A stretch of DNA of 64,000 bases from an uncultured virus (IMG/VR IMGVR_UViG_3300037343_000250) (IMGVR_UViG_3300037343_000250:1-64000), one strand, 5' to 3'. Positions 1-64,000 are shown, numbered from the stretch's first letter. Notes: generated by a model from the sequence alone, not told the origin. Made by a program: numbers and translations.

Positions 1-228
1 AATTCGCCAAATGATTTTATGGTGGTATTGAAATCACAAGATATTGGTCAAATGCTTGTTACCCTTGCGCATGAAATGACACATGTTAAGCAATTTATGA
101 AAAATAATTTGTCGGCTCATTTTGACGACAAAATTCCATACATGGAACGCTGGTGGGAAAAAGAAGCATACGAGATGGAAGTTGTTATTACTAAATCGCT
201 TATAGAATATGTAAAAAATAAAACTTGA
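1..228 (+). CDS. 3' part of HExxH zinc-metallopeptidase-like protein (probably begins before the window)
   Basis: TLAHEMTHVKQ...WEKEAY motif. Confidence 0.55.
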   Translation, partial: NSPNDFMVVLKSQDIGQMLVTLAHEMTHVKQFMKNNLSAHFDDKIPYMERWWEKEAYEMEVVITKSLIEYVKNKT

Positions 229-253
229 CAAGTTAGAATAAATACCCTACATT
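225..253 (+). promoter_or_regulatory. host sigma70-type early promoter
   Basis: TTGACA-N17-TACATT; the same pattern precedes many small genes (e.g. 7255, 10972, 16514, 37488, 51823, 55493). Confidence 0.7.
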
Positions 254-281
254 AGAAAAGTAATGAAAGAGGAGATTTTAA

Positions 282-530
282 ATGTTTGGTGCAAAAATTG
301 GTCTTCATGTGATTAAATTCCCTTCGGGTCGTTTCGGTTATGTAGGTAGTCTTCCTACCTCTTGCTGCCGCCGCGTAAAAGCAACCATGTCGGGTATAAT
401 GGGTGGGCGAGCCATCCGCGAAGGTAAAGGACTATTTGAATACTCTTCGATGGTTTTTGGGACACAAAAAGAAGCCGTTGAACATGCAACATCGCTTGGA
501 CTTGATCCAAAACTACCAATGAAAGTTTGA
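282..530 (+). CDS. hypothetical early protein
   Basis: ORF with GAGGAG SD after early promoter. Confidence 0.75.
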   Translation: MFGAKIGLHVIKFPSGRFGYVGSLPTSCCRRVKATMSGIMGGRAIREGKGLFEYSSMVFGTQKEAVEHATSLGLDPKLPMKV

Positions 531-748
531 ACATGATTCGTAAAAAAAGTGAAAATCGTGAAATTGTTTTGGACCTTACAGGGCCTGATGGTAATGCATA
601 TGCTCTAATGGGATATGCGAAAAACTTTGCAAAGCAAATCGGTATAGATCACGAGCCAATCATAAACGAAATGAAAAGTGGTGATTACGAAAATCTTGTA
701 TTGACATTTGATAGGTACTTTGGCAGTATCGTAATTTTGGAGCGCTAA
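527..748 (+). CDS. conserved-type phage hypothetical protein
   Basis: LDLTGPDGNAYALMG motif; coupled to the upstream ORF. Confidence 0.7.
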   Translation: MNMIRKKSENREIVLDLTGPDGNAYALMGYAKNFAKQIGIDHEPIINEMKSGDYENLVLTFDRYFGSIVILER

Positions 749-749
749 T

Positions 750-914
750 ATGAATGCATACGAAAATAATGGTTTTGTGAATCGTGAAGAATATCTTGAT
801 TCGCTGGCAGAAGAATATGGTGATATGGTTTATGGACTTGCAGATCTACTTGGCCCAAATGAAGATTTTGATGGCTTGGTAACTACACTTGAAGATTTTG
901 CTGATATGGGGTAA
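750..914 (+). CDS. small acidic hypothetical protein, 54 aa (below ORF-track cutoff)
   Basis: manual translation MNAYENNGFVNREEYLDSLAEEYGD...LEDFADMG. Confidence 0.7.
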   Translation: MNAYENNGFVNREEYLDSLAEEYGDMVYGLADLLGPNEDFDGLVTTLEDFADMG

Positions 915-1366
915 TCTACTTTATTGTCAGTAACGAAATAATCAAGAAAAAAAATATAGTTATTGACAACGCTGTATAAATAGACCACAATGAATACATA
1001 AGATAATAACACGCTCTTTAAAACTAACTATAAATGTTCTTAGGTTGAAAAGCCGATAATAGAAATGAAACATTGATCTTGTATGGTGATGAGCCAATAA
1101 ATCAAGATTGTAAATTTTAGTTTCATATGTGAGTTTGTGAATTCATATATGAAACTAAACATGGTACTAAGGCAAACCATGCCCTTAGTTAAATCGTCCA
1201 GCAGTGGATAGAGCCTAACACATTACACAAGTAATATAAAGTAATCACGTGAACATTTTATATTACTATCGCTGCCCTCGGAAATGTTCAGGATAATGTG
1301 TATACAGTATATCCGAGGTACAATAATATATGAAAATAACTATATACGATATTAAAAGTCTGAAAA

Positions 1367-1456
1367 GGAGTAGATAGCAGTCAAGGTTGGCTGGTTTGTT
1401 TGCTAAACAAAACGTAGGCAAATGTCTATTCGATTCGAGCTCGAACTACTCCGCCA
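1367..1456 (+). tRNA. tRNA-Ser(GCU), atypical D/T arms
   Basis: GGAGTAG/CTACTCC acceptor, G discriminator, CCA; TTTGT-TTGCTAA-ACAAA; long variable arm. Confidence 0.7.
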
Positions 1457-1529
1457 AAACAATTAGATACTAAAATAAATGTTGACATGTACAAAGTTAT
1501 AAGTTGATATGTATAAAAAAATAGAATAT

Positions 1530-1613
1530 TCCAATGTAGAAGAACTGGTAAACTCATCAGACTGTTAATCTGACGCGAAAGCACTGTAGGTTCGAGTCCT
1601 ACCATTGGAGCCA
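1530..1613 (+). tRNA. tRNA-Asn(GUU) with enlarged variable arm
   Basis: TCCAATG/CATTGGA-G-CCA; TCAGA-CTGTTAA-TCTGA; GTAGGTTCGAGTCCTAC. Confidence 0.9.
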
Positions 1614-1634
1614 AATATTACGTGCTATTGTATC

Positions 1635-1711
1635 GGTGCTTTAGCTCAGATGGTGAGAGCATACCACTCATAATGGTAAGGTCTTTGGTTCGAATCCAAA
1701 AAGCACCACCA
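1635..1711 (+). tRNA. tRNA with CAU anticodon (Met or Ile2)
   Basis: GGTGCTT/AAGCACC-A-CCA; TACCA-CTCATAA-TGGTA. Confidence 0.9.
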
Positions 1712-1972
1712 AGTTTTTATAACCTAAGCAAAAAGCATATGCCACTTGCGGGATTGTATGCTTAGTAACTGCGGTATGTTCTAGCAGAGAATATCACATT
1801 CTCTGCTAGAACTTCAAAGTTTAATTATGGGGCTGTAGTTAAGTCTATAGAAATTATCTACAGGTCATAATTAAGGAGAGCTATGGTAATGCGGCTATGT
1901 AAAATAGTGTTACCTGCACAGACTTAGATTTGTGCCGTTGTCAACTACGATAGTGTTGAAGCTATAATCTAA

Positions 1973-2046
1973 CTCTTAATAGCGCAGTTTGGTAGCGCGT
2001 CCGCTTTGGGAGCGGAAGGTCGTAGGTTCAAATCCTACTTGAGAGA
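1973..2046 (+). tRNA. tRNA-Pro(UGG), CCA not encoded
   Basis: CTCTTAA/TTGAGAG; TCCGC-TTTGGGA-GCGGA; canonical D and T arms. Confidence 0.9.
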
Positions 2047-2119
2047 CACAGAGAACAAGATTATGAAACGTGTAGTAATGACAATAAAACTACGTTTATA
2101 ATATTGTTCTTGACGAAAT

Positions 2120-3282
2120 GGGTAGGTGGCCGAGTGGTCGATGGCGGGAGACTACATTTTAGTATCAACACCGTATTTATTATTCCATTCACTTATTCTT
2201 AATAGCAATTCATCAAGTGTTATTGATGAATTTCCTTTCTTGGAATTATTACCATCAACTCCGTTGTGTTTCATTATTCTGCAATTTGCTGGGTGTGAAA
2301 TTAAATCTGGATCAACATTGGTTTTAAATGCAAATGACACAGAAATCATGTGATCTCTAGAAACTCCATTATGGTTTGGCGTTTTATTCCTTCTCTTATA
2401 TCCATTAGGTGAATAAAATCCGTATAATTCTATCAGACCAAGATCAAATTCGCTAGGGTAATCAAAAACATTAAAAGTAAAAGATGCACGGTTCCTGTAT
2501 TCTGATAGGGTTGATATACAATTGTTGCAGTGTCTACCACAATAATTTTTAGTATAATTTCCACATTTAAGACAAGGTTTTACCTTGGTATACTCGCCTA
2601 AATATAATATTTTTGGATTGTATTTTTTGAGTTTACTAATGCACACTTTACACAAACTTGTTTTGTTATTCTTCAAAGTTGTGGAACTGGTAAATAGTTT
2701 TTTGCACTTGTTGCATTCTCTGAAATTCACATCACATATAGTAGAAAAATGTAATCTTAAAGCATTAGATATAGACAATTTAGTAGAAGAGCGATGTTCT
2801 TGGCGATTGGCACACGATTTAGAACAGAACATATTATTTCTTCTTTTGTAATCTTTGATGTTACTACATCTGTCGCAAATGTTTGGATTTTCAAAATATT
2901 TTAGTTCTCTTGATTGTCTTGTTTTTTCAAATCTCTTTGATTTTTCAAGATTTGTATCTTTGATCCCTCTTTTAATTGCTTCTGAATTCTTAATATTAAA
3001 ATCAGAACAAGATAGAGGAAAATCTGGATATTTTAATCTTAATTCATCTACAGAAGAAAAACCAAAATTTTTAATATTTTGCTTAGTTATTCTTCTACAA
3101 ATGTAACCATTGTCAGGTGAAACTAACTTTTCTGGGTATACAAATTTGCTATAAATAGTCATATGCTGGAACTCCTCTATGTTTCTAGAGTAACTGGGTT
3201 TCGTGGATGTCACCGCGAGTTACAATACTATTTATAAGATTGTGAAAGCCCCTCGTTGGTTCAAATCCAACCCTACCCACCA
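2120..3282 (+). pseudogene. interrupted class-II tRNA (probably Tyr): 5' half 2120-2153, 3' half about 3242-3282
   Basis: GGGTAGG (2120) pairs with CCTACCC-A-CCA (3272-3282); D arm and GGAGA-CT lie 5' of the insert; half a variable arm plus T arm lie 3' of it. Confidence 0.8.
2152..3162 (-). CDS. putative HNH homing endonuclease with CxxC zinc-finger repeats
   Basis: C-terminal SRDHMIS...HPANCRIM...NNSK; multiple CxxC; AGGAG SD before ATG 3162; minus-strand TATAAATA at 3236-3229. Confidence 0.75.
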   Translation of the reverse strand: MTIYSKFVYPEKLVSPDNGYICRRITKQNIKNFGFSSVDELRLKYPDFPLSCSDFNIKNSEAIKRGIKDTNLEKSKRFEKTRQSRELKYFENPNICDRCSNIKDYKRRNNMFCSKSCANRQEHRSSTKLSISNALRLHFSTICDVNFRECNKCKKLFTSSTTLKNNKTSLCKVCISKLKKYNPKILYLGEYTKVKPCLKCGNYTKNYCGRHCNNCISTLSEYRNRASFTFNVFDYPSEFDLGLIELYGFYSPNGYKRRNKTPNHNGVSRDHMISVSFAFKTNVDPDLISHPANCRIMKHNGVDGNNSKKGNSSITLDELLLRISEWNNKYGVDTKM

Positions 3283-3561
3283 ATTTTATGTGGTGTATTT
3301 GTATCAGAGACACTTACTTTATGCCCAGAAAAGATGCTGGTAAAACCGTTAAATGCTTTCTCAGGCTTTGCATTAAGGGTAACACATAAAAAGTACCTAA
3401 AGAATATCCTATTAGTATAAGCTATGAAGCAGCAACAGGGAACGGGGTTTCAATGACTGCGGAATGATACATCGGGGATACCCAAAGGGCCGAAAGGTAA
3501 GCAGATTAGCGACCTGCATAGGATACTTATTCACTAAATAACCACAAAACATAGGTGAAAT

Positions 3562-4221
3562 ATGTCTAAACCCAAATTTATTACTTTTACTGGAATTGAT
3601 GAACATACAAACTTGTACGAGGCTTATACATTACAAAAAGAGTATCCTATTGAATGGGGAATTTTATGTAGTGAAAATCCCAAGAATAATCCGAGGTATC
3701 CTTCATTTGACTTCATAAATTACGCGCGCAAAGCGTTAGGTTCGATGTCAATTCACCTTTGCGGATCTATATCAATATCTACTTTACTAACTTCGGAAAT
3801 GCCTAGTATTTGTCATTTGTTTGATAGGGTACAGATAAATGCGATTGCTAAGAATTACAACAAAGATGCCTTGCGTAATCTTCATTATTATTATGACCTT
3901 GTAATTCAACATCGAGACCCCACAACTTTTGAGTCACCATATAGTGATTTTGGTGACTTGCTTTATGACCCATCAGGTGGTAGAGGAATTCATCCTAATG
4001 CATGGCCAACTTCTAATTCATCAGGTGACAAATTAGTTGGATATGCAGGTGGAATTTCTGAAAATAATGTCAAGGAATTAATTAGTAGTGATGCTATGAA
4101 AAATCAAAACTATTGGATTGATATGGAATCAAGTATTAGAACTAATAACTTGCTGGACATTGGTAAATGCAGAAGAATATGCGAAATTGTTTATGATTGT
4201 GATAAGGTATACGTATCATAA
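3562..4221 (+). CDS. phosphoribosylanthranilate-isomerase (TrpF)-like TIM-barrel protein
   Basis: DPSGGRG...GYAGGISENNV...WIDMESSIR motifs. Confidence 0.6.
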   Translation: MSKPKFITFTGIDEHTNLYEAYTLQKEYPIEWGILCSENPKNNPRYPSFDFINYARKALGSMSIHLCGSISISTLLTSEMPSICHLFDRVQINAIAKNYNKDALRNLHYYYDLVIQHRDPTTFESPYSDFGDLLYDPSGGRGIHPNAWPTSNSSGDKLVGYAGGISENNVKELISSDAMKNQNYWIDMESSIRTNNLLDIGKCRRICEIVYDCDKVYVS

Positions 4222-4222
4222 A

Positions 4223-4314
4223 GGAAATATGGTAGAGTCTGGCTTATTGCACTCGCCTTGAAAGCGAGAGGGGGTGAAAGCCCCCCGTGGGTTCGAATCC
4301 CACTATTTCCGCCA
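4223..4314 (+). tRNA. tRNA-Ser(UGA)
   Basis: GGAAATA/TATTTCC-G-CCA; CTCGC-CTTGAAA-GCGAG; long variable arm. Confidence 0.92.
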
Positions 4315-4391
4315 AAATACAATAAAATTCGGTAATACATGTTGACACGAAAAGTTTAACATGGTACATTGTATTAAGAAGTAATAATCGT

Positions 4392-4468
4392 GGGCCAGTA
4401 GCTCAATTGGTTTGAGCAATCCCCTCATAAGGGAGAGGTTGTAGGTTCAAGTCCTACCTGGCCTACCA
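4392..4468 (+). tRNA. tRNA with CAU anticodon (Ile2-like or Met)
   Basis: GGGCCAG/CTGGCCT-A-CCA; TCCC-CTCATAA-GGGA. Confidence 0.9.
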
Positions 4469-4504
4469 TTATTACTTATTAGTATTAAAATTTAGGAGTT
4501 TCTT

Positions 4505-5191
4505 ATGAGTCAAGTTTGGGATGCACTTGTCGGTATTCAAGATAGGTTAGTTCAAAGATTTGAATCTGATGGACATGAAGTATTTGAAAAAGGCATGGCG
4601 CAGTTTAATAAACCAAACTGGGTCAATAGAGTATGGATCAGCGAAAACTATCGTCGCGCACACGTTGATGTAGTAGATGTTAGAGATACAAAAGGTCTTT
4701 GGATGATGCATTGTTGCATATTTCCACACCTACACAATAATGGCCCCATTTTCGGTCTTGATGTAATTGCAGGCAAAAATAAAATTACTGGATTTTTTCA
4801 TGATTATTCTGCAAGCGTAGATACTGAACATGAAATGATTGTCAATTTTGGTGAAGAAGTTGATAGTTTAGAATGGCGAAAGAAACGCGATCTACCAGAT
4901 TGGGCAAAAGCTATTTTTAGCCCCCATATGATTGCAGCAGGTAATGTAAATAATACAGAAGAGATTGATCAGATTGTAGAAGTCAGTTACAAAAGCATAG
5001 ATAAATATCTTTTGGGTATAGGAAAAACTAACGATACATCTGATACAATTTCGGTGCAAGAAGCACAAAATCGCTACGCCTATTATCAGAAGCAAAACCC
5101 ACATACACCTAAAACAATGGTTAGTTTGGGATTGTCCGAAGAAGATGTGAAAACATTTATACAAGAATGTCTTTTTCCAGAAATTAAATAA
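4505..5191 (+). CDS. pcyX: ferredoxin-dependent bilin reductase, PcyX/PcyA-like
   Basis: YRRAHVDVVD...LWMMHCCIFP...PIFGLDVIAG...GFFHDYS...LPDWAKAIFS...QKQNPHT...CLFP match FDBR family motifs. Confidence 0.8.
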   Translation: MSQVWDALVGIQDRLVQRFESDGHEVFEKGMAQFNKPNWVNRVWISENYRRAHVDVVDVRDTKGLWMMHCCIFPHLHNNGPIFGLDVIAGKNKITGFFHDYSASVDTEHEMIVNFGEEVDSLEWRKKRDLPDWAKAIFSPHMIAAGNVNNTEEIDQIVEVSYKSIDKYLLGIGKTNDTSDTISVQEAQNRYAYYQKQNPHTPKTMVSLGLSEEDVKTFIQECLFPEIK

Positions 5192-5260
5192 GATGTTGAC
5201 AACACTAAGAACTTCGTTTAATGTAATTGTAAGTTGCATAAAACCTAAAGGAAATATGAC

Positions 5261-5470
5261 ATGAAACGCAAGACAATTGAAGTCGGTAAGTTATTGAATG
5301 CTGCTAATGCTGCACTGTCTGCAAAAGATAGCACTGCGGATGGGCGCGAAGCGGTATGTGCAATGATTGAGTATGTTTTGATGGATACTAATAACTATGC
5401 AGGATTTCGGTATCTGAATACAGATGAAATTCTTGGTAACGGTTCAAGGCGAAGTTATTTTACAAAATAA
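5261..5470 (+). CDS. hypothetical early protein
   Basis: AAGGA SD, upstream TTGACA promoter. Confidence 0.7.
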   Translation: MKRKTIEVGKLLNAANAALSAKDSTADGREAVCAMIEYVLMDTNNYAGFRYLNTDEILGNGSRRSYFTK

Positions 5471-5586
5471 CTTCAAAAAATTGTAGGAATTACCACTAAT
5501 CATATGCGGAGAGCTTGACCCAACTCGTTGATGCGATTATGCAATTCCTACCTGCTAGAGACAATTGGTCCCTCTCTAGACAGTTT

Positions 5587-5638
5587 GCGGCATTGGTTTT
5601 TCAAACCAAAGAAACGGATTAGATTCCCATATGCCGCT
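5587..5638 (+). pseudogene. degenerate tRNA-Glu(UUC)-like remnant lacking the D arm
   Basis: GCGGCAT/ATGCCGC ends; TTGGT-TTTTCAA-ACCAA; broken T arm. Confidence 0.4.
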
Positions 5639-5763
5639 CTAAACAATATCTGAGTTATTCGAGACATATTGGCCTTAAAATCAATGGAACGCATTGTGGA
5701 TTAGCTACCATGTATTGCTTGTATACCTAGACGGTAACTTGGAGGCGCCATTTAAACTAACAC

Positions 5764-5838
5764 GCTGATGTGGCCGAATGGTAAGGCAACTGATTTGTAA
5801 TCAGTAGATTGGGAGTTCGATTCTCTCCATCAGCACCA
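5764..5838 (+). tRNA. tRNA-Thr(UGU)
   Basis: GCTGATG/CATCAGC-A-CCA; ACTGA-TTTGTAA-TCAGT. Confidence 0.93.
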
Positions 5839-5923
5839 AAAATTAAGATACGACATGAGCCCCTTACGCATATTCTACTAATGTCTTTGTGGTTTGACCG
5901 ATTGATAATAAGAATATAAATAC

Positions 5924-6000
5924 AGGGGTGTGGTACTAATTGGAAAAATGCGGGTCTCCAAAACCTTGCGACGCGGGTTCAATTCCCGCTGCTCCTGCCA
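5924..6000 (+). tRNA. tRNA-Trp(CCA), weak D stem
   Basis: AGGGGTG/TGCTCCT-G-CCA; GGGT-CTCCAAA-ACCT; GCGGGTTCAATTCCCGC. Confidence 0.8.
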
Positions 6001-6018
6001 TAAATAGTAGATAATAAT

Positions 6019-6094
6019 GGGGTATTAGCTCATCTGGGAGAGCGCTATGTTTGCAACGTAGATGTGATCGGTTCGAGTCCGATATACTCCACCA
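6019..6094 (+). tRNA. tRNA-Ala(UGC)
   Basis: GGGGTAT/ATACTCC-A-CCA with G3.U70; CTATG-TTTGCAA-CGTAG. Confidence 0.93.
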
Positions 6095-6516
6095 AAATTA
6101 ATATGCCCCCTCACGCCTATCCTGCTAATGCCTTTGCAGTGAAGCGCATCACGAGGAGTAAACGCAGAAAATGGATCGTTCTGTTTATAGGATTTAAAAT
6201 CGGTCTGGTGAAGAAAACACTTTAACATATCCAACACCTTCGACTGTAGGCAAGTCGAAGGTGTTGCTATCATAACTAGGAGAATCATACACCAACAATA
6301 ACGGTGTATCGACTATGACGGTTAAGCCATACAGTTAGTTAATTTGTAGCGTCTAATCCCATAGACAGCAAACGGCGGTGCGGCTGATTTAAATCAGCGT
6401 TAAATCTCGAAGCGCACCTTAATGATAATGTGTGCAGCCTGCTACAAATTAACTATTGACAAACTATTATAATTAGTGTATAAATAACTATACAAACGCT
6501 ATTTTATATGTATCAT

Positions 6517-6593
6517 TGCGGGATAGTGCAGTCTGGTAGCTCGTCAGCCTCATAAGCTGAAGGTCGTAGGTTCAAATCCTACTCCCGCAACCA
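6517..6593 (+). tRNA. initiator-like tRNA-Met(CAU)
   Basis: TGCGGGA/TCCCGCA-A-CCA; GGTAGCTCGTCAGC-CTCATAA-GCTGAAGGTCGTAGGTTCAAATCC resembles fMet. Confidence 0.88.
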
Positions 6594-6870
6594 TAATACG
6601 CTGATTAAGTCCGTTCAGTTTACGGTATGAATCAATAAGAAATATGTTTGTGTGTACAGATATATTCCAATAGGTGCAATTCCTAAAATCGGCTCCAAAT
6701 CAAAGGACTGTCCATTGTCCTCCTGTAAAGGTCCAGTGAAGTATTGGATAAGATATGTGGTAAAAGTCGCATTTTATTAGTAGCAGCATATCTAAAAGAA
6801 AAGAGGCCACTGGTAGGCTGTTGTAAGTAACGGTCTAGGGTGTCAGGCCCGAAATACCTGACAAAGATAC

Positions 6871-6961
6871 GTTCAGCATTGGTTAGGTTTAACTGGTTTG
6901 CATTAACACAGGCGTCATGATGCACAATCCAAGTGGGGTTCAATTCCCCCGCTGAACACCA
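6871..6961 (+). tRNA. atypical class-II tRNA-like element (Leu-UAA-like, irregular anticodon loop)
   Basis: GTTCAGC/GCTGAAC-A-CCA and T arm clear; anticodon arm GTTTG-CATTAACA-CAGGC has an 8-nt loop. Confidence 0.5.
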
Positions 6962-7314
6962 ATAGAATTGTTCGATAGCCTTAAAGATTGTGATTATATT
7001 GGCTTTATGCCATCAAAATTATTGTGGGCGAAAACACAAAAAGGTGTTGGAAGTTACCACTATTTTAGAAAGAGAGGCAAACACAAATGAAACTTGTAAG
7101 TGCTAAAAGAACACACAATCCAGAAACGTTCGGTGCAGAGCTGGAAGTAACTTTGCGAATTCCTTTTGAGATCAAAGAGCAGACAAAAGATACTGAGTTT
7201 TTTGAAAAAATCGGAAGAGAATTGTTTCATTTGCTAGATAATTGAAAAAATGTGTTGACAACATCTTAATCTTCTACTATATTAAAAGCATAGACAGAAA
7301 CAAAGGAGATTAAA

Positions 7315-7542
7315 ATGAAACGCGGTCCCAAAACTCTTGCTGAAAATAACAAGCTTGTTGCTACGATTCTTTCCAACTTTTGTGATTCTAAACTGTCCCG
7401 CTATCAGAAATTGAAACTCGCAAGTCGCGGTCTGCTGGTCCAAGTACCAGTAAAGTCTGATACGCGCGGTCGGCCAGCCATTGTGTATGAATTGTCTGGT
7501 AAAGGTCGCGGATTCGTTGCTCTTTCTAAAAAGTGGAAATAA
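7315..7542 (+). CDS. small winged-helix-like DNA-binding protein
   Basis: LASRGLL...RGRPAIVYELSGKG wing motif; AAGGAG SD; early promoter at 7255. Confidence 0.55.
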   Translation: MKRGPKTLAENNKLVATILSNFCDSKLSRYQKLKLASRGLLVQVPVKSDTRGRPAIVYELSGKGRGFVALSKKWK

Positions 7543-7965
7543 GTCTTTACAATGGTGAAGTGATGTTGTAATGTCACTTCATAAGGAGAACAAAATGAAA
7601 AACAAATACGGAAACTTCCCTATGATTCGTTGCCTTCTTGTTTTAATGATTACACCAATTGTAGTGATATACGGGCCGATTGTAGTTTCAAAAATAATTT
7701 CCAGCTTCTAAAATAAAAGAGTTGACAACAGAAAAGAAATAGACTAAGATAACAATATAGATCATGTATGGCGACGAACCAATAAACCATGATTGATATA
7801 GCTACAAAAGTGTAATAGTGCATATACCTTGGGCAAAAGTGATAAGATAGTGTTTATTTGATGTACTGGAATAAACACCGTAATCATAAGTAGTTTTAGA
7901 ACAAGGTGGGGTTGGCGCAAAACCAACATGTAGCTAAATTTTAATGGGTGAATAGAAGTCTTTGT

Positions 7966-8049
7966 GGAAGAGTAGGAAAATTGGTTATCCCCTTTCCGCT
8001 CATAACGGAACGCTTAACAGCACTGTCGGTTCAAGTCCGACCTCCTCCA
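7966..8049 (+). tRNA. tRNA-Met(CAU)-type with enlarged variable arm, no encoded CCA
   Basis: GGAAGAG/CTCCTCC (one mismatch); TTCCG-CTCATAA-CGGAA; GTCGGTTCAAGTCCGAC. Confidence 0.75.
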
Positions 8050-8125
8050 CAAAGACTTCTACCATTATATCTAATATTTTGATACATCTGTATCAGGAAC
8101 AATGTCTAAGTTGACTAATTTTGAT

Positions 8126-8160
8126 GGCACCTTAGCTCAGTTGGATAGAGCAATGGACTT
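8126..8160 (+). pseudogene. orphan 5' half of a tRNA-Arg-like gene
   Basis: GGCACCTTAGCTCAGTTGGATAGAGCAATGGACTT: canonical D arm, stops at the anticodon loop. Confidence 0.6.
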
Positions 8161-8173
8161 TTTTAATTCTGCT

Positions 8174-8252
8174 GCACCCGTATCGGAACCGCCTTCTAAG
8201 CGGTAGTACCGTAATTGGATCGATGGGGGTTCGAGTCCCTCCGGGTGCGCCA
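8174..8252 (+). tRNA. non-canonical D-armless tRNA-Arg(UCU)-like RNA
   Basis: GCACCCG/CGGGTGC-G-CCA; ACCGC-CTTCTAA-GCGGT; GGGGGTTCGAGTCCCTC; only 7 nt where the D arm should be. Confidence 0.7.
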
Positions 8253-8267
8253 AAATTAAAATACACG

Positions 8268-8320
8268 TTTCATTCGAACCCCCGTTTATATAAATAATAC
8301 AAACAGAGGTTCGAATGAAA
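8268..8320 (+). promoter_or_regulatory. late promoter inside an RBS-sequestering hairpin
   Basis: TTTCATTCGAACC/GGTTCGAATGAAA perfect 13-bp inverted repeat covering part of the SD and the ATG; TATAAATA at 8289-8296 in the loop. Confidence 0.8.
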
Positions 8321-9070
8321 ACAAAAAATTGTTTAAGATGCCATACAGAATTTTCTGAAAGAAGAAGCAGATACTGTTCAATAAAGTGTGCGAAAATTGT
8401 TTCACCTGAAACCAAGCAAAAAATATCAGAATCGCGAAAGAAGTTCCTAAAGAAAAACCCTGACAAACATCCTTGGCGTCAAAGAGACAAATTTGTTTCA
8501 GTGCCATGCGAAAAAATTAAGGAAGCTTTAAGAGCAAATAACATATCATTTGTTGAGGAGTGGATTCCGTTAGATGATATGAGTTATTCCATAGACATCG
8601 CCTTTCCTGACATTAAACTTGGTATTGAAATAAACGGAAATCAGCATTACAATTCCGATTGGTCACTGCGTGATTATTATCAAGAGAGGCACAATAAAAT
8701 AGAAGGCGCAGGTTGGAAAATATTGGAAATACACTATTCACAATGTTTCTATCCTGACAACGTACTAAAACTTATAGAACTTGGCGAACAACCAGATTAT
8801 TCTGAGTATTTTGAAACGCAAAGGAAAAGAGTAATTGCTAAGGAAGCAAAAAAACCGCTTTTACCTGGTGTGAAGCATAGAATGAAAACGGACATTAAAT
8901 ACCGTTCAGTTATACTTGCTGTAGAAAACAGCGATATAGATTTTAGCAAATTTGGCTGGGTTTCAGAAGTTTCAAAAATCATTGGAATTACTCCTCCGAA
9001 AGTTAACTTATGGGTGAAACGCCATATGAAAGATTTTTACGAAGATAGGTGCTTCAAGCGAAAACGCTAG
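8315..9070 (+). CDS. free-standing putative homing endonuclease, Vsr/DUF559-like PD-(D/E)xK with zinc finger and NUMOD3-like motif
   Basis: CLRC..YCSIKC; VSPETKQKISESRK; IDIAFPDIKLGIEINGNQHY; GWKILEIH. Confidence 0.75.
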   Translation: MKTKNCLRCHTEFSERRSRYCSIKCAKIVSPETKQKISESRKKFLKKNPDKHPWRQRDKFVSVPCEKIKEALRANNISFVEEWIPLDDMSYSIDIAFPDIKLGIEINGNQHYNSDWSLRDYYQERHNKIEGAGWKILEIHYSQCFYPDNVLKLIELGEQPDYSEYFETQRKRVIAKEAKKPLLPGVKHRMKTDIKYRSVILAVENSDIDFSKFGWVSEVSKIIGITPPKVNLWVKRHMKDFYEDRCFKRKR

Positions 9071-9096
9071 TAGCCACCATAAATAATTAGTAATAT

Positions 9097-9181
9097 GCCC
9101 CCTTGGCGGAACAGGTAGACGCTCCGGACTTAAAATTCGGTTCCTTATGGAGTCTCGGTTCGATTCCGGGAGGGGGCACCA
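9097..9181 (+). tRNA. tRNA-Leu(UAA)
   Basis: GCCCCCT/AGGGGGC-A-CCA; CCGGA-CTTAAAA-TTCGG; variable arm. Confidence 0.93.
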
Positions 9182-9208
9182 AATATAACAATTGTGTTAT
9201 AGTAAATA

Positions 9209-9338
9209 TAGGTATGACGTAACGGATAGAAAATTTGCTTTTCTAGAAAGCAAATTTTTGTTTCAAGTCTGGTGACTAAGTTACGAAGGTAAGACAGCGC
9301 ATTTTACTTTGGGGGTTCGATTCCTCTCAAACCTACCA
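9209..9338 (+). pseudogene. degenerate tRNA-like element (Arg-ACG?) with an inserted palindrome
   Basis: TAGGT.../...ACCTA-CCA ends; D-loop-like AACGGATA; T arm GGGGGTTCGATTCCTCT; TTACGAA; 12-bp palindrome at 9230-9258. Confidence 0.35.
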
Positions 9339-9490
9339 ATATAAAAATAAGGTAGGGATACTGATAAATACATTATACATAGCAATTTGACAACCAAAAG
9401 GAGATGCAAATGTTGTAGATTAGATCGCCGCCGTAACCTATTTGGCTAAAAAGTAAAGTAAATCAAATTCAATCAAATAGGAGACTAAAA

Positions 9491-9907
9491 ATGCCTATAG
9501 AACTAAAAATTAAATCAAAGCACCTTTCAGTAGAAGCGCAGCTAATTCGCTTTGAAGAAAGAAAATTGTTAAAACAGTTTCGTTGGAACATAGAGCAGCA
9601 TAATGCGGCTGGTTCTAATATTGAATATAACCAATATGAAGATCCTATGTATAGTAAATACTACTCGTTAAACAGGCATCGTCGAAAAGATGTTCGCCAA
9701 GAAAACAGAGCAACTTATCTTGCCCGTGCATATATTGCAGGTGTACTATACACCACAGTAGAACATAAAAGAAAGCAAGATAGCGAATATGATTTTTTTC
9801 AATTTGTCGTTCCTCGCGTTGTAGCAATGGTAAACAAATATCGGGATAAATCTACCCCCGAAGTGTCAAAAGAAACTCTTGTTAATTGGTCTAAATTAGA
9901 AAAGTGA
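9491..9907 (+). CDS. basic conserved-type phage hypothetical protein
   Basis: AGGAG SD; ELKIKSKHLS.EA..IR.EE and SL..HR...VR.E.RATYLARAY motifs. Confidence 0.75.
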   Translation: MPIELKIKSKHLSVEAQLIRFEERKLLKQFRWNIEQHNAAGSNIEYNQYEDPMYSKYYSLNRHRRKDVRQENRATYLARAYIAGVLYTTVEHKRKQDSEYDFFQFVVPRVVAMVNKYRDKSTPEVSKETLVNWSKLEK

Positions 9908-10241
9908 TATAGTGATTTACATGCAGATATGTGTATCTGCATGTAAATCCAAAGCAATTCAATGGTGGTTTGCCTCACAAACCACCATTTATGACAGTCA
10001 AAATTTATTTTGGGAAAAACAAAAGTTAGAGTTCTCATCCCAATAGTTGGGGATGGTAGTTTGGTGGATAGTGTTTGACTAAGCCATTAAGTGAATGGGA
10101 ATAAACCAGTATTGTTTTCAAACTACGATCATGTTGCCGCGCGGCATGATAAGAGATAATGCCTTTTGTGTAAACGGTGGGTATAGGCGCGGCCAATTTT
10201 CATGGGTTTGATATCAAGCTTAAAATTTAGGAGAAATTTGA

Positions 10242-10481
10242 ATGTTCACAAACGAAATTAAATTTGATGAGACAGTAACAGTTCTGATGGATGAAACAGC
10301 AGAACATGATGATGTTGAATTGTTAATAGATGATGATGGTGTTTGGCTTAAACAGTGGTGTGAGACATTGAATAGTTACGAATTTATTTCCATGTCACAT
10401 CAGATGTTTTATGAATTACAAGAAGCACTAAAAAAACCAGAAGGTATGTATCGGGTTAGCTACACAAGCACTGATAAATAG
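10242..10481 (+). CDS. acidic hypothetical protein
   Basis: AGGAG SD, intact ORF. Confidence 0.7.
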   Translation: MFTNEIKFDETVTVLMDETAEHDDVELLIDDDGVWLKQWCETLNSYEFISMSHQMFYELQEALKKPEGMYRVSYTSTDK

Positions 10482-10512
10482 TAGCATACCAATTTACATT
10501 TAGGAGAAAAGT

Positions 10513-10956
10513 ATGGACAAATCAATTTTAGTAGAGCGCCTAAAAGTCGTATTAGCAACTACTTTTTCATTGTATCTAAAAACGCATAATTATCATTGGA
10601 ACGTTACAGGACAAAATTTTAGTGAGTATCACAGATTCTTTTCCGAATTCTATATCAACTTACATAACTCAGTAGATATATATGCAGAGCACATCAGGGC
10701 TTTAGACTCATATGCGCCAGGCTCGCTAAAAAGATTTTCAGAACTTTCGCTTATTTCTGATGAAATTGCAGTGCCAAGCCCAAAATTTATGCTAATTCGA
10801 TTAGCTTCTGATAATATGTTATTGACACAAGAGCTTAATGAAGTGGTAAATATTGCAGATGAACTGGGGGAAAGAGGATTAACTTCGACTCTTGAAACGC
10901 AAATTCAGTTCCACGAAAAAATGCAATGGATGCTCAAATCCTATACAGGCGAATAA
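10513..10956 (+). CDS. dps: Dps-family ferritin-like protein
   Basis: KTHNYHWNVTG.NF...H..F...AEHIRAL...HEKMQWML. Confidence 0.9.
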   Translation: MDKSILVERLKVVLATTFSLYLKTHNYHWNVTGQNFSEYHRFFSEFYINLHNSVDIYAEHIRALDSYAPGSLKRFSELSLISDEIAVPSPKFMLIRLASDNMLLTQELNEVVNIADELGERGLTSTLETQIQFHEKMQWMLKSYTGE

Positions 10957-11030
10957 TAATAAAAAATTGTGTTGACATCATATCTTCTTTGTAATACATT
11001 GATTGTATAGAGAAATGAAAAGGAAACACC

Positions 11031-11375
11031 ATGTCTTTTGAAAAAATGAATCGTCCTTCTGTAGGTGAGCAAAACGGTCTTGTGAACGGTATGCAATACC
11101 ATAACACTCGCCACGCTCAGGATGGAGGCGTTGATGAGGTTGATTGGACTACCAAAGGCTTGCGCATTACCCGTTTTCGTATGCTTTCAGACCCAGGGTT
11201 TCCTTTCTGGGACATTTCATATGTGCACGGCATCCTTGATGGAATGCACGTTGATGTGCATGTGCCATTCAGTCAACTGCCAAAATACGGTATGCGCGCA
11301 GCATTGTATAAAGAAGCAAAGGCGACTGGCAAATTTATCAATGGCCTTTTTGATGCGATTTCAACCTTAAACTAA
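11031..11375 (+). CDS. hypothetical early protein
   Basis: early promoter at 10972 and AAGGA SD. Confidence 0.75.
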   Translation: MSFEKMNRPSVGEQNGLVNGMQYHNTRHAQDGGVDEVDWTTKGLRITRFRMLSDPGFPFWDISYVHGILDGMHVDVHVPFSQLPKYGMRAALYKEAKATGKFINGLFDAISTLN

Positions 11376-11387
11376 AGGACAAATATT

Positions 11388-12077
11388 ATGAATGAACGGT
11401 ATTATTGTTTTCCAGACATTCATGGATGTAATAGTGTTTTGAAAACAGCATTACAGACTGTGTATGATTGCAACCCAGAAGGTGGAAAAATTATATTTTT
11501 GGGTGATTATATTGATCGTGGCCCTGATAATTATGGGGCACTTCAAACTGTAATGAACCCCCCAGAAAATTGGGAGTTTGTATGTCTGCTTGGAAACCAT
11601 GAAAGTATGTTTCTTGAATCTTATAAAAAAGGAACGAGTTTCCACAATCGAAAAGCGGCACTCGATATTGCTGGTTATAGTCAAAATGATACTCAAACGT
11701 ATCAAACAGTACTAAGTAGTATTCCACGTGATGTTATTGAATGGATGCATTTTCTTAAACTGTACCACATTGAAGATAAGAACGTATTTGCCCATGCTTA
11801 TTATGATGATTCTCTTTCGCCAGAAAATCAGGTAGAATATTCCTGTGTATGGTATCGTATGCATGATAGCGAACCATACAATAACCAAAATCAAGGGTTA
11901 TATCTTACGCATGGACATACACCAAAAAAGAATGGCCCAATTATGACAACCAATCGGTTAAATCTTGATGCTGGTGCGGTATTTTACGGAAAGTTTGTAA
12001 TTGCCGAATATCACAAAAACAAGCAGGGTCCAGTTGCATTTTATGAGTTTCTTTTTGAAGATCACCTCAACTTTTGA
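11388..12077 (+). CDS. Ser/Thr protein phosphatase-like metallophosphoesterase
   Basis: DIHG, GDYIDRG, GNHE, HGHTP, NLDAGA. Confidence 0.9.
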   Translation: MNERYYCFPDIHGCNSVLKTALQTVYDCNPEGGKIIFLGDYIDRGPDNYGALQTVMNPPENWEFVCLLGNHESMFLESYKKGTSFHNRKAALDIAGYSQNDTQTYQTVLSSIPRDVIEWMHFLKLYHIEDKNVFAHAYYDDSLSPENQVEYSCVWYRMHDSEPYNNQNQGLYLTHGHTPKKNGPIMTTNRLNLDAGAVFYGKFVIAEYHKNKQGPVAFYEFLFEDHLNF

Positions 12078-12303
12078 TATATGTAAAGGCAACACAAAAT
12101 GACTGTAGATGAACTGCGCAAAATTTTAGATACCTTGCCAAATAATACAGAAATAGAGTTTATCGGATATGCACAAGGTCGTGAATTCATAGAAAAGGCG
12201 GCACCATCTGATTTCGTTTACGACAAATGGAATTCAGCACTAATGATTAAAACAGACTGGAATTGATATTGACATAATGCCATAAAACATAATGGTGTAA
12301 AGA

Positions 12304-12528
12304 ATGGACGTAATTATTGGACTTGGTGTTATACTGTTGCTATTTTACATTCTTATTAAAGGTGGAATACAAACATTCAAACGAAATTGGGGTATTGCTT
12401 TAGTGTTATTTGTGCTATTGACACCCATTTGGTTTTTATGGGCAACGGTAGAAATTTTTATTGAGCCCCCAACAGTTAAACAGTTGGAAGTAAATGTAAC
12501 GATCAACAAAACAGATGAAAAGGTATAG
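12304..12528 (+). CDS. small membrane protein
   Basis: two hydrophobic helices. Confidence 0.65.
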   Translation: MDVIIGLGVILLLFYILIKGGIQTFKRNWGIALVLFVLLTPIWFLWATVEIFIEPPTVKQLEVNVTINKTDEKV

Positions 12529-12532
12529 TAAA

Positions 12533-12697
12533 ATGGAAGTAGTATTTGTATTGGTAATTAGTGGTATTCTTGCCATGGTTTCACATAAGATGGCGGAAAA
12601 TCGAAATCGGAGTGGTGCCGCATGGGCTGTCGGCGGTTTCTTTTTGGGGTTTTTTGCAATAGCAGCAATTTACCTACTAGGCGATGCTAAAAAGTAA
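12533..12697 (+). CDS. small membrane protein
   Basis: MEVVFVLV...AENRNRSGAAWAVGGFFLG; start chosen at the second Met. Confidence 0.6.
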   Translation: MEVVFVLVISGILAMVSHKMAENRNRSGAAWAVGGFFLGFFAIAAIYLLGDAKK

Positions 12698-12734
12698 TTT
12701 TGGTGACAAGTTAGGTGTTTGATATAAATAAAGG

Positions 12735-13385
12735 ATGAATGATTCAGAAGCTTACACAAAATTTAAATCGCATAGAAAATGGTTCAGTAAGCTATGGCTT
12801 TCTGAATCGTTAGGTTATCAGTGCGGGCCTTCGGGTATAGCGCCACATAGCAGTGGTTGGTATGTCGTAAGGCCGATAATGAACCTTTCCGGTATGGGGT
12901 TAGGCGCTAAAAAAATCTATATCGATGTTGGAGACTCATCGAAAGTTCCGCCCGGATATTTTTGGTCAGAATGGTTTTCGGGAACACAATATTCGGTGTG
13001 CTTCAAATGGATAGATGGTGTTTGGTGCGATGTGTCTTGTTGGGAAGCAGATAGAAATGAAAATAATTTACCAAGATTCAATAAATGGTCTAGATGTGAA
13101 AATCAAAAGTTTGCGTTAGGTGAAATTTTTAATCAATTGCATACTGACGTCGATGATATAAATGTAGAGTTCATAGATCAAAAAATTATCGAAGTGCATT
13201 TAAGAAAAACGCCAGACCCAGATTATGATGTGCTAATTCCTATTTGGTCAGACCAGCATTATTTGATTGCTAATTATGAAAAATTAGGGTATTCTTATAT
13301 CGAAAGTTATGATGATGCTGATGGATTTTTGAAACCACATCGCATAGGATTTGTAGTAAAAAATAACTGCGAGGTGAAATACTAA
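12735..13385 (+). CDS. truncated ATP-grasp-like protein
   Basis: VVRPIMNLSGMGLGA, WSEWFSG.QYSV, INVEF..KIIEVHLR; late promoter just upstream. Confidence 0.5.
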   Translation: MNDSEAYTKFKSHRKWFSKLWLSESLGYQCGPSGIAPHSSGWYVVRPIMNLSGMGLGAKKIYIDVGDSSKVPPGYFWSEWFSGTQYSVCFKWIDGVWCDVSCWEADRNENNLPRFNKWSRCENQKFALGEIFNQLHTDVDDINVEFIDQKIIEVHLRKTPDPDYDVLIPIWSDQHYLIANYEKLGYSYIESYDDADGFLKPHRIGFVVKNNCEVKY

Positions 13386-13400
13386 GAATGGAAAATTACA

Positions 13401-13892
13401 ATGTTTAAAAAAATATCGGCAATCGCTACTTTATGTATTTTTGCAACAAAAGTAAATGCATTTGATGCATTTACTTTTGTTCGTATAATGGAAGTAGCGC
13501 CCAATTACACGATAGGGCATCTCGAAGTTCCAGAAACAAGATGTTATGACGTAAGTATTCCGGTGTACCAAAATAACCGTTCTAGTAATGGTGACATTCT
13601 TGCTGGTGCCATCATAGGTGGCGTTTTAGGTAAATTGGCGACCAATGACGATGGTGGTGCGTTTGCTGGAGTGGTGATAGGTTCTTTAATTGGTTCGATT
13701 GATGGCAATAACATTTTGATGGGGTATCAAAATGTACAACAATGCGAAACAATTATAGTGTGCGAGCTGGCAGAAATTATTCAAGGTTACACAGTAACAT
13801 ATTCAGGTAAATTGGGCGTCGGTATTGTCAATACAAGATATCAATACCCTATCGGCACTGTCATGAGTTTAGAAGAGCTATTTTCTGGATGA
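13401..13892 (+). CDS. exported glycine-zipper protein
   Basis: signal peptide; GAIIGGVLG...GAFAGVVIGSLIG. Confidence 0.7.
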   Translation: MFKKISAIATLCIFATKVNAFDAFTFVRIMEVAPNYTIGHLEVPETRCYDVSIPVYQNNRSSNGDILAGAIIGGVLGKLATNDDGGAFAGVVIGSLIGSIDGNNILMGYQNVQQCETIIVCELAEIIQGYTVTYSGKLGVGIVNTRYQYPIGTVMSLEELFSG

Positions 13893-14338
13893 AATATAAC
13901 AATCATATATATGAAATTATCCACGCAAAAATAGATCCATGGATTATGCAATGCCCACACAAGACAAAAGATGAAATATTTATAGATATGTTAAGGGATA
14001 TGGATAACAACATCACATTTCCACTTGAAAAAGATGATATGGTTTTTTACATGATGCCAGAGACGCCTTGGCTTGCAAAACTTAATGTGTTTTCAGACAC
14101 CAAAAATGCAAAACAGGCTTTAACATCTGCGATATATCTAACCGATTATATGTTTGAAAATATGAAAACGCTGCGAAAAATTTACGGAATTAGTCCACAC
14201 AAAAAGTTTGTCCGCATGATAAACAAAATAGGTTGGAAGCAGGAAGGCGTGTTGTCAGAATCGTTTTTGGACAAAAATGGTGACATGGTAGATCAATACG
14301 TATTTGGTGTAACAAGAGATGAATTTAAACTTAGATAA
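13889..14338 (+). CDS. GNAT (RimJ/RimL-like) acetyltransferase
   Basis: KIGWKQEGVLSESF..NG..VDQYVFGVTR. Confidence 0.65.
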   Translation: MKYNNHIYEIIHAKIDPWIMQCPHKTKDEIFIDMLRDMDNNITFPLEKDDMVFYMMPETPWLAKLNVFSDTKNAKQALTSAIYLTDYMFENMKTLRKIYGISPHKKFVRMINKIGWKQEGVLSESFLDKNGDMVDQYVFGVTRDEFKLR

Positions 14339-14384
14339 TTCATCTTATAAATAGCTTTAATAACAAAATATGGAGCGCAGTTAC

Positions 14385-16517
14385 ATGAAGTCTTTTATCA
14401 ATTTCAAAGACCAAGAATTATTCTTTGAGTCACTTAACACCGCTGTTGAGTTTCAGATGACCGAAGATACTATGCTGCCAAAGCAAATTTATGCTTCTGC
14501 TTCTATCAATGGGTCCGATTACGGTATGTCATTGGTAGAGACAACATATGACAAAGTTTACATGATAGAACTATATCGTATTGTGAATGTCAAGAAAAGA
14601 ACATGGTCATTTAAAACCCCAGCAGACATCCGACCAGTATTGGCAACATTTCTAAAATTCATGGAGGCTTCGTATCCATTTATAAAAAATAGAATGGATG
14701 GTATTATTATTGACATACCAAGTAAAGCAGGGTCAGAAAGATACCAAAGTCTTCTAACAAAAATAATCAAAAAAACATACATCCAAACATTTAGGGTAGT
14801 TCCAGTCAAAAAGATTTCAGATGGTGCAAGAAATTACATCTTTGTCACCAAGAAAAGTGTCAAACCAGAAACAATATTCAAAACTGTTGTATTCACAAAA
14901 CACTTCGAATTTGATCCGACCGGAATGGACATACAAGATATCGTGTCAAGTGAAAATTTGGAAACAATTGCTGTCCCGTATAAAAGACAAAAAGAGACTG
15001 TGAGTACAAAACCAAGCAAGTTGTTTGCATTCAAAAAATTAGATTTGGGAAATGAGATTGCCAGTTCGGATATAAAACTTATAGATGACATTTCTAATAA
15101 AGCTGTTCAGAGCAAAGGCGGCAGCAATGTTGTTGATTTGTTAGGAAATAAAGAAGTTGTTGGTGATAAAGTTGAAGAAGTTCCGCTTGGTAAGTTTAAC
15201 TTAAATTATTCGCCAAATGACCAAATTGATGCTAATAACATACCAATTGCTGGCCTAATAAAAACTAGAATGAACCCATATACATTAGATACCTTGATTA
15301 AAATGGGTAAGACAGAAAAAAAGATGGATAATCCTAATGTTGTAAAATATCTCAAAAAAGCATTTAAACAAGTTTATGACTATGAAATTTCGCCTTCTAT
15401 GAAAAAAGTTATAGTTAATATGGGATTGGCTAATGATAATGGATTAATAAAAGTTGGTGTTAAAAATAAATCAATGTGGGAAAAAGTATTGAACGATGCT
15501 ATAGATATGCCTGTATATGAAGCGAATTTGGCTTCTAAAGAGTTAAAAGAATTGAAGAAAATAGATAACAATTCGCCTTCAAATACACAATTTGAAAGAG
15601 AAGTTCTGTCCGCAAAAGTTCTTGAAATGCCATTTGCTATTAGCACAACAAACGAAGCTTTCAAATCTGATAATGATACCAAATGGGATGATGGAACAAT
15701 CGGATTTGTGAATTTTAACGAAGACATTTCTAAAAAAATAGATGTAGTAAAAAATAACGAAGGCTACAAAAAATTCGATGATATTTTTAAAGGTGTTTTG
15801 AACAGTATAGACACATCTAAATTGACTGTGGAAGAAGCCAAACAAGAAAAAGCCATAAGAGCTTTCAAAAGTTACACTGCTTCTGGATTCATGTCAATAA
15901 ATCCAAATCTTAGAAATTCTATGGCTACTATGAAAGATGGAAATTTCATATTGGACCCCCGATCAGATGCCATGTTTGCTTTTTATAATGAATACGCAGT
16001 AGAGATGGAAGAAGATATGTGGGTGTATCGAAATTGTGAAGTCCCAAGCCAAAAAAACTTTAAACCAGGTGATGTATTCGTAGACCCCGCATGGCTATCC
16101 ACCTCATTAAGTTCAGATGTCAAAATGGGAAACAAACCAAATTCTACGCGAATGAAAATCTATTTGCCTAAAGGTACTAAGTGTATTCCGATATTAAACT
16201 ATTCAAGCGTGTCGAAAGAAAAAGAAATAATGTTGCCCCCATTTAGTAGAATTAGACTGACCGAAGTGTACCATACAATACTGAATAACAAAACTAAACC
16301 ATTTGTGGTTGGTGTTTATACAGGCAATGGCGCAAGTAGCTTTTATGAGGCATACAAAAAGGGACCAAGCGAACTTAAAATGTTGTTTGAGGCTAAAGTA
16401 CAAGACACCACAAAAGTCAATACTGGCAAAGATGCCAAAACTGTATGGGATGAAACCCTATTGTCGCACGAAAAAATGAAAGAATTGCAGTTGTCTAAGA
16501 TGAAAATTAAGTATTGA
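14385..16517 (+). CDS. alt: Alt-like virion ADP-ribosyltransferase (VIP2/R-S-E type)
   Basis: YT.SGF..IN..LR; VYRN; WLSTSLS; EKEIMLPP; N-terminal MKSFINF..E resembles a capsid-targeting sequence; TATAAATA at 14346. Confidence 0.75.
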   Translation: MKSFINFKDQELFFESLNTAVEFQMTEDTMLPKQIYASASINGSDYGMSLVETTYDKVYMIELYRIVNVKKRTWSFKTPADIRPVLATFLKFMEASYPFIKNRMDGIIIDIPSKAGSERYQSLLTKIIKKTYIQTFRVVPVKKISDGARNYIFVTKKSVKPETIFKTVVFTKHFEFDPTGMDIQDIVSSENLETIAVPYKRQKETVSTKPSKLFAFKKLDLGNEIASSDIKLIDDISNKAVQSKGGSNVVDLLGNKEVVGDKVEEVPLGKFNLNYSPNDQIDANNIPIAGLIKTRMNPYTLDTLIKMGKTEKKMDNPNVVKYLKKAFKQVYDYEISPSMKKVIVNMGLANDNGLIKVGVKNKSMWEKVLNDAIDMPVYEANLASKELKELKKIDNNSPSNTQFEREVLSAKVLEMPFAISTTNEAFKSDNDTKWDDGTIGFVNFNEDISKKIDVVKNNEGYKKFDDIFKGVLNSIDTSKLTVEEAKQEKAIRAFKSYTASGFMSINPNLRNSMATMKDGNFILDPRSDAMFAFYNEYAVEMEEDMWVYRNCEVPSQKNFKPGDVFVDPAWLSTSLSSDVKMGNKPNSTRMKIYLPKGTKCIPILNYSSVSKEKEIMLPPFSRIRLTEVYHTILNNKTKPFVVGVYTGNGASSFYEAYKKGPSELKMLFEAKVQDTTKVNTGKDAKTVWDETLLSHEKMKELQLSKMKIKY

Positions 16518-16542
16518 CATCTATTTCGTTTATAGTTATAAT
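16514..16542 (+). promoter_or_regulatory. consensus sigma70 early promoter overlapping the alt stop codon
   Basis: TTGACA (16514)-N17-TATAAT (16537). Confidence 0.85.
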
Positions 16543-16565
16543 TAACCCTTAGAAAGGACTATAAC

Positions 16566-16700
16566 ATGACAAAAAAAGATGCATCTAAAAAGGAAAACAT
16601 CACGCCTCCAACTAAAGTTGATTCTGTTTGGGACGAGGTTATGCCATCTCGTGAAGAAATGAACAAACTAAGTAAAACTTCTTTGAAGCTTGAAATGTAG
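16566..16700 (+). CDS. 44-aa peptide resembling the C-terminal tail of the Alt-like protein
   Basis: AAGGA SD; MTKKDASKKENITPPTKVDSVWDEVMPSREEMNKLSKTSLKLEM. Confidence 0.75.
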   Translation: MTKKDASKKENITPPTKVDSVWDEVMPSREEMNKLSKTSLKLEM

Positions 16701-16776
16701 TTCTGCCAAATCACTAATAATTTTACTAACCATCGTATCTCAATTATGGGGTACTTATATAATTTAAGGAAATAAA

Positions 16777-17373
16777 ATGAAAACTACAATTACAACAATC
16801 GCACTTATGTTTGGTACGGCCACATCTGCAATGGCGAATGATTTTGATAATGCCACCTTTGGCCTTACTGTAAACTCTGGAATGATGGATTTTACTGTTG
16901 ACGCTAATCAAAATGCACTAACAGATTTTGAAGTCGGTGTTACTGGGCTTGCACATTCATTGGGTTCTGCTGATGCAGAAGTTCGTGCTGCACTTAACTA
17001 CAATCTTGATGCTGACACCATTGGTCTTCGTGGTGAATATAATCTTGCAATTGCGGTTGCCGATCAGACCGTTGCGTATGGTACAGTTGGGTTGGAATAC
17101 TCCACTGCAAATAACAACCTTTCAAGTGGCGATTTTTCTTTTGACCCATCTGTTGGTGTTACCTATACACTAAATGACCAGATTTCAGTATTTGGTGAAG
17201 TTGGTTATACTTGGAATATCAGCAATGATTGGTCACGCACAAGCGGATATCTGGAAGTTGGTGTGCCAGTAACCGTTGCATCAAAAGTTACACTGACACC
17301 AAGTCTGGTTCGCAGCTTTGATGATGGCCTAGAAAGCACAAATGCAAAGCTATCTCTAAATCTAACTTTCTGA
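16777..17373 (+). CDS. outer-membrane beta-barrel protein
   Basis: signal peptide ending AMA; alternating amphipathic strands; C-terminal LSLNLTF. Confidence 0.8.
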   Translation: MKTTITTIALMFGTATSAMANDFDNATFGLTVNSGMMDFTVDANQNALTDFEVGVTGLAHSLGSADAEVRAALNYNLDADTIGLRGEYNLAIAVADQTVAYGTVGLEYSTANNNLSSGDFSFDPSVGVTYTLNDQISVFGEVGYTWNISNDWSRTSGYLEVGVPVTVASKVTLTPSLVRSFDDGLESTNAKLSLNLTF

Positions 17374-17439
17374 TAAAAAAGGTTGTTTCTTAAACACGCG
17401 GTGGCCATAGGTTAGCCACCATTTTGTATAAATAACTAC

Positions 17440-17726
17440 GTGACGTTGAAGTTCACTGAATACGGTTTGGACTCGGCTTCGAAGCCGACATCTCCACCAT
17501 AGATACATTGGTGATATTTTAATATCATTATTCTTAAATGAGTGTAACAATGTATCTATGCTGGGGATGAAATGGGATCGACAAACGGACTAAGCAGGAT
17601 GGAGTTGCCCCGATATAAGCTGGGTTAACGCGAATAAAACACTAAATGCAAATACTAATGCAAAACCAGAGATGCGCCTAGCAGCATAATCTCTTGCGGT
17701 CAGGGACGCCGTATTACCCAAGTCCC
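17440..17726 (+). ncRNA. ssrA: circularly permuted two-piece tmRNA; tag reading frame ANTNAKPEMRLAA (17648-17689)
   Basis: acceptor piece with T arm and CATCTCC-A-CCA (to 17499) precedes a hairpin spacer and the coding piece GGGGATGAAATGGGATCGAC (17563); G3.U70 pair; tag ends LAA-stop; TATAAATA at 17427. Confidence 0.92.
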
Positions 17727-17756
17727 AACTTTAATAAAAAGGACCACATTTCAGTA

Positions 17757-18308
17757 ATGAGTAATTTAAGAGAACTAACAAAAGTTCATCACACCAGAAC
17801 AGAAAAATCAAAATTCATTACGAAAATGCTGAAGCACCAGATAACTGTAGGCCAGTATTATGTTTACCTTTCAAATATGTGGTTGATGTACGATACACTC
17901 GAAAAACATGCACATAATTTCGGAATATTTGAAGATATCAAAGCTGTAAAACGATCCATACCGATAATGAAAGATTTGGAAGAATTAGAACTACTACATG
18001 GTTTTAAAATTCCAACTCCGTTTGATTCGACGGTAGCTTACCAAGAATATATTTTGAGTATATCTGGTGATGCAGAAAAACTTCTTTCACACGTATATGT
18101 ACATCATATGGGCGATCTTTCTGGTGGCCAAATATTGAAAAGATTTGTTTTCGGTTCTGCGCTTAGATACCAATTCGAAGGTGACTTGGATTTATTAAAG
18201 GCAAATATCCGTAGCAAACTTCATGATGGGCTTGCTGATGAAGCAATCGTTTGCTTTGATATGGTTAGAATATTTCTTGAAGAATTAGAAGAAAATAATT
18301 GGCAATAA
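17757..18308 (+). CDS. hemO: heme oxygenase
   Basis: LRELTKVHHTRTE (proximal His); HVYVHHMGDLSGGQILK; EAIVCF. Confidence 0.9.
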   Translation: MSNLRELTKVHHTRTEKSKFITKMLKHQITVGQYYVYLSNMWLMYDTLEKHAHNFGIFEDIKAVKRSIPIMKDLEELELLHGFKIPTPFDSTVAYQEYILSISGDAEKLLSHVYVHHMGDLSGGQILKRFVFGSALRYQFEGDLDLLKANIRSKLHDGLADEAIVCFDMVRIFLEELEENNWQ

Positions 18309-18418
18309 GCTAAATTAATAGTTGACATGTAACCCGCTAAGTGTTACATTAATACATCATATGCATTTATTAACAAATGCAAAGTATAAACCCCCACAGA
18401 AATATTTAAAGGAAAGAC

Positions 18419-18625
18419 ATGATGTCTGATATCGAAAACTCACAACTAAAATACACAAAAGAAAATGGCTATAGCGCATCCATCAATGGTGATGGGCCAC
18501 ACACAATATCATTTTTTGATGATGTTGGTGTAAAATTCCACACAGAAAAATATGTGGAATGCCCGTTTGTACTGGTAGTAAATGCTGCAAAATCTTGGGC
18601 GAACGGCAATAGGGCAATTATATGA
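18419..18625 (+). CDS. hypothetical protein
   Basis: AAGGA SD, intact ORF. Confidence 0.6.
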   Translation: MMSDIENSQLKYTKENGYSASINGDGPHTISFFDDVGVKFHTEKYVECPFVLVVNAAKSWANGNRAII

Positions 18626-18635
18626 AGGAAATGAA

Positions 18636-18836
18636 ATGCTAATACAAACTTTTTTTAAAGAATCCTCCAGCTCTGGGCATAGAGCAGAAATTCATGAAAA
18701 TGATGGGGTATTCACTGTAGAATGTTATTCTTCAAGTGGCGTCAACGTAAGAACAGGAAGTTCTATAAATGACATCAATACCGCCAAACATTATGCTGAA
18801 AACTGGCTATCTACTATCACGGTACTAAACGGATGA
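18636..18836 (+). CDS. hypothetical protein
   Basis: AAGGA SD before MLIQTFF; ends AENW-like, similar to the preceding ORF. Confidence 0.6.
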   Translation: MLIQTFFKESSSSGHRAEIHENDGVFTVECYSSSGVNVRTGSSINDINTAKHYAENWLSTITVLNG

Positions 18837-19093
18837 CCAGCGTGATAGACCATGCAAATCTTATAGCTTCAAAAACACCGGAAAGAGTACATCACGATAT
18901 TGCTGATATGCTATCTAAAGGTGTTTCGCATATAGATGCTTTGGTACTATATGCGAAACAAGAAAATATGGAAATTGAAACCTTAGCAGAAATTGTCAAG
19001 AAATCCTCACTGATATGTGAAAAAATAAAAGAAGAGGGAATCGTGCTAAGAATGGTAAAAAAAGATATAAAAAAATCCAACACACTTTTTTAG
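18833..19093 (+). CDS. 33: gp33-like late-transcription coactivator
   Basis: HIDALV.Y....MEIE...IV...L..EKIKEE....M pattern; position just before gene 32. Confidence 0.7.
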   Translation: MTSVIDHANLIASKTPERVHHDIADMLSKGVSHIDALVLYAKQENMEIETLAEIVKKSSLICEKIKEEGIVLRMVKKDIKKSNTLF

Positions 19094-19251
19094 AAAAGTG
19101 TGTTGACAATACAACACTATTTCTGTAATATAGAAAAATCAACATGCCAAAAGAATCCAGAGCATGTCATTGATGTATAAATAGAGTTGCTTAATAAGCA
19201 ATACTATTAAAAAAATCGCAAAAAATCGTAAAATATAGGAGATATGCCATT

Positions 19252-20235
19252 ATGGCTGCATTTAATTTTGATAAACTAAAAAAGAACCGTTCAAGCTCTT
19301 TTGATAAGCTGAACAAACAGTTGGAGGATGTTTCCTCTAAAGGCTATTCAAATCCTGATGAAGGAAAATATTGGAAGCCCACAACTGACACGGCAGGGAA
19401 TGGTTATGCCGTAATTAGATTTTTACCAGCACCAGAAGATGAAGATATTCCTTTTGTACGCCTTTGGAGTCATGGCTTCCAAGGTCCAACAGGACAATGG
19501 TACATCGAAAATTGCCTATCTACTCTAAAGCAAGACGACCCAGTTAATGAAATGAACAGCGATCTTTGGAATTCAAATATGGATGACAAGTCAGCCGAAC
19601 GTACACAGGCGCGAAAGCAAAAACGCAAACTAAGCTTCGTCTCTAATGTTTATGTTGTTTCTGATGCTGCAAAACCAGAAAATGAGGGTAAAGTGTTCTT
19701 GTTTAAATATGGCAAGAAAATCTTTGATAAGCTAAAAGAAGCCCCAAATCCGGAATTCGAAGGCGAAAAAGCGGTAGACCCGTTTGATCTTTGGGGTAAT
19801 GGTGCAAACTTCCGTCTAAAAATACGTAAGGTGGAAGGCTATCCAAACTACGACAAATCAGACTTTGCTGATCTAGCATCGCTTTTTGATAATGATGGCG
19901 AGTATGAAACCAAACTTACCAACGTACATTCACTACAAGAAGTAATAGATCCCAAGCAGTTCAAATCATACGATGAGCTTAAAGAAAAGCTACAGCGGGT
20001 GTTGAATCTTAATGGAAATGCGCGCAGCAAAGAAATGTCGGAATCTGCGGAAGAAGATGAAGGTGTTGATATGTCTAGATTTGCAACTTCATCTAAAGAA
20101 GACAAACCAAAAGAAAATGTGCAAGCAAAATCTTCATTTGAAAGCAATGCTACACAAGACAAATCTTCATACGATACAAACTCTGTTGAAGATGACGAAG
20201 ATATGGAATTTTTCAAGTCACTTGCCAAACGCTAA
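19252..20235 (+). CDS. 32: single-stranded DNA-binding protein gp32
   Basis: GNGYAVIRFLP, HGF.GP.GQWYIENC.STL, GKKIFDK, GANFRLKI, acidic tail. Confidence 0.97.
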   Translation: MAAFNFDKLKKNRSSSFDKLNKQLEDVSSKGYSNPDEGKYWKPTTDTAGNGYAVIRFLPAPEDEDIPFVRLWSHGFQGPTGQWYIENCLSTLKQDDPVNEMNSDLWNSNMDDKSAERTQARKQKRKLSFVSNVYVVSDAAKPENEGKVFLFKYGKKIFDKLKEAPNPEFEGEKAVDPFDLWGNGANFRLKIRKVEGYPNYDKSDFADLASLFDNDGEYETKLTNVHSLQEVIDPKQFKSYDELKEKLQRVLNLNGNARSKEMSESAEEDEGVDMSRFATSSKEDKPKENVQAKSSFESNATQDKSSYDTNSVEDDEDMEFFKSLAKR

Positions 20236-20289
20236 AAAGATGTGGGAGGGGCATTTCTCCTCCCACAACCTTCTTACTTGGAGAATAAA

Positions 20290-20574
20290 ATGAAAGAATA
20301 TCTAAAACCACAAGATGATGATTTTGGCTTTAGCTTTGTAGACGAAGATTTTGAAGAAGTAAAAATCGAAGTTTCCAGAATGAAAACACAAAACAAATCT
20401 GATGAAGAAATGATTGAAGATTTACAAAACCGTCTTAGGCTTATGTTTGATTCAATAAATCCGTTTCTCGAAAATCTCAAAAAAAATCCAGAAAAAACAA
20501 CTATATATTGGCCTGGCAGAACGGCAAAAATAGATGATTTTCAAGATAGACTACAAAAACTTTTAGTGGGTTAG
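20290..20574 (+). CDS. conserved-type T4-like hypothetical protein
   Basis: DDFGFSFVDED...PFLENLKKNPEK..IYWPGR. Confidence 0.7.
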   Translation: MKEYLKPQDDDFGFSFVDEDFEEVKIEVSRMKTQNKSDEEMIEDLQNRLRLMFDSINPFLENLKKNPEKTTIYWPGRTAKIDDFQDRLQKLLVG

Positions 20575-20617
20575 TGTCACCCACTCTAAAACAATCAACA
20601 AACAGAAAGGAATTGAC

Positions 20618-21538
20618 ATGAGTTCATTACTAGAACGAATGCAGAAATCAGGGGCAATCAAAACTTCTGCCATACTTAGCGAGTCTACATTTTTCAATAC
20701 CAAAGATGTTATTCCTACCGACCTACCAATTTTGAACATCGCATTTAGTGGTTCGTTAGATGGGGGCCTTATACCTGGGCTTACAGTGTTCGCTGGCCTA
20801 AGCAAAAGCTTCAAAACATTGCTGGCACTATATTGTATGAAGGCATATTTTAACAAATATCCTGATGCAGTCGCACTTCTTTACGATTCGGAATTTGGCG
20901 TCACACCAGATTATTTGGCGACAAATGGCATTGATGCTGGTAGGGTTATACATATACCAGTTGAGCATGTAGAGCAATTGAAATTTGATATTGTGAAACG
21001 GCTCGAAGAAATTAAACGTGGTGATAAAGTTTTCATCATGGTGGATTCTTTGGGAAACCTTGCTTCTAAAAAAGAAGTAGATGATGCGGAAAATGAAAAG
21101 TCAGTAGCAGATATGTCAAGAGCAAAAGCTATTCGTTCTTTGCTAAGAATCATAACTCCACACTTGACTATGAAAGATTTGCCATGTATACTGATAAATC
21201 ATGTATATACTGAAATTGGCCCAATGTATGCAAAAACTATCATCCCAGGAGGTTGCTTGGCCAAAAATACCAATATTGTAATGCATGATGGTTCTCTTAG
21301 AAAAGTTCAAGACATTTCAGCAGGTGATGAGGTTTTGACATTGGAAGGCCCCAAGGAAGTTATAGAATCTTGGAACCCAAACACATTAGAAAATGGAACC
21401 CCAGAGTGTTTTGAAATTATATTTGAAGATGATCATTCTGTAGTATGTTCACACAACCACCCGTTTTTGACAACAAAGGGTTGGGTCAAGGCGAGTGAAC
21501 TCACTGATTCCCATGATATCGTTTCATTAGACGTATAG
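20618..21538 (+). CDS. uvsX: UvsX recombinase N-terminal part fused to split-intein N fragment (IntN 21254-21535)
   Basis: GLSKSFKT P-loop; YDSEFG; DSLGNLASKKE; then GG|CLAKNT...VCSHNHPFLT..GW (intein blocks A and B). Confidence 0.93.
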   Translation: MSSLLERMQKSGAIKTSAILSESTFFNTKDVIPTDLPILNIAFSGSLDGGLIPGLTVFAGLSKSFKTLLALYCMKAYFNKYPDAVALLYDSEFGVTPDYLATNGIDAGRVIHIPVEHVEQLKFDIVKRLEEIKRGDKVFIMVDSLGNLASKKEVDDAENEKSVADMSRAKAIRSLLRIITPHLTMKDLPCILINHVYTEIGPMYAKTIIPGGCLAKNTNIVMHDGSLRKVQDISAGDEVLTLEGPKEVIESWNPNTLENGTPECFEIIFEDDHSVVCSHNHPFLTTKGWVKASELTDSHDIVSLDV

Positions 21539-21586
21539 AAAAGTCCGTTCTTATAAATAAACTTATGCGACGTATAGGATTATTAA

Positions 21587-22555
21587 ATGAACGTAGTTTA
21601 CATGACAATTATAAAAGATAGAAAAGAAAAAAATTTAGAGCCGTATTATTATATCGGCTCTAAAGCAAACTGCTTTTTTGACGGTACTAATATAATAACA
21701 AATTCTGGGAAAAAATATTTCGGTTCATCCAGATGGAAAGGATATAAACAATTATGTATTGAAGGTGATGTAGAAACCATAATTCTTGGTTATTTTGAAG
21801 ATTATGACAATGCATTAGATTTCGAAAAAAATCTACACATTTTTTTGGATGTTGTATCTGATACGAAATATTTCAATAAAGCAGTGGCCACCATATCAAA
21901 TTATTCAAACCCAGAATATGGCACATATCGAAATGCCAGAACGGGCGATTTCGTCAAATTAAAAAAAGATCATCCTCTGGTCATAAACGGGGAGTACGTA
22001 AATGCAAATTATGGATATAAAACCTATAACGACGGCAATGTAGAGAAACAATTTTTGGATGAACCGCCTGATGGTTGGAGTAAGGGCCGTATTGATTCAA
22101 ACAAGAGATATGGCGAAGATTCTTCATTCTACGGTAAAATGCACACCCAAGATTCTAAATGTAAAATGTTGGTTACAAGAAAAAACTTTTACGATGAAAA
22201 TCCAGAACGATATGCCGAAGTTAAAAAAATAAATTCTGAAGTTGCCATAAAGAATTTCAGAGGAGTTCCAAAAAGCCCCGAATCTAATAAAAAGAGATCG
22301 AGGAAAGATATGATAATGTTAAAAAATAAAAACACTGGCGTTGCTATTCGAATAAAAAAAGAAGAAATGTGTGACTATGATTTGACAATATGGCAAAATC
22401 CGTATAAACTTGCTCATGAAGGTAAACCAAATAAGTCCCGTTGGGCTACCAATGGCGATTCAAATATTAAATTGAAAGCAGAAGAGCCTTTGCCAAAAGG
22501 TTTCTATTATGGTCGTAAAAATCGGTATAAAAAGGATGAAAGACTTGAAAATTAA
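21587..22555 (+). CDS. free-standing GIY-YIG (Seg-like) homing endonuclease
   Basis: VVYM...YYYIGSK, YFGSS, E..LH....V.....YFN; NUMOD-like repeats; TATAAATA at 21552. Confidence 0.8.
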   Translation: MNVVYMTIIKDRKEKNLEPYYYIGSKANCFFDGTNIITNSGKKYFGSSRWKGYKQLCIEGDVETIILGYFEDYDNALDFEKNLHIFLDVVSDTKYFNKAVATISNYSNPEYGTYRNARTGDFVKLKKDHPLVINGEYVNANYGYKTYNDGNVEKQFLDEPPDGWSKGRIDSNKRYGEDSSFYGKMHTQDSKCKMLVTRKNFYDENPERYAEVKKINSEVAIKNFRGVPKSPESNKKRSRKDMIMLKNKNTGVAIRIKKEEMCDYDLTIWQNPYKLAHEGKPNKSRWATNGDSNIKLKAEEPLPKGFYYGRKNRYKKDERLEN

Positions 22556-23081
22556 ATCTATTAAGAGTGTAGGAAAAAAAGAAGTATATGATATAACAGT
22601 GAAAGATGTTCATCATTATGTGTTGGAAAATGGGGTAGTAACACATAATACAGCGGTAACTTACTCATCAAATCAAATTTTTGTGATTGGCAAAGCGCAA
22701 GAAAAAGAAGGTACAGAAATCGCTGGATACAAATTCACAATCAATATTGAAAAATCAAGATTTGTGAGAGAAAAAGCCAAACTGCCATTTACAGTATTGT
22801 ATGAGACAGGCATCCAAAAATGGTCATCACTTTTCGATTTGGCTATAGAATATGGTAGCATCGTAAAGATAAACCAAGGGTGGTATAGCACTGTAGATAT
22901 GGAAACAGGCGAGATCAATGAAAGCAAAAGACGCGCCAAAGACATTGAAACAGATGACAAATTTTTCAAAAAGTTGATATCGGACCCAGTATTTAAGAAA
23001 TTTATTGAAAGCAAGTTTAAAATGAATCAAAACGGAGTCATACCCAATGATGATGTGGAGGTGGATGAAGAAGAGGAATAA
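22545..23081 (+). CDS. uvsX: split-intein C fragment (22545-22649) fused to UvsX C-terminal part
   Basis: KIKSIKSVGKKEVYDITV..VHHYVLENGVVTHN|TAVTYSSNQIF...EKSRFVREK; TTG start inferred from SD spacing (ATG 22536 is the alternative). Confidence 0.92.
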   Translation: MKIKSIKSVGKKEVYDITVKDVHHYVLENGVVTHNTAVTYSSNQIFVIGKAQEKEGTEIAGYKFTINIEKSRFVREKAKLPFTVLYETGIQKWSSLFDLAIEYGSIVKINQGWYSTVDMETGEINESKRRAKDIETDDKFFKKLISDPVFKKFIESKFKMNQNGVIPNDDVEVDEEEE

Positions 23082-23086
23082 TAAGA

Positions 23087-24469
23087 ATGTCATTGGAAAA
23101 CACTATACTTGCCAACTTACTATACAATGTTGAATACTTCCAAAAGGTTTTTCCATACATCAAAGAAGATTATTTTGACGACATATCTTCGAAAAAAATA
23201 CTGGACACATTTTCTATTTTAGTAGAAAAATACAAAGTAACACCTTCCAAAGAAGCCTTGGCGGTTTCTTTGGAAGGTAGAAAAGACCTAAACGAAAATC
23301 TATTTAAAGAAGTTATTGACAAGTTATCAGAACTGAAAGTTGACCCTGAAACCAATATTGATTGGTTGGTAGACGAGACAGAAAAATTCTGCCAAGATAA
23401 AGACCTTTTCAATTCAATTAGAAAATCTATCCTAATTCTAGATGGCAAAGACCAAGAGTTAGACAAAGGCGCAATCCCCGATCTTCTTTCAAAGTCACTG
23501 TCAATTAGTTTCGATAGTCATATCGGGCACGATTTCCTTGAAGATTTTGAATCGCGGTTTGAATACTATCATAGAAAAGAAGAACGCATTCCCTTTGATC
23601 TTGATATGTTCAATACCATCACTAAGGGTGGATTGCCAAAGAAGTCACTTACATTATTCTTAGGTGCGACTGGTACAGGCAAAAGTATTGTAAAGTGCCA
23701 TATGGCGGCGGCACATTTACTTTTTGGCAAAAATGTTCTGTATATTACGGCAGAATTGAGTGAGGAAGAAGTAGGTAGAAGAATTGATGCCAATATTTTA
23801 GACATAACACTTGATGAAATAATGGATCTACCTTTTACTGCATATACCAAAAAAATAAACAAATTCAAAGAGAATACACCTGGGAAATTGGTTATCAAAG
23901 AGTATCCTACAAGTTCTGCGCATGTTGGGCATTTCAGAAATCTATTGAATGAATTGCGACAAAAGAAAAACTTCAAACCTGACATCATATTTTTAGACTA
24001 CATAAATATATGTGCATCATCCAGAATTCGAGGGGCTGCGGCTGCGAATTCATATACTTTAGTGAAGTCAATAGCAGAAGAAGTTAGAGGCTTGGCGGTA
24101 GAGTATAATGTCCCTATTGTATCAAGTTCACAATTAAACAGGTCTGGGTTTGGAAATTCGGACGTAGATTTGACAAATACTTCAGAATGTATATACAAAC
24201 ATGAAAAAGTAACCAAATCGAATGGGGATGTAATCGAAATACAACACCTAATGCCCAACGATAGGGTACAGACTGAAGATGGTACTAAAATAGTAACAAT
24301 GGTACATCATCCCAAGTTAAAAGATTGTATATCCATAAAGACAAAAAAAGGAAAAACCATAATTGTTAGTAAAGACCATGTTTTCCCATCTAAATCAATA
24401 GACGGTCGTGTATCGAGACTTTCTTACAACGAAGGTTTGGATGTGGGCTCTTTCTTGAATAGCAAGTGA
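23087..24469 (+). CDS. 41: gp41 replicative helicase N-terminal part fused to split-intein N fragment (24188-24466)
   Basis: GATGTGKS; IKEYPT; DYINIC; QLNRSG; NTSE|CIYKHEKV...IIVSKDHVFPS...GLDVGSFL. Confidence 0.93.
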   Translation: MSLENTILANLLYNVEYFQKVFPYIKEDYFDDISSKKILDTFSILVEKYKVTPSKEALAVSLEGRKDLNENLFKEVIDKLSELKVDPETNIDWLVDETEKFCQDKDLFNSIRKSILILDGKDQELDKGAIPDLLSKSLSISFDSHIGHDFLEDFESRFEYYHRKEERIPFDLDMFNTITKGGLPKKSLTLFLGATGTGKSIVKCHMAAAHLLFGKNVLYITAELSEEEVGRRIDANILDITLDEIMDLPFTAYTKKINKFKENTPGKLVIKEYPTSSAHVGHFRNLLNELRQKKNFKPDIIFLDYINICASSRIRGAAAANSYTLVKSIAEEVRGLAVEYNVPIVSSSQLNRSGFGNSDVDLTNTSECIYKHEKVTKSNGDVIEIQHLMPNDRVQTEDGTKIVTMVHHPKLKDCISIKTKKGKTIIVSKDHVFPSKSIDGRVSRLSYNEGLDVGSFLNSK

Positions 24470-24479
24470 AAGGTAGTAT

Positions 24480-25052
24480 ATGATGAATGAAAAATTGGAA
24501 TCCGTATGTTATCTAAAAGCAGAGCATATGATAATCAACGGAATGGTAAAAGATATGGATGTGTTTCAGCTAACAGATCTATTGATATCCATAGAAATTG
24601 AAAAGATAGAAAAGCAGCAAATAGAAGACTGCAAAATAGACTATGATGATGAGATCGTAGAGATTTCAGAAGTTGGTGAATTAGAAACTGTTGATATATC
24701 TGTAACCGGAAACCAGCTATTCTATTGCAACGACATATTAACAAAAAATAGTATGGGCATAACACATACAGCGGATGCCATATTTGCCTTAATAACATCG
24801 GAAGATCTTGAAAATATGGGGCAACTCATGATCAAGCAGCTAAAAAATAGATGGGGTGATATCAATGTAAATCGTAGATTTGTGATAGGTCTTGATAAGC
24901 CAAGAATGAAACTGCGCAATTTAGATGCAAGTGTCCAAAAAACAGTAATGAATGAGAATAATAGTCATACTGAAAATATAAGTCAAGACAATAACTATAA
25001 TAACATACATAAGATTAAGAAAAACAAATTATTTGATGTAGGAGATTTTTAA
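24480..25052 (+). CDS. 41: extended split-intein C fragment (to 24749) fused to gp41 C-terminal part
   Basis: DEIVEISEVGELETVDISVTGNQLFYCNDILTKN|SMGITHTAD...KQLKNRWGD. Confidence 0.92.
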   Translation: MMNEKLESVCYLKAEHMIINGMVKDMDVFQLTDLLISIEIEKIEKQQIEDCKIDYDDEIVEISEVGELETVDISVTGNQLFYCNDILTKNSMGITHTADAIFALITSEDLENMGQLMIKQLKNRWGDINVNRRFVIGLDKPRMKLRNLDASVQKTVMNENNSHTENISQDNNYNNIHKIKKNKLFDVGDF

Positions 25053-25246
25053 TGAGCTATACTGTTATACGCAACGAAAAGCAGCATTTTGATATTGTAG
25101 AAAAGGTGACGCAGACGACTATTAAATTAAGTGCAAATGAAACAAGTGCAGAAAACATTTGCAAAAATCTTAACACAGGTGCTGGATTCCGTGGTTTCAC
25201 GCCACATTTTTTTGCGGATTTGAATTTTAAAAGGATTAAAACATGA
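25052..25246 (+). CDS. hypothetical protein
   Basis: coupled ORF; LN.GAGF.GFTP.FF motif. Confidence 0.7.
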   Translation: MSYTVIRNEKQHFDIVEKVTQTTIKLSANETSAENICKNLNTGAGFRGFTPHFFADLNFKRIKT

Positions 25247-25779
25247 TTATTATAGAAGGCAGGGAAGAAACTTTTGATGTCGTTAGGTCAAAAATTGAGG
25301 CTCTTAAAGGATCTTATTTGGTTGACATAGATACCATAACAAAAGTCCAGCTAAAAGGTGGAAAAAAGAATCCAATGCAAGGCAAAGTAACTAAGTTGGT
25401 CGCTGGTTCTAAAGTTGTTTTGTGCTCAAATGTAAAGAATGCTTATGAAAGTATGGTAAAATCCCGCATGGAAAAAGAAGGCAAAGACCCTGAAGAATTT
25501 GTTCTCAAACCACGCCCATGGGGAAGTAGAATCGAAGACACGCCTTTTGTAGAACACAAAGGCAACTTTTACATAGAGTGCTTTTTTAAAGAATCTGGTG
25601 CTTCGACATATTTCTTAGATGGCGAACCAATTGAAAAAGATGATATTGAAGGGTTGGAGCCTCCTAAATCGTCAGAAGAATCACAAGGTGGTATCAGTGA
25701 CAAGGTTATTATCCGAACATATGCCATGGAATCGATTGAAAGAATGGTTGTTCTTTCAGAAATACAAAATATAGAGTGA
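25243..25779 (+). CDS. conserved-type phage hypothetical protein
   Basis: KGGKKNPMQG...YE.MV..R..KEG..F....RPWG. Confidence 0.75.
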   Translation: MIIIEGREETFDVVRSKIEALKGSYLVDIDTITKVQLKGGKKNPMQGKVTKLVAGSKVVLCSNVKNAYESMVKSRMEKEGKDPEEFVLKPRPWGSRIEDTPFVEHKGNFYIECFFKESGASTYFLDGEPIEKDDIEGLEPPKSSEESQGGISDKVIIRTYAMESIERMVVLSEIQNIE

Positions 25780-25794
25780 TGGGAAATATAACGC

Positions 25795-27417
25795 ATGGAT
25801 GAAGATATCAACAAGCAAGACGAGGATAAAAACCAACAAATAGTAGACCTCTACAAAACTATCATAGCAGAAAAGAAAGGGTTGCCTGTATATAAAGATT
25901 TTCTTGTGCATGGCATAACCAGAGATATACTAAGAGGAAGATTTGGTGGAATAGAAACCCTTCATCAATTTGTAAAAGACAATCACGAAGAATTTCTTTC
26001 AGAGCATTTCTTTTCAGTTGATGACATATTTGCATCTAATAAAAACTTGATTAACAGCAACAAAAAAGTGTTTATTGTAACTACTGCGGTAGGAAACTGT
26101 AAGGCCCATCACGGGTTTCTTGATGCTATTAAGACATTTTGCAAAAGAAATGATGCGCAGGCTGCAATCATGCCTTGTGAAAGCATAACCAATAGTTTCG
26201 AAAACAAAACTGCAGTTTTTGATCCAGTATTCAGTGATCCCTCATATTTGTTTGTTCAAGCAGACACGCCATTAAACGAAAACATTTCGCTATGTAGTAT
26301 TCAAGTTTCGGCAAAACAAATTAAACCAATTACTGGGTTATCACGACTCGGAAACCGTGAAGGGTCTAATATTTTTGCAAGTCCTAAACAATTCTTAGAA
26401 TATATTCCTGCTGGGAACAGTAGAGGTAAAAACTATTCAATAATGACAACAGGTGCTTGTACTTTACCTCAATACTATTCTGATTTTTTTATGTCAAAGA
26501 GATTGTCATATATTGCAGATTTCGACCACAAGATGGGTGCTATAATTGTAGAAATTGAAGATGATAAGTTATTTCATTTTAGACAAATACAATGTGATGA
26601 AAGCGGTGCTTTTGTTGATCTTGGTAAGATGTATATGCCAAATGGTCAGGTCAAAGACATACCAATTAATATTGTATTTGGGGATCTTCATGGAACAAGT
26701 GTGGATAAAGACGCACTTGATGCATTCATCAACACCTTTTCAAAAATGAAAGTAAAAAGCATTTATCTACATGATGTATTTGATGGGTACAGTATTAGCC
26801 ATCATGTCAAATCTATAGTAGAAAGAAGCCAAAGGGCATTGAGCGGCGAAGAAGATTTGCATGATGAGCTCGAACAAACCTTCGATTTAATTAAAAGCAT
26901 TGATATTGCTTTAAAACCAAGCAAGATATATATCGTAAAATCTAACCACGATGAATTTCTCACAAGATACATATCAAGCGGTAGATATGTTGAAGACCCC
27001 AAAAACCACTACCTATCATTGAAGATTGCAACTGCACTTTTTGAAGATGAAGACGTGTTGAAGCGCGGGTTCAAGTTGACTAATAATAAGATACCTAATA
27101 GTTGGGTTTTCTTATCAAGGGATGACTCTTCAAAGGTAGCAAATATAGAATGTGGTTCTCATGGCGATTTGGGGTTGAATGGTGCTAAACCATCACTTAA
27201 TGGCTTAGAACAGGTGTATGGTGATTGTGTGGTAGGACATAACCACACAGGCGCAATACAAAGGGGAGTGTTTAGAGTTGGTACTGTTTCCAAACTAGAT
27301 TTAGGCTATAATAGAGGGCCTTCATCTTGGACTCACACCTCTTGCTTGGTGGCAGAAAATGGGCAGAGACAGCTTATTAATGTCATAAATGGAAAATGCA
27401 CCAATTTGCAGTTGTGA
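25795..27417 (+). CDS. large calcineurin-like metallophosphoesterase
   Basis: GDLHG, HDVFDG, SNHDE, HGD, GHNH. Confidence 0.75.
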   Translation: MDEDINKQDEDKNQQIVDLYKTIIAEKKGLPVYKDFLVHGITRDILRGRFGGIETLHQFVKDNHEEFLSEHFFSVDDIFASNKNLINSNKKVFIVTTAVGNCKAHHGFLDAIKTFCKRNDAQAAIMPCESITNSFENKTAVFDPVFSDPSYLFVQADTPLNENISLCSIQVSAKQIKPITGLSRLGNREGSNIFASPKQFLEYIPAGNSRGKNYSIMTTGACTLPQYYSDFFMSKRLSYIADFDHKMGAIIVEIEDDKLFHFRQIQCDESGAFVDLGKMYMPNGQVKDIPINIVFGDLHGTSVDKDALDAFINTFSKMKVKSIYLHDVFDGYSISHHVKSIVERSQRALSGEEDLHDELEQTFDLIKSIDIALKPSKIYIVKSNHDEFLTRYISSGRYVEDPKNHYLSLKIATALFEDEDVLKRGFKLTNNKIPNSWVFLSRDDSSKVANIECGSHGDLGLNGAKPSLNGLEQVYGDCVVGHNHTGAIQRGVFRVGTVSKLDLGYNRGPSSWTHTSCLVAENGQRQLINVINGKCTNLQL

Positions 27418-27420
27418 GAA

Positions 27421-27456
27421 AAGAGGCGACCAGTATAACCAACTGGTCGCCTTTTA
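27421..27456 (+). terminator. rho-independent terminator
   Basis: GGCGACCAGT-loop-ACTGGTCGCC-TTTT. Confidence 0.75.
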
Positions 27457-27566
27457 TATTAGGTATGCAAAAAATGCATGTTAGATATGCTATAATAAAT
27501 TACAATTTACTCTCTTTTTAGTGTAATGTAGATATAAATAAGTACATCAATAAGATAGGAAATGAC

Positions 27567-27716
27567 ATGAGGTTTTTAAGAAATATTTTTGGATACAATA
27601 GTGTATCCATTGACATTAATATAATGAGATGGGCAAAAACAGAGTATAAAAAAGACTATCTGTTTGCTTACTATGAAATTACAAATGGTAGAATTCCATT
27701 TACTGGTATTATATAA
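27567..27716 (+). CDS. small hypothetical protein, 49 aa
   Basis: late promoter and AGGA SD; manual translation MRFLRNIFG...WAKTEY. Confidence 0.55.
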   Translation: MRFLRNIFGYNSVSIDINIMRWAKTEYKKDYLFAYYEITNGRIPFTGII

Positions 27717-27886
27717 TGAAAAACACAATCAAATGGCTTCGTGACTTTATTTTCAAATCCCATGACGATGAGTATAATTATTTGGCATCATCAGAAAACC
27801 TTGAAGAATTAGAAAGAAGGCAGCGTCTTTTGTCGAAAGGTGATGCACCGATACAGAAGTATAATAGGTTTCTTGCCAAAATATAA
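27716..27886 (+). CDS. small hypothetical protein, 56 aa (DUF3563-like)
   Basis: TAATG coupling; YLASSENLEELERRQR motif. Confidence 0.55.
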   Translation: MKNTIKWLRDFIFKSHDDEYNYLASSENLEELERRQRLLSKGDAPIQKYNRFLAKI

Positions 27887-27904
27887 AAATCAAATCGAGA
27901 ACTG

Positions 27905-27930
27905 AAAAGGGGGCATCGCGCCCCCTTTTT
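27905..27930. terminator. bidirectional-type terminator
   Basis: A-run, G-run stem, C-run, T-run. Confidence 0.7.
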
Positions 27931-28000
27931 GTATAAATAGATTAAAGTGCAATTTGCGCTATCATAAATACACATATTATCTTATTCAGAGGAAATCGAA

Positions 28001-30085
28001 ATGGCTGATGATGACACAAAAAAGACAAATAAAAAAGACAATTCCAAAACTCATGACAGCAAAAAATATATTGAGACTGAGCCTACAATGAACGAAGAAG
28101 AAATGGATATTTACCTTGAAGGGTTAGATGATGATGATTTGTTATCACATTTCGATTCGTTAGATGAGGCCCCTTTGAATATTGCACAAAGAAGAAAACG
28201 TGCTATGATCATGCGTAAATTCAAAAGTAAAATTGTAGCTGCAAGGGCGCGTTCAAAGAAAAGAAAAGCATCACCAGAAAAGTTGAAGCTAAGAGCTCGA
28301 AAAACTGCTCGTAATATGATACGCCAAAGGCTTATGAAAAATAAATCATATAGTGAAATGACACCTTCTGAAAAAGTGGCACTAGACAAGCGGCTGGCAA
28401 GAGTTCCCAAAGCAGCGATAGACAGAATAGCAACAAGACAACTGCCCATAGTTAGGAAGGCGGAAGTCGAAAGATTGTCAAAATTAAGATCAACCAAGAA
28501 AGAATCTTTAGACAATCGGTTCGAAGACTTTCTATATGAGGCTTCTTTAGCAGACACAAACATCAAAAAAAGATATCACATGGCACTTGAAAAAGACAAC
28601 TCTGTAAAATTTGATAACAGATTTAAGATTTTCAGCAAAAAAAATAGCGAGCAGACTGAATCTATTGCGGAATCAGAAAAGCTTTGCGAAATGGTTGAAG
28701 CATATGAAAATTATTTGTTTGGCGAAAGTATAGATTACCAGAATCTGGACGAACAAACGATATTGGACAAAGTTATAAGCGCAGTTCATAAACATGTCTT
28801 GAAGGGCACAAATTTGTATGACATAGCATATGAAATTAGTGGTGCAGCAGGCGTTAGCGTCGGTCCTAGAGAAATCATGAACATGTATATTAAAAAGTTT
28901 GGCGACCCAAATATAAAAGAACCAAAAGATCATTCAGCATTAAAAGGAAAATATGGTTTCAAGGAAAATAACTCCACGCCGTCACAGCGCGAATATGGCA
29001 CCGATAGTTTGGTAAGGATATTAAAAAAAGACACGCCATATCAAAATGAGTCAGCATTAAACTCTATGATACGACGTGGTATGAATGTGGCATTTGAACA
29101 GCCATCTATTATAGGACAACCGATATCAACCAAAGGCATTTTCGTAGGAACTGATGCTAAAACTGGCAGAATGCGCATACGCGAACGAGATGGTAAGTTG
29201 CATATAGTTAAGCATGAATATGTAGAAGCAATTTTAGAATCCAGAAGCGTAATGGGCCTGAAAGAATACAGCATGTCACTACCTAAAGCCAAAGACACAC
29301 TTGGCATCAAAAGAGATAAAATGCCACAAGTTTCTAGTAAGGACATGGATGATTTTAAGAATTATCTCAAATCCAATAACGTATCAATTGATAAAAAAAT
29401 TGCAGACCCATCAAAACTAATGGCATCACAAAAAGAATTTGATGCTGACAAAGTTGCTGATAAAATGGCAAAGATGAACAAATCTAATGTAGAGCCAAAA
29501 GCTATAATCATAAGCTCTGACAACTATGTGATTGATGGTCATCATAGATGGTTAGCTGCAAAGAACCTCGGCATAAAAATTCCTGCTCTTAAAGCAACGA
29601 TGAAGGCCAAAGAGTTGATAAAATTGATCAACAAGTACCCAAAAGTAAAAAATGTTGGCATAAACGAGAGCGGTCTTTATGAGGCATTTTCGGAGATTAA
29701 TGAAAACGATTCTTGTACTGTTCTGACTATGGCGCAAATGCGCGAATTTGAAAAACTGGTAGACAAACTATTTGCCAAGTTTAAAATTGATTTTGACTTC
29801 ACTAAGCATTTTAGAGAAAGAATGTCTGATGAAAGAAATTCGCCTTGTATTACTATGCGTGAATTGGCGGCTATGATTAAAAAAATATATGACTTGAACA
29901 AAGCAGATAGTAAATCATTAACAAAATTTACTGACACTGAAGCGGTCATAAAAGATATGCAATCAAATCTTAATATGCCTATTGCAGTAGAATATGATAG
30001 AAGCAAAGATGAATTGCGTGTGGTCGCTAAAACGATAATGCGCAAAAAAGACTTCCGCACCCCCAACACAATAGTAAGAGTCTAA
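28001..30085 (+). CDS. multidomain internal head protein with a ParB/Srx-like domain
   Basis: basic R/K block; IIISSDNYVIDGHHRW; many (L/I)-x-E sites between domains. Confidence 0.6.
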   Translation: MADDDTKKTNKKDNSKTHDSKKYIETEPTMNEEEMDIYLEGLDDDDLLSHFDSLDEAPLNIAQRRKRAMIMRKFKSKIVAARARSKKRKASPEKLKLRARKTARNMIRQRLMKNKSYSEMTPSEKVALDKRLARVPKAAIDRIATRQLPIVRKAEVERLSKLRSTKKESLDNRFEDFLYEASLADTNIKKRYHMALEKDNSVKFDNRFKIFSKKNSEQTESIAESEKLCEMVEAYENYLFGESIDYQNLDEQTILDKVISAVHKHVLKGTNLYDIAYEISGAAGVSVGPREIMNMYIKKFGDPNIKEPKDHSALKGKYGFKENNSTPSQREYGTDSLVRILKKDTPYQNESALNSMIRRGMNVAFEQPSIIGQPISTKGIFVGTDAKTGRMRIRERDGKLHIVKHEYVEAILESRSVMGLKEYSMSLPKAKDTLGIKRDKMPQVSSKDMDDFKNYLKSNNVSIDKKIADPSKLMASQKEFDADKVADKMAKMNKSNVEPKAIIISSDNYVIDGHHRWLAAKNLGIKIPALKATMKAKELIKLINKYPKVKNVGINESGLYEAFSEINENDSCTVLTMAQMREFEKLVDKLFAKFKIDFDFTKHFRERMSDERNSPCITMRELAAMIKKIYDLNKADSKSLTKFTDTEAVIKDMQSNLNMPIAVEYDRSKDELRVVAKTIMRKKDFRTPNTIVRV

Positions 30086-30110
30086 TTCTTACCCACAAAA
30101 GGACAATAAA

Positions 30111-30809
30111 ATGAAGACGTTTAAAGCACTAAATGAAGAACTTTATATTGAAGGCCATGAAGAGTATTTGGGCGATGATATGACACAAAAAGAACTAAAA
30201 ATTGCAATATATTCTGCTAAAAATATACTTGAAATGCTTCAAGATGGTGAAATGATTCAAAGGTGGCAAATAAGTGCTATTGTGAAAGCATCTGATGAAT
30301 TGGCATCTGTATATTCAAGCATGAGCGCAGACATGGATGATGATATGGATGATGATATGGATTACGAATATGAAGATGAATATTACCAAGACGAACCAAC
30401 GTATAGTCAATATGGATATAACATGTATGGTGAAAATAAAGAAACCCACAAAACAAAAGACGGCAAAACTGCCAAAAAAGGTCTTTGGTATAATATAAAT
30501 CAGCGCAAGAAAAAGGGTCTTGCACCCAAAGAAAAAGGCGACGAAGGATATCCAGAAACTTTGGATATTGACGAGGCAATAGAAGTCTCTACAAGTAGAT
30601 ACATGAAAACTCATGGCAAAGCCCCAAGAGATTCTGGTGGTTCTGGCACTTATATGTTTACCGCAAAAAAGACGGGTGAGGTAGATATAAATAATAAAAA
30701 AGAAGTTCACCAAGCATACGGTACATTTGCGGGTGCAAAACAATCTGCAAAAAAATGGGCAAAAGAAAATGGATATGACTCCGTTTATGTCTTAGAAAAT
30801 AAACTGTAA
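30111..30809 (+). CDS. probable internal head protein
   Basis: MKTFKALNEE capsid-targeting-like N-terminus; IDE and VLE sites. Confidence 0.6.
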   Translation: MKTFKALNEELYIEGHEEYLGDDMTQKELKIAIYSAKNILEMLQDGEMIQRWQISAIVKASDELASVYSSMSADMDDDMDDDMDYEYEDEYYQDEPTYSQYGYNMYGENKETHKTKDGKTAKKGLWYNINQRKKKGLAPKEKGDEGYPETLDIDEAIEVSTSRYMKTHGKAPRDSGGSGTYMFTAKKTGEVDINNKKEVHQAYGTFAGAKQSAKKWAKENGYDSVYVLENKL

Positions 30810-30810
30810 A

Positions 30811-31542
30811 TTGATTGGAAGAACCCAAGTGAAAAGTTTTCAAGAACATAGAAATCAATCTGAATACATCCTTTATCTTGAAGCTATTGAATTGTACGAA
30901 AGTAATATACTAAACGAGTTTATTTCAGGAATCGCTGGGAACCTCAAAAAGTATTACGACTTTATTAAGGATATAGCACAACAGGTTAAGGTCGGAATTA
31001 AAGACATTGCTGCCATGTTAAAGAACAAGAAGATTTTTGAATTTTTTCAAAAAATAAAATTTTCAATGGTAAATATATTTTCTAAGGTTAAACTTGGGTT
31101 CAAATACTATAAAGAATTGCGTTCAGCTATTTCTGAATATCTTTCGTCTACAAAAGTTGTTAAGTGGACAGAAGAAAAACTTCGTGGTTTAGATGCTTTT
31201 CTTTCAAAGCACCCAAAGACAAAAAGATTAGCAGGCGTTGCGGTTGGTGCTATCTTATTATACATATGGCTGAATATGAGCTTTACAGGTGACTTTGACT
31301 ATGACTTTGATCAATCTACCCTAATTTCCGCTTTGATGGGGAATTTTACTTTATCAGATATATTTTCAGGGCCTGAAGGCATAAAACTCATTACACTTTT
31401 TGTAACTGGTACTTTATTTAGTTTTCCTTGGCCTGGACCTCAAGCGGCACTGTTTTCATTGTCACTACTATATGGACTGTCTAAAACTGTTGGGTTGCGC
31501 GATCTTGCGATGAAATTCAAACAAAATATGAGCAGAAAATAA
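30811..31542 (+). CDS. hydrophobic protein, possibly a virion protein (start may be GTG 30829)
   Basis: (M)KSFQEH N-terminus; C-terminal hydrophobic helices. Confidence 0.6.
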   Translation: MIGRTQVKSFQEHRNQSEYILYLEAIELYESNILNEFISGIAGNLKKYYDFIKDIAQQVKVGIKDIAAMLKNKKIFEFFQKIKFSMVNIFSKVKLGFKYYKELRSAISEYLSSTKVVKWTEEKLRGLDAFLSKHPKTKRLAGVAVGAILLYIWLNMSFTGDFDYDFDQSTLISALMGNFTLSDIFSGPEGIKLITLFVTGTLFSFPWPGPQAALFSLSLLYGLSKTVGLRDLAMKFKQNMSRK

Positions 31543-31635
31543 AGCATTTGGATAAACACCAAATGCTTTTTCTTATAAATACAAGTGACATAATTAAATA
31601 AATTGCAATAGTCCAGTTAACAAAAAGAGGCTCAA

Positions 31636-32217
31636 ATGATAAAAGAATTACTCATTCAAATTATGAAAGAATTCGCTCCAACTACTATTGTAGAAAAAAA
31701 CGAATTACAAGAAGCCGTGGAAATACTTGCGGAAGCTGACTTTAGTAAATCGCATCTGGAGATGCTTAAAACAGCATATGCTGGTATTAAAAAAATTGAC
31801 CCTGATAGTGAAGCATATAAAAAGATGATAAAAATGCTTGATGCCATGTCAGATAAGCAAATTGCTACTGTAGCAAAATCAGATATAAATTTTCTTAGTC
31901 TATTAGCAAAAAATAGGGTGATCCGTCGGGGATTGAAAAAAGAAAGCTTATCGGAAGATTCTAAATATACCGTAAACCACAAAACATTTTCTTCTGCTGT
32001 TCAACATGCACAAGCACAAGCCGAAAAACAGGGATTTGAGATAGATGGTGATGAATGGGATAGAAAAGTTGCAATGGGGCCAAAAAAGCCAAGTAGTGGC
32101 AAGACTAACCGATATATAATTGATTTGATGAAAAATGGTAAAGAAGTAAATCGCAGACTTCATATGCAAGTTTATTATGATGAAGGCAGATTTGAATTGA
32201 ACATGTATATCCAATAA
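31636..32217 (+). CDS. probable late head protein
   Basis: TATAAATA upstream; LQE, LAE and LSE sites. Confidence 0.6.
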   Translation: MIKELLIQIMKEFAPTTIVEKNELQEAVEILAEADFSKSHLEMLKTAYAGIKKIDPDSEAYKKMIKMLDAMSDKQIATVAKSDINFLSLLAKNRVIRRGLKKESLSEDSKYTVNHKTFSSAVQHAQAQAEKQGFEIDGDEWDRKVAMGPKKPSSGKTNRYIIDLMKNGKEVNRRLHMQVYYDEGRFELNMYIQ

Positions 32218-32245
32218 ATAACAATAACATATAAAGGAGATTTCA

Positions 32246-32674
32246 ATGTCACTATGGGGAAAATTAAACGGTGCACCACTAACTGGAACAGTATCGTTAG
32301 CAGATGATACCACAACGGTAACTGGCACCTTAACGCTTTTTACGTCAGAACTTTCTGTCCGTAATGTAGTTGCTTTAGACACAACAGAAGATATGTATAG
32401 AGTATTATCTATTGTATCAGATACAGAAATGACAGTAGAACCTGTCGCTACCGCAGAGTATGTAGATGTTGCGGGATCTTTCAATCAAGTACCAAAATAT
32501 CTGCCACTAGACAAAGCTATCACTGCCGACCTAATATCTGTAGCAACAGCACAGACCTTAGAATCTCGCTTGATAGGCGTCAAAACACCCGGTTGGACCA
32601 CTACACAAACCTACACAGACCAAAATGGTAATACAAGACGTAGAGTTGAAACTTTAGTTGCTTTGAAGTCCTAA
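32246..32674 (+). CDS. T4-like virion structural protein
   Basis: MSLWG...TPGW....YTD.NG..R..VETLVA pattern. Confidence 0.6.
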   Translation: MSLWGKLNGAPLTGTVSLADDTTTVTGTLTLFTSELSVRNVVALDTTEDMYRVLSIVSDTEMTVEPVATAEYVDVAGSFNQVPKYLPLDKAITADLISVATAQTLESRLIGVKTPGWTTTQTYTDQNGNTRRRVETLVALKS

Positions 32675-32675
32675 T

Positions 32676-33050
32676 ATGAGATTAGATGAATCGACCTTTC
32701 TCCAATTTGCAATGAAACATTATGATAACCCACATTGTCACGACATTGCGGAATTTGAAGAAGATCTTAAAAGATTTCAGTATATTCGAAAACTTTTTAA
32801 TAGATATAATATTGATGGTGATTTGAGAGAAAGGTTGATTCTAAATCATATTATTATTATATATAACACTTTCGGAACAGGTGCTACTAATATGCTATTT
32901 TTTAAACTTGATGAGTATGCCACAAAATTAAAACCGTTTATTAATTTTTTAAATATGCTACCCGAAAAAATAGAGTATAATGGAAATGTTATATATACTA
33001 ATACAATAGAAACAGACATCACAATAGAAAAAAAATTAAAGGAGATATAA
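32676..33050 (+). CDS. conserved-type T4-like hypothetical protein
   Basis: FAMKHYDNP.C....EF.EDLKRF.YI..L..RY...ERLILNH. Confidence 0.75.
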   Translation: MRLDESTFLQFAMKHYDNPHCHDIAEFEEDLKRFQYIRKLFNRYNIDGDLRERLILNHIIIIYNTFGTGATNMLFFKLDEYATKLKPFINFLNMLPEKIEYNGNVIYTNTIETDITIEKKLKEI

Positions 33051-34031
33051 ATGTCACTTAAAGATATAATAATCGCAAGTATAGCATCTAATCCAATTGG
33101 CTTAAAAGAAGCATTCTCATTAGCTATTAATGAAAGAATTAAAACTGCATTAGAAGAAAAGAAACTCGATGCTGTAGACGCCAAAGAACTTAGCAAAGAC
33201 TTTAAAGACCGCGACGACAAAGACATTGACAATGACGGTGATGAAGATGATTCAGATGAGTATCTACATAATCGCAGAAAAACAATTGCTAAAGCAATCA
33301 AAAAAGAAAGTCTTGATGAAGCCAAAAAGTATAAAATTACAACGGATGAAACTAAAAAGTATCAACAGATGGGTGCCAACGCATTCAAATCTGGGATCAA
33401 CGCTCCTGTTCTCGACCCTGCATTGTCGGATATTTTGCGTACGGCATCACATGAATCTAAGATAGAGTTCATGAAAGCATGGCTTCGTGGTTGGAACATC
33501 GAAAATCTAAAAGAAAGTCTCGATGAAGCCAAGATGGATGATTCAGAAGTCCTAAAAGCCGCCAAGTCACTTGCTGCGAATGGCAAAGATGCAAAGTCGA
33601 AAGCATTTGGAAAAGGTCTTGTAGATTTTTATGCAAAAAATGATTCATTCACACCAGCACAAGTAGGTGGTCTGCAAAATATTATGAAAAATGCAAGCTT
33701 CCAATTTGCCAAAGAAGACTACATGTTTGAAGCCAAGATGCCTAAAACCGTGTTCGGTAGCAACGATGGATTCAGCTATGCGGTAAATTTGAATGGCGCA
33801 GATAACGAATTTTTCAAACAACCTTTTGGTCGGCAACTTGATACGCTAAAGAAAATAAAAGAATTCACTGCTAAAGCTAAAAAAGGCTCTGTAGGAGCAA
33901 AAGGAAAACCAACACTTGCTGCTGTTAAAGATTGGGTGAAAATGAATCAACCAACACAGTTTTATGCAAAGTGGAAAATGGACAGCACATCATACAAAGA
34001 TGACAGTGTGGAAATATACTACGCTGATTAA
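33051..34031 (+). CDS. prohead-core/internal head protein
   Basis: repeated KESLDEAK; DIDNDGDEDDSDEYL; N-terminus shared with ORF 35601. Confidence 0.65.
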   Translation: MSLKDIIIASIASNPIGLKEAFSLAINERIKTALEEKKLDAVDAKELSKDFKDRDDKDIDNDGDEDDSDEYLHNRRKTIAKAIKKESLDEAKKYKITTDETKKYQQMGANAFKSGINAPVLDPALSDILRTASHESKIEFMKAWLRGWNIENLKESLDEAKMDDSEVLKAAKSLAANGKDAKSKAFGKGLVDFYAKNDSFTPAQVGGLQNIMKNASFQFAKEDYMFEAKMPKTVFGSNDGFSYAVNLNGADNEFFKQPFGRQLDTLKKIKEFTAKAKKGSVGAKGKPTLAAVKDWVKMNQPTQFYAKWKMDSTSYKDDSVEIYYAD

Positions 34032-34035
34032 TTAT

Positions 34036-34074
34036 AATCCCGAGTTAGATATCCGTTTCATCTAACTCGGGATT
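34036..34074. terminator. strong hairpin (terminator or processing site)
   Basis: AATCCCGAGTTAGAT/ATCTAACTCGGGATT. Confidence 0.6.
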
Positions 34075-34135
34075 CATATCCTTGTGTATTGTATATCAGG
34101 GCAAAGAAACTAAAAATAAGTAGAAAGATTTTTGT

Positions 34136-34717
34136 ATGCTAGACTTATTCCTCGTATATCAGTTCATTCGGAGGCTTGCCACGCCATTTGTGGAATGGGA
34201 TGCCTATAAACTTGGCATAATTGATGAAAAAGGGGAAGTGCTTAGAAAGCGCAAAACCCTTGCAAGACGTGAAGAAAAAAATGCTTTTGGTATATATGAT
34301 GTTATGCTTCTTAACATAAAAAAGCTATTAGAAAAAATCCCAGGTGGAAGCACAAGGCTTGGTTCTTATGCAGCTGCACTATATTTAATTCGTGAGTGGA
34401 ATCATTTTTCAGACAACACAATGCTGACCGAAGATGTTACAGATAACGAATTAAACTTCGAAGATTTATCTATGTACGTCAATAATATCATAAAAGAAAA
34501 TAATGTCAATATCAAAGATGATATCAATTCTCTTTTTGAAAAAGCATTTGATGAAGATGCGCCAACTATGAATGTCGGCTCTGGTAATATTGCTGGGATG
34601 GGTGTTGGGCCGCAAGGTGAAGTTGGTTTCACACCATCGCAAGTGAGAAAATACAAAAAAAGTAATCAAAAGACCAAAAAATTCAGAGATATGATTACAG
34701 ACATCAGAAATGCATAA
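34136..34717 (+). CDS. conserved-type T4-like late protein
   Basis: YQFIRRL.TPF..WDAYKLGIIDEKG. Confidence 0.7.
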   Translation: MLDLFLVYQFIRRLATPFVEWDAYKLGIIDEKGEVLRKRKTLARREEKNAFGIYDVMLLNIKKLLEKIPGGSTRLGSYAAALYLIREWNHFSDNTMLTEDVTDNELNFEDLSMYVNNIIKENNVNIKDDINSLFEKAFDEDAPTMNVGSGNIAGMGVGPQGEVGFTPSQVRKYKKSNQKTKKFRDMITDIRNA

Positions 34718-34735
34718 ATTCTAAAGGAAATAGGC

Positions 34736-35599
34736 ATGATAACATTACAAAATTTTAGACAGATGATTCCAAGTAACAAAGAACCAGATGCTTGGTATGC
34801 GATAGCGATGAGATTCTTTGAGAAGTACCAAATTAATACACAAAATAGAATAGCTGGGTTTATGGCACAGTGCGCACACGAATCTAATGATTTTCGTGCA
34901 CTTGAAGAAAACTTGAATTATAGCGAGGATGCTCTTAATCGTGTGTTTGGTAGGTATTTTGGTGCAGGAAAAAGAAATGCCGCTGAATATGCCAGAAACC
35001 CACAAAAAATTGCTAACTATGTGTACATGGATGAATTTAGATCTAAAAAAGGTGCGCTAGGTAATACTGTAGCTGGTGATGGCTGGCGATTTAGAGGCGG
35101 CGGAATCAAACAACTTACTGGAAGAAGCAACTTCACGGTATTTGCAAATTTTATGAAAATGAGTCCTGAGCAAGCGGCTGATTATGTCAGAACTAAAGAA
35201 GGTGCGTTCGAGTCTGCTTGTTGGTTTTGGGAAACTAACAATATTTCAGGCTTCGCTGATAGAGACGACATTAATGGAATGTCAAGAAGAATTAATGGCG
35301 GTGACATAGGCATTGATGACAGACGTAGAAGATATATTTCTGCAAAATCCATCATAGGCAACGTTGATACCAAATCTGCAATAGGGGCTGCGACTTCCAC
35401 ATCGAGTGATATTACCTTAAAAATAGGATCAAATAGTAACTTGGTAAAAGAAGTGCAAACTGCATTGAAGCTCAATGCCGATGGTTCTTTTGGGCCATTA
35501 ACAGAATCAGCAGTCAAATCTTGGCAAAGAATAAATAGATTCATAGCTAATGGTGTTATAGACCAAAAGCAGATAAATAAACTTTTAAGGAGAAACTAA
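34736..35599 (+). CDS. GH19-family endolysin with C-terminal peptidoglycan-binding domain
   Basis: FMAQCAHES, LEENLNYS, GDGWRFRGGG..QLTGR.N, INGG; ADGSFGPLTESAVK.WQ. Confidence 0.9.
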   Translation: MITLQNFRQMIPSNKEPDAWYAIAMRFFEKYQINTQNRIAGFMAQCAHESNDFRALEENLNYSEDALNRVFGRYFGAGKRNAAEYARNPQKIANYVYMDEFRSKKGALGNTVAGDGWRFRGGGIKQLTGRSNFTVFANFMKMSPEQAADYVRTKEGAFESACWFWETNNISGFADRDDINGMSRRINGGDIGIDDRRRRYISAKSIIGNVDTKSAIGAATSTSSDITLKIGSNSNLVKEVQTALKLNADGSFGPLTESAVKSWQRINRFIANGVIDQKQINKLLRRN

Positions 35600-35600
35600 T

Positions 35601-35942
35601 ATGTCACTACAGAGAATAATCAAAGAGTCAGTAGATAAAAATCCTATCGGTCTTAAAGAAGCACTTGAAAACGAACTTCGTGGCCGTATTGCTGTTGCGC
35701 TTGAAGCAAAAATGTGTGACATGGAAGATGAGGATTCATTAGATGGAGATGATGAACTAGATGAAGTTGACATGGGCCAAGCTAGATCTGTTCAAGATAG
35801 ACGTGATAGCCAATCGGTAAATCATAAGGTTACTGTTAATGGTAAAGTAGTTTCAAGTCATGGAAATGATTACTCCGATGCTACTGCTGCAGCAAAAAAA
35901 CTACAAGCGGCTGGTAAGAAAAATATAAGAATAGTGTCTTGA
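35601..35942 (+). CDS. prohead-core-like small protein
   Basis: MSL..II..S...NPIGLKEA paralogous to ORF 33051; LDE site. Confidence 0.6.
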   Translation: MSLQRIIKESVDKNPIGLKEALENELRGRIAVALEAKMCDMEDEDSLDGDDELDEVDMGQARSVQDRRDSQSVNHKVTVNGKVVSSHGNDYSDATAAAKKLQAAGKKNIRIVS

Positions 35943-35949
35943 AGGCTAA

Positions 35950-36429
35950 TTGATGAAATCTTGGATTTTCATAGGTATATTGATAGCGTTATTGAGTGGA
36001 GCTGTATACTATTATTACAACACCACTCAAACGCGCATTGAAGCGTTAACACAAGCCAATGCCACGTTGGTTGTGAACAATGGCCAATTATTAAGGGCCA
36101 ATACTGAAAATATCAATACAATTGATAAAATGGAACAAAATTTTGAAGAAGTTACTAGTAATTTTTATGCTGTCCAGAACGATTTTCAAGTTATACGAAT
36201 TGAAAATAATGAGTTGCGTGAACGTCTTGGTCGCCATGAATTAGATGCATTAGCTGCGGCAAAACCAGTATTGGTCCAAAGAACAGTCAATAATGCTTCG
36301 GCAAATGTGCTTAGGTGTTTCGAATTATTATCCGGTGTGCCATTAAATGATAAGGAAAAAAATGCTAAAAACGAGAAAGAATTTAATGTCGAATGTCCTT
36401 GGTTTTGGTCTGGTAATAATACTCCTTAG
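35950..36429 (+). CDS. inner-membrane spanin (Rz-like)
   Basis: N-terminal TM helix, coiled coil, C-terminal Cys residues; overlaps the lipoprotein gene. Confidence 0.75.
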   Translation: MMKSWIFIGILIALLSGAVYYYYNTTQTRIEALTQANATLVVNNGQLLRANTENINTIDKMEQNFEEVTSNFYAVQNDFQVIRIENNELRERLGRHELDALAAAKPVLVQRTVNNASANVLRCFELLSGVPLNDKEKNAKNEKEFNVECPWFWSGNNTP

Positions 36430-36721
36430 TGCTTGTTCAGTTGGCCCGAAAGATATTGCAGTAACACCAATTGAGATACGAACAGTTGAAGTCAGTAAAC
36501 CTAAACCTATTGTTCCTAAAGTAGACCAGCTTGGCCTTAAAAGTGTCAAATGGATTATCGTCACGCCTGAAAACATAAATCATTTGTTTGATGATATGAA
36601 TGGCGAAAAAGTTCTTTTTGCATTGACATCTGAAGGGTACGAAAATATTGCATTCAATTTATCTGATATTATGGCTATGATTAGGCAACAGCAAAAAGTA
36701 ATAGCAATTTACAAAAAGTAG
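36386..36721 (+). CDS. outer-membrane spanin lipoprotein (Rz1-like)
   Basis: lipobox LLSAC then a Pro-rich segment. Confidence 0.75.
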   Translation: MSNVLGFGLVIILLSACSVGPKDIAVTPIEIRTVEVSKPKPIVPKVDQLGLKSVKWIIVTPENINHLFDDMNGEKVLFALTSEGYENIAFNLSDIMAMIRQQQKVIAIYKK

Positions 36722-36745
36722 ATTACAAAAGGTATAAATAATCTT

Positions 36746-37033
36746 ATGGAAGATGGTAAAAAAAATTGGCTGCGGACGCATTGGAGGCCAATGATGGCAG
36801 TTGTATATATGATTATTATTCTATTTGATTTTGTCGTAGCTCCTATACTTTGGAGTTTAATTCAAGTTTGGGGTTCTGGTAGTGTTGCATTACAATGGAC
36901 TCCTCTAACATTAATAGCTGGTGGTGTCTTTCATGCTGCTATGGGCGCGGTTTTGGGAATTAGTGCTTTCACAAGAGGCCAAGAAAAGATACAAAGGATA
37001 AAGGCAGATTATGACGGGCAATCAGATGAATGA
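36746..37033 (+). CDS. putative holin
   Basis: WRP.MA..Y; TM helices; GAVLGISAFTRGQEK; inside the lysis cluster. Confidence 0.7.
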   Translation: MEDGKKNWLRTHWRPMMAVVYMIIILFDFVVAPILWSLIQVWGSGSVALQWTPLTLIAGGVFHAAMGAVLGISAFTRGQEKIQRIKADYDGQSDE

Positions 37034-37487
37034 TAATGAAACAAATTCTATCAAAACAGACATAGCCCTAATAAAAAAAGATGTTAAGCAGATTGAACGG
37101 GTGTTCCAAAAAATTGATGATGCTGTCATGCAAATGACTAACGTAATAAAAAATATAGCTGTTCAGGAAAACATTCTGCAAAATAACGAAAAAAGAATTG
37201 CGAGTCTCGAAGAAAAGTCTATGAAGAATACCCAAGGCGAACTAGATTTTCGTAAAGAATTAAATCAAAAGTTGGAAGATATGAAAAATGTATCTGACCA
37301 TGAAAGAGATAGAAGGCATAAAGAGGTTCTTGATGCCATCAATAAGTCAAACCAAAAACTAAGTGACAAGCTAGACCATCAAGATAAACGTATAAATTCT
37401 CTGGAAAACTGGAGATGGTACATACTTGGTATAGGTGCAGTCATAATTTTTATCTTGTCAAAATTTCCTTTTTCATCATTTTTCTAG
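37026..37487 (+). CDS. coiled-coil protein with C-terminal TM helix
   Basis: heptad pattern; RINSLENWRWYILG. Confidence 0.7.
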   Translation: MNDNETNSIKTDIALIKKDVKQIERVFQKIDDAVMQMTNVIKNIAVQENILQNNEKRIASLEEKSMKNTQGELDFRKELNQKLEDMKNVSDHERDRRHKEVLDAINKSNQKLSDKLDHQDKRINSLENWRWYILGIGAVIIFILSKFPFSSFF

Positions 37488-37560
37488 TTGACAAGTGCTT
37501 GCACTATGTATATAATCAATGTTATATTGAATGATATAGTAAGTAAGAGATAAAATAAAC

Positions 37561-38586
37561 ATGGTTGACTATATTGATCTACAGCACGTTATGATGCTGT
37601 CTAATAAACTTGAGCGTTTTTCTATCAAAAATAAATCCCCTTATCGCATTAACTTTAGATGCATATATTGTGGTGATTCACAAACCTCCAAATCAAAAGC
37701 AAGAGCTTGGTTTCTTGAAGACAAATATCAGTCGTTTAGGTATTTTTGTCATAACTGCGGCGAGAGTCATTCTTTCGTTTCATTCTTGCGTGGGTTTGAC
37801 ACTATGGCGTATAATTCATACATTACCGATAAATATGTCAATGATGTATCAAGGGTAGATGCGCCCCCAACAGCAAGAATAGAACTAACCAAAGAACCGC
37901 CAAAATTAAGTATTAACCATCTATCTAAGATCAAAAAAATCAGTCAGTTGAAATTTGATCATCCAGCAAAACTGTATATCCAATCAAGAAAAATTCCAAC
38001 CGACCAGCATTACAGGATATTTTATGCGCCCAAGTTTAAGACTTGGGTAAATTCTATTATACCAGAAAAATTAATATTTACAAGAGATGAGCCTAGAATT
38101 GTCATCCCCTTTCTAGATAGTAAAGGAAAAATGTTTGGCTTTACGGGTAGGGGATTTGACCCTAATGGATTACGATATCTCACTATCATGATAGATGAAA
38201 AGCCAAAAATATTTGGTCTGGATAAAGTCGATTCGAAAAAACAATATTATGTACTCGAAGGTGCGATAGATAGTTTGTTTGTTCCAAATTCTATTGCAAT
38301 GGCGGGTGCTGATGGTAATCTTTCAGGGCTAGATAATGTTGAAAATGCGGTTTTCGTTTTTGATTTGGAATACAGAAACAAAGAAATTATGAAACGTGTC
38401 GAAAAAATAATTGACAAAGGCATGAAAGTATGCTTGTTCCCTAAAGGGATGACAAAGTATGGAAAAGACATAAATGATTTTGTATCAAGTGGATTATCAT
38501 CATCTTATATTGTGGACATGATCAAGAAAAACGTGTATAGTGGTTTAGAAGCTAAGATAAAGCTGATCGATCTCAAAAACTGTTAA
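37561..38586 (+). CDS. 61: DNA primase gp61
   Basis: FRCIYCGDS...CHNCG zinc ribbon; TOPRIM EGAIDS; KDIND; consensus promoter 37488-37516. Confidence 0.95.
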   Translation: MVDYIDLQHVMMLSNKLERFSIKNKSPYRINFRCIYCGDSQTSKSKARAWFLEDKYQSFRYFCHNCGESHSFVSFLRGFDTMAYNSYITDKYVNDVSRVDAPPTARIELTKEPPKLSINHLSKIKKISQLKFDHPAKLYIQSRKIPTDQHYRIFYAPKFKTWVNSIIPEKLIFTRDEPRIVIPFLDSKGKMFGFTGRGFDPNGLRYLTIMIDEKPKIFGLDKVDSKKQYYVLEGAIDSLFVPNSIAMAGADGNLSGLDNVENAVFVFDLEYRNKEIMKRVEKIIDKGMKVCLFPKGMTKYGKDINDFVSSGLSSSYIVDMIKKNVYSGLEAKIKLIDLKNC

Positions 38587-38599
38587 CAACGGGGTAAAT

Positions 38600-39295
38600 G
38601 TGTTGAAACTAATAAACGGCGATTGTCTACTAGAGATCAAAAAAATTGAAAGTGGGTCTGTTGATATGGTAGTTACAGACCCGCCATATGGTATGAATTT
38701 TGTGTCTAATGCAGCAAAAGAAGGTCCAAGACATAAAGCCATTAATGGTGATGATAAGGTAAATACAGAATGGATTTCAGAAGCTTTTCGCGTATTAAAA
38801 GATGGTGGTGGTTTCGTCACATTTTGTGACTGGAATACAAGTCACATTTGGCGGGAGTCTATTGAAAAAAACGGATTCAATTTGCGTTCACAAGGTGTTT
38901 GGAATCGTATGCATCATGGCATGGGCGATTTGACAGGGGCTTTTGCACCTATGCATGATATTATCTGGTATGCATCAAAAGGACGAAGAATCTTTGACAA
39001 CAAACGATTGAAGTCTGTTTTTTCACATCGTAGACCAAGCCCATCCGAAGATAATGGGCATCCGACTTGCAAACCAGTTAGCCTCATGGAAGAAATTATT
39101 CATGGGATTGGTGATGGTTCTAATGGCATTGTTTTAGATCCATTCATGGGTTCAGGTAGTACAGGTGTAGCAGCAAAGAAATTGAACTTGCCATTTGTAG
39201 GAATAGAGTTAGATGAAACATATTTTGCAACTGCACAGAAAAGAATAAATGGCACAAGTGGATTGATAGATTTTTTTAATATGGGGGAAATATGA
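38600..39295 (+). CDS. N4-C/N6-A DNA methyltransferase (beta class)
   Basis: TDPPYG...HPTCKP...LDPFMGSGST. Confidence 0.92.
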   Translation: MLKLINGDCLLEIKKIESGSVDMVVTDPPYGMNFVSNAAKEGPRHKAINGDDKVNTEWISEAFRVLKDGGGFVTFCDWNTSHIWRESIEKNGFNLRSQGVWNRMHHGMGDLTGAFAPMHDIIWYASKGRRIFDNKRLKSVFSHRRPSPSEDNGHPTCKPVSLMEEIIHGIGDGSNGIVLDPFMGSGSTGVAAKKLNLPFVGIELDETYFATAQKRINGTSGLIDFFNMGEI

Positions 39296-39990
39296 AAATT
39301 AAGAATGGTGAATTTTGGCTTGGCGATTGTCTTGAATTGATGAAAGATATTCCTGATGGTTCTATTGATATGGTCATAACCGACCCACCATACAAGATGA
39401 CAAAAACAGGAAACTCATCAAGACCAAATTATATGCCAAACGGGTTTATAATAGGTGACAGTTTACCAGATACAAGAATTTGGTTCGAAGAAGTATTCAG
39501 AGTCATGAAAGATTCTACTCATTTTTACACATTCACAAATCGAAATGACTTGCGTAACTATTTAAACATAGCTGATGAAGTTGGATTTCATTTTCATAAC
39601 ATTATAAACATGATAAAAGATACAAATATGCCAAACAGATGGTATTTAAAATACACTGAACCAGTCTTATTTTTTAAAAAAGGTAAAGCAAAAGCAATAC
39701 ATGATATGACTAGTAGAGATTATCAACATGTAAAAATGCTAAAAGGTATTGATAAGATGCACCCAACTGAAAAACCATTATCTTTTATACAAAAGTTAAT
39801 AACTAACTCTTCTGTTGTAGGTGACATCGTTCTAGACCCATTTGCTGGTTCTGGCACAACTGCTGTTGCTGCTGAAAAGAATAATCGCAAATGGATTTGT
39901 ATAGAACAAAACAAAAAATATTATGATATAGCAACAAATAGAGTAATGGAAATGCATGTACACCAATCACACAATTTTTTTGGAGAATGA
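39292..39990 (+). CDS. N4-C/N6-A DNA methyltransferase (beta class)
   Basis: TDPPY...HPTEKP...LDPFAGSGTT. Confidence 0.92.
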   Translation: MKIKNGEFWLGDCLELMKDIPDGSIDMVITDPPYKMTKTGNSSRPNYMPNGFIIGDSLPDTRIWFEEVFRVMKDSTHFYTFTNRNDLRNYLNIADEVGFHFHNIINMIKDTNMPNRWYLKYTEPVLFFKKGKAKAIHDMTSRDYQHVKMLKGIDKMHPTEKPLSFIQKLITNSSVVGDIVLDPFAGSGTTAVAAEKNNRKWICIEQNKKYYDIATNRVMEMHVHQSHNFFGE

Positions 39991-40475
39991 ATATGACAGT
40001 AAATGCTATTTTAGCGCATGATAATAAATATGGTATAGGAAAAGATGGTGTTCTACCATGGCCACATTCCTCAGCTGATATGAAATGGTTTAGAGAATGT
40101 ACTAATGGCCATATTGTAATTATGGGTAGAAAAACATGGGAAAGTATCGGTAGTAAAAATCTACCAAAAAGAATGAATATCGTAGTCACAAGATCAGAAA
40201 TTATAGGCTCCCCTAAATATACTTGGTTTGGTGACATGAAGGAACTCATCGAAAATTTAAAAATGGAGTATCCAAACCTTAAAATCTGGATCATTGGCGG
40301 CGCTGATATTTATAGGCAAACCCTTCATCTATGCGACAACATTTTTGTGACTAAGATTGATGGTGATTATGATTGTGATGCATTTGTAGATATGAATATG
40401 TATCTTAATGGTTATGATAAGACGGCAGTAAACAAACAAGATGGGTTAGAATTTAGTATTTGGAGTAAGAATTGA
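39987..40475 (+). CDS. frd: dihydrofolate reductase
   Basis: GIGKDG.LPW..DMKWF; MGRKTWES; LPKR.N; IIGGA. Confidence 0.95.
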   Translation: MNMTVNAILAHDNKYGIGKDGVLPWPHSSADMKWFRECTNGHIVIMGRKTWESIGSKNLPKRMNIVVTRSEIIGSPKYTWFGDMKELIENLKMEYPNLKIWIIGGADIYRQTLHLCDNIFVTKIDGDYDCDAFVDMNMYLNGYDKTAVNKQDGLEFSIWSKN

Positions 40476-41362
40476 AACAATATCATATGCTACTAAAAGA
40501 TATTTTAGAAAACGGTGAAAATGTAAGTGACAGAACAGGGACAGGAACCCGTACCTTATTCGGTCGTCAAATGCATTTTAATCTTGTAGATGGGTTTCCA
40601 GCGGTAACAACAAAAAAACTTGCATGGAAATCTGTTGTTGGTGAATTGCTTTGGATGCTTGAAGGAAGCACAGATGAACGTAGGCTTGCCGAACTAACTT
40701 ATGGTAAGCCCAGAAAAGATTTAGTTGGAAGAAATACAATTTGGACTGCCAACGCAGATAATCAAGGTGTTGCGTTAGGATATGAAAATAACGATTCTAA
40801 AAAAGAGCTGGGGCCAATTTATGGGGAAATTTGGCGAAATTTTGACTATTTCAGAGGATCAGAATGTGGTGTTGACCAAATACTGCAAATTATCGAACAA
40901 ATAAAAGAAACACCAGATTCAAGGAGAATCATATTATCTGCTTGGAATCCTTTGTTAATTCCTGAAATGTCATTGCCGCCTTGTCACTACACCGCGCAAT
41001 TTCGTGTGGTAAATGGCAAACTAAGTTGCATGATGACACAAAGATCTGGCGATTTATTTTTAGGAATCCCGTTTAATATCGCAAGTTATGCTCTCTTGAC
41101 ACATATTATTGCTCGTGAATGTGGTTTGGAAGTAGGAAATTTTGTACATTCTATCGGTGATGCGCACATATATAATGATCACTTTGATCAGGTAAAAGAA
41201 CAACTGCTAAGAGAAGAATATGCTTTACCTACACTTGAAATTGGTGTAGAGTTTGACCTTATGGATAGACTACGCAATGGCTTTAAACTCGAAGATTGCC
41301 CTCTATTTACTCTTAAAAATTATGTACATCATCCCACAATAAAAGCACCAATGGCAGTATAA
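40472..41362 (+). CDS. td: thymidylate synthase (ThyA type), uninterrupted
   Basis: DRTGTGT; LPPCH; QRSGDLFLGIPFNIASY; GDAHIY. Confidence 0.96.
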   Translation: MKQYHMLLKDILENGENVSDRTGTGTRTLFGRQMHFNLVDGFPAVTTKKLAWKSVVGELLWMLEGSTDERRLAELTYGKPRKDLVGRNTIWTANADNQGVALGYENNDSKKELGPIYGEIWRNFDYFRGSECGVDQILQIIEQIKETPDSRRIILSAWNPLLIPEMSLPPCHYTAQFRVVNGKLSCMMTQRSGDLFLGIPFNIASYALLTHIIARECGLEVGNFVHSIGDAHIYNDHFDQVKEQLLREEYALPTLEIGVEFDLMDRLRNGFKLEDCPLFTLKNYVHHPTIKAPMAV

Positions 41363-41463
41363 ACACTAAACTTGGTATTTTGACATGTATAAATACACAT
41401 CCCAGCACAACATATAGTAAATATATATTTGCTATCAAACAATTTTAACACTAAGAGGTACTG

Positions 41464-43083
41464 ATGACTATAATTATTAAACGAGATGGACGCAAAGAGC
41501 AGTTAGATTTGAACAAAATACATACTGTTGTTGAATGGGCTTGTGACAAGATTACAGGGGTGTCTATTTCGGAAGTTGAACTGAAATCACAAATTCAATT
41601 TTATGCAGGTATTACGAGTGAAGAAATTCATGAAACTCTTATCCGTTCAGCATCCGAATTAATTTCAGAAGAAACCCCTAACTATCAATTTGTTGCATCA
41701 AAGTTGATTAACTTTGATCTTCGTAAGCGAGCATATGGGCATTATGAGCCTTGGCATATCAAAGATATCGTAAAGCGAGGCGTTCAGAAAGGTTTTTATA
41801 ACCCTGACTTACTTTCTGTATACAATGATGAAGATTGGGCGTTTATGGAGGGTGTCATAAATCACAATAGAGACTATGAAATTTCATATGCTGGTATGGT
41901 GCAGTTCAGGACCAAGTATCTCGTAAAAAATAAATCGACTATGGAGTATTTCGAAACACCGCAAATTGCATACATGTTGATTGCTGCTAGTGGTTGTATT
42001 TCTGAAGAAAGTAAAGATAGACTTAAATTTATCAAGAAAATTTATAACCATCTTTCCAAGTTTGATTTTACACTGCCAACACCTATCATGGCAGGATTGC
42101 GGACTAATGTAAAACAATTTTCATCTTGTACTTTAATTGATGCTGGTGATTCACTTGATTCGATCAATGCTGCCGCATCGGCTATTGTAAAATACGCAGC
42201 CAATAAAGCAGGTATTGGTTTGAATATCGGAAGAATTCGCGCGGTTGGCTCTCCAATCCGTAATGGTGAAGTTACCCATACTGGTGTAGTGCCATTTATA
42301 AAATATTTCAATGCTGCGCTAAAAAGCTGCAATCAGGGTGGAGTTCGCAATTCAAGCGGCACATTTTATTATCCAATGTGGCATTATGAATATGAAGATA
42401 TGATTGTACTAAAAAATAACAAAGGTACAGAAGACACGCGAGTTAGATCAGTAGATTATGGCGTTCAACTTAACAGATTTTTGATTCAAAGGCTAATCGA
42501 AGATGGCAACATTACTCTGTTTTCGCCCAACGATGTACCAGACCTTTATGAGGCTTTTTTCACAAATCAAGAATTGTTTGGAGAACTTTATGTCAAATAT
42601 GAAAATGACAGTAGTATTCGTAAAAAAACAATAACTGCTATTGAGGCGTTCAGTGTCCTTGCGCAAGAAAGAGTTGAGACAGGTCGCATCTATATTCAAT
42701 TTGTTGACAACACAAACGAGCAAGGTATGTTAGGCGAAGAAAATCCAGTATATATGAGTAATTTGTGTTTAGTCGGTGATACCAAAATTGATGTGATTTG
42801 TGATAATCAACCATTTAAAATTAATATAGAAGACTTGGGTAATTTTATGCGCAAGTATGATAACGTGGTGGTCAAGTCTTACAATACGGATACGAAGGCT
42901 GTTGAATATATGCCTATTGAAGCGTTTGGTCTCACAAACCCCGACGCAGATTTATATCAAGTAACTACCGATGATGATACACATAGTGTAGTGTGTACGA
43001 GCGATCATTTATTCTGGACTGATAATAGAGGATATGTGGCAGCAATAGATTTGACTGAAGAAGATAGAATAAAAACATTATAG
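41464..43083 (+). CDS. nrdA: class Ia ribonucleotide reductase alpha N-terminal part fused to split-intein N fragment (42766-43080)
   Basis: ATP cone; PTPIMAG; QFSSC; QGGVR; SNL|CLVGDT...CTSDHLFWT.NRGYV.A. Confidence 0.94.
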   Translation: MTIIIKRDGRKEQLDLNKIHTVVEWACDKITGVSISEVELKSQIQFYAGITSEEIHETLIRSASELISEETPNYQFVASKLINFDLRKRAYGHYEPWHIKDIVKRGVQKGFYNPDLLSVYNDEDWAFMEGVINHNRDYEISYAGMVQFRTKYLVKNKSTMEYFETPQIAYMLIAASGCISEESKDRLKFIKKIYNHLSKFDFTLPTPIMAGLRTNVKQFSSCTLIDAGDSLDSINAAASAIVKYAANKAGIGLNIGRIRAVGSPIRNGEVTHTGVVPFIKYFNAALKSCNQGGVRNSSGTFYYPMWHYEYEDMIVLKNNKGTEDTRVRSVDYGVQLNRFLIQRLIEDGNITLFSPNDVPDLYEAFFTNQELFGELYVKYENDSSIRKKTITAIEAFSVLAQERVETGRIYIQFVDNTNEQGMLGEENPVYMSNLCLVGDTKIDVICDNQPFKINIEDLGNFMRKYDNVVVKSYNTDTKAVEYMPIEAFGLTNPDADLYQVTTDDDTHSVVCTSDHLFWTDNRGYVAAIDLTEEDRIKTL

Positions 43084-43094
43084 TACAATGAAAT

Positions 43095-43134
43095 ACCTCT
43101 TTGCATAAATAAAATTAGTTAAATGCAAAGAGGT
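43095..43134 (+). promoter_or_regulatory. RBS-sequestering hairpin with a late-promoter-like CATAAATA
   Basis: ACCTCTTTGCAT/ATGCAAAGAGGT perfect 12-bp inverted repeat covering GAGG. Confidence 0.75.
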
Positions 43135-43139
43135 GCTAC

Positions 43140-44129
43140 ATGAACTATCGTAAACTACATGACAAATTTATAAATTATTTTATAAATACCGCCCCTAAAG
43201 AAAGGTTAATGGCAAAAAATAATATAGACAAAAGGCTTGATAAAGAGAATTTATATGTGGAGATTCATCATATAATTCCTAAACATGATGGTGGGTGCGA
43301 TTCGCCACATAATCTTGTTACTCTATTACCCGAAGAACACGTCTTCATACATAAGCTAAGATACAAGGCTTACGGTCAAAGAGGTGATATGCTTTCTGTT
43401 AGGTTTGTTCTTAATGGTATGAAAAGCAATGCTAGATTTAATGTTGATGGGTCTAACATGCACCTTACTAAGTATATATTAGGCGGATATGCGTTCATAA
43501 AAAGTAATTCATCTGAATTCAGAAAAAAAGTTGGGTGGCATACGCCAAATGGAGCTAAAAAAATATCCGAATCGAGGAAAGGCAATATGCCAGTGAAAGA
43601 TGTTGATACTTTAAAAATTATAGGTTCAGTAAGTTGCCAACACCCTAAAGTGATATCGGGTCAGTGGGTCCACCATAGTAAAGGTGTAAAATACACAGAT
43701 GAAAGAAAATTATCTATGGTAAATGGTAGTGGGGATAAAAATAATAACTATTCTGGTTATGATGATGACCAACTCATTTTAAACTTTATCGAAATATGCA
43801 ATAAATTAGGATATATACCAGGTCATAAAACAGCAACAGATTTTGGGGTTGAAAATAATATATATTTTCCTAAGTCAATAAAAGATTTTAGGTTTGATGG
43901 AGATGGCTTTCGTGGTATGATACAAATAGTGGAAGAAAAAACAGGTCTAAAATATGACCCATACTATACCAGAAGATCTGGTCGTGTGAAAATAATAAGC
44001 GGAAAACGTTGTTGGGTTACTGACGGCGTTAATAGCAAATCAATCTCTTTTATTGATTTGAATGAATATAATCTAATAGGATGGAAAAAAGGAAGAACAT
44101 TATATGGCAAAAGTAATAAAATTAAATAA
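43140..44129 (+). CDS. free-standing HNH homing endonuclease (MobE-like)
   Basis: MNYRKLH..; EIHHIIPKHDGG.D..HNLV.L..EEH..IH; NUMOD-like C-terminal motifs. Confidence 0.88.
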   Translation: MNYRKLHDKFINYFINTAPKERLMAKNNIDKRLDKENLYVEIHHIIPKHDGGCDSPHNLVTLLPEEHVFIHKLRYKAYGQRGDMLSVRFVLNGMKSNARFNVDGSNMHLTKYILGGYAFIKSNSSEFRKKVGWHTPNGAKKISESRKGNMPVKDVDTLKIIGSVSCQHPKVISGQWVHHSKGVKYTDERKLSMVNGSGDKNNNYSGYDDDQLILNFIEICNKLGYIPGHKTATDFGVENNIYFPKSIKDFRFDGDGFRGMIQIVEEKTGLKYDPYYTRRSGRVKIISGKRCWVTDGVNSKSISFIDLNEYNLIGWKKGRTLYGKSNKIK

Positions 44130-45183
44130 AAGAGCCCCAGTATATGATATAACAGTAGCAGAAAATCATAACTTTTTTGCTAATGGCGTTTTAGTGCATA
44201 ATTGCGCCGAAGTCGTACAGACCACAAAGCCAATGCAAAGTATTAGTGATGTTGACGGACTAATATCATTGTGCACACTTGCTGCATATAATATGGGCAA
44301 TATTAAAACGCCTGATGATTTTGAAAAACTTTCAAAAGTAGTTGTAAGGTTTTTAGATAATGTTTTGACATATCAGACTTATCTTCTACCATCCGCACTT
44401 TCATCAACATTGAAGTATCGTAACATTGGTATTGGAATATCGAATTTGGCATACTTTTTAGCCAAAAACAATTACAAATATACAGGCGAAGACACACCAA
44501 AATTCTTACATCCATATATGGAGGCAATGGGGTATTATACTATTAAAGCGTCGGCTGAACTTGCACAAGAAAGAGGTTCTTTTGATGCTTTTTCCACTAC
44601 TAAATGGGCCAAAGGTAAATTGCCCATTGATACATATCGCAAAGCTGTTGATAGTATTGTAGAAAACGATTTGTTGCTTGACTGGAATGCATTACGCGAA
44701 ATTACTAGCAAAGGCATGAGAAATGCTACAATACTGAGCTTGATGCCTGTTGAAACTTCGAGTCAGTTGGTTAATGCTACTAATGGTGTTGAGCCGCCCC
44801 GTGGACTTATTTCTGTCAAGAATTCAAAGGATGGTTCTATGAAGCAAGTTGTTCCAGAGATTCAACGGCTGAAAAATAAATATGATCTTTTGTGGGATCA
44901 AAAATCACCTACTGGTTATCTAAATATTATGGCCACGATACAAAAGTTTGTGGATCAATCTATTTCTACGAACACATCTTACAATCCCGAATTTTATCCA
45001 AGCAATGAAATTCCACTTATGGTCATACTTGGTGACATCATTTATGCTTGCAAAATGGGAATTAAGACACTATACTATTGCAACACATATGATATGTCTG
45101 GTGAAGTAAAATTAGATGAGCCGCTATCTGTAAATGAAGTCACAGACGGCGATGATGATTATTGTGAATCTTGCGTACTATAA
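44104..45183 (+). CDS. nrdA: split-intein C fragment (33 aa, to 44202) fused to NrdA C-terminal part
   Basis: PVYDITVAENHNFFANGVLVHN|CAE; LCTL; NATNGVEP; KTLYY; CESC. Confidence 0.94.
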   Translation: MAKVIKLNKRAPVYDITVAENHNFFANGVLVHNCAEVVQTTKPMQSISDVDGLISLCTLAAYNMGNIKTPDDFEKLSKVVVRFLDNVLTYQTYLLPSALSSTLKYRNIGIGISNLAYFLAKNNYKYTGEDTPKFLHPYMEAMGYYTIKASAELAQERGSFDAFSTTKWAKGKLPIDTYRKAVDSIVENDLLLDWNALREITSKGMRNATILSLMPVETSSQLVNATNGVEPPRGLISVKNSKDGSMKQVVPEIQRLKNKYDLLWDQKSPTGYLNIMATIQKFVDQSISTNTSYNPEFYPSNEIPLMVILGDIIYACKMGIKTLYYCNTYDMSGEVKLDEPLSVNEVTDGDDDYCESCVL

Positions 45184-45205
45184 ATTTAAATAAAAGGAAA
45201 ATATA

Positions 45206-46291
45206 ATGACACTAACAGTAGATTATACGGGCAGGGGGATGTTCCTTGATGGTTCTGTAGATATCGCAAGATACGATCAACCACAATTTCCTGCTCTTGA
45301 TCGGTTTGTTAAACAACAAAGAGGATTCTTTTGGGTTCCAGAAGAAATCAATGACATCAATAAAGACAAAGAAGACTTTCGGAGTTTAACCGAGCATGAA
45401 CAGCATATTTTTATTTCAAATTTGCTGCGTCAAACCCTTTTAGACAGTATTCAGGGACGCGCGCCTTCCGAAGTGTTTTCGCCAATTACCTCTGTACCTG
45501 AAGCAGAAATCTGGACACAGACTTGGGCATTTAGTGAAACTATTCACTCTTACTCGTATACTTATATAATTCGCAATATATTTCCAAAACCAGATGAAAT
45601 TTTTAGCAAAATGCCTAGTATCATGGAAATTGTAGATTGCTCAAATGACATTTCACATTATTATGACGATTTAGACAAATATAATAAATTAGTTTCTCTA
45701 TATGGATATACCGATGGCCGAAACTTACATGACCATAAAAAACTGCTTTGGAAATGTATTATGTCAGTAAATATTCTCGAAGGCATTAGATTTTTTGTGT
45801 CTTTTGCATGTTCTTGGAATTTTGCCGAACGTAAACTTATGGAAGGCAATGCGAAAATTATTAAGTTGATTGCCAGAGATGAAAATCTACATTTAGGATC
45901 TACGCAATATATGTTAAGAGAGCTTGTACGTACTGATTCGGAATTTGCGGATATTGCAAAAGAAACTGAACAAGAATGTATTGATATGTTCAAAGATGCA
46001 ATTCTACAAGAAAAAGCATGGGCAAAATATCTATTCAAAGAAGGTTCTATGGTGGGCCTAAATGAAAATATTCTTTGTGATTATGTAGACTATATCGCAA
46101 AAGTTCGTATGAAAGCAGTAGGGCTTCCATGCGATATTGAAATTTCGCAAAATCCACTACCTTGGACTTTGAAATGGATTGGCGGAAAAGAAATGCAGCC
46201 TGCGCCACAAGAAACAAATATAACATCTTATCGTATAGGTGGTATGAATACTGCGGTGGATAAAAGTGCTATGGGTAAATTTTCACTATAA
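45206..46291 (+). CDS. nrdB: ribonucleotide reductase beta subunit
   Basis: FFWVPEE; QTLLDSIQGR; ETIHS.SY; EGIRF.VSF; RDENLH. Confidence 0.96.
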   Translation: MTLTVDYTGRGMFLDGSVDIARYDQPQFPALDRFVKQQRGFFWVPEEINDINKDKEDFRSLTEHEQHIFISNLLRQTLLDSIQGRAPSEVFSPITSVPEAEIWTQTWAFSETIHSYSYTYIIRNIFPKPDEIFSKMPSIMEIVDCSNDISHYYDDLDKYNKLVSLYGYTDGRNLHDHKKLLWKCIMSVNILEGIRFFVSFACSWNFAERKLMEGNAKIIKLIARDENLHLGSTQYMLRELVRTDSEFADIAKETEQECIDMFKDAILQEKAWAKYLFKEGSMVGLNENILCDYVDYIAKVRMKAVGLPCDIEISQNPLPWTLKWIGGKEMQPAPQETNITSYRIGGMNTAVDKSAMGKFSL

Positions 46292-46712
46292 AAAACTGAA
46301 AATCCTCTGTTTAGGGGGTTTTCATATACATTTTTTTATGATAGAATATAAATTCATCCACAATCATAGGATTACATCAGTATGTGGGAACTTTGGGTAG
46401 AGTATAGTTATGGCTGGACATGGCGGGTAATTGGTGCTGTAGAGCCTAATGACTTGCTTCAAAATATTATTGACGAAACGAATGATAATGATTTTATTTC
46501 AATGCGGGTGGTTTCAAAAAAAGAAGATAGACCAATCGTATTGAATTAAAAATACACCAACATCATTTTACCCCGATGGCACCAAGAATATTTTTGGTGG
46601 ACACTATTGAAATTAATAAATCTGAAATTGGCGGGCATACTTGCCAATTTCTTTCTTGAATCTGTTATTATTATAGGCTATAATAGTCTTTGGTATGAAA
46701 AAAGGGAAAAAC

Positions 46713-47165
46713 ATGAAAATAATTGGTATGGCTTTTATTGCCTTACTTTTATTTTGTAGTCAAACTTTATCACAAACATGTGACTATGAAAAAGAAATTA
46801 AAGTGCTTGCATTGAACATGTATCATGAGGCTCGTGGCGAGGGTCATGATGGTATGCAAATGGTTGGCGAAGTAACACTAAATAGAGTTGAGAATAAAAA
46901 CTTCCCAGATAATATATGCGATGTTGTTTATCAACGCAGTCAATTTTCTTGGACAAAAACAAAAAAAGACCACACACCATATAATGAAAAGCTTTGGGCC
47001 GAGTCACTTGAAATAGCAGAAAACCTTATTAATGGTGAAGTAGAATATTTCAATAACGGCGCTACCCATTTTTTAAATCCAGACAAATTGAAGCGGATGC
47101 CTACATGGGCAATAAAGTTCGAAAAAGTTGTTAGGATCGGCAATCATATATTTTATGCTATGTGA
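46713..47165 (+). CDS. SleB-like cell-wall hydrolase (Hydrolase_2)
   Basis: signal peptide; YHEARGE; V.LNRV; QFSW; GATHF; IGNHIFY. Confidence 0.9.
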   Translation: MKIIGMAFIALLLFCSQTLSQTCDYEKEIKVLALNMYHEARGEGHDGMQMVGEVTLNRVENKNFPDNICDVVYQRSQFSWTKTKKDHTPYNEKLWAESLEIAENLINGEVEYFNNGATHFLNPDKLKRMPTWAIKFEKVVRIGNHIFYAM

Positions 47166-47778
47166 AAGGATTTGTAATGAATAAAAGCGTCAAAAAGGCT
47201 GAATTAAGTATTGAATTTTCAGATTATGAAGATGATGAAATGATTGATGAAATCGTAGATAGAGGTTATAAAGTTTTTGACGAAAATTTATATGACCTTG
47301 ATGATGATGTCATGGTCAAATTATTGAATGAAAGAGGTTCCTTTGTATACGATAGTGAAGAAGCCACGATATCTAATCACGAACTTAGTTTACTAAAAGA
47401 TATTTTTGGAAATCCCAGATTAGGGTCTGAGGAATCAAACCTTCAAGATAAGGTACTTTATATAATAGAGCAGCAGTTTAAATCTTGATAGTCAACGTCA
47501 ATAATAGATTATTTGAAACAAAATATTTCCCTTTTTTCAGAATAGAACAGACCGAAGATTTTGATATATATACCATAACCTACCCATCTGGATTCCAAGA
47601 AGAAATGGTAGTGTTTGACCAGAAAGATTATATGAATCGTCTAAAATGTCATATGAGGTTTTTGATAAGTGAATACGCACTTGAAGAAGACGATATGCTA
47701 ACGCCAAGGGCAATGAAATTAAAAAACGACATATTAGACATGATAGAAGAAAGATCCGATAATGCAAAAAGAATTTAG
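47162..47778 (+). other. two small acidic hypothetical ORFs (47162-47488, 47485-47778)
   Basis: translationally coupled ORFs. Confidence 0.6.
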
Positions 47779-48169
47779 AATTATTGTATGTGGTGGACGT
47801 GACTATGGTTGGGTGATAAACTCTAATCGCAAGAAAACCATGAATGCACAAGAAGTAAAGTTTATGTTTGATAGATTAGACATTCTGCGACAATCGGTAG
47901 AAGAATTAGGCAGAACACTTATTGTTATCCAAGGTGAAGCTGAGGGCGCGGATTCTTGGGCAAAGAAATGGGCAGAAACTAACGACATTCTAAATATGGG
48001 ATTCTCTGCCGATTGGGATACATATAAAAAAGCTGCGGGCGCAATTCGTAATAAGCAAATGCTGACCGAAGGCAAACCAGATTTGGTAGTTGCTTTTAAA
48101 GGTGGCAAAGGTACATCAAACATGATTGAACAGTCAGAAAAGGCAAAAGTGCCAGTAAGGAAATACTAA
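47762..48169 (+). CDS. YspA/DUF2493 SLOG-family protein
   Basis: IIVCGGRDY; GEAEGAD; ADW..Y.KAAG.IRN.QML; GGKGT..M. Confidence 0.85.
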   Translation: MQKEFRIIVCGGRDYGWVINSNRKKTMNAQEVKFMFDRLDILRQSVEELGRTLIVIQGEAEGADSWAKKWAETNDILNMGFSADWDTYKKAAGAIRNKQMLTEGKPDLVVAFKGGKGTSNMIEQSEKAKVPVRKY

Positions 48170-49789
48170 ATGACAAAAACCTTTACTACAATCTGTTGCA
48201 TATCCTGTTCAAAAGTACTCGATAATTTAAATTACGAAGGACAAGATGGAAAAGCAATTGAAGTACACCCGATGAATGGGTTGCACTTTAGAACTTATGG
48301 ACATTACGGGTCCACTATATTCGATCCAATGGGCACAGGTGAAACACTCGACGTTGCTATTTGTGACGATTGCATCATGGAGAACCTTGATAAAGTTCGC
48401 GGTTCTGGAAAAAGAGGGCTATCATAAAATGGAAAATGGTTGGTTTGATTTGAAAACAGAACCCCCAACAGGAAAAGAATATGCAGTAATTCTTTTCCCT
48501 TGTAAAACCGATTGTGGAGTGTTATACACAATAAGCAATCCGTTTTACGCAAAGAGCGAGTATGCATTGAAGGCTGGATATACTCATTGGTGTAATTTCG
48601 AATTATCACAAGATCATGATAAACTTGTTGCTTGGCAAGATAACTTAAATTAGAGGAATTTAATGTGATTAGAGTAGAATACATCCCAACTTTTATTACG
48701 AGTTCGCCACTGCCAAACGGCGAACAAACTTGTGAGTTTTGCACTTTCGCTGAATTTAAAGCTTGGGTACAATCTTATGTATGTATTCATTGTCTTGTGG
48801 ATTTTACGATGAGCAATAATCGTTCCCCAGAAACACTATCTGAATGGCTTGATATGGGCTGCGGTTGTGAAATTGATATTGAAGATGACACCAACCAAAT
48901 TGATTGGGAATCAAAGATGACACAACCAAGTAATTTAGAAGAAGAGTTATCAATGTTGAATGATGATTTTGGCATAGGCGACCAAGATATTAGCGTTTCC
49001 CTACCAGATGATGTGATTGATATGTTGAAGGATGAATAAGATGACAAAATATCAAAAACCTGCGGAAGGTGTATTAAAAATTGATGCTTCTTGGGGTAAC
49101 TCTTTGGTTTATCATGTTCGATGCGATTGTGGTGACGAATATTGTTCGCATGAAGTTGAAATTGAAGCAGACAAAATGCATATCCAAGTACATACGCACC
49201 TTATCGTACATACCAGATGGTCTGGAAAAAGCCGATGGAAACAAATCTGGCAAATACTCACAAAAGGATATGTAGAAATGCAAAGTACGATTGTGATGAA
49301 AGAGCAAACCGCGTTAAATTATGCTGAAACTATAAAGCTTGCAATAAATCAGAGCAAAAAACTATAATGCAATTTTTTATTAAGATTAAGAAACGCAAAT
49401 TGTTTATCCTATTCAACAGAAATTGGATAAATGTAAATAGCGAAATTATGGCAGGTGGCGGTGGTATTAAAGGATTCTGTATTTTGTTTACAGGTCTTAT
49501 AAAATGCTTTTTTGGTGTACACAGGTTTCACAAGATTTTTTCTGTTAATAGCATGGATTTTAGTAATCAATGTAGATATTGTAGAAGTGAGTTTAAGATG
49601 CGTTATGCGGTAATGATACCTTTTGAAGGTAGTTATATGTATGTAACAAAACTACCTATTGATGCCCATAGCAAAAATATTGAAGTTCATACATATAACA
49701 CACTATATAAAGCTAAAGAAGCAGCACTTATTTGGGGTCCGTTGGCAAAAGTTGTTGAGTATCCAGATACCACAAAGGAAATTATATGA
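48170..49789 (+). other. run of small hypothetical ORFs (48170-48427, about 48429-48653, 48665-49039, 49032-49367, 49367-49789)
   Basis: tightly packed + strand ORFs, several Cys-rich. Confidence 0.6.
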
Positions 49790-50601
49790 GAATTAATTAT
49801 TGGAGTTGTAGTAAGTTTGCCGATAAAATTCGCGGCACTGAAAAAATTGAGTCTGGCACTGCCGATGAATGGGCATCTTGGGATAGAAATGCAAAAAACT
49901 TTAACAAATTTAGATTTTGGGTTGCCGAAGAAGCCCTTGATGGTATTCAAAATTTCGTAAATTGGCCCAAAGATAAGATTTATGCAGTAAAATATTATGT
50001 CGTGAATCGTTGGGTTGATGAGACACACGCTCTTGTTGCGCACAAAAAACATATCAAACGGGGGCAATATCTAGATTTTGATAGCAGGATTTTGATATGC
50101 TTATTTGATGAGCTCGTAGATTTTGTAGAAATCGAAATGGCATATTCTTATCATCGCTGGGACGAAGAAAAAATAAAGAAATTGTCTTGGTGGCAAGGTG
50201 GAATGTGGCGTACTAGAACATGGCGCAGTTCGGAATTTGGAATTAAGCATCTTCAATGGTCAATGTCATTAACTAACGAAGATTGGCTTGAAGATGATAA
50301 AAAGCAAGAAGCAGCCCCTACTTCACAGGCGATAAATGCTAAAGAAATACTACATCTTTACACATGGTGGACTGAAACATACCCTAATCGCCCAGAAGCG
50401 TATGATTTGAGTGGTTGGAGTGCATATTGTGACGACAAGAGATCTAGGGGTGTAGGATTTCTGGAAACGGACCCTAACGAAGACCATGAAAAAACTGGTA
50501 TTATGCTTGAAAATATCAATTCAATCGAAAAATCATATGAAGATGAAGATACAGAAATGTTAATTCGTCTCATTAAAATTAGAAGGTCATTGTGGACATG
50601 A
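49786..50601 (+). CDS. Trp-rich conserved-type phage hypothetical protein
   Basis: long ORF with AAGGA SD; F.ELVDFVE.E and MLIRLIKIR..LWT. Confidence 0.75.
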   Translation: MRINYWSCSKFADKIRGTEKIESGTADEWASWDRNAKNFNKFRFWVAEEALDGIQNFVNWPKDKIYAVKYYVVNRWVDETHALVAHKKHIKRGQYLDFDSRILICLFDELVDFVEIEMAYSYHRWDEEKIKKLSWWQGGMWRTRTWRSSEFGIKHLQWSMSLTNEDWLEDDKKQEAAPTSQAINAKEILHLYTWWTETYPNRPEAYDLSGWSAYCDDKRSRGVGFLETDPNEDHEKTGIMLENINSIEKSYEDEDTEMLIRLIKIRRSLWT

Positions 50602-51005
50602 AAATATTTTGGTTTGCCCTTGGGGTACTATTACTTGGAATTGCATATTTGGGTGTTATTCTACCTGGGATTCCTTGGAGTACCCCTGCGGTGGGCGCAG
50701 CATATTGTTTTGCAAAATCCAGCACTAGGATGCATAAATGGATTTACAGCCATAAATTGTTCGGTCCTTTCTTGATTGGATGGCAAGAAAAAAGAATCTT
50801 CCCATTGAAATTCAAGTTTTTTATGGTAGGAACAATGTCAACTTCACTATTATTTCTGTGGTTTACTACAGGTAATGTATTTGCAGTAATGGGGTCTGGT
50901 GGGTTTATGTTGTTGGTCGGTATTTGGAGTTGGAGATACCCAAGTTCAGATGATGAATACCAAAAAAGAGTAAAAAATCAAAAACGTATAGGATGGTTAA
51001 AGTAA
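50598..51005 (+). CDS. ybaN: YbaN/DUF454 inner-membrane protein
   Basis: GVILPGIP.STP....AYCFAKSS.R.H.W...H.LFGP....W. Confidence 0.82.
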   Translation: MKIFWFALGVLLLGIAYLGVILPGIPWSTPAVGAAYCFAKSSTRMHKWIYSHKLFGPFLIGWQEKRIFPLKFKFFMVGTMSTSLLFLWFTTGNVFAVMGSGGFMLLVGIWSWRYPSSDDEYQKRVKNQKRIGWLK

Positions 51006-51130
51006 ATAAAAATCATACACTAAATACAGGTGTTGTGACATCAAACCACCTTCACTTTTGATGTTACATAAAAGCCCATACTACTAATAATCAGTGGATC
51101 ACATATCCGCGTAGAATTGAAGGAAAAATA

Positions 51131-51739
51131 ATGAATAAAAAAGCATCAAAATTTGACTTGGCTGATATTTTTGGCAAGCAGACCAAACAAGATGATAAAA
51201 GTTTTTGCAAGCCTATTATGCATATACATGAATTTTACCTAAGTGGTGTCATAGAAACCGCAGATGAATACATCCCATGGTTTGACACAATTCGCCATGC
51301 TGGTTCTAATGATGCAATAAAAATATACATAAATTCGTATGGTGGTGATATGAATACCGCAATTCAAATGTTGAGAGTTATCAACGAGACAGAAGCAACA
51401 GTAATTGCATCTATCGAAGGCGCATGTATGTCAGCAGCTACTATGATATTGTTGGCGGCAGACAATGTTGAGGTTTCGCCACACTCACAAATTATGTTTC
51501 ACAACTATTCAGGCGGCACTATCGGCAAGGGCAGTGATATGCATTCGCAAATAGAGTTTGAAAGAAAATGGTCTATCAAACTAATGAATGATGTATATCA
51601 GGGGTTTCTATCAAAAGATGAAATCCAAAAACTTATAGACGGTAGTGATATATGGATGGATGGCGATGAAGTTGTCAAGCGTCTTGAAGCAAAAAACAAG
51701 AAAGATAAACCAAAGTCCAAGAAAAAATCAGAAGAATAA
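51131..51739 (+). CDS. ClpP-like protease
   Basis: IYINSYGG; GACMSAAT (Ser); MFHN (His); DIWM. Confidence 0.85.
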   Translation: MNKKASKFDLADIFGKQTKQDDKSFCKPIMHIHEFYLSGVIETADEYIPWFDTIRHAGSNDAIKIYINSYGGDMNTAIQMLRVINETEATVIASIEGACMSAATMILLAADNVEVSPHSQIMFHNYSGGTIGKGSDMHSQIEFERKWSIKLMNDVYQGFLSKDEIQKLIDGSDIWMDGDEVVKRLEAKNKKDKPKSKKKSEE

Positions 51740-51875
51740 ACTACAATTTTGATATGTTGTTTGTGTTAGTAGAATTAAATTCCAACCTAGCACAAACAAC
51801 AACAAAAGATGTATATCCCCTATTGACAAGCCTCCCAAATTATCATATAACATAGATAAAGAAAAGGAGATATCA

Positions 51876-52464
51876 ATGCGTATCACTGCTGAAAATATGA
51901 CTTCTATCGCAATCGGAACCAAAGTTGTTATGATCTGGGGTGCATACTACCCAACAGAAGAAGGTCTCGTAGTTGATTACAAAATTATGCCACCTTCAAA
52001 ATTCTTTCCGGCCAAATATATGGTTGTTGTAGAAGGTGATAATGGCCGAATCCATGACACAACAGAATTTGTAAGTTCTGGAGTCGGAATTTATCTCGAA
52101 AGTGTTTATATGCAACCCAGAAGCTACTAAGGAAAACAAAATGGCCGAAAATGATTTGATTGTAGGTATAAATCCACTAGTAATTTCTTCTATTGGCTAT
52201 ATTAGAGGTCATAGAAGCGGAAAGCACCCTAGAAAATTGAGGTTGCTGGGAAATAAGAATCCAATACGAAAGTTTTTTGGTTTTTACGAACAGTCAATTT
52301 TTGATATGTGGTGGCATCCTTCTATAAAAATTCATGGTTCTGATGGCAGCACAATCGCAAGTATTTCATGTAAGAGTAATGAACAAGCAAAAATTCGTTC
52401 AAAAGAACTTAATAAAAAGCTCGATGATTATGTCTTTTCTTTAAAGCAAAATAATACAAATTAA
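51876..52464 (+). other. two early hypothetical ORFs (51876-52130, about 52141-52464)
   Basis: early promoter at 51823; SD sequences. Confidence 0.6.
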
Positions 52465-52728
52465 GAGTTGACACGCCATAAAATTTAGCACATCATTATA
52501 ATGAAATAACAAGGATAATAAAAATGAAATGTTTTTTTGCTGATAATATAATCATCAATATGAATACAATTTGTGCTCTTGATATCAAAAATGGTATTGT
52601 CACAATGATTGGTGGACATACTGTGGCCCTGACTATCAGAGAAACAAAAAATCTTGTTGATGTTCTGACAGAAGTGCATCGTAGAGAATGCATTTAAAAT
52701 TGACTGGTGTGTGTAAGGAGAATTTAAA

Positions 52729-53271
52729 ATGACAAACCCAATTTGCACCGTGATGGTTGGTATGCCCGCGATGGGGAAGTCTACACAAGTTGATCTATTG
52801 AAAAAAATAGACCCAGATATTTTTGTATACAGTACAGATAACTTCATCGAAGAAGCTGCCCTGCAATTCAATCTTACTTATGATGAAGCGTTCGAAGCAA
52901 ATATTAAAAATGCAACTTCGTCAATGAACGCACTTCTTGATATTGCTGCGCAAAACAAACAAAATGTTATCTGGGACCAAACAAATTTAGGACTTGCCAA
53001 ACGCAAAAAAATCATAAATCGTATGAAACAGGCGAATTATGATATTCACTGTCATTGCATTGTTCCACCAGAAGTCAAAGACGTTGACAATTTACATGCT
53101 TGGAAATCTCGCCTATTAAATCGGATTGGCAAAACTATCCCCATTAACATATTGACAAGCATGTATAATTCTTATATTATTCCATCTATTGATGAAGGGT
53201 TTGATATGATTACTTTTGTCGATATGAATGGAACATTATTGTCTACAAATCATATCGAGTTGCCTTTATGA
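52729..53271 (+). CDS. P-loop kinase, polynucleotide-kinase (AAA_33)-like
   Basis: VGMPAMGKST; YSTD; VIWDQTNL...R; IP...L..M. Confidence 0.8.
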   Translation: MTNPICTVMVGMPAMGKSTQVDLLKKIDPDIFVYSTDNFIEEAALQFNLTYDEAFEANIKNATSSMNALLDIAAQNKQNVIWDQTNLGLAKRKKIINRMKQANYDIHCHCIVPPEVKDVDNLHAWKSRLLNRIGKTIPINILTSMYNSYIIPSIDEGFDMITFVDMNGTLLSTNHIELPL

Positions 53272-53588
53272 TGTACAATCCTGATAATTGGGTTGTTGTA
53301 TATTTTAAAACCGAAAATCCACACTATAGGGTGGTAGCTGGATGGAGTGGTGGATACACAACAGGCAATAGTTGGAAAATGAGCTCTGGGATTGTTGGTG
53401 TTACAATAAACGAAGATAAGTTTACCTTTACTGGTTACAGTGGTTCTACATACTTATGCCACAAAGACTCATACTGTTTTCGATTGAATAATGCACACGT
53501 TTGGGATATGCTTGTAAAAAAACATGGCGATAATGTAGAAATTGTAGATGAATTTGTTGATTGGAAAAACATGGATTGGATTATATAA
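53268..53588 (+). CDS. hypothetical protein, paralog of ORF 60627
   Basis: PDNWV...HYRV..GWSGGY..G.SW..SGI. Confidence 0.75.
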   Translation: MMYNPDNWVVVYFKTENPHYRVVAGWSGGYTTGNSWKMSSGIVGVTINEDKFTFTGYSGSTYLCHKDSYCFRLNNAHVWDMLVKKHGDNVEIVDEFVDWKNMDWII

Positions 53589-53673
53589 TGTGGAGTAAAA
53601 TACAAAATTAGTGCTTGCGCGGTACTACCATAAATGCTATAACTAACACACAGGTAAAACACAGGAGACGAAA

Positions 53674-53973
53674 GTGGGACGCATTATTACTCCAACCTAC
53701 CGCGCCGAATACAGAGACCAAGCTGGATGGCATGTGATTGCGTGGAATGTCCGAGGCGGCGTCAACAGCACGGCGAACGGTGCACCGACTGATAAAAACG
53801 CAGAGATCATGCGCCGCAATCTGAACGCCAGCTTTGAGCAGAACGGCTGTAACTATCACGCGTCGGTTGCAGCAGGATACCTCATCCATGTTAGTCAGGT
53901 TCGCCTAATCCATCAAGCAACAGGCCAACAAGTTGCCAATATCGCCGCGCCCATGTTCGAAATTTTTAACTAG
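53674..53973 (+). CDS. GC-rich hypothetical early protein
   Basis: AGGAG SD with GTG start; visibly higher GC than flanks. Confidence 0.7.
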   Translation: MGRIITPTYRAEYRDQAGWHVIAWNVRGGVNSTANGAPTDKNAEIMRRNLNASFEQNGCNYHASVAAGYLIHVSQVRLIHQATGQQVANIAAPMFEIFN

Positions 53974-54922
53974 TTATATGTGAAATACATGTTGACTTAC
54001 TGGATGGAAAAAAGAAACCCCTTGGGGGTGTAGACTTTCATTAGAAGAAGAAGAGTGGTATTGTGATGATTGTCCTGTACAAGAACAATGCCCAGCTCAA
54101 AAACATTGGAGTAAATAATATGAAAAATGATCTATTTGGTGATCGTATGAAAGAGTACGAAAAGGTATATACATCAGCAAGAATTTCACAACCAGACATC
54201 TTATGTGTTAGGATAGATGGAAAGCGATTTAGTAAGTTCACCAAAGGTTTTATCAAACCCTTTGACATTAATCTTAATAGGGTTATGGTAGATACAACTA
54301 TGCAAATTGCAACAGAAACAAATGCAAAATTTGCGTATACACAGTCAGATGAGATCACTTTGATCTACTCAATGGATAACCCAGAAGCAGAATATATTTT
54401 TGGCGGCAAAGTATCTAAAATAAACTCTATACTTGCATCTATGACTACTGCATATTTTAACGCAGAAATACTAAAAGTTGCCCCTACACAAATGGCAGGC
54501 AATGGCTATGCATTCTTTGATTGTAGATCCTTTGCGGTCCCATCTTTAATCGAAGCTTCTAATGTAATTTTGTGGCGTGTTCAAGATGCAAAGAAAAATA
54601 GTATCTCATCGCTGTTCAGATGGACAGCGGGGCATAAAAAAATGCAAAATTTATCTGGAAAGGATATGATTAGAGTTTTGGAGAAAGATTTTACTGTTGT
54701 ATGGGATAATTTGCCCAATGCTCAAAAATACGGGACATACATCAAACCTGTGTCCCATGATATCTGTATAACACCCAAAAAACTATATAATGGCACGAAT
54801 AAAATCCAAACTGTCAAAAGAAAAAAATACGAAGAAATTGATTTGGGGTATTTCGGTGGGTATTCACTCGAAGAAAGAGTAGAACTTTTAACTAGTCATA
54901 TGTGAAATACATGTTGACTTAC
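53964..54922 (+). repeat. 37-bp direct repeat (53964-54000 and 54886-54922) flanking the Thg1-like gene
   Basis: TTTTAACTAGT(T/C)ATATGTGAAATACATGTTGACTTAC, one mismatch. Confidence 0.9.
54120..54905 (+). CDS. Thg1-like (tRNA-His guanylyltransferase-like) 3'-5' polymerase
   Basis: RMKEYE; RIDGKRFSKFT; YTQSDEI; FDCR; WR.QDA.KNS. Confidence 0.9.
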   Translation: MKNDLFGDRMKEYEKVYTSARISQPDILCVRIDGKRFSKFTKGFIKPFDINLNRVMVDTTMQIATETNAKFAYTQSDEITLIYSMDNPEAEYIFGGKVSKINSILASMTTAYFNAEILKVAPTQMAGNGYAFFDCRSFAVPSLIEASNVILWRVQDAKKNSISSLFRWTAGHKKMQNLSGKDMIRVLEKDFTVVWDNLPNAQKYGTYIKPVSHDICITPKKLYNGTNKIQTVKRKKYEEIDLGYFGGYSLEERVELLTSHM

Positions 54923-55554
54923 ACCCATTTTAGATATATAAAGTAATTCTAATGACAAATAAAGGAACACACCATGAAACTAACTTTTGGAATACTGCTT
55001 ATCGTTTTTGTTGCGGTTATGCCGCTTGTATTGATCTGGGCAGTTAATACCCTATTCCCAGTTGCTGCTATCCCGTTCGTATTTGAGACTTGGTTGGCCG
55101 CGCTTGTAATCGGCGGCATGTTTAGTAAAAACACGGCTGGTAAATAACAGGCTGACACTGCCCTATTGTGATGCTATTGTTAAACAGTAGGGCGAAAACA
55201 TATCAAAGGAAAACACGCTATGACATACTTTCTGATTATACTTATTACACCTATTATTGCACTTGCAGTAGGTTATTTTTATGGACACGACAATACCGAG
55301 CCAGTTTTTGACTTGCAAAATGAGAAAGATATCTGACATGTTTAATTTTTTACTTTTGTTGTTTGTCGTTTTTAGTATTGGCATGGCGGCTTTCACTTTT
55401 TCAAAATGTGGTTCGCGTACATTGATGCTAGGAAATGGCGGTGCTTATGCAGCATTTAGTGGTATGTGCGACAATTAAAACTAAATTGGTGCTTGACAGG
55501 ATACGGATTAATTGATAATCTGTATTCATAAGGTAACACAAAAAGGAACGAAAC

Positions 55555-55896
55555 ATGTCTTACATCTCAAAAGAAATGAAGTCTGTCCGTATGCCAAACA
55601 TCAAAGCCGTACTGAAAAAGTATGACATGAAAGGTACTGTTTCTATACCTAACAATTCTAAGATAGTCGTTACACTTACTTCAGGTAAGGTTAATATTGG
55701 CGAAAATGTAAATGTTTACAACATTGATTATAACTTTAAAGGTGTTGCAAAAGACTTTTTGAACGAACTTGTTGCCGCAATGAAAGGCAGCGATTGGTAT
55801 GATAATTCCGAAGTCAATAGCGATTACTTTGATGTCGCATTTTATTACGGTATTGATGTAGGTAGGTGGCCTAAGAAATTCGTACTTACAGAGTAA
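55555..55896 (+). CDS. hypothetical early protein
   Basis: promoter at 55493; WYDNS...DYFD..FY..I.VG.W motif. Confidence 0.75.
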   Translation: MSYISKEMKSVRMPNIKAVLKKYDMKGTVSIPNNSKIVVTLTSGKVNIGENVNVYNIDYNFKGVAKDFLNELVAAMKGSDWYDNSEVNSDYFDVAFYYGIDVGRWPKKFVLTE

Positions 55897-55924
55897 TTTT
55901 AACATGAAATTAATGAGGGCTTGA

Positions 55925-57922
55925 ATGTCAAACTTCCTAACGTTTTCTAAACTGGTGCGCAAACAATTTGATATGATGTCAAAAGGCGAGCTATTTACCA
56001 CAGATATTGATACAGATGTTCTTTGGAATGCTTATCTAGGAGCATTTCCACAAGGTACTGATCCTATTTTTAAAGAGCGCACAGAACATGATTGTAACTG
56101 CTGCAAACAATTTATTGCCAATATTGCAAATGCAGTATCTATTAAAGATGGTGTAATGACAACAGTTTGGGATGCCGCTATTGTAGATGCACCTCATCCA
56201 TATGACGTAGTATCTGCGACAATGGCAGAAATTGTTCGGTCAAGCAATGTGAAAAATATTTTTCGCAAATCCGAAGCACGTTATGGTCAAGAAGTAAGCT
56301 ACCAACAAATTGAGAATAATGATGTGAAACAGTGGCATCATTTTGAAGCAGAACTAAAATGCAAATTTGTTTCTGCTGAAGGCCCAACTCTCATGTCAGT
56401 CGCAAAATCAAATGTGCATGTTTTTCAGCGTGGGTTAGACGAGCTAAGTATGTCTGCAATTGATTCTGTATTGGATCTTATCAAATCTAACAGCATCTAT
56501 CGTGGGCAAGAGTTTCAATCCATCATGGAACAGTTTAAACATTTTAAAGAGCAGTACGGAAAGCTTAATTCAGACCAATCTAAAAATTCATATGTATGGG
56601 AACACTTTTCTAATTTTGCATCCCGTCTTCGCAACACTGTAATTGGTTCGCTGGTTCAAGATTTGACAGAAGGCGTTGATTTAGAACAGGCTGTGCGGAT
56701 GTACGAGTCGAAAGTGGCACCTGACACTTATAAGCGTACTACATCACTTATCACGCCAAATATGATCAAAGAAGCAATGAAAACTGTTGATGATTTGGGC
56801 ATTGGTGAAAGCCTAAAGCGTCGTTTTGCGAATCTATCTGATATCAGCGTAAACGATGTTTTGTTTGTAGATACGAAGGCTCGTGATCAGATGAAAGATG
56901 GCGGGATTGCGGATCTTCTAATGAAAGAAGTAAAACCACAGAAAAAAGCTACACAACATAAAATTGAAATTGGCATTTCAGAATTTATCAACACTGTAAT
57001 TCCACGTTCCGAATCTATGGAATTGCTGTTGAAAAATGAATTGTCGGAAAATCTTATGAGTTTGACAGCACCTATCAATGAAGATGCACAAAACATTTTT
57101 AAATGGGATAACAACCTATCTTGGTCATATAATGGTAATGTTGCTGATTCTATCAAAGAAAAGGTGAAGCGCGCGGGGGGTAATGTAGATGCTCAGATGC
57201 GCGTAAGCCTGAATTGGTTTAATACAGATGATTTGGATATCTATGTAACTGAACCAAATGGCAATCGCATTTATTTTAGTAACAAATCAAATAAGCTTGA
57301 TGTTGATATGAATGTCAGTAATCCTGTTTGTGATGCGGTGGAGAACGTTCGGTGGTTGACTACGCCTAGTGATGGGTGTTATAGTGTTATGGTCAATAAT
57401 TTTACCAAACGGGAATCTATTGATGTGGGATTCAATCTTGAAGTAGAATCACATGGTAAGATTTATGAGTTTTCTTATCCTAAAGGGGTACAAGGTAATG
57501 TAAAATCTATCGAGATTTATGTTAAGAATGGTGAAATTGTTTCAATTGATAAGCATTCCGGCATCCAAGAAAATTCTGCGTGCAGAGAAATTTGGAATTT
57601 GAAAACAGAAACATTCGTAAAAGTCAATACTATTGCTACCAGCCCAAACTATATGGATGAAAATGGTTCGGGGAATAAGCACTGGTTTTTTGTGCTTGAT
57701 GATTGTATCAATCCAGATGAGACAAGAGGATTCTACAACGAACAATTGCGCACCGACCTAACAAAACATCGCAAAGTGTTTGAAATCCTTGCAGACAAAC
57801 TAAAATGCGAGTATACTACAAAGCAGATGAGCGGCGTCGGTTTTTCTTCTACCAAAAAGAATTCTGTTGTTGTTCATGCTAAAGGCGAAAAACTTAATCA
57901 ACTCTATAAAATAAACTTTTGA
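55925..57922 (+). CDS. large conserved-type phage protein with a YfaP/DUF2135-like segment
   Basis: HDCNCC; SL.W.N.DDLD..V.EP.G.RIYF...LDVD.N...VENV. Confidence 0.65.
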   Translation: MSNFLTFSKLVRKQFDMMSKGELFTTDIDTDVLWNAYLGAFPQGTDPIFKERTEHDCNCCKQFIANIANAVSIKDGVMTTVWDAAIVDAPHPYDVVSATMAEIVRSSNVKNIFRKSEARYGQEVSYQQIENNDVKQWHHFEAELKCKFVSAEGPTLMSVAKSNVHVFQRGLDELSMSAIDSVLDLIKSNSIYRGQEFQSIMEQFKHFKEQYGKLNSDQSKNSYVWEHFSNFASRLRNTVIGSLVQDLTEGVDLEQAVRMYESKVAPDTYKRTTSLITPNMIKEAMKTVDDLGIGESLKRRFANLSDISVNDVLFVDTKARDQMKDGGIADLLMKEVKPQKKATQHKIEIGISEFINTVIPRSESMELLLKNELSENLMSLTAPINEDAQNIFKWDNNLSWSYNGNVADSIKEKVKRAGGNVDAQMRVSLNWFNTDDLDIYVTEPNGNRIYFSNKSNKLDVDMNVSNPVCDAVENVRWLTTPSDGCYSVMVNNFTKRESIDVGFNLEVESHGKIYEFSYPKGVQGNVKSIEIYVKNGEIVSIDKHSGIQENSACREIWNLKTETFVKVNTIATSPNYMDENGSGNKHWFFVLDDCINPDETRGFYNEQLRTDLTKHRKVFEILADKLKCEYTTKQMSGVGFSSTKKNSVVVHAKGEKLNQLYKINF

Positions 57923-57933
57923 AGGGAAATAAT

Positions 57934-58332
57934 ATGAATATTTTTGAAAATGCTACACGTCGTAAATTCGGGTTCACTTCAGTTGTGGGGGTTCTTACTG
58001 TGACAGAATTGTGGGATTTGCCGCTTACATCTGCGCGCGGCGCAAACTTAAATGATGTTGCAAAGGCTATCAATCGTGATTTGAAAATGCAAGAAGAAGA
58101 TACTTTTGTCTCAACTTCTGTAAACACCAAACGTGCAGTAGACGAACAGAAGCTCGAATTGGTCAAATATATCATTGCTGTAAAGCAACAAGAAAACGCC
58201 CAACGTATTGAATCTGCCGAAAAAGCAAAACGTAAAGAGCAATTGCTTACACTTTTGGCAAAAAGGAAAGATCAAATTCTGGAAAATAAGACACTGGAAG
58301 AAATTCAGGCAGAATTGGCTACATTGGACTGA
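57934..58332 (+). CDS. coiled-coil phage hypothetical protein
   Basis: FE.ATR.K..F....G.L....LWDLPL; followed by hairpin 58338-58362. Confidence 0.75.
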   Translation: MNIFENATRRKFGFTSVVGVLTVTELWDLPLTSARGANLNDVAKAINRDLKMQEEDTFVSTSVNTKRAVDEQKLELVKYIIAVKQQENAQRIESAEKAKRKEQLLTLLAKRKDQILENKTLEEIQAELATLD

Positions 58333-58390
58333 TTATAGGGGCAGACTAAATTAGTCTGCCCCACCACCAACCGCAACAAAGGACATAATT

Positions 58391-58666
58391 ATGGAAAAGA
58401 AAAAAATTAGCATTGTAATTTCCGGTGCTACTGGGGCCGGAAAATCCACAGTTGCCGCCTATATTATGAAGGCATTTAGTGATGCTAAAGTAGAAGTCAA
58501 ATTTCTAGACGAAGATCTTTCTTCTATCGAGCACAAAAATCTATTTGCCGAGCAAAGTAGACTAGAAGCAGTACTTTCCAATGTTGCTATATCACTAGAG
58601 ACAAAACAGTTAAAACTAATTGGCTGTGTTAGAGGGTTCTGCATTGCCAAGGATGTAATTGAATGA
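58391..58666 (+). CDS. small P-loop protein
   Basis: ISGATGAGKST. Confidence 0.6.
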   Translation: MEKKKISIVISGATGAGKSTVAAYIMKAFSDAKVEVKFLDEDLSSIEHKNLFAEQSRLEAVLSNVAISLETKQLKLIGCVRGFCIAKDVIE

Positions 58667-59120
58667 ATGAACATCATAGTAAATTATTATTATTTTTGCT
58701 GGCAGCAGAAAACAATGATCCCACTATGCGTTTTGGGGTCTATACTATCCATGAAGCTATCAATAGTCTTGCATCAATACTCGAAACCACTCCAGACAAA
58801 TTACGAAAATCGTTAGAATAAAATTTTATTAGTTATCAAAGCTATTGACAGTGCAGTAAAAATAGTATAATTTTTTATTGTAACCAAAGTAAACAGAAAG
58901 AGACTTAAAATGAATGCTGATGAATTATCTGAGCTACTTAGCGAAAACTTCGCGTTGGATGTGGAAGTAATCCAAGGTTTTAATTGTAACGAAATACGGG
59001 TGCGTATTCGTAATATAAACACGGGACGTGATGTTCTAACAACCTCTGCTTATTTGCCAGACCCCGAACACCAATAGTAGAAGTGACACAGTTAATACAT
59101 TAAAATAGATAGGAAAAATA

Positions 59121-59881
59121 ATGGTTGAAGTAATTACAATTACAAAGTTCAAGTCAAAAAATGGATTGACATACGAAACGCATGATCTTGCAAAAAAAGC
59201 AGATGATGAATATGCTTTTAGCATGTGTGATATGGGCGCTACAGAGGTCAAAAATTACGAAAAAGAATTTGATATGTATATGAAACGGTTGACATCTTTG
59301 GTAGAAACTAACAGGACTTCTTTTCCTATGTTCTGGAGACTTATAGGAAAACACACTTCCGAAAACTTTATGGCAAATAGCTATGACCAAATAGAAGAAA
59401 TTGGTATGGCCATGTTTAGTACGAATTATCAGTATTATATCTCTGATGATGAAAAAACAAGAAGCATAGCAAAAAATATTATGGACAATTCAAACAAGAA
59501 AGCAGCGTATGCTTTCGTATGGGAACGCTCCAACAAAGGCTACGAATACGAAGATGTAGAAAAATTTACTGTCACAACTTTTGGCTGATGAAAATTATTA
59601 ACAGAAAAAGACACTTTATGTATTGACTAACCATTCAATCTGTCGTATACCTATTATGTAGAAAATAGTAAGGATTTAAAATGACAGGTGCTGAAAAATT
59701 AATTGCTTCTTTTTACTCGAAACCCGTTACTTTTTGTACCTCATCCGATGGATTTCGTGCGGTAGAAGTTTTTAATGTACACACATTTAGTTATGAAGTG
59801 CATGAAGTCCTTGTTTTGGCAGCGGAAATTATGAAATATAAGCGCATGATGAACCGCTTGCGCAACAAAAGAAACAAATAA
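59121..59881 (+). other. early hypothetical ORFs (59121-59588, 59681-59881)
   Basis: SD sequences and upstream TTGAC promoters. Confidence 0.6.
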
Positions 59882-59927
59882 TATTTTTATGTTGGCATGA
59901 AACCAGTATAAGATTTGGTGAGGCAAA

Positions 59928-60590
59928 ATGAGTAAAACAAGATATATAGGCGATGTACACGGCTACGTTCGCGAACTGCAATTGGTCCTGAACAATCTTC
60001 CTCAGGAAGTCACTTCTGTCGTTCAAGTTGGTGATATGGGCGTGGGGTTTGAAAAAAGCAAATATTGGCACACAAATCTTGATAATATGATGGTTCGCAA
60101 AAATGCAAAATTCATTCGAGGAAATCATGACTCGCCTAATGAATGTAAGAAGATGAAATCGTGGATTCCAGATTCTACAGTTATTAATGATGTAATGTAT
60201 ATGGGCGGTGCTTGGTCGATTGATCACCATTGGAGGACTATGGGTATTGACATGTGGGAGGATGAAGAACTCTCTTATGCTGATCTAAACATTGCTATCA
60301 ATATGTTTGAACTTGCACAGCCAAGAGTAATGGTTACGCACGATTGTCCTGCAGAGATCGCTCTCGAACTGTTTATCAAAACAGGGAACAGTTTAGGAGG
60401 TAAAAACCAATCCAAAACTAGGACCGCATCGGCACTACAGGCCATGTTTGAAGTCCACCAGCCCGATTTGCACATTTTTGGTCATTGGCACACTGATGTT
60501 GATAAAGTTGTAAATGGGACAAGATTTATTTGTCTTGGTGAACTCAGCTATTGTGATGTTGATGATGATACTCTTGAAGTTGCATGGTAA
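59928..60590 (+). CDS. metallophosphoesterase
   Basis: GDVHG; QVGDMG; RGNHD; GGAWSID; THDCP; FGHWH. Confidence 0.9.
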   Translation: MSKTRYIGDVHGYVRELQLVLNNLPQEVTSVVQVGDMGVGFEKSKYWHTNLDNMMVRKNAKFIRGNHDSPNECKKMKSWIPDSTVINDVMYMGGAWSIDHHWRTMGIDMWEDEELSYADLNIAINMFELAQPRVMVTHDCPAEIALELFIKTGNSLGGKNQSKTRTASALQAMFEVHQPDLHIFGHWHTDVDKVVNGTRFICLGELSYCDVDDDTLEVAW

Positions 60591-60626
60591 AAATAATATA
60601 ATCACTTTGAAATTAAGGAACATTTC

Positions 60627-60992
60627 ATGAAAAATTATAAAGTTGACAATTGGGTTATTATAAAATTTAATGGTGTGGAACCACACTATAGAGTTCTCAG
60701 TGGAAAATCAGGTGGCTACCTTGATGGTAGCAGTTGGTGCATGGAAAGCGGCATCATAAGTGTTAAAAGTAGAACTGACCATTATGTGAGTCTAGGCGAA
60801 AAGATAGAAATCTTTTTGTATGAATTTTTCAGCACAAGTGGTTCTTGTTACACTTGCAACAAAGAATCTTACGGTATCAAAATGAACAACGCATATGTTT
60901 GGGACAAGCTAAAAAAAATCCATGGGGATGAAGTCGAATTGATGAACGAAGATACAGATTGGCTGGACATTGATTGGCTGATCAAAGTATAG
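60627..60992 (+). CDS. hypothetical protein, paralog of ORF 53268
   Basis: DNWV...PHYRV.SG.SGGYL.G.SW..ESGI. Confidence 0.75.
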   Translation: MKNYKVDNWVIIKFNGVEPHYRVLSGKSGGYLDGSSWCMESGIISVKSRTDHYVSLGEKIEIFLYEFFSTSGSCYTCNKESYGIKMNNAYVWDKLKKIHGDEVELMNEDTDWLDIDWLIKV

Positions 60993-61194
60993 TATTATAA
61001 ATTTCAGTACTATAGTTGTTGGATTATAATCCAAGAACATTTTCAACAGTGTTTTCTAAATTAGCGATTGTTGCGTTGATTGCATTGTGGCCTATCACCT
61101 ATAAAAGAACGTAATATCTATTGACTTTGATCTACTGAAAAAGTATAGTTGACGCAACACTTCGATTAGCTTATAACAATAAAAGGTCTGTGAA

Positions 61195-62874
61195 ATGAAA
61201 GTTTATATTTACCTACATGACTGGCATGTTGATTATGATATGCACGGTACTAATATCGTCTGGGTGTCAGATGAACTACATCTACCAACTTATAATTCTA
61301 TAATTCAATGCTGTCACCGAGTGGAGTTCTGGGAAGACGGGATCAAACAATGGACTAAGGAACAAGTCGGAAAAATGTCACCAAATTGGATCTGATAAAC
61401 ATCTTTTGGCTAATTTTTATATGTGTATCGGAAAGCGCATGGAATTTAAAAACTACAAACCAAAGCATTACTCTGGAATGCCAGAAGAATTAAAGTCTTA
61501 TGATGAAGTGGAAGTTGTATTTTCGGATTCGGATGAGTCTTGGATTGACATTGCTTGTAACTTTGGGTGGAATAAATGTGATATTGTGAAATATAGAAAA
61601 GTGACAAAATGATAATAGATATAGAAACGATATTGTCGAATCAAAGAGGTTATAGCAAAGATATTATCTTTGGAACTTTTGACGAATTTATGATAATTGA
61701 TGAAACAGATTGGCTTTCTGAAAACATATCATTCATTGAACCTAAAGTTAAAGACTGGGAATCGCGCATTCCAGATAGTAATCCATTTAATAGATCAATA
61801 TCAAACCCGTCCGAAAAGACACGCGCAAAACTTCGCTCAAAAAGAAAGAATAAGAAATGAAAGATGCTTCGGAAAAATTTCATATTGAATTTGTGAAACT
61901 AGTAGAAAATAAACCCAATATAACCAGACAAGATTTCTTGGAACGTGTTCCTATGATCGGTGAAGAAGTATTGACTAACACAGATGGCTCGCAGGAAAAT
62001 TTTAACGGAAAAGTGACTAAAATCAGAACAGTTGTGGTGGATATGTTTTGCTATCATGTGGTCACATTGTCGGTAGAAAATGTAAGCTAAAAATATTGAA
62101 TTTATCAAAGAAGGAAATTAGTAATGGGATATTCACGCATTAGCCAAACCGCTAAAGACTTCTGGCCTGTCAATACGCCTACCGAATTGTATCTATATTT
62201 TCCTGATGGTTATGTCATCAGTGAAATTTTAAATATGGCTAAAGATCACTTTGGCGATGATTCTGATATCAATAATATCGAAATTAGCGCAGAATATATC
62301 CACACATCTGATATTAACTATGATCAATACGTTTCGTGTGACTATACAAACTTTATCGTATTGAAGAAAAAAGCACAAACTAATTAGGTGTGAGCCGAAA
62401 AAATATTGTCTATCGCCATAGAATATGTTATATTGATACTTGAAAATGAAAGAAACCAAATGAAACTAATTGCCATAGCATTACTGTCGTCCTTGATCTT
62501 GGCTGGGTGCAACGAAGAAGGCAATGATTATACTAAATCATTCACATCAGTTTGTCTTTCAGACGTTCAATACTGGTACAGGAATTCCTCGCATAAAGGA
62601 TTTCTTGCAGTAAGAATTGATTCCGAGACATTGCAGCCAATGCGCTGTATTCAGCATCAAAATTCCTATGAAGCTAATTGATAAACTCATGGATATAGAT
62701 GCCATGCTGTATGGTAAAGGCGGAACAAACTTTATCAATATTCGCATTGTGATGGATGATATTGATGATCTAGTTTTGGAAAAAAACAGCAATGCAATTA
62801 AATTTGCAGATAGTATGGAATTACTACATTCAGTATTAAAGAAAGTAACGGAAATAAAATCTGATAATAGGTAA
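61195..62874 (+). other. run of small hypothetical ORFs, including a predicted lipoprotein (about 62460-62681)
   Basis: packed + strand ORFs; MKLIAIALLSSLILAGC lipobox. Confidence 0.6.
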
Positions 62875-62893
62875 ATTTAAATAAGAGAATTAG

Positions 62894-63808
62894 ATGGGCT
62901 GTTGGAATGGAACTTGTGGACTTACTAACTTACCAATTCACGATGGCGAGAAGATGTATGTATTTCCTGTATTAGAAAACGACTTGAGTAGCTATCGCAG
63001 TCATTGCTACAGTAGTGCATTATACAAACCTATGCTTACACCATTCGTTTCTGTGTATAATGACTACGGCGCGGGCGAAGAATCTTCTGGCATTGCGCTA
63101 GACATTATTATGGAAAGCATTCAAGAAAATCTAGTGGAACTCGAAATTGGCAAAAACACCTATCACGACATTGCTGTTAAAAAAGAAGGATTTACAGTAG
63201 ATACATTCTTTGAAGCAGCACACGAGGATCGGCTTTTTGTGCAAGGATATGGTAAAAAGTCAGCGGTGTATTTTACAATGGTACGCAAAGATGTAGTTGA
63301 TAATATGTTTAATTCGTGGACATTTGATATGTATATGGGCGAGGGCAAGGCGGGCAATCCTTCCGACAGCTACGAACGTAATGTAACATATGCAAAACAG
63401 AGAGAATATATCCCTGAATTTATTGATACGATCAAATGTACCATAGAAGATGCCGATGATGAAATTTCAAAATATTTAGTAGCAAGTTCAATTAGGAATA
63501 TTTCAAATAAAATACCTATGCTAAAATATCTATGCTATTCGTTTGATAGTAGCGAACACTGGCGTCTCACTCAAATTGAACATAAACTTGTCGAATTTAT
63601 TACCAAAGGTCTTATTAATGATGCAATCGAGTTGGCAAGAATCCAACTGTTAGGAACAATGGTAAATAGAATGATGGGAAATACACGAAAAATATGGCTT
63701 CCGGTTATGCATCAAGGAAGTCAGAGTCAAAGTTACGATACATACAAGTATCTGAATGAATTAACTAGTGAAGTTATTGCGGAACGAGAAAGACTGTACG
63801 AGGAATAA
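62894..63808 (+). CDS. conserved-type phage hypothetical protein
   Basis: MGCWNGTCGLTNLPI..G...YNDYG...GSQ. Confidence 0.75.
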   Translation: MGCWNGTCGLTNLPIHDGEKMYVFPVLENDLSSYRSHCYSSALYKPMLTPFVSVYNDYGAGEESSGIALDIIMESIQENLVELEIGKNTYHDIAVKKEGFTVDTFFEAAHEDRLFVQGYGKKSAVYFTMVRKDVVDNMFNSWTFDMYMGEGKAGNPSDSYERNVTYAKQREYIPEFIDTIKCTIEDADDEISKYLVASSIRNISNKIPMLKYLCYSFDSSEHWRLTQIEHKLVEFITKGLINDAIELARIQLLGTMVNRMMGNTRKIWLPVMHQGSQSQSYDTYKYLNELTSEVIAERERLYEE

Positions 63809-64000
63809 ATGTGTTGACATGTTGTTATAAATAGTAGTAGCAAAAGGAGTTTTTGCATAATGAATAATAAAATTTACGGGACGCTTCCTATTGACATGGG
63901 AAAAGTAGAATTGAACCCTGCTGAAATGATGTTTTGGATGTACTGCCCGATTAAAGCACCTAATATGACACAAACGAAAATTCCTGAAAATTTAATGCAG

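Follow-up and report, generated by a model that had tools for sequence, protein, structure and literature searches.

Candidate split inteins interrupt uvsX, gp41 and nrdA in one uncultured T4-like phage, with an extended C-terminal half at gp41

Layout and authenticity of the three interrupted genes

The window, a 64,000-nt stretch of DNA from an uncultured T4-like phage (IMGVR_UViG_3300037343_000250), encodes each of uvsX, gp41 and nrdA as two open reading frames (ORFs) that carry N-terminal (IntN) and C-terminal (IntC) intein halves at the break (Table 1). All six ORFs of the original prediction were found where it had placed them, and its junctions and IntN lengths hold (UvsX GG|C, 94 aa, HN|T; gp41 SE|C, 93 aa, KN|S; NrdA NL|C, 105 aa, HN|C), as do the +1 nucleophiles Thr, Ser and Cys, respectively. 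Motif comparison revealed class 1 features in all three: Cys1 and a block B SxxH (UvsX, gp41) or TxxH (NrdA) in IntN, and a block F Asp, terminal Asn and +1 Thr, Ser or Cys on the IntC side, with the halves on separate ORFs broken between blocks B and F. The UvsX and NrdA IntCs also carry the penultimate and block F His.

Table 1. Features of the three interrupted genes, with positions counted from the first nucleotide of the window
Feature	Position	Strand	Evidence
uvsX N-extein, 212 aa, ends GG	20618..21253	+	Pfam RecA E 2e-9; 13 differences/636 nt vs intact L007 allele
UvsX IntN, 94 aa, Cys1, block B SxxH, net charge -11	21254..21538	+	TIGR01445 above cut-off
T4 late-promoter motif TATAAATA and hairpin over nuclease-gene RBS	21552..21584	+	z -3.2; 1/200 shuffles equally stable
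uvsX free-standing homing endonuclease, 322 aa	21587..22555	+	PHROG 7504 E 1e-15
UvsX IntC, 47 aa (ATG 22509) or 38 aa (ATG 22536), start unsure, ends HN	22509..22649	+	TIGR01443 above cut-off
uvsX C-extein, +1 Thr	22650..23081	+	Pfam T4_UVSX_C
gp41 helicase N-extein, 367 aa, ends SE	23087..24187	+	Pfam DnaB_C E 5e-15
gp41 IntN, 93 aa, Cys1, HHxKxK family motif, block B SxxH, net charge +5	24188..24469	+	family profile matches 6QAZ
10-nt gap with RBS-like AAGGT	24470..24479	+	no nuclease gene; no significant hairpin (z +0.3)
~55-aa helical extension, N-terminus of gp41 IntC	24480..24644	+	helices 2-19 and 28-52
gp41 IntC core, 35 aa, block F Asp, penultimate Lys, net charge -8	24645..24749	+	no block F His
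gp41 C-extein, +1 Ser	24750..25052	+	PHROG 19 E 8e-12; Foldseek T4 gp41 8GAO/8DTP
nrdA N-extein, 434 aa, ends NL	41464..42765	+	Pfam ATP-cone, Ribonuc_red_lgN/lgC
NrdA IntN, 105 aa, Cys1, block B TxxH, net charge -11	42766..43083	+	TIGR01445 above cut-off
13-bp hairpin over nuclease RBS	43094..43135	+	z -5.3; 0/200 shuffles
Late-promoter-like variant CATAAATA at stem-loop border	43104-43111	+	motif
nrdA free-standing HNH endonuclease, 329 aa	43140..44129	+	Pfam HNH above cut-off; PHROG 655 E 8e-17
NrdA IntC, 33 aa, ends HN	44104..44202	+	TIGR01443 E 1e-12
nrdA C-extein, +1 Cys at thiyl-radical site	44203..45183	+	Pfam lgC resumes at 212

Against the TIGR01445 cut-off of 24.5, UvsX-N scored 25.7 and NrdA-N 25.0, and NrdA-C also exceeded the TIGR01443 cut-off; gp41-N reached 18.8, below the cut-off, and gp41-C was not among the TIGR01443 matches. 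Since each of these profiles overlooks one half in whole-record scans, counts of intein halves are lower bounds. A single gp41 IntN query had no match in PDB sequences or cultured phages, although a profile of its family matched the solved gp41-1 intein (6QAZ, E 8e-22). With our own profiles, no further intein halves were found in the 71.5-kb record, itself only ~35% complete and with neither terminase nor polymerase on its contig, or in three adjoining stretches of G001 and G002. The exteins are contiguous once the intein parts are removed, as had been proposed: the Pfam Ribonuc_red_lgC match stops at profile position 212 in NrdA-N and restarts at 212 in NrdA-C, and the intact uvsX of L007 has exactly the summed length of the two exteins (636+432=1068 nt), the predicted uvsX junction being directly seen in this empty allele. 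By these signatures, the UvsX, gp41 and NrdA halves are each most likely joined by a class 1 split intein.

All three genes are of the known fractured type, to which the original prediction referred, with an intervening endonuclease gene in uvsX and nrdA. In gp41 the 10-nt gap contains neither an endonuclease gene nor a significant hairpin, and tblastn found no nuclease remnant. Hairpins precede both nuclease genes. The uvsX nuclease, which we take from motif inspection to be GIY-YIG-like, had no Pfam match and is 31% identical over 193 aa to an ORF within the split uvsX of phage CF-SP2; the nrdA nuclease is 44% identical over 223 aa to an HNH protein within the split nrdA of phage TG1. The nuclease ORF overlaps the IntC ORF by 47 or 20 nt in uvsX, depending on the IntC start, and by 26 nt in nrdA.

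Although the record comes from a metagenomic contig of 35% completeness, there is a negligible chance that misassembly or pseudogene decay accounts for the breaks. The uvsX and gp41 breaks are identical in L008, L009 and L010, and the nrdA break in G001 and G002 (G002 and L010 are 99.98-100% identical and possibly not independent); purifying selection was observed; and cultured phages are broken at the same sites. Mapping across the breaks, suggested earlier as a check, recovered the split uvsX in an assembled contig of run X7 (28 differences) and the gp41 gap in assembled contigs of runs X4 and X10, rather than in raw reads; run X10 also has uvsX without the cassette (skip from 21253 to 22668). 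No RNA dataset was listed as carrying the sequence. Among cultured phages, uvsX is split in CF-SP2, Lion_ER11, Thanatos-1 and TG1, nrdA in TG1 and gp41 in ESh36, with matching insertion sites (GG|T in uvsX, NL|C in nrdA, AE|S in gp41); their feature tables give two ordinary genes at each locus with no intein note, and in none of the five were all three split genes seen together (whole-record scans covered ESh36 and Thanatos-1). Three split inteins per genome are nonetheless not unique to this phage, being present also in the relatives G005, G008 and L198, and which genes are split varies among relatives.

The gp41 intein family and its IntC extension

The gp41 IntC totals 90 aa, including a ~55-aa two-helix extension, rather than about 35, and it ends KN|S without either of the usual C-terminal histidines (block F and penultimate). 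The original prediction had overlooked this extension, the most unusual part of the region. It is the hallmark of a widespread family of 120 proteins (62 distinct loci) and was found almost only on gp41-family IntCs, which measure 86-113 aa in 60 of 61 measurable loci; the exception, L197, has a 42-aa IntC without it, so the extension is not universal. Cys1 and the block B Ser and His are present at 62/62 loci, the penultimate His is absent from 62/62 and the block F His from 61/62, and extra Cys and His residues are conserved; the terminal Asn and +1 Ser are kept as well, Asn-Ser being a requirement of the search pattern. The cultured phage ESh36 has a longer, divergent extension and ends TKN|S.

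The extension evolves like the rest of the intein, with a dN/dS of 0.095 over 43 pairs, equal to those of IntN (0.090) and the IntC core (0.097), and of 0.097 across 9 nuclease-less pairs, the pairs not being mutually independent; by this measure it is under purifying selection with or without a nuclease. An insert of more than 1 kb, mostly with a ~350-aa ORF, is retained at 35 of the 62 distinct loci, and on a quick tree that leaves out L197 its distribution requires 14 gains or losses, at least 6 of them forced by starred branches. Because the extension stays whole where a full-length nuclease gene lies next to it, and is conserved where there is none, we rejected its origin as a nuclease remnant. 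A LAGLIDADG-linked cluster in the ESM Atlas was discarded because its score (0.76) is below the useful level; the best score for extension residues 1-60 was 0.85, to unnamed clusters only. Pfam searches of 38 extension sequences touched eight families with one member each, none for the window's own extension, and in a Foldseek search of the model the helicase part alone matched. Prediction of a complex of IntN, IntC core and extension scored 0.21 against a mark of 0.32 and so speaks neither for nor against one. None of 160 candidates was a longer fused protein with extension and IntC, which is weak evidence. Most likely the extension helps the intein halves to fold or associate, at about even odds against other roles.

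Loss of both histidines could slow Asn cyclisation; AceL NrdHF, from a fractured gene with a nuclease, also lacks both yet splices efficiently, being however of class 3 (Ala1, block F Cys) where the window's gp41 has Cys1 and a block F Asp (PMC7891396). The missing histidines also lend something to the view that the gp41 halves assemble without splicing, the extension serving as an interaction tail. In Aeh1, an HNH-type gene likewise interrupts nrdA (the type as given by Dassa 2009, PMC2677866), and the NrdA halves, free of any intein or splicing, assemble non-covalently through added tails that arose by mobE insertion and are essential (Crona 2010, PMC3045599). We regard this as very improbable for gp41, given the invariant Cys1 and block B residues, the retained terminal Asn and +1 Ser (within the limit of the search pattern), and four relatives in which gp41 is in three pieces with a middle extein of 12-15 residues, hard to build without ligation. 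In L140 and L187 both gp41 sites are occupied, 12 residues apart.

Among solved structures, gp41-1 (6QAZ) comes nearest to the gp41 IntN family, with which it shares Cys1, Ser+1 and the host protein, but it inserts 12 residues upstream of the SE|S site; it has no extension, retains both C-terminal His and has FP where the SE|S family has HH, and a near-copy of it adjoins the SE|S intein in L187. The window's insertion point likewise differs from the gp41-1 to -7 site. We tentatively propose, as a possible though doubtful reading, that the gp41 SE|S intein represents an undescribed split-intein sub-family with a dedicated accessory domain, in which the two-helix IntC module and a rewired active site (lacking the block F and penultimate His, with HHxK conserved in IntN) would set partner specificity or gate splicing.

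Homing, persistence and partner specificity

At uvsX, an empty allele is present in G001/L007, a phage 97-99% identical to the window; the first 18 nt of the C-extein differ from it at 7 of 18 positions, compared with 20/1050 elsewhere (Fisher p 8e-8), resembling a co-conversion tract; and the nuclease plus IntC carry 2/1111 and 1/1111 differences versus 43/3153 and 42/3153 in flanking sequence (p ~2e-4 and 7e-5). At nrdA, low diversity is the only sign of homing (0/1437 differences in the cassette versus 24/2193 in flanking genes, p 7e-6), and no close empty allele was seen. The gp41 intein is at background divergence (13/552 versus 18/1404, p 0.11), with none of an empty allele, co-conversion or low cassette diversity. 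The two nuclease-bearing cassettes thus appear to have diverged much less than the sequence around them, as would follow recent homing, in comparisons that rest on one or two relatives each; patchy recombination could mimic part of this signal, since the UvsX IntN is not swept (6/285 and 8/285 differences) and the nrdA N-extein includes a difference-free 700-nt stretch. Across the 62 gp41-family loci, uvsX is interrupted at 10 (three being the window and two near-copies, and L198 assigned by hand), intact at 30 and not scorable at 22, that is, intact at 30/40 scorable loci; L308 carries an unsplit 129-aa mini-intein at the same uvsX site. At nrdA, 77 of the 80 related loci retrieved read through the site without an intein.

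We favor, at a probability of roughly 80%, the accumulation of three independent selfish cassettes in one T4-like phage. Each would have begun as an intein at a conserved motif that was later divided when a free-standing homing endonuclease gene inserted, and the two polypeptides of each enzyme would associate via their intein halves and undergo class 1 trans-splicing (Cys1 to Thr, Ser or Cys +1, judging by motifs). The uvsX and nrdA cassettes, retaining nucleases that the RBS hairpin would hold back and that may be expressed late, by the precedent of Dassa 2009 and Aeh1, would home into empty alleles and so spread. The gp41 cassette would have lost its nuclease and passed to vertical inheritance. 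Divergence would probably have left the three pairs largely orthogonal as a side effect, rather than as a checkpoint by design.

The original prediction had raised a possible post-translational checkpoint over recombination, replication and dNTP supply; such a checkpoint, or a sensor of this kind, is not supported and we consider it improbable. All three host enzymes are replication-related, and Novikova 2015 (PMC4760082) proposes conditional splicing and a sensor role for inteins, but that work itself says that sensing in native hosts was still to be shown. The intact uvsX of a near-identical phage and of most scorable loci, the scarcity of nrdA inteins among related loci, the homing-like sweeps and the varying set of split genes all argue against it. 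The idea is most plausible for gp41 alone, because the intein there survives with no nuclease and bears extra conserved Cys and His residues as well as an additional domain. This intein is kept in a clade ~35-40% diverged (window, L124, L125), a persistence that pure selfish spread alone does not explain.

The three sets of halves are likely to be mutually orthogonal; their pairwise identities are 18-34% among IntNs and 28-45% among IntCs. Such orthogonality need not have been selected, being the default among unrelated inteins (15/16 mutually orthogonal; Pinto 2020, PMC7090010), and the earlier claim that the fragments need to be orthogonal was too strong, since limited cross-splicing would merely waste protein. 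UvsX and NrdA, which share a charge polarity (IntN -11 and IntC +2 each, opposite to gp41), are 34% identical in IntN and 45% in IntC, and co-adaptation may have had little time to arise, given the polymorphism of the uvsX cassette. Cross-association or cross-splicing of their halves at a tolerated loss is nevertheless unlikely in the face of the 15/16 precedent and of the cultured phage TG1, which has a split uvsX and a split nrdA together.

Relation to known fractured genes and significance

Dassa 2009 (PMC2677866) described fractured genes including gp41-1 to -9, NrdA-1 to -7, NrdJ, IMPDH, DnaE, ligase and terminase. The uvsX and nrdA loci share with that set the order IntN, free-standing nuclease, IntC on one strand, the hairpin with TATAAATA before the nuclease (in nrdA as the variant CATAAATA) and ORF overlaps within the 6-69 bp range, IntNs there being 88-105 aa. 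NrdA split inteins sit directly N-terminal to the thiyl radical site in both, at the thiyl Cys, and charge polarity agrees (gp41 positive-N/negative-C, NrdA the reverse). The nuclease-less gp41 locus corresponds to their 'step III' state and to gp41-7, which, unlike the window's locus, kept its hairpin. Their set, drawn from short-fragment data, has no split UvsX and, in the portions considered here, no genome reported with three split genes; its NrdA nucleases are GIY-YIG or Vsr-like instead of HNH. Its IntCs of 33-54 aa (terminase 122) accommodate UvsX and NrdA but not the 90-aa gp41 IntC, and those of its listed gp41 IntCs that extend to the terminus have THN there, where the window has TKN; gp41-9 has a Thr +1. 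Literature searches, judged mostly from titles and abstract openings, turned up nothing on split UvsX inteins, on several split inteins per phage genome or on an extended gp41 IntC. The fractured-gene layout spread by selfish nuclease cassettes was known from Dassa 2009, and the conserved helical domain on the gp41 IntC is new in the sense that we found it described nowhere in these sources.

Split inteins are core protein-engineering tools for which orthogonal sets are sought, and the window supplies three candidates that coexist in one infection and use Thr, Ser and Cys as nucleophiles. If the extension merely aids folding and splicing is constitutive, this would be a useful but modest extension of the 2009 result. 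The gp41 family contributes a natural IntC with a conserved accessory domain and an active site that has neither C-terminal His, and one population shows the fractured-gene life cycle, with uvsX polymorphic, nrdA swept and gp41 nuclease-less. The relatives with three-piece helicases let selection for intein orthogonality be tested directly. Should the accessory-domain proposal be true, the domain would allow the SE|S intein to sit at a distance of 12-15 residues from another gp41-type split intein, in natural three-piece helicases joined via a 12-15-residue middle extein, and would account for survival of the gp41 intein after repeated nuclease loss; T4-like genomes with at least three split inteins would in that case represent orthogonal sets produced by natural selection.

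Three fractured genes in a T4-like phage

Of the 71.5-kb virus record, estimated to be 35% complete, the window covers bases 1-64000; since it carries T4-type genes (gp32, UvsX, gp41, NrdA/B and others), 10 tRNA genes and many TATAAATA motifs, we identify its source as a T4-like phage. Salt lake metagenome was the label of 9 of 24 rows, including three possible sources of this DNA (runs with at least half of the uvsX-gp41 stretch).

All ORFs and junctions of the original prediction were confirmed, with uvsX, gp41 and nrdA each in two ORFs that carry N- and C-terminal intein halves (IntN, IntC) with their motifs, and with Thr, Ser and Cys read as the respective first C-extein (+1) residues. The uvsX locus consists of a 212-aa extein, a 94-aa IntN, a 322-aa ORF and an IntC of 38-47 aa; gp41 of a 367-aa extein, a 93-aa IntN, a 10-nt gap and a 90-aa IntC; and nrdA of a 434-aa extein, a 105-aa IntN, a 329-aa ORF and a 33-aa IntC. 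Curated intein models scored four of the six halves above cut-off, and the gp41 halves were placed by a family profile, which matches the solved gp41-1 intein (E 8e-22), and by a second, home-made profile whose building set contained those halves. The breaks recur in other assemblies (uvsX and gp41 in related loci L008, L009 and L010, nrdA in virus records G001 and G002), and the proposed check across them, run on contigs of other sequencing runs, recovered split uvsX (X7) and split gp41 (X4, X10); they are therefore not assembly errors. The three-gene split is genuine and amounts to three instances of an element type already described. Class 1 splicing chemistry is established, and the halves would be expected to splice in trans; because the NrdA +1 Cys is a catalytic residue, ribonucleotide reduction should need splicing.

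The predicted intervening endonucleases were found in uvsX (PHROG 7504) and nrdA (PHROG 655 and Pfam HNH), not in the short gap of gp41. Hairpins with late-promoter motifs cover the nuclease ribosome-binding sites (z -3.2 in uvsX, z -5.3 in nrdA), and the nuclease ORF overlaps the IntC ORF by 20-47 nt and 26 nt, respectively; nuclease expression may be late and hairpin-limited. In these details of nuclease gene, hairpin and overlap, both loci agree with the IntN-nuclease-IntC layout defined by Dassa et al. 2009 (PMC2677866), and the NrdA insertion site is the same, whereas a split UvsX and an HNH nuclease, both present in the window, are absent from the set in the part of that paper covered here. 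Cultured phages CF-SP2, Lion_ER11 and Thanatos-1 have split uvsX, and TG1 has split uvsX together with a split nrdA containing an HNH nuclease, all unremarked in their records. The CPt10 nrdA record (L303) flags the gene as a pseudogene disrupted by two CDS and notes a protein-splicing signature; its first piece ends in an IntN resembling the window's, and the gene could be a fractured one annotated wrongly.

Several neighbouring genes were also noted (see table). The bilin reductase, heme oxygenase and 5-aminolevulinate synthase form a heme-to-bilin set, the last presumably pointing to an alphaproteobacterial host, and the 715-aa protein is probably T4 Alt-like. Ahead of the start of the plus-strand nuclease-like ORF, TATAAATA at 8289 is surrounded by a hairpin-like repeat, and about five further methylase-like ORFs, judged by eye, lie in the adjoining G002 stretch (L120).

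Features in the window, its full record (G000) and related loci
Feature	Location	Remark
Ferredoxin-dependent bilin reductase	window 4505-5191
Heme oxygenase	window 17757-18308
5-Aminolevulinate synthase	G000 70071-71285
NMN adenylyltransferase/Nudix	G000 64933-65967	NAD salvage pair
Nicotinate/nicotinamide phosphoribosyltransferase	G000 66667-68127	NAD salvage pair
715-aa protein	window 14370-16517	ADP-ribosyltransferase domain
Nuclease-like ORFs	window 2152-3213 (-), 8315-9070 (+)	within tRNA cluster
N6/N4 DNA methylases	window 38600-39990	two in tandem
Ferritin/Dps-like protein	window 10513-10956
Outer-membrane beta-barrel	window 16777-17373
Clp protease	window 51131-51739
tRNA-His guanylyltransferase	window 54063-54905
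Split terminase-like genes	L300 (G005:91016-94108), L288/L289 (G008)	short IntN, long IntC
Split RNA-ligase-like gene	L198:11789-14120	HG|C ... HN|S; 3 kb from split gp41
gp41 in three ORFs	L140:1401-5479, L187:127-3255, L256:34-4125, L263:1-2035	two split inteins

Spread of the cassettes and specificity of the pairs

The original prediction saw a possible post-translational checkpoint on recombination, replication and dNTP supply, an idea published in Novikova 2015 (PMC4760082). We consider it improbable: G001 matches the window at 97-99% identity and shares the gp41 and nrdA splits, yet its uvsX of 355 aa is intact, and this empty allele also occurs on one X10 contig. Directly behind the uvsX cassette (IntN, nuclease gene and IntC), 7 of 18 nt differ from the empty allele, compared with 20 of the remaining 1050 nt (p 8e-8); co-transfer of flanking DNA with the cassette would produce such a pattern. 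Low cassette diversity likewise speaks for selfish spread: the nrdA cassette shows 0 differences from G001 in 1437 nt (adjacent genes, 24/2193), and the uvsX nuclease plus IntC shows 2 and 1 differences in 1111 from L008 and L009 (flanks, 43 and 42 in 3153); the gp41 intein, which lacks a nuclease, shows background divergence. Weighing against selfish spread, the uvsX IntN shows no sweep (6 and 8 differences in 285 from L008 and L009), part of the nrdA extein is likewise without differences from G001, and few relatives were compared. Overall, the cassette pattern suggests selfish spread rather than a checkpoint, and the nucleases would drive homing. An unsplit 129-aa intein at the window's uvsX site (L308) is consistent with the published model in which an invading nuclease gene splits an intein. 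Among 80 related loci, the nrdA site is uninterrupted in 77, two stop in IntN there, and one is otherwise broken.

Pairwise identity among the window's inteins is 18-34% for IntN and 28-45% for IntC. Net IntN/IntC charges are +5/-14 for gp41 and -11/+2 for both UvsX and NrdA, making the latter two the pair at risk of cross-reaction. Given that 15 of 16 inteins were orthogonal in Pinto 2020 (PMC7090010) and that two PolB inteins at ~35% identity showed strict orthogonality (PMC12707363), the three pairs are likely mutually orthogonal, which would not alone show selection.

Genomes with several split inteins and the extended gp41 family

Three split inteins in one genome are not unique to the window: G005 (208 kb, 100% complete; UvsX, gp41 and terminase) and G008 (gp41, NrdA and terminase), both among five larger records searched whole, and L198, with three splits within 12 kb, were reached via the gp41 intein and are not a random sample of genomes. 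The terminase and RNA-ligase-like genes are presumed identities, named by inspection; the G008 terminase-like gene additionally holds contiguous inteins. No report of several split inteins in one phage genome was found in the literature searched.

The gp41 IntC has ~55 residues added ahead of its core. Residues 1-92 as query retrieved 134 proteins; among the 120 listed, nearly all have the extension and all end the intein in TKN|S (118 by pattern, two by eye). Both halves were present in 108 of 162 loci examined, 62 of them distinct (window and three near-copies included), and IntC measured 86-113 aa in 60 of the 61 measurable loci. In the remaining one, L197 (9306-10008), the SE|S-site intein has a short IntC of 42 aa that terminates in VKN|S. 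Instead of a nuclease, its halves are separated by a 145-aa ORF that contains an HPD motif and looks DnaJ-like on visual inspection. Inserts over 1 kb, mostly a ~350-aa ORF (PHROG 22677, unknown function), occur in 35 of the 62 distinct loci and are absent in 27; we take the C-terminal part of this ORF, by eye, to resemble Vsr-like nucleases. A quick tree requires at least six gains or losses of the insert and places the window beside L124 and L125, both nuclease-less (support 95); the window's extension matches theirs at 32-34 of 50 residues.

The extension is conserved (dN/dS 0.095, similar to IntN and core; 0.097 in nuclease-less pairs), which suggests some role. AlphaFold2 predicted two confident helices, 2-19 and 28-52 (pLDDT 86-97; whole-chain pTM 0.37). 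Searched alone against 1.84 billion proteins, it gave 21 matches, 18 directly before such an IntC (one ending THN), the others being a 40-aa fragment, a protein with an unrelated tail and a repeat protein. The penultimate His is missing in 62/62 loci and the block F His in 61/62, the usual helpers (Mills 2014, PMC4031507); AceL NrdHF also lacks both yet splices (PMC7891396). The frequency of TKN among the loci is partly circular, since TKN was in the locus-search patterns. IntN has His40 in 59/62 and His41 in 57/62, a possible counterpart of the NX His of cysteine-less inteins (PMC10189870). A divergent member occurs in cultured phage ESh36.

Helicases in three pieces

In 4 of 156 loci (L123-L278), namely L140, L187, L256 and L263, a second split intein lies 12-15 residues upstream of SE|S, the middle gp41 ORF consisting of IntC, a 12-15-residue extein and IntN. 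On visual comparison, the upstream intein of L187 is almost identical to the published gp41-1/-7 sequence. In a uvsX gene (L129:5052-7398), a split intein is followed by an 11-residue extein and an unsplit intein, the latter at GG|T as in the window. Within these gp41 loci, the two inteins share 32-42% identity in IntN and 36-56% in IntC, and those of L140 do not differ in charge polarity. Since cross-reaction here would leave out or circularise an essential part of the protein, specificity ought to be important. What is new beyond the known element is the gp41 family with extended IntC and its three-piece relatives, in which, we hypothesize, the extension supplies partner specificity.
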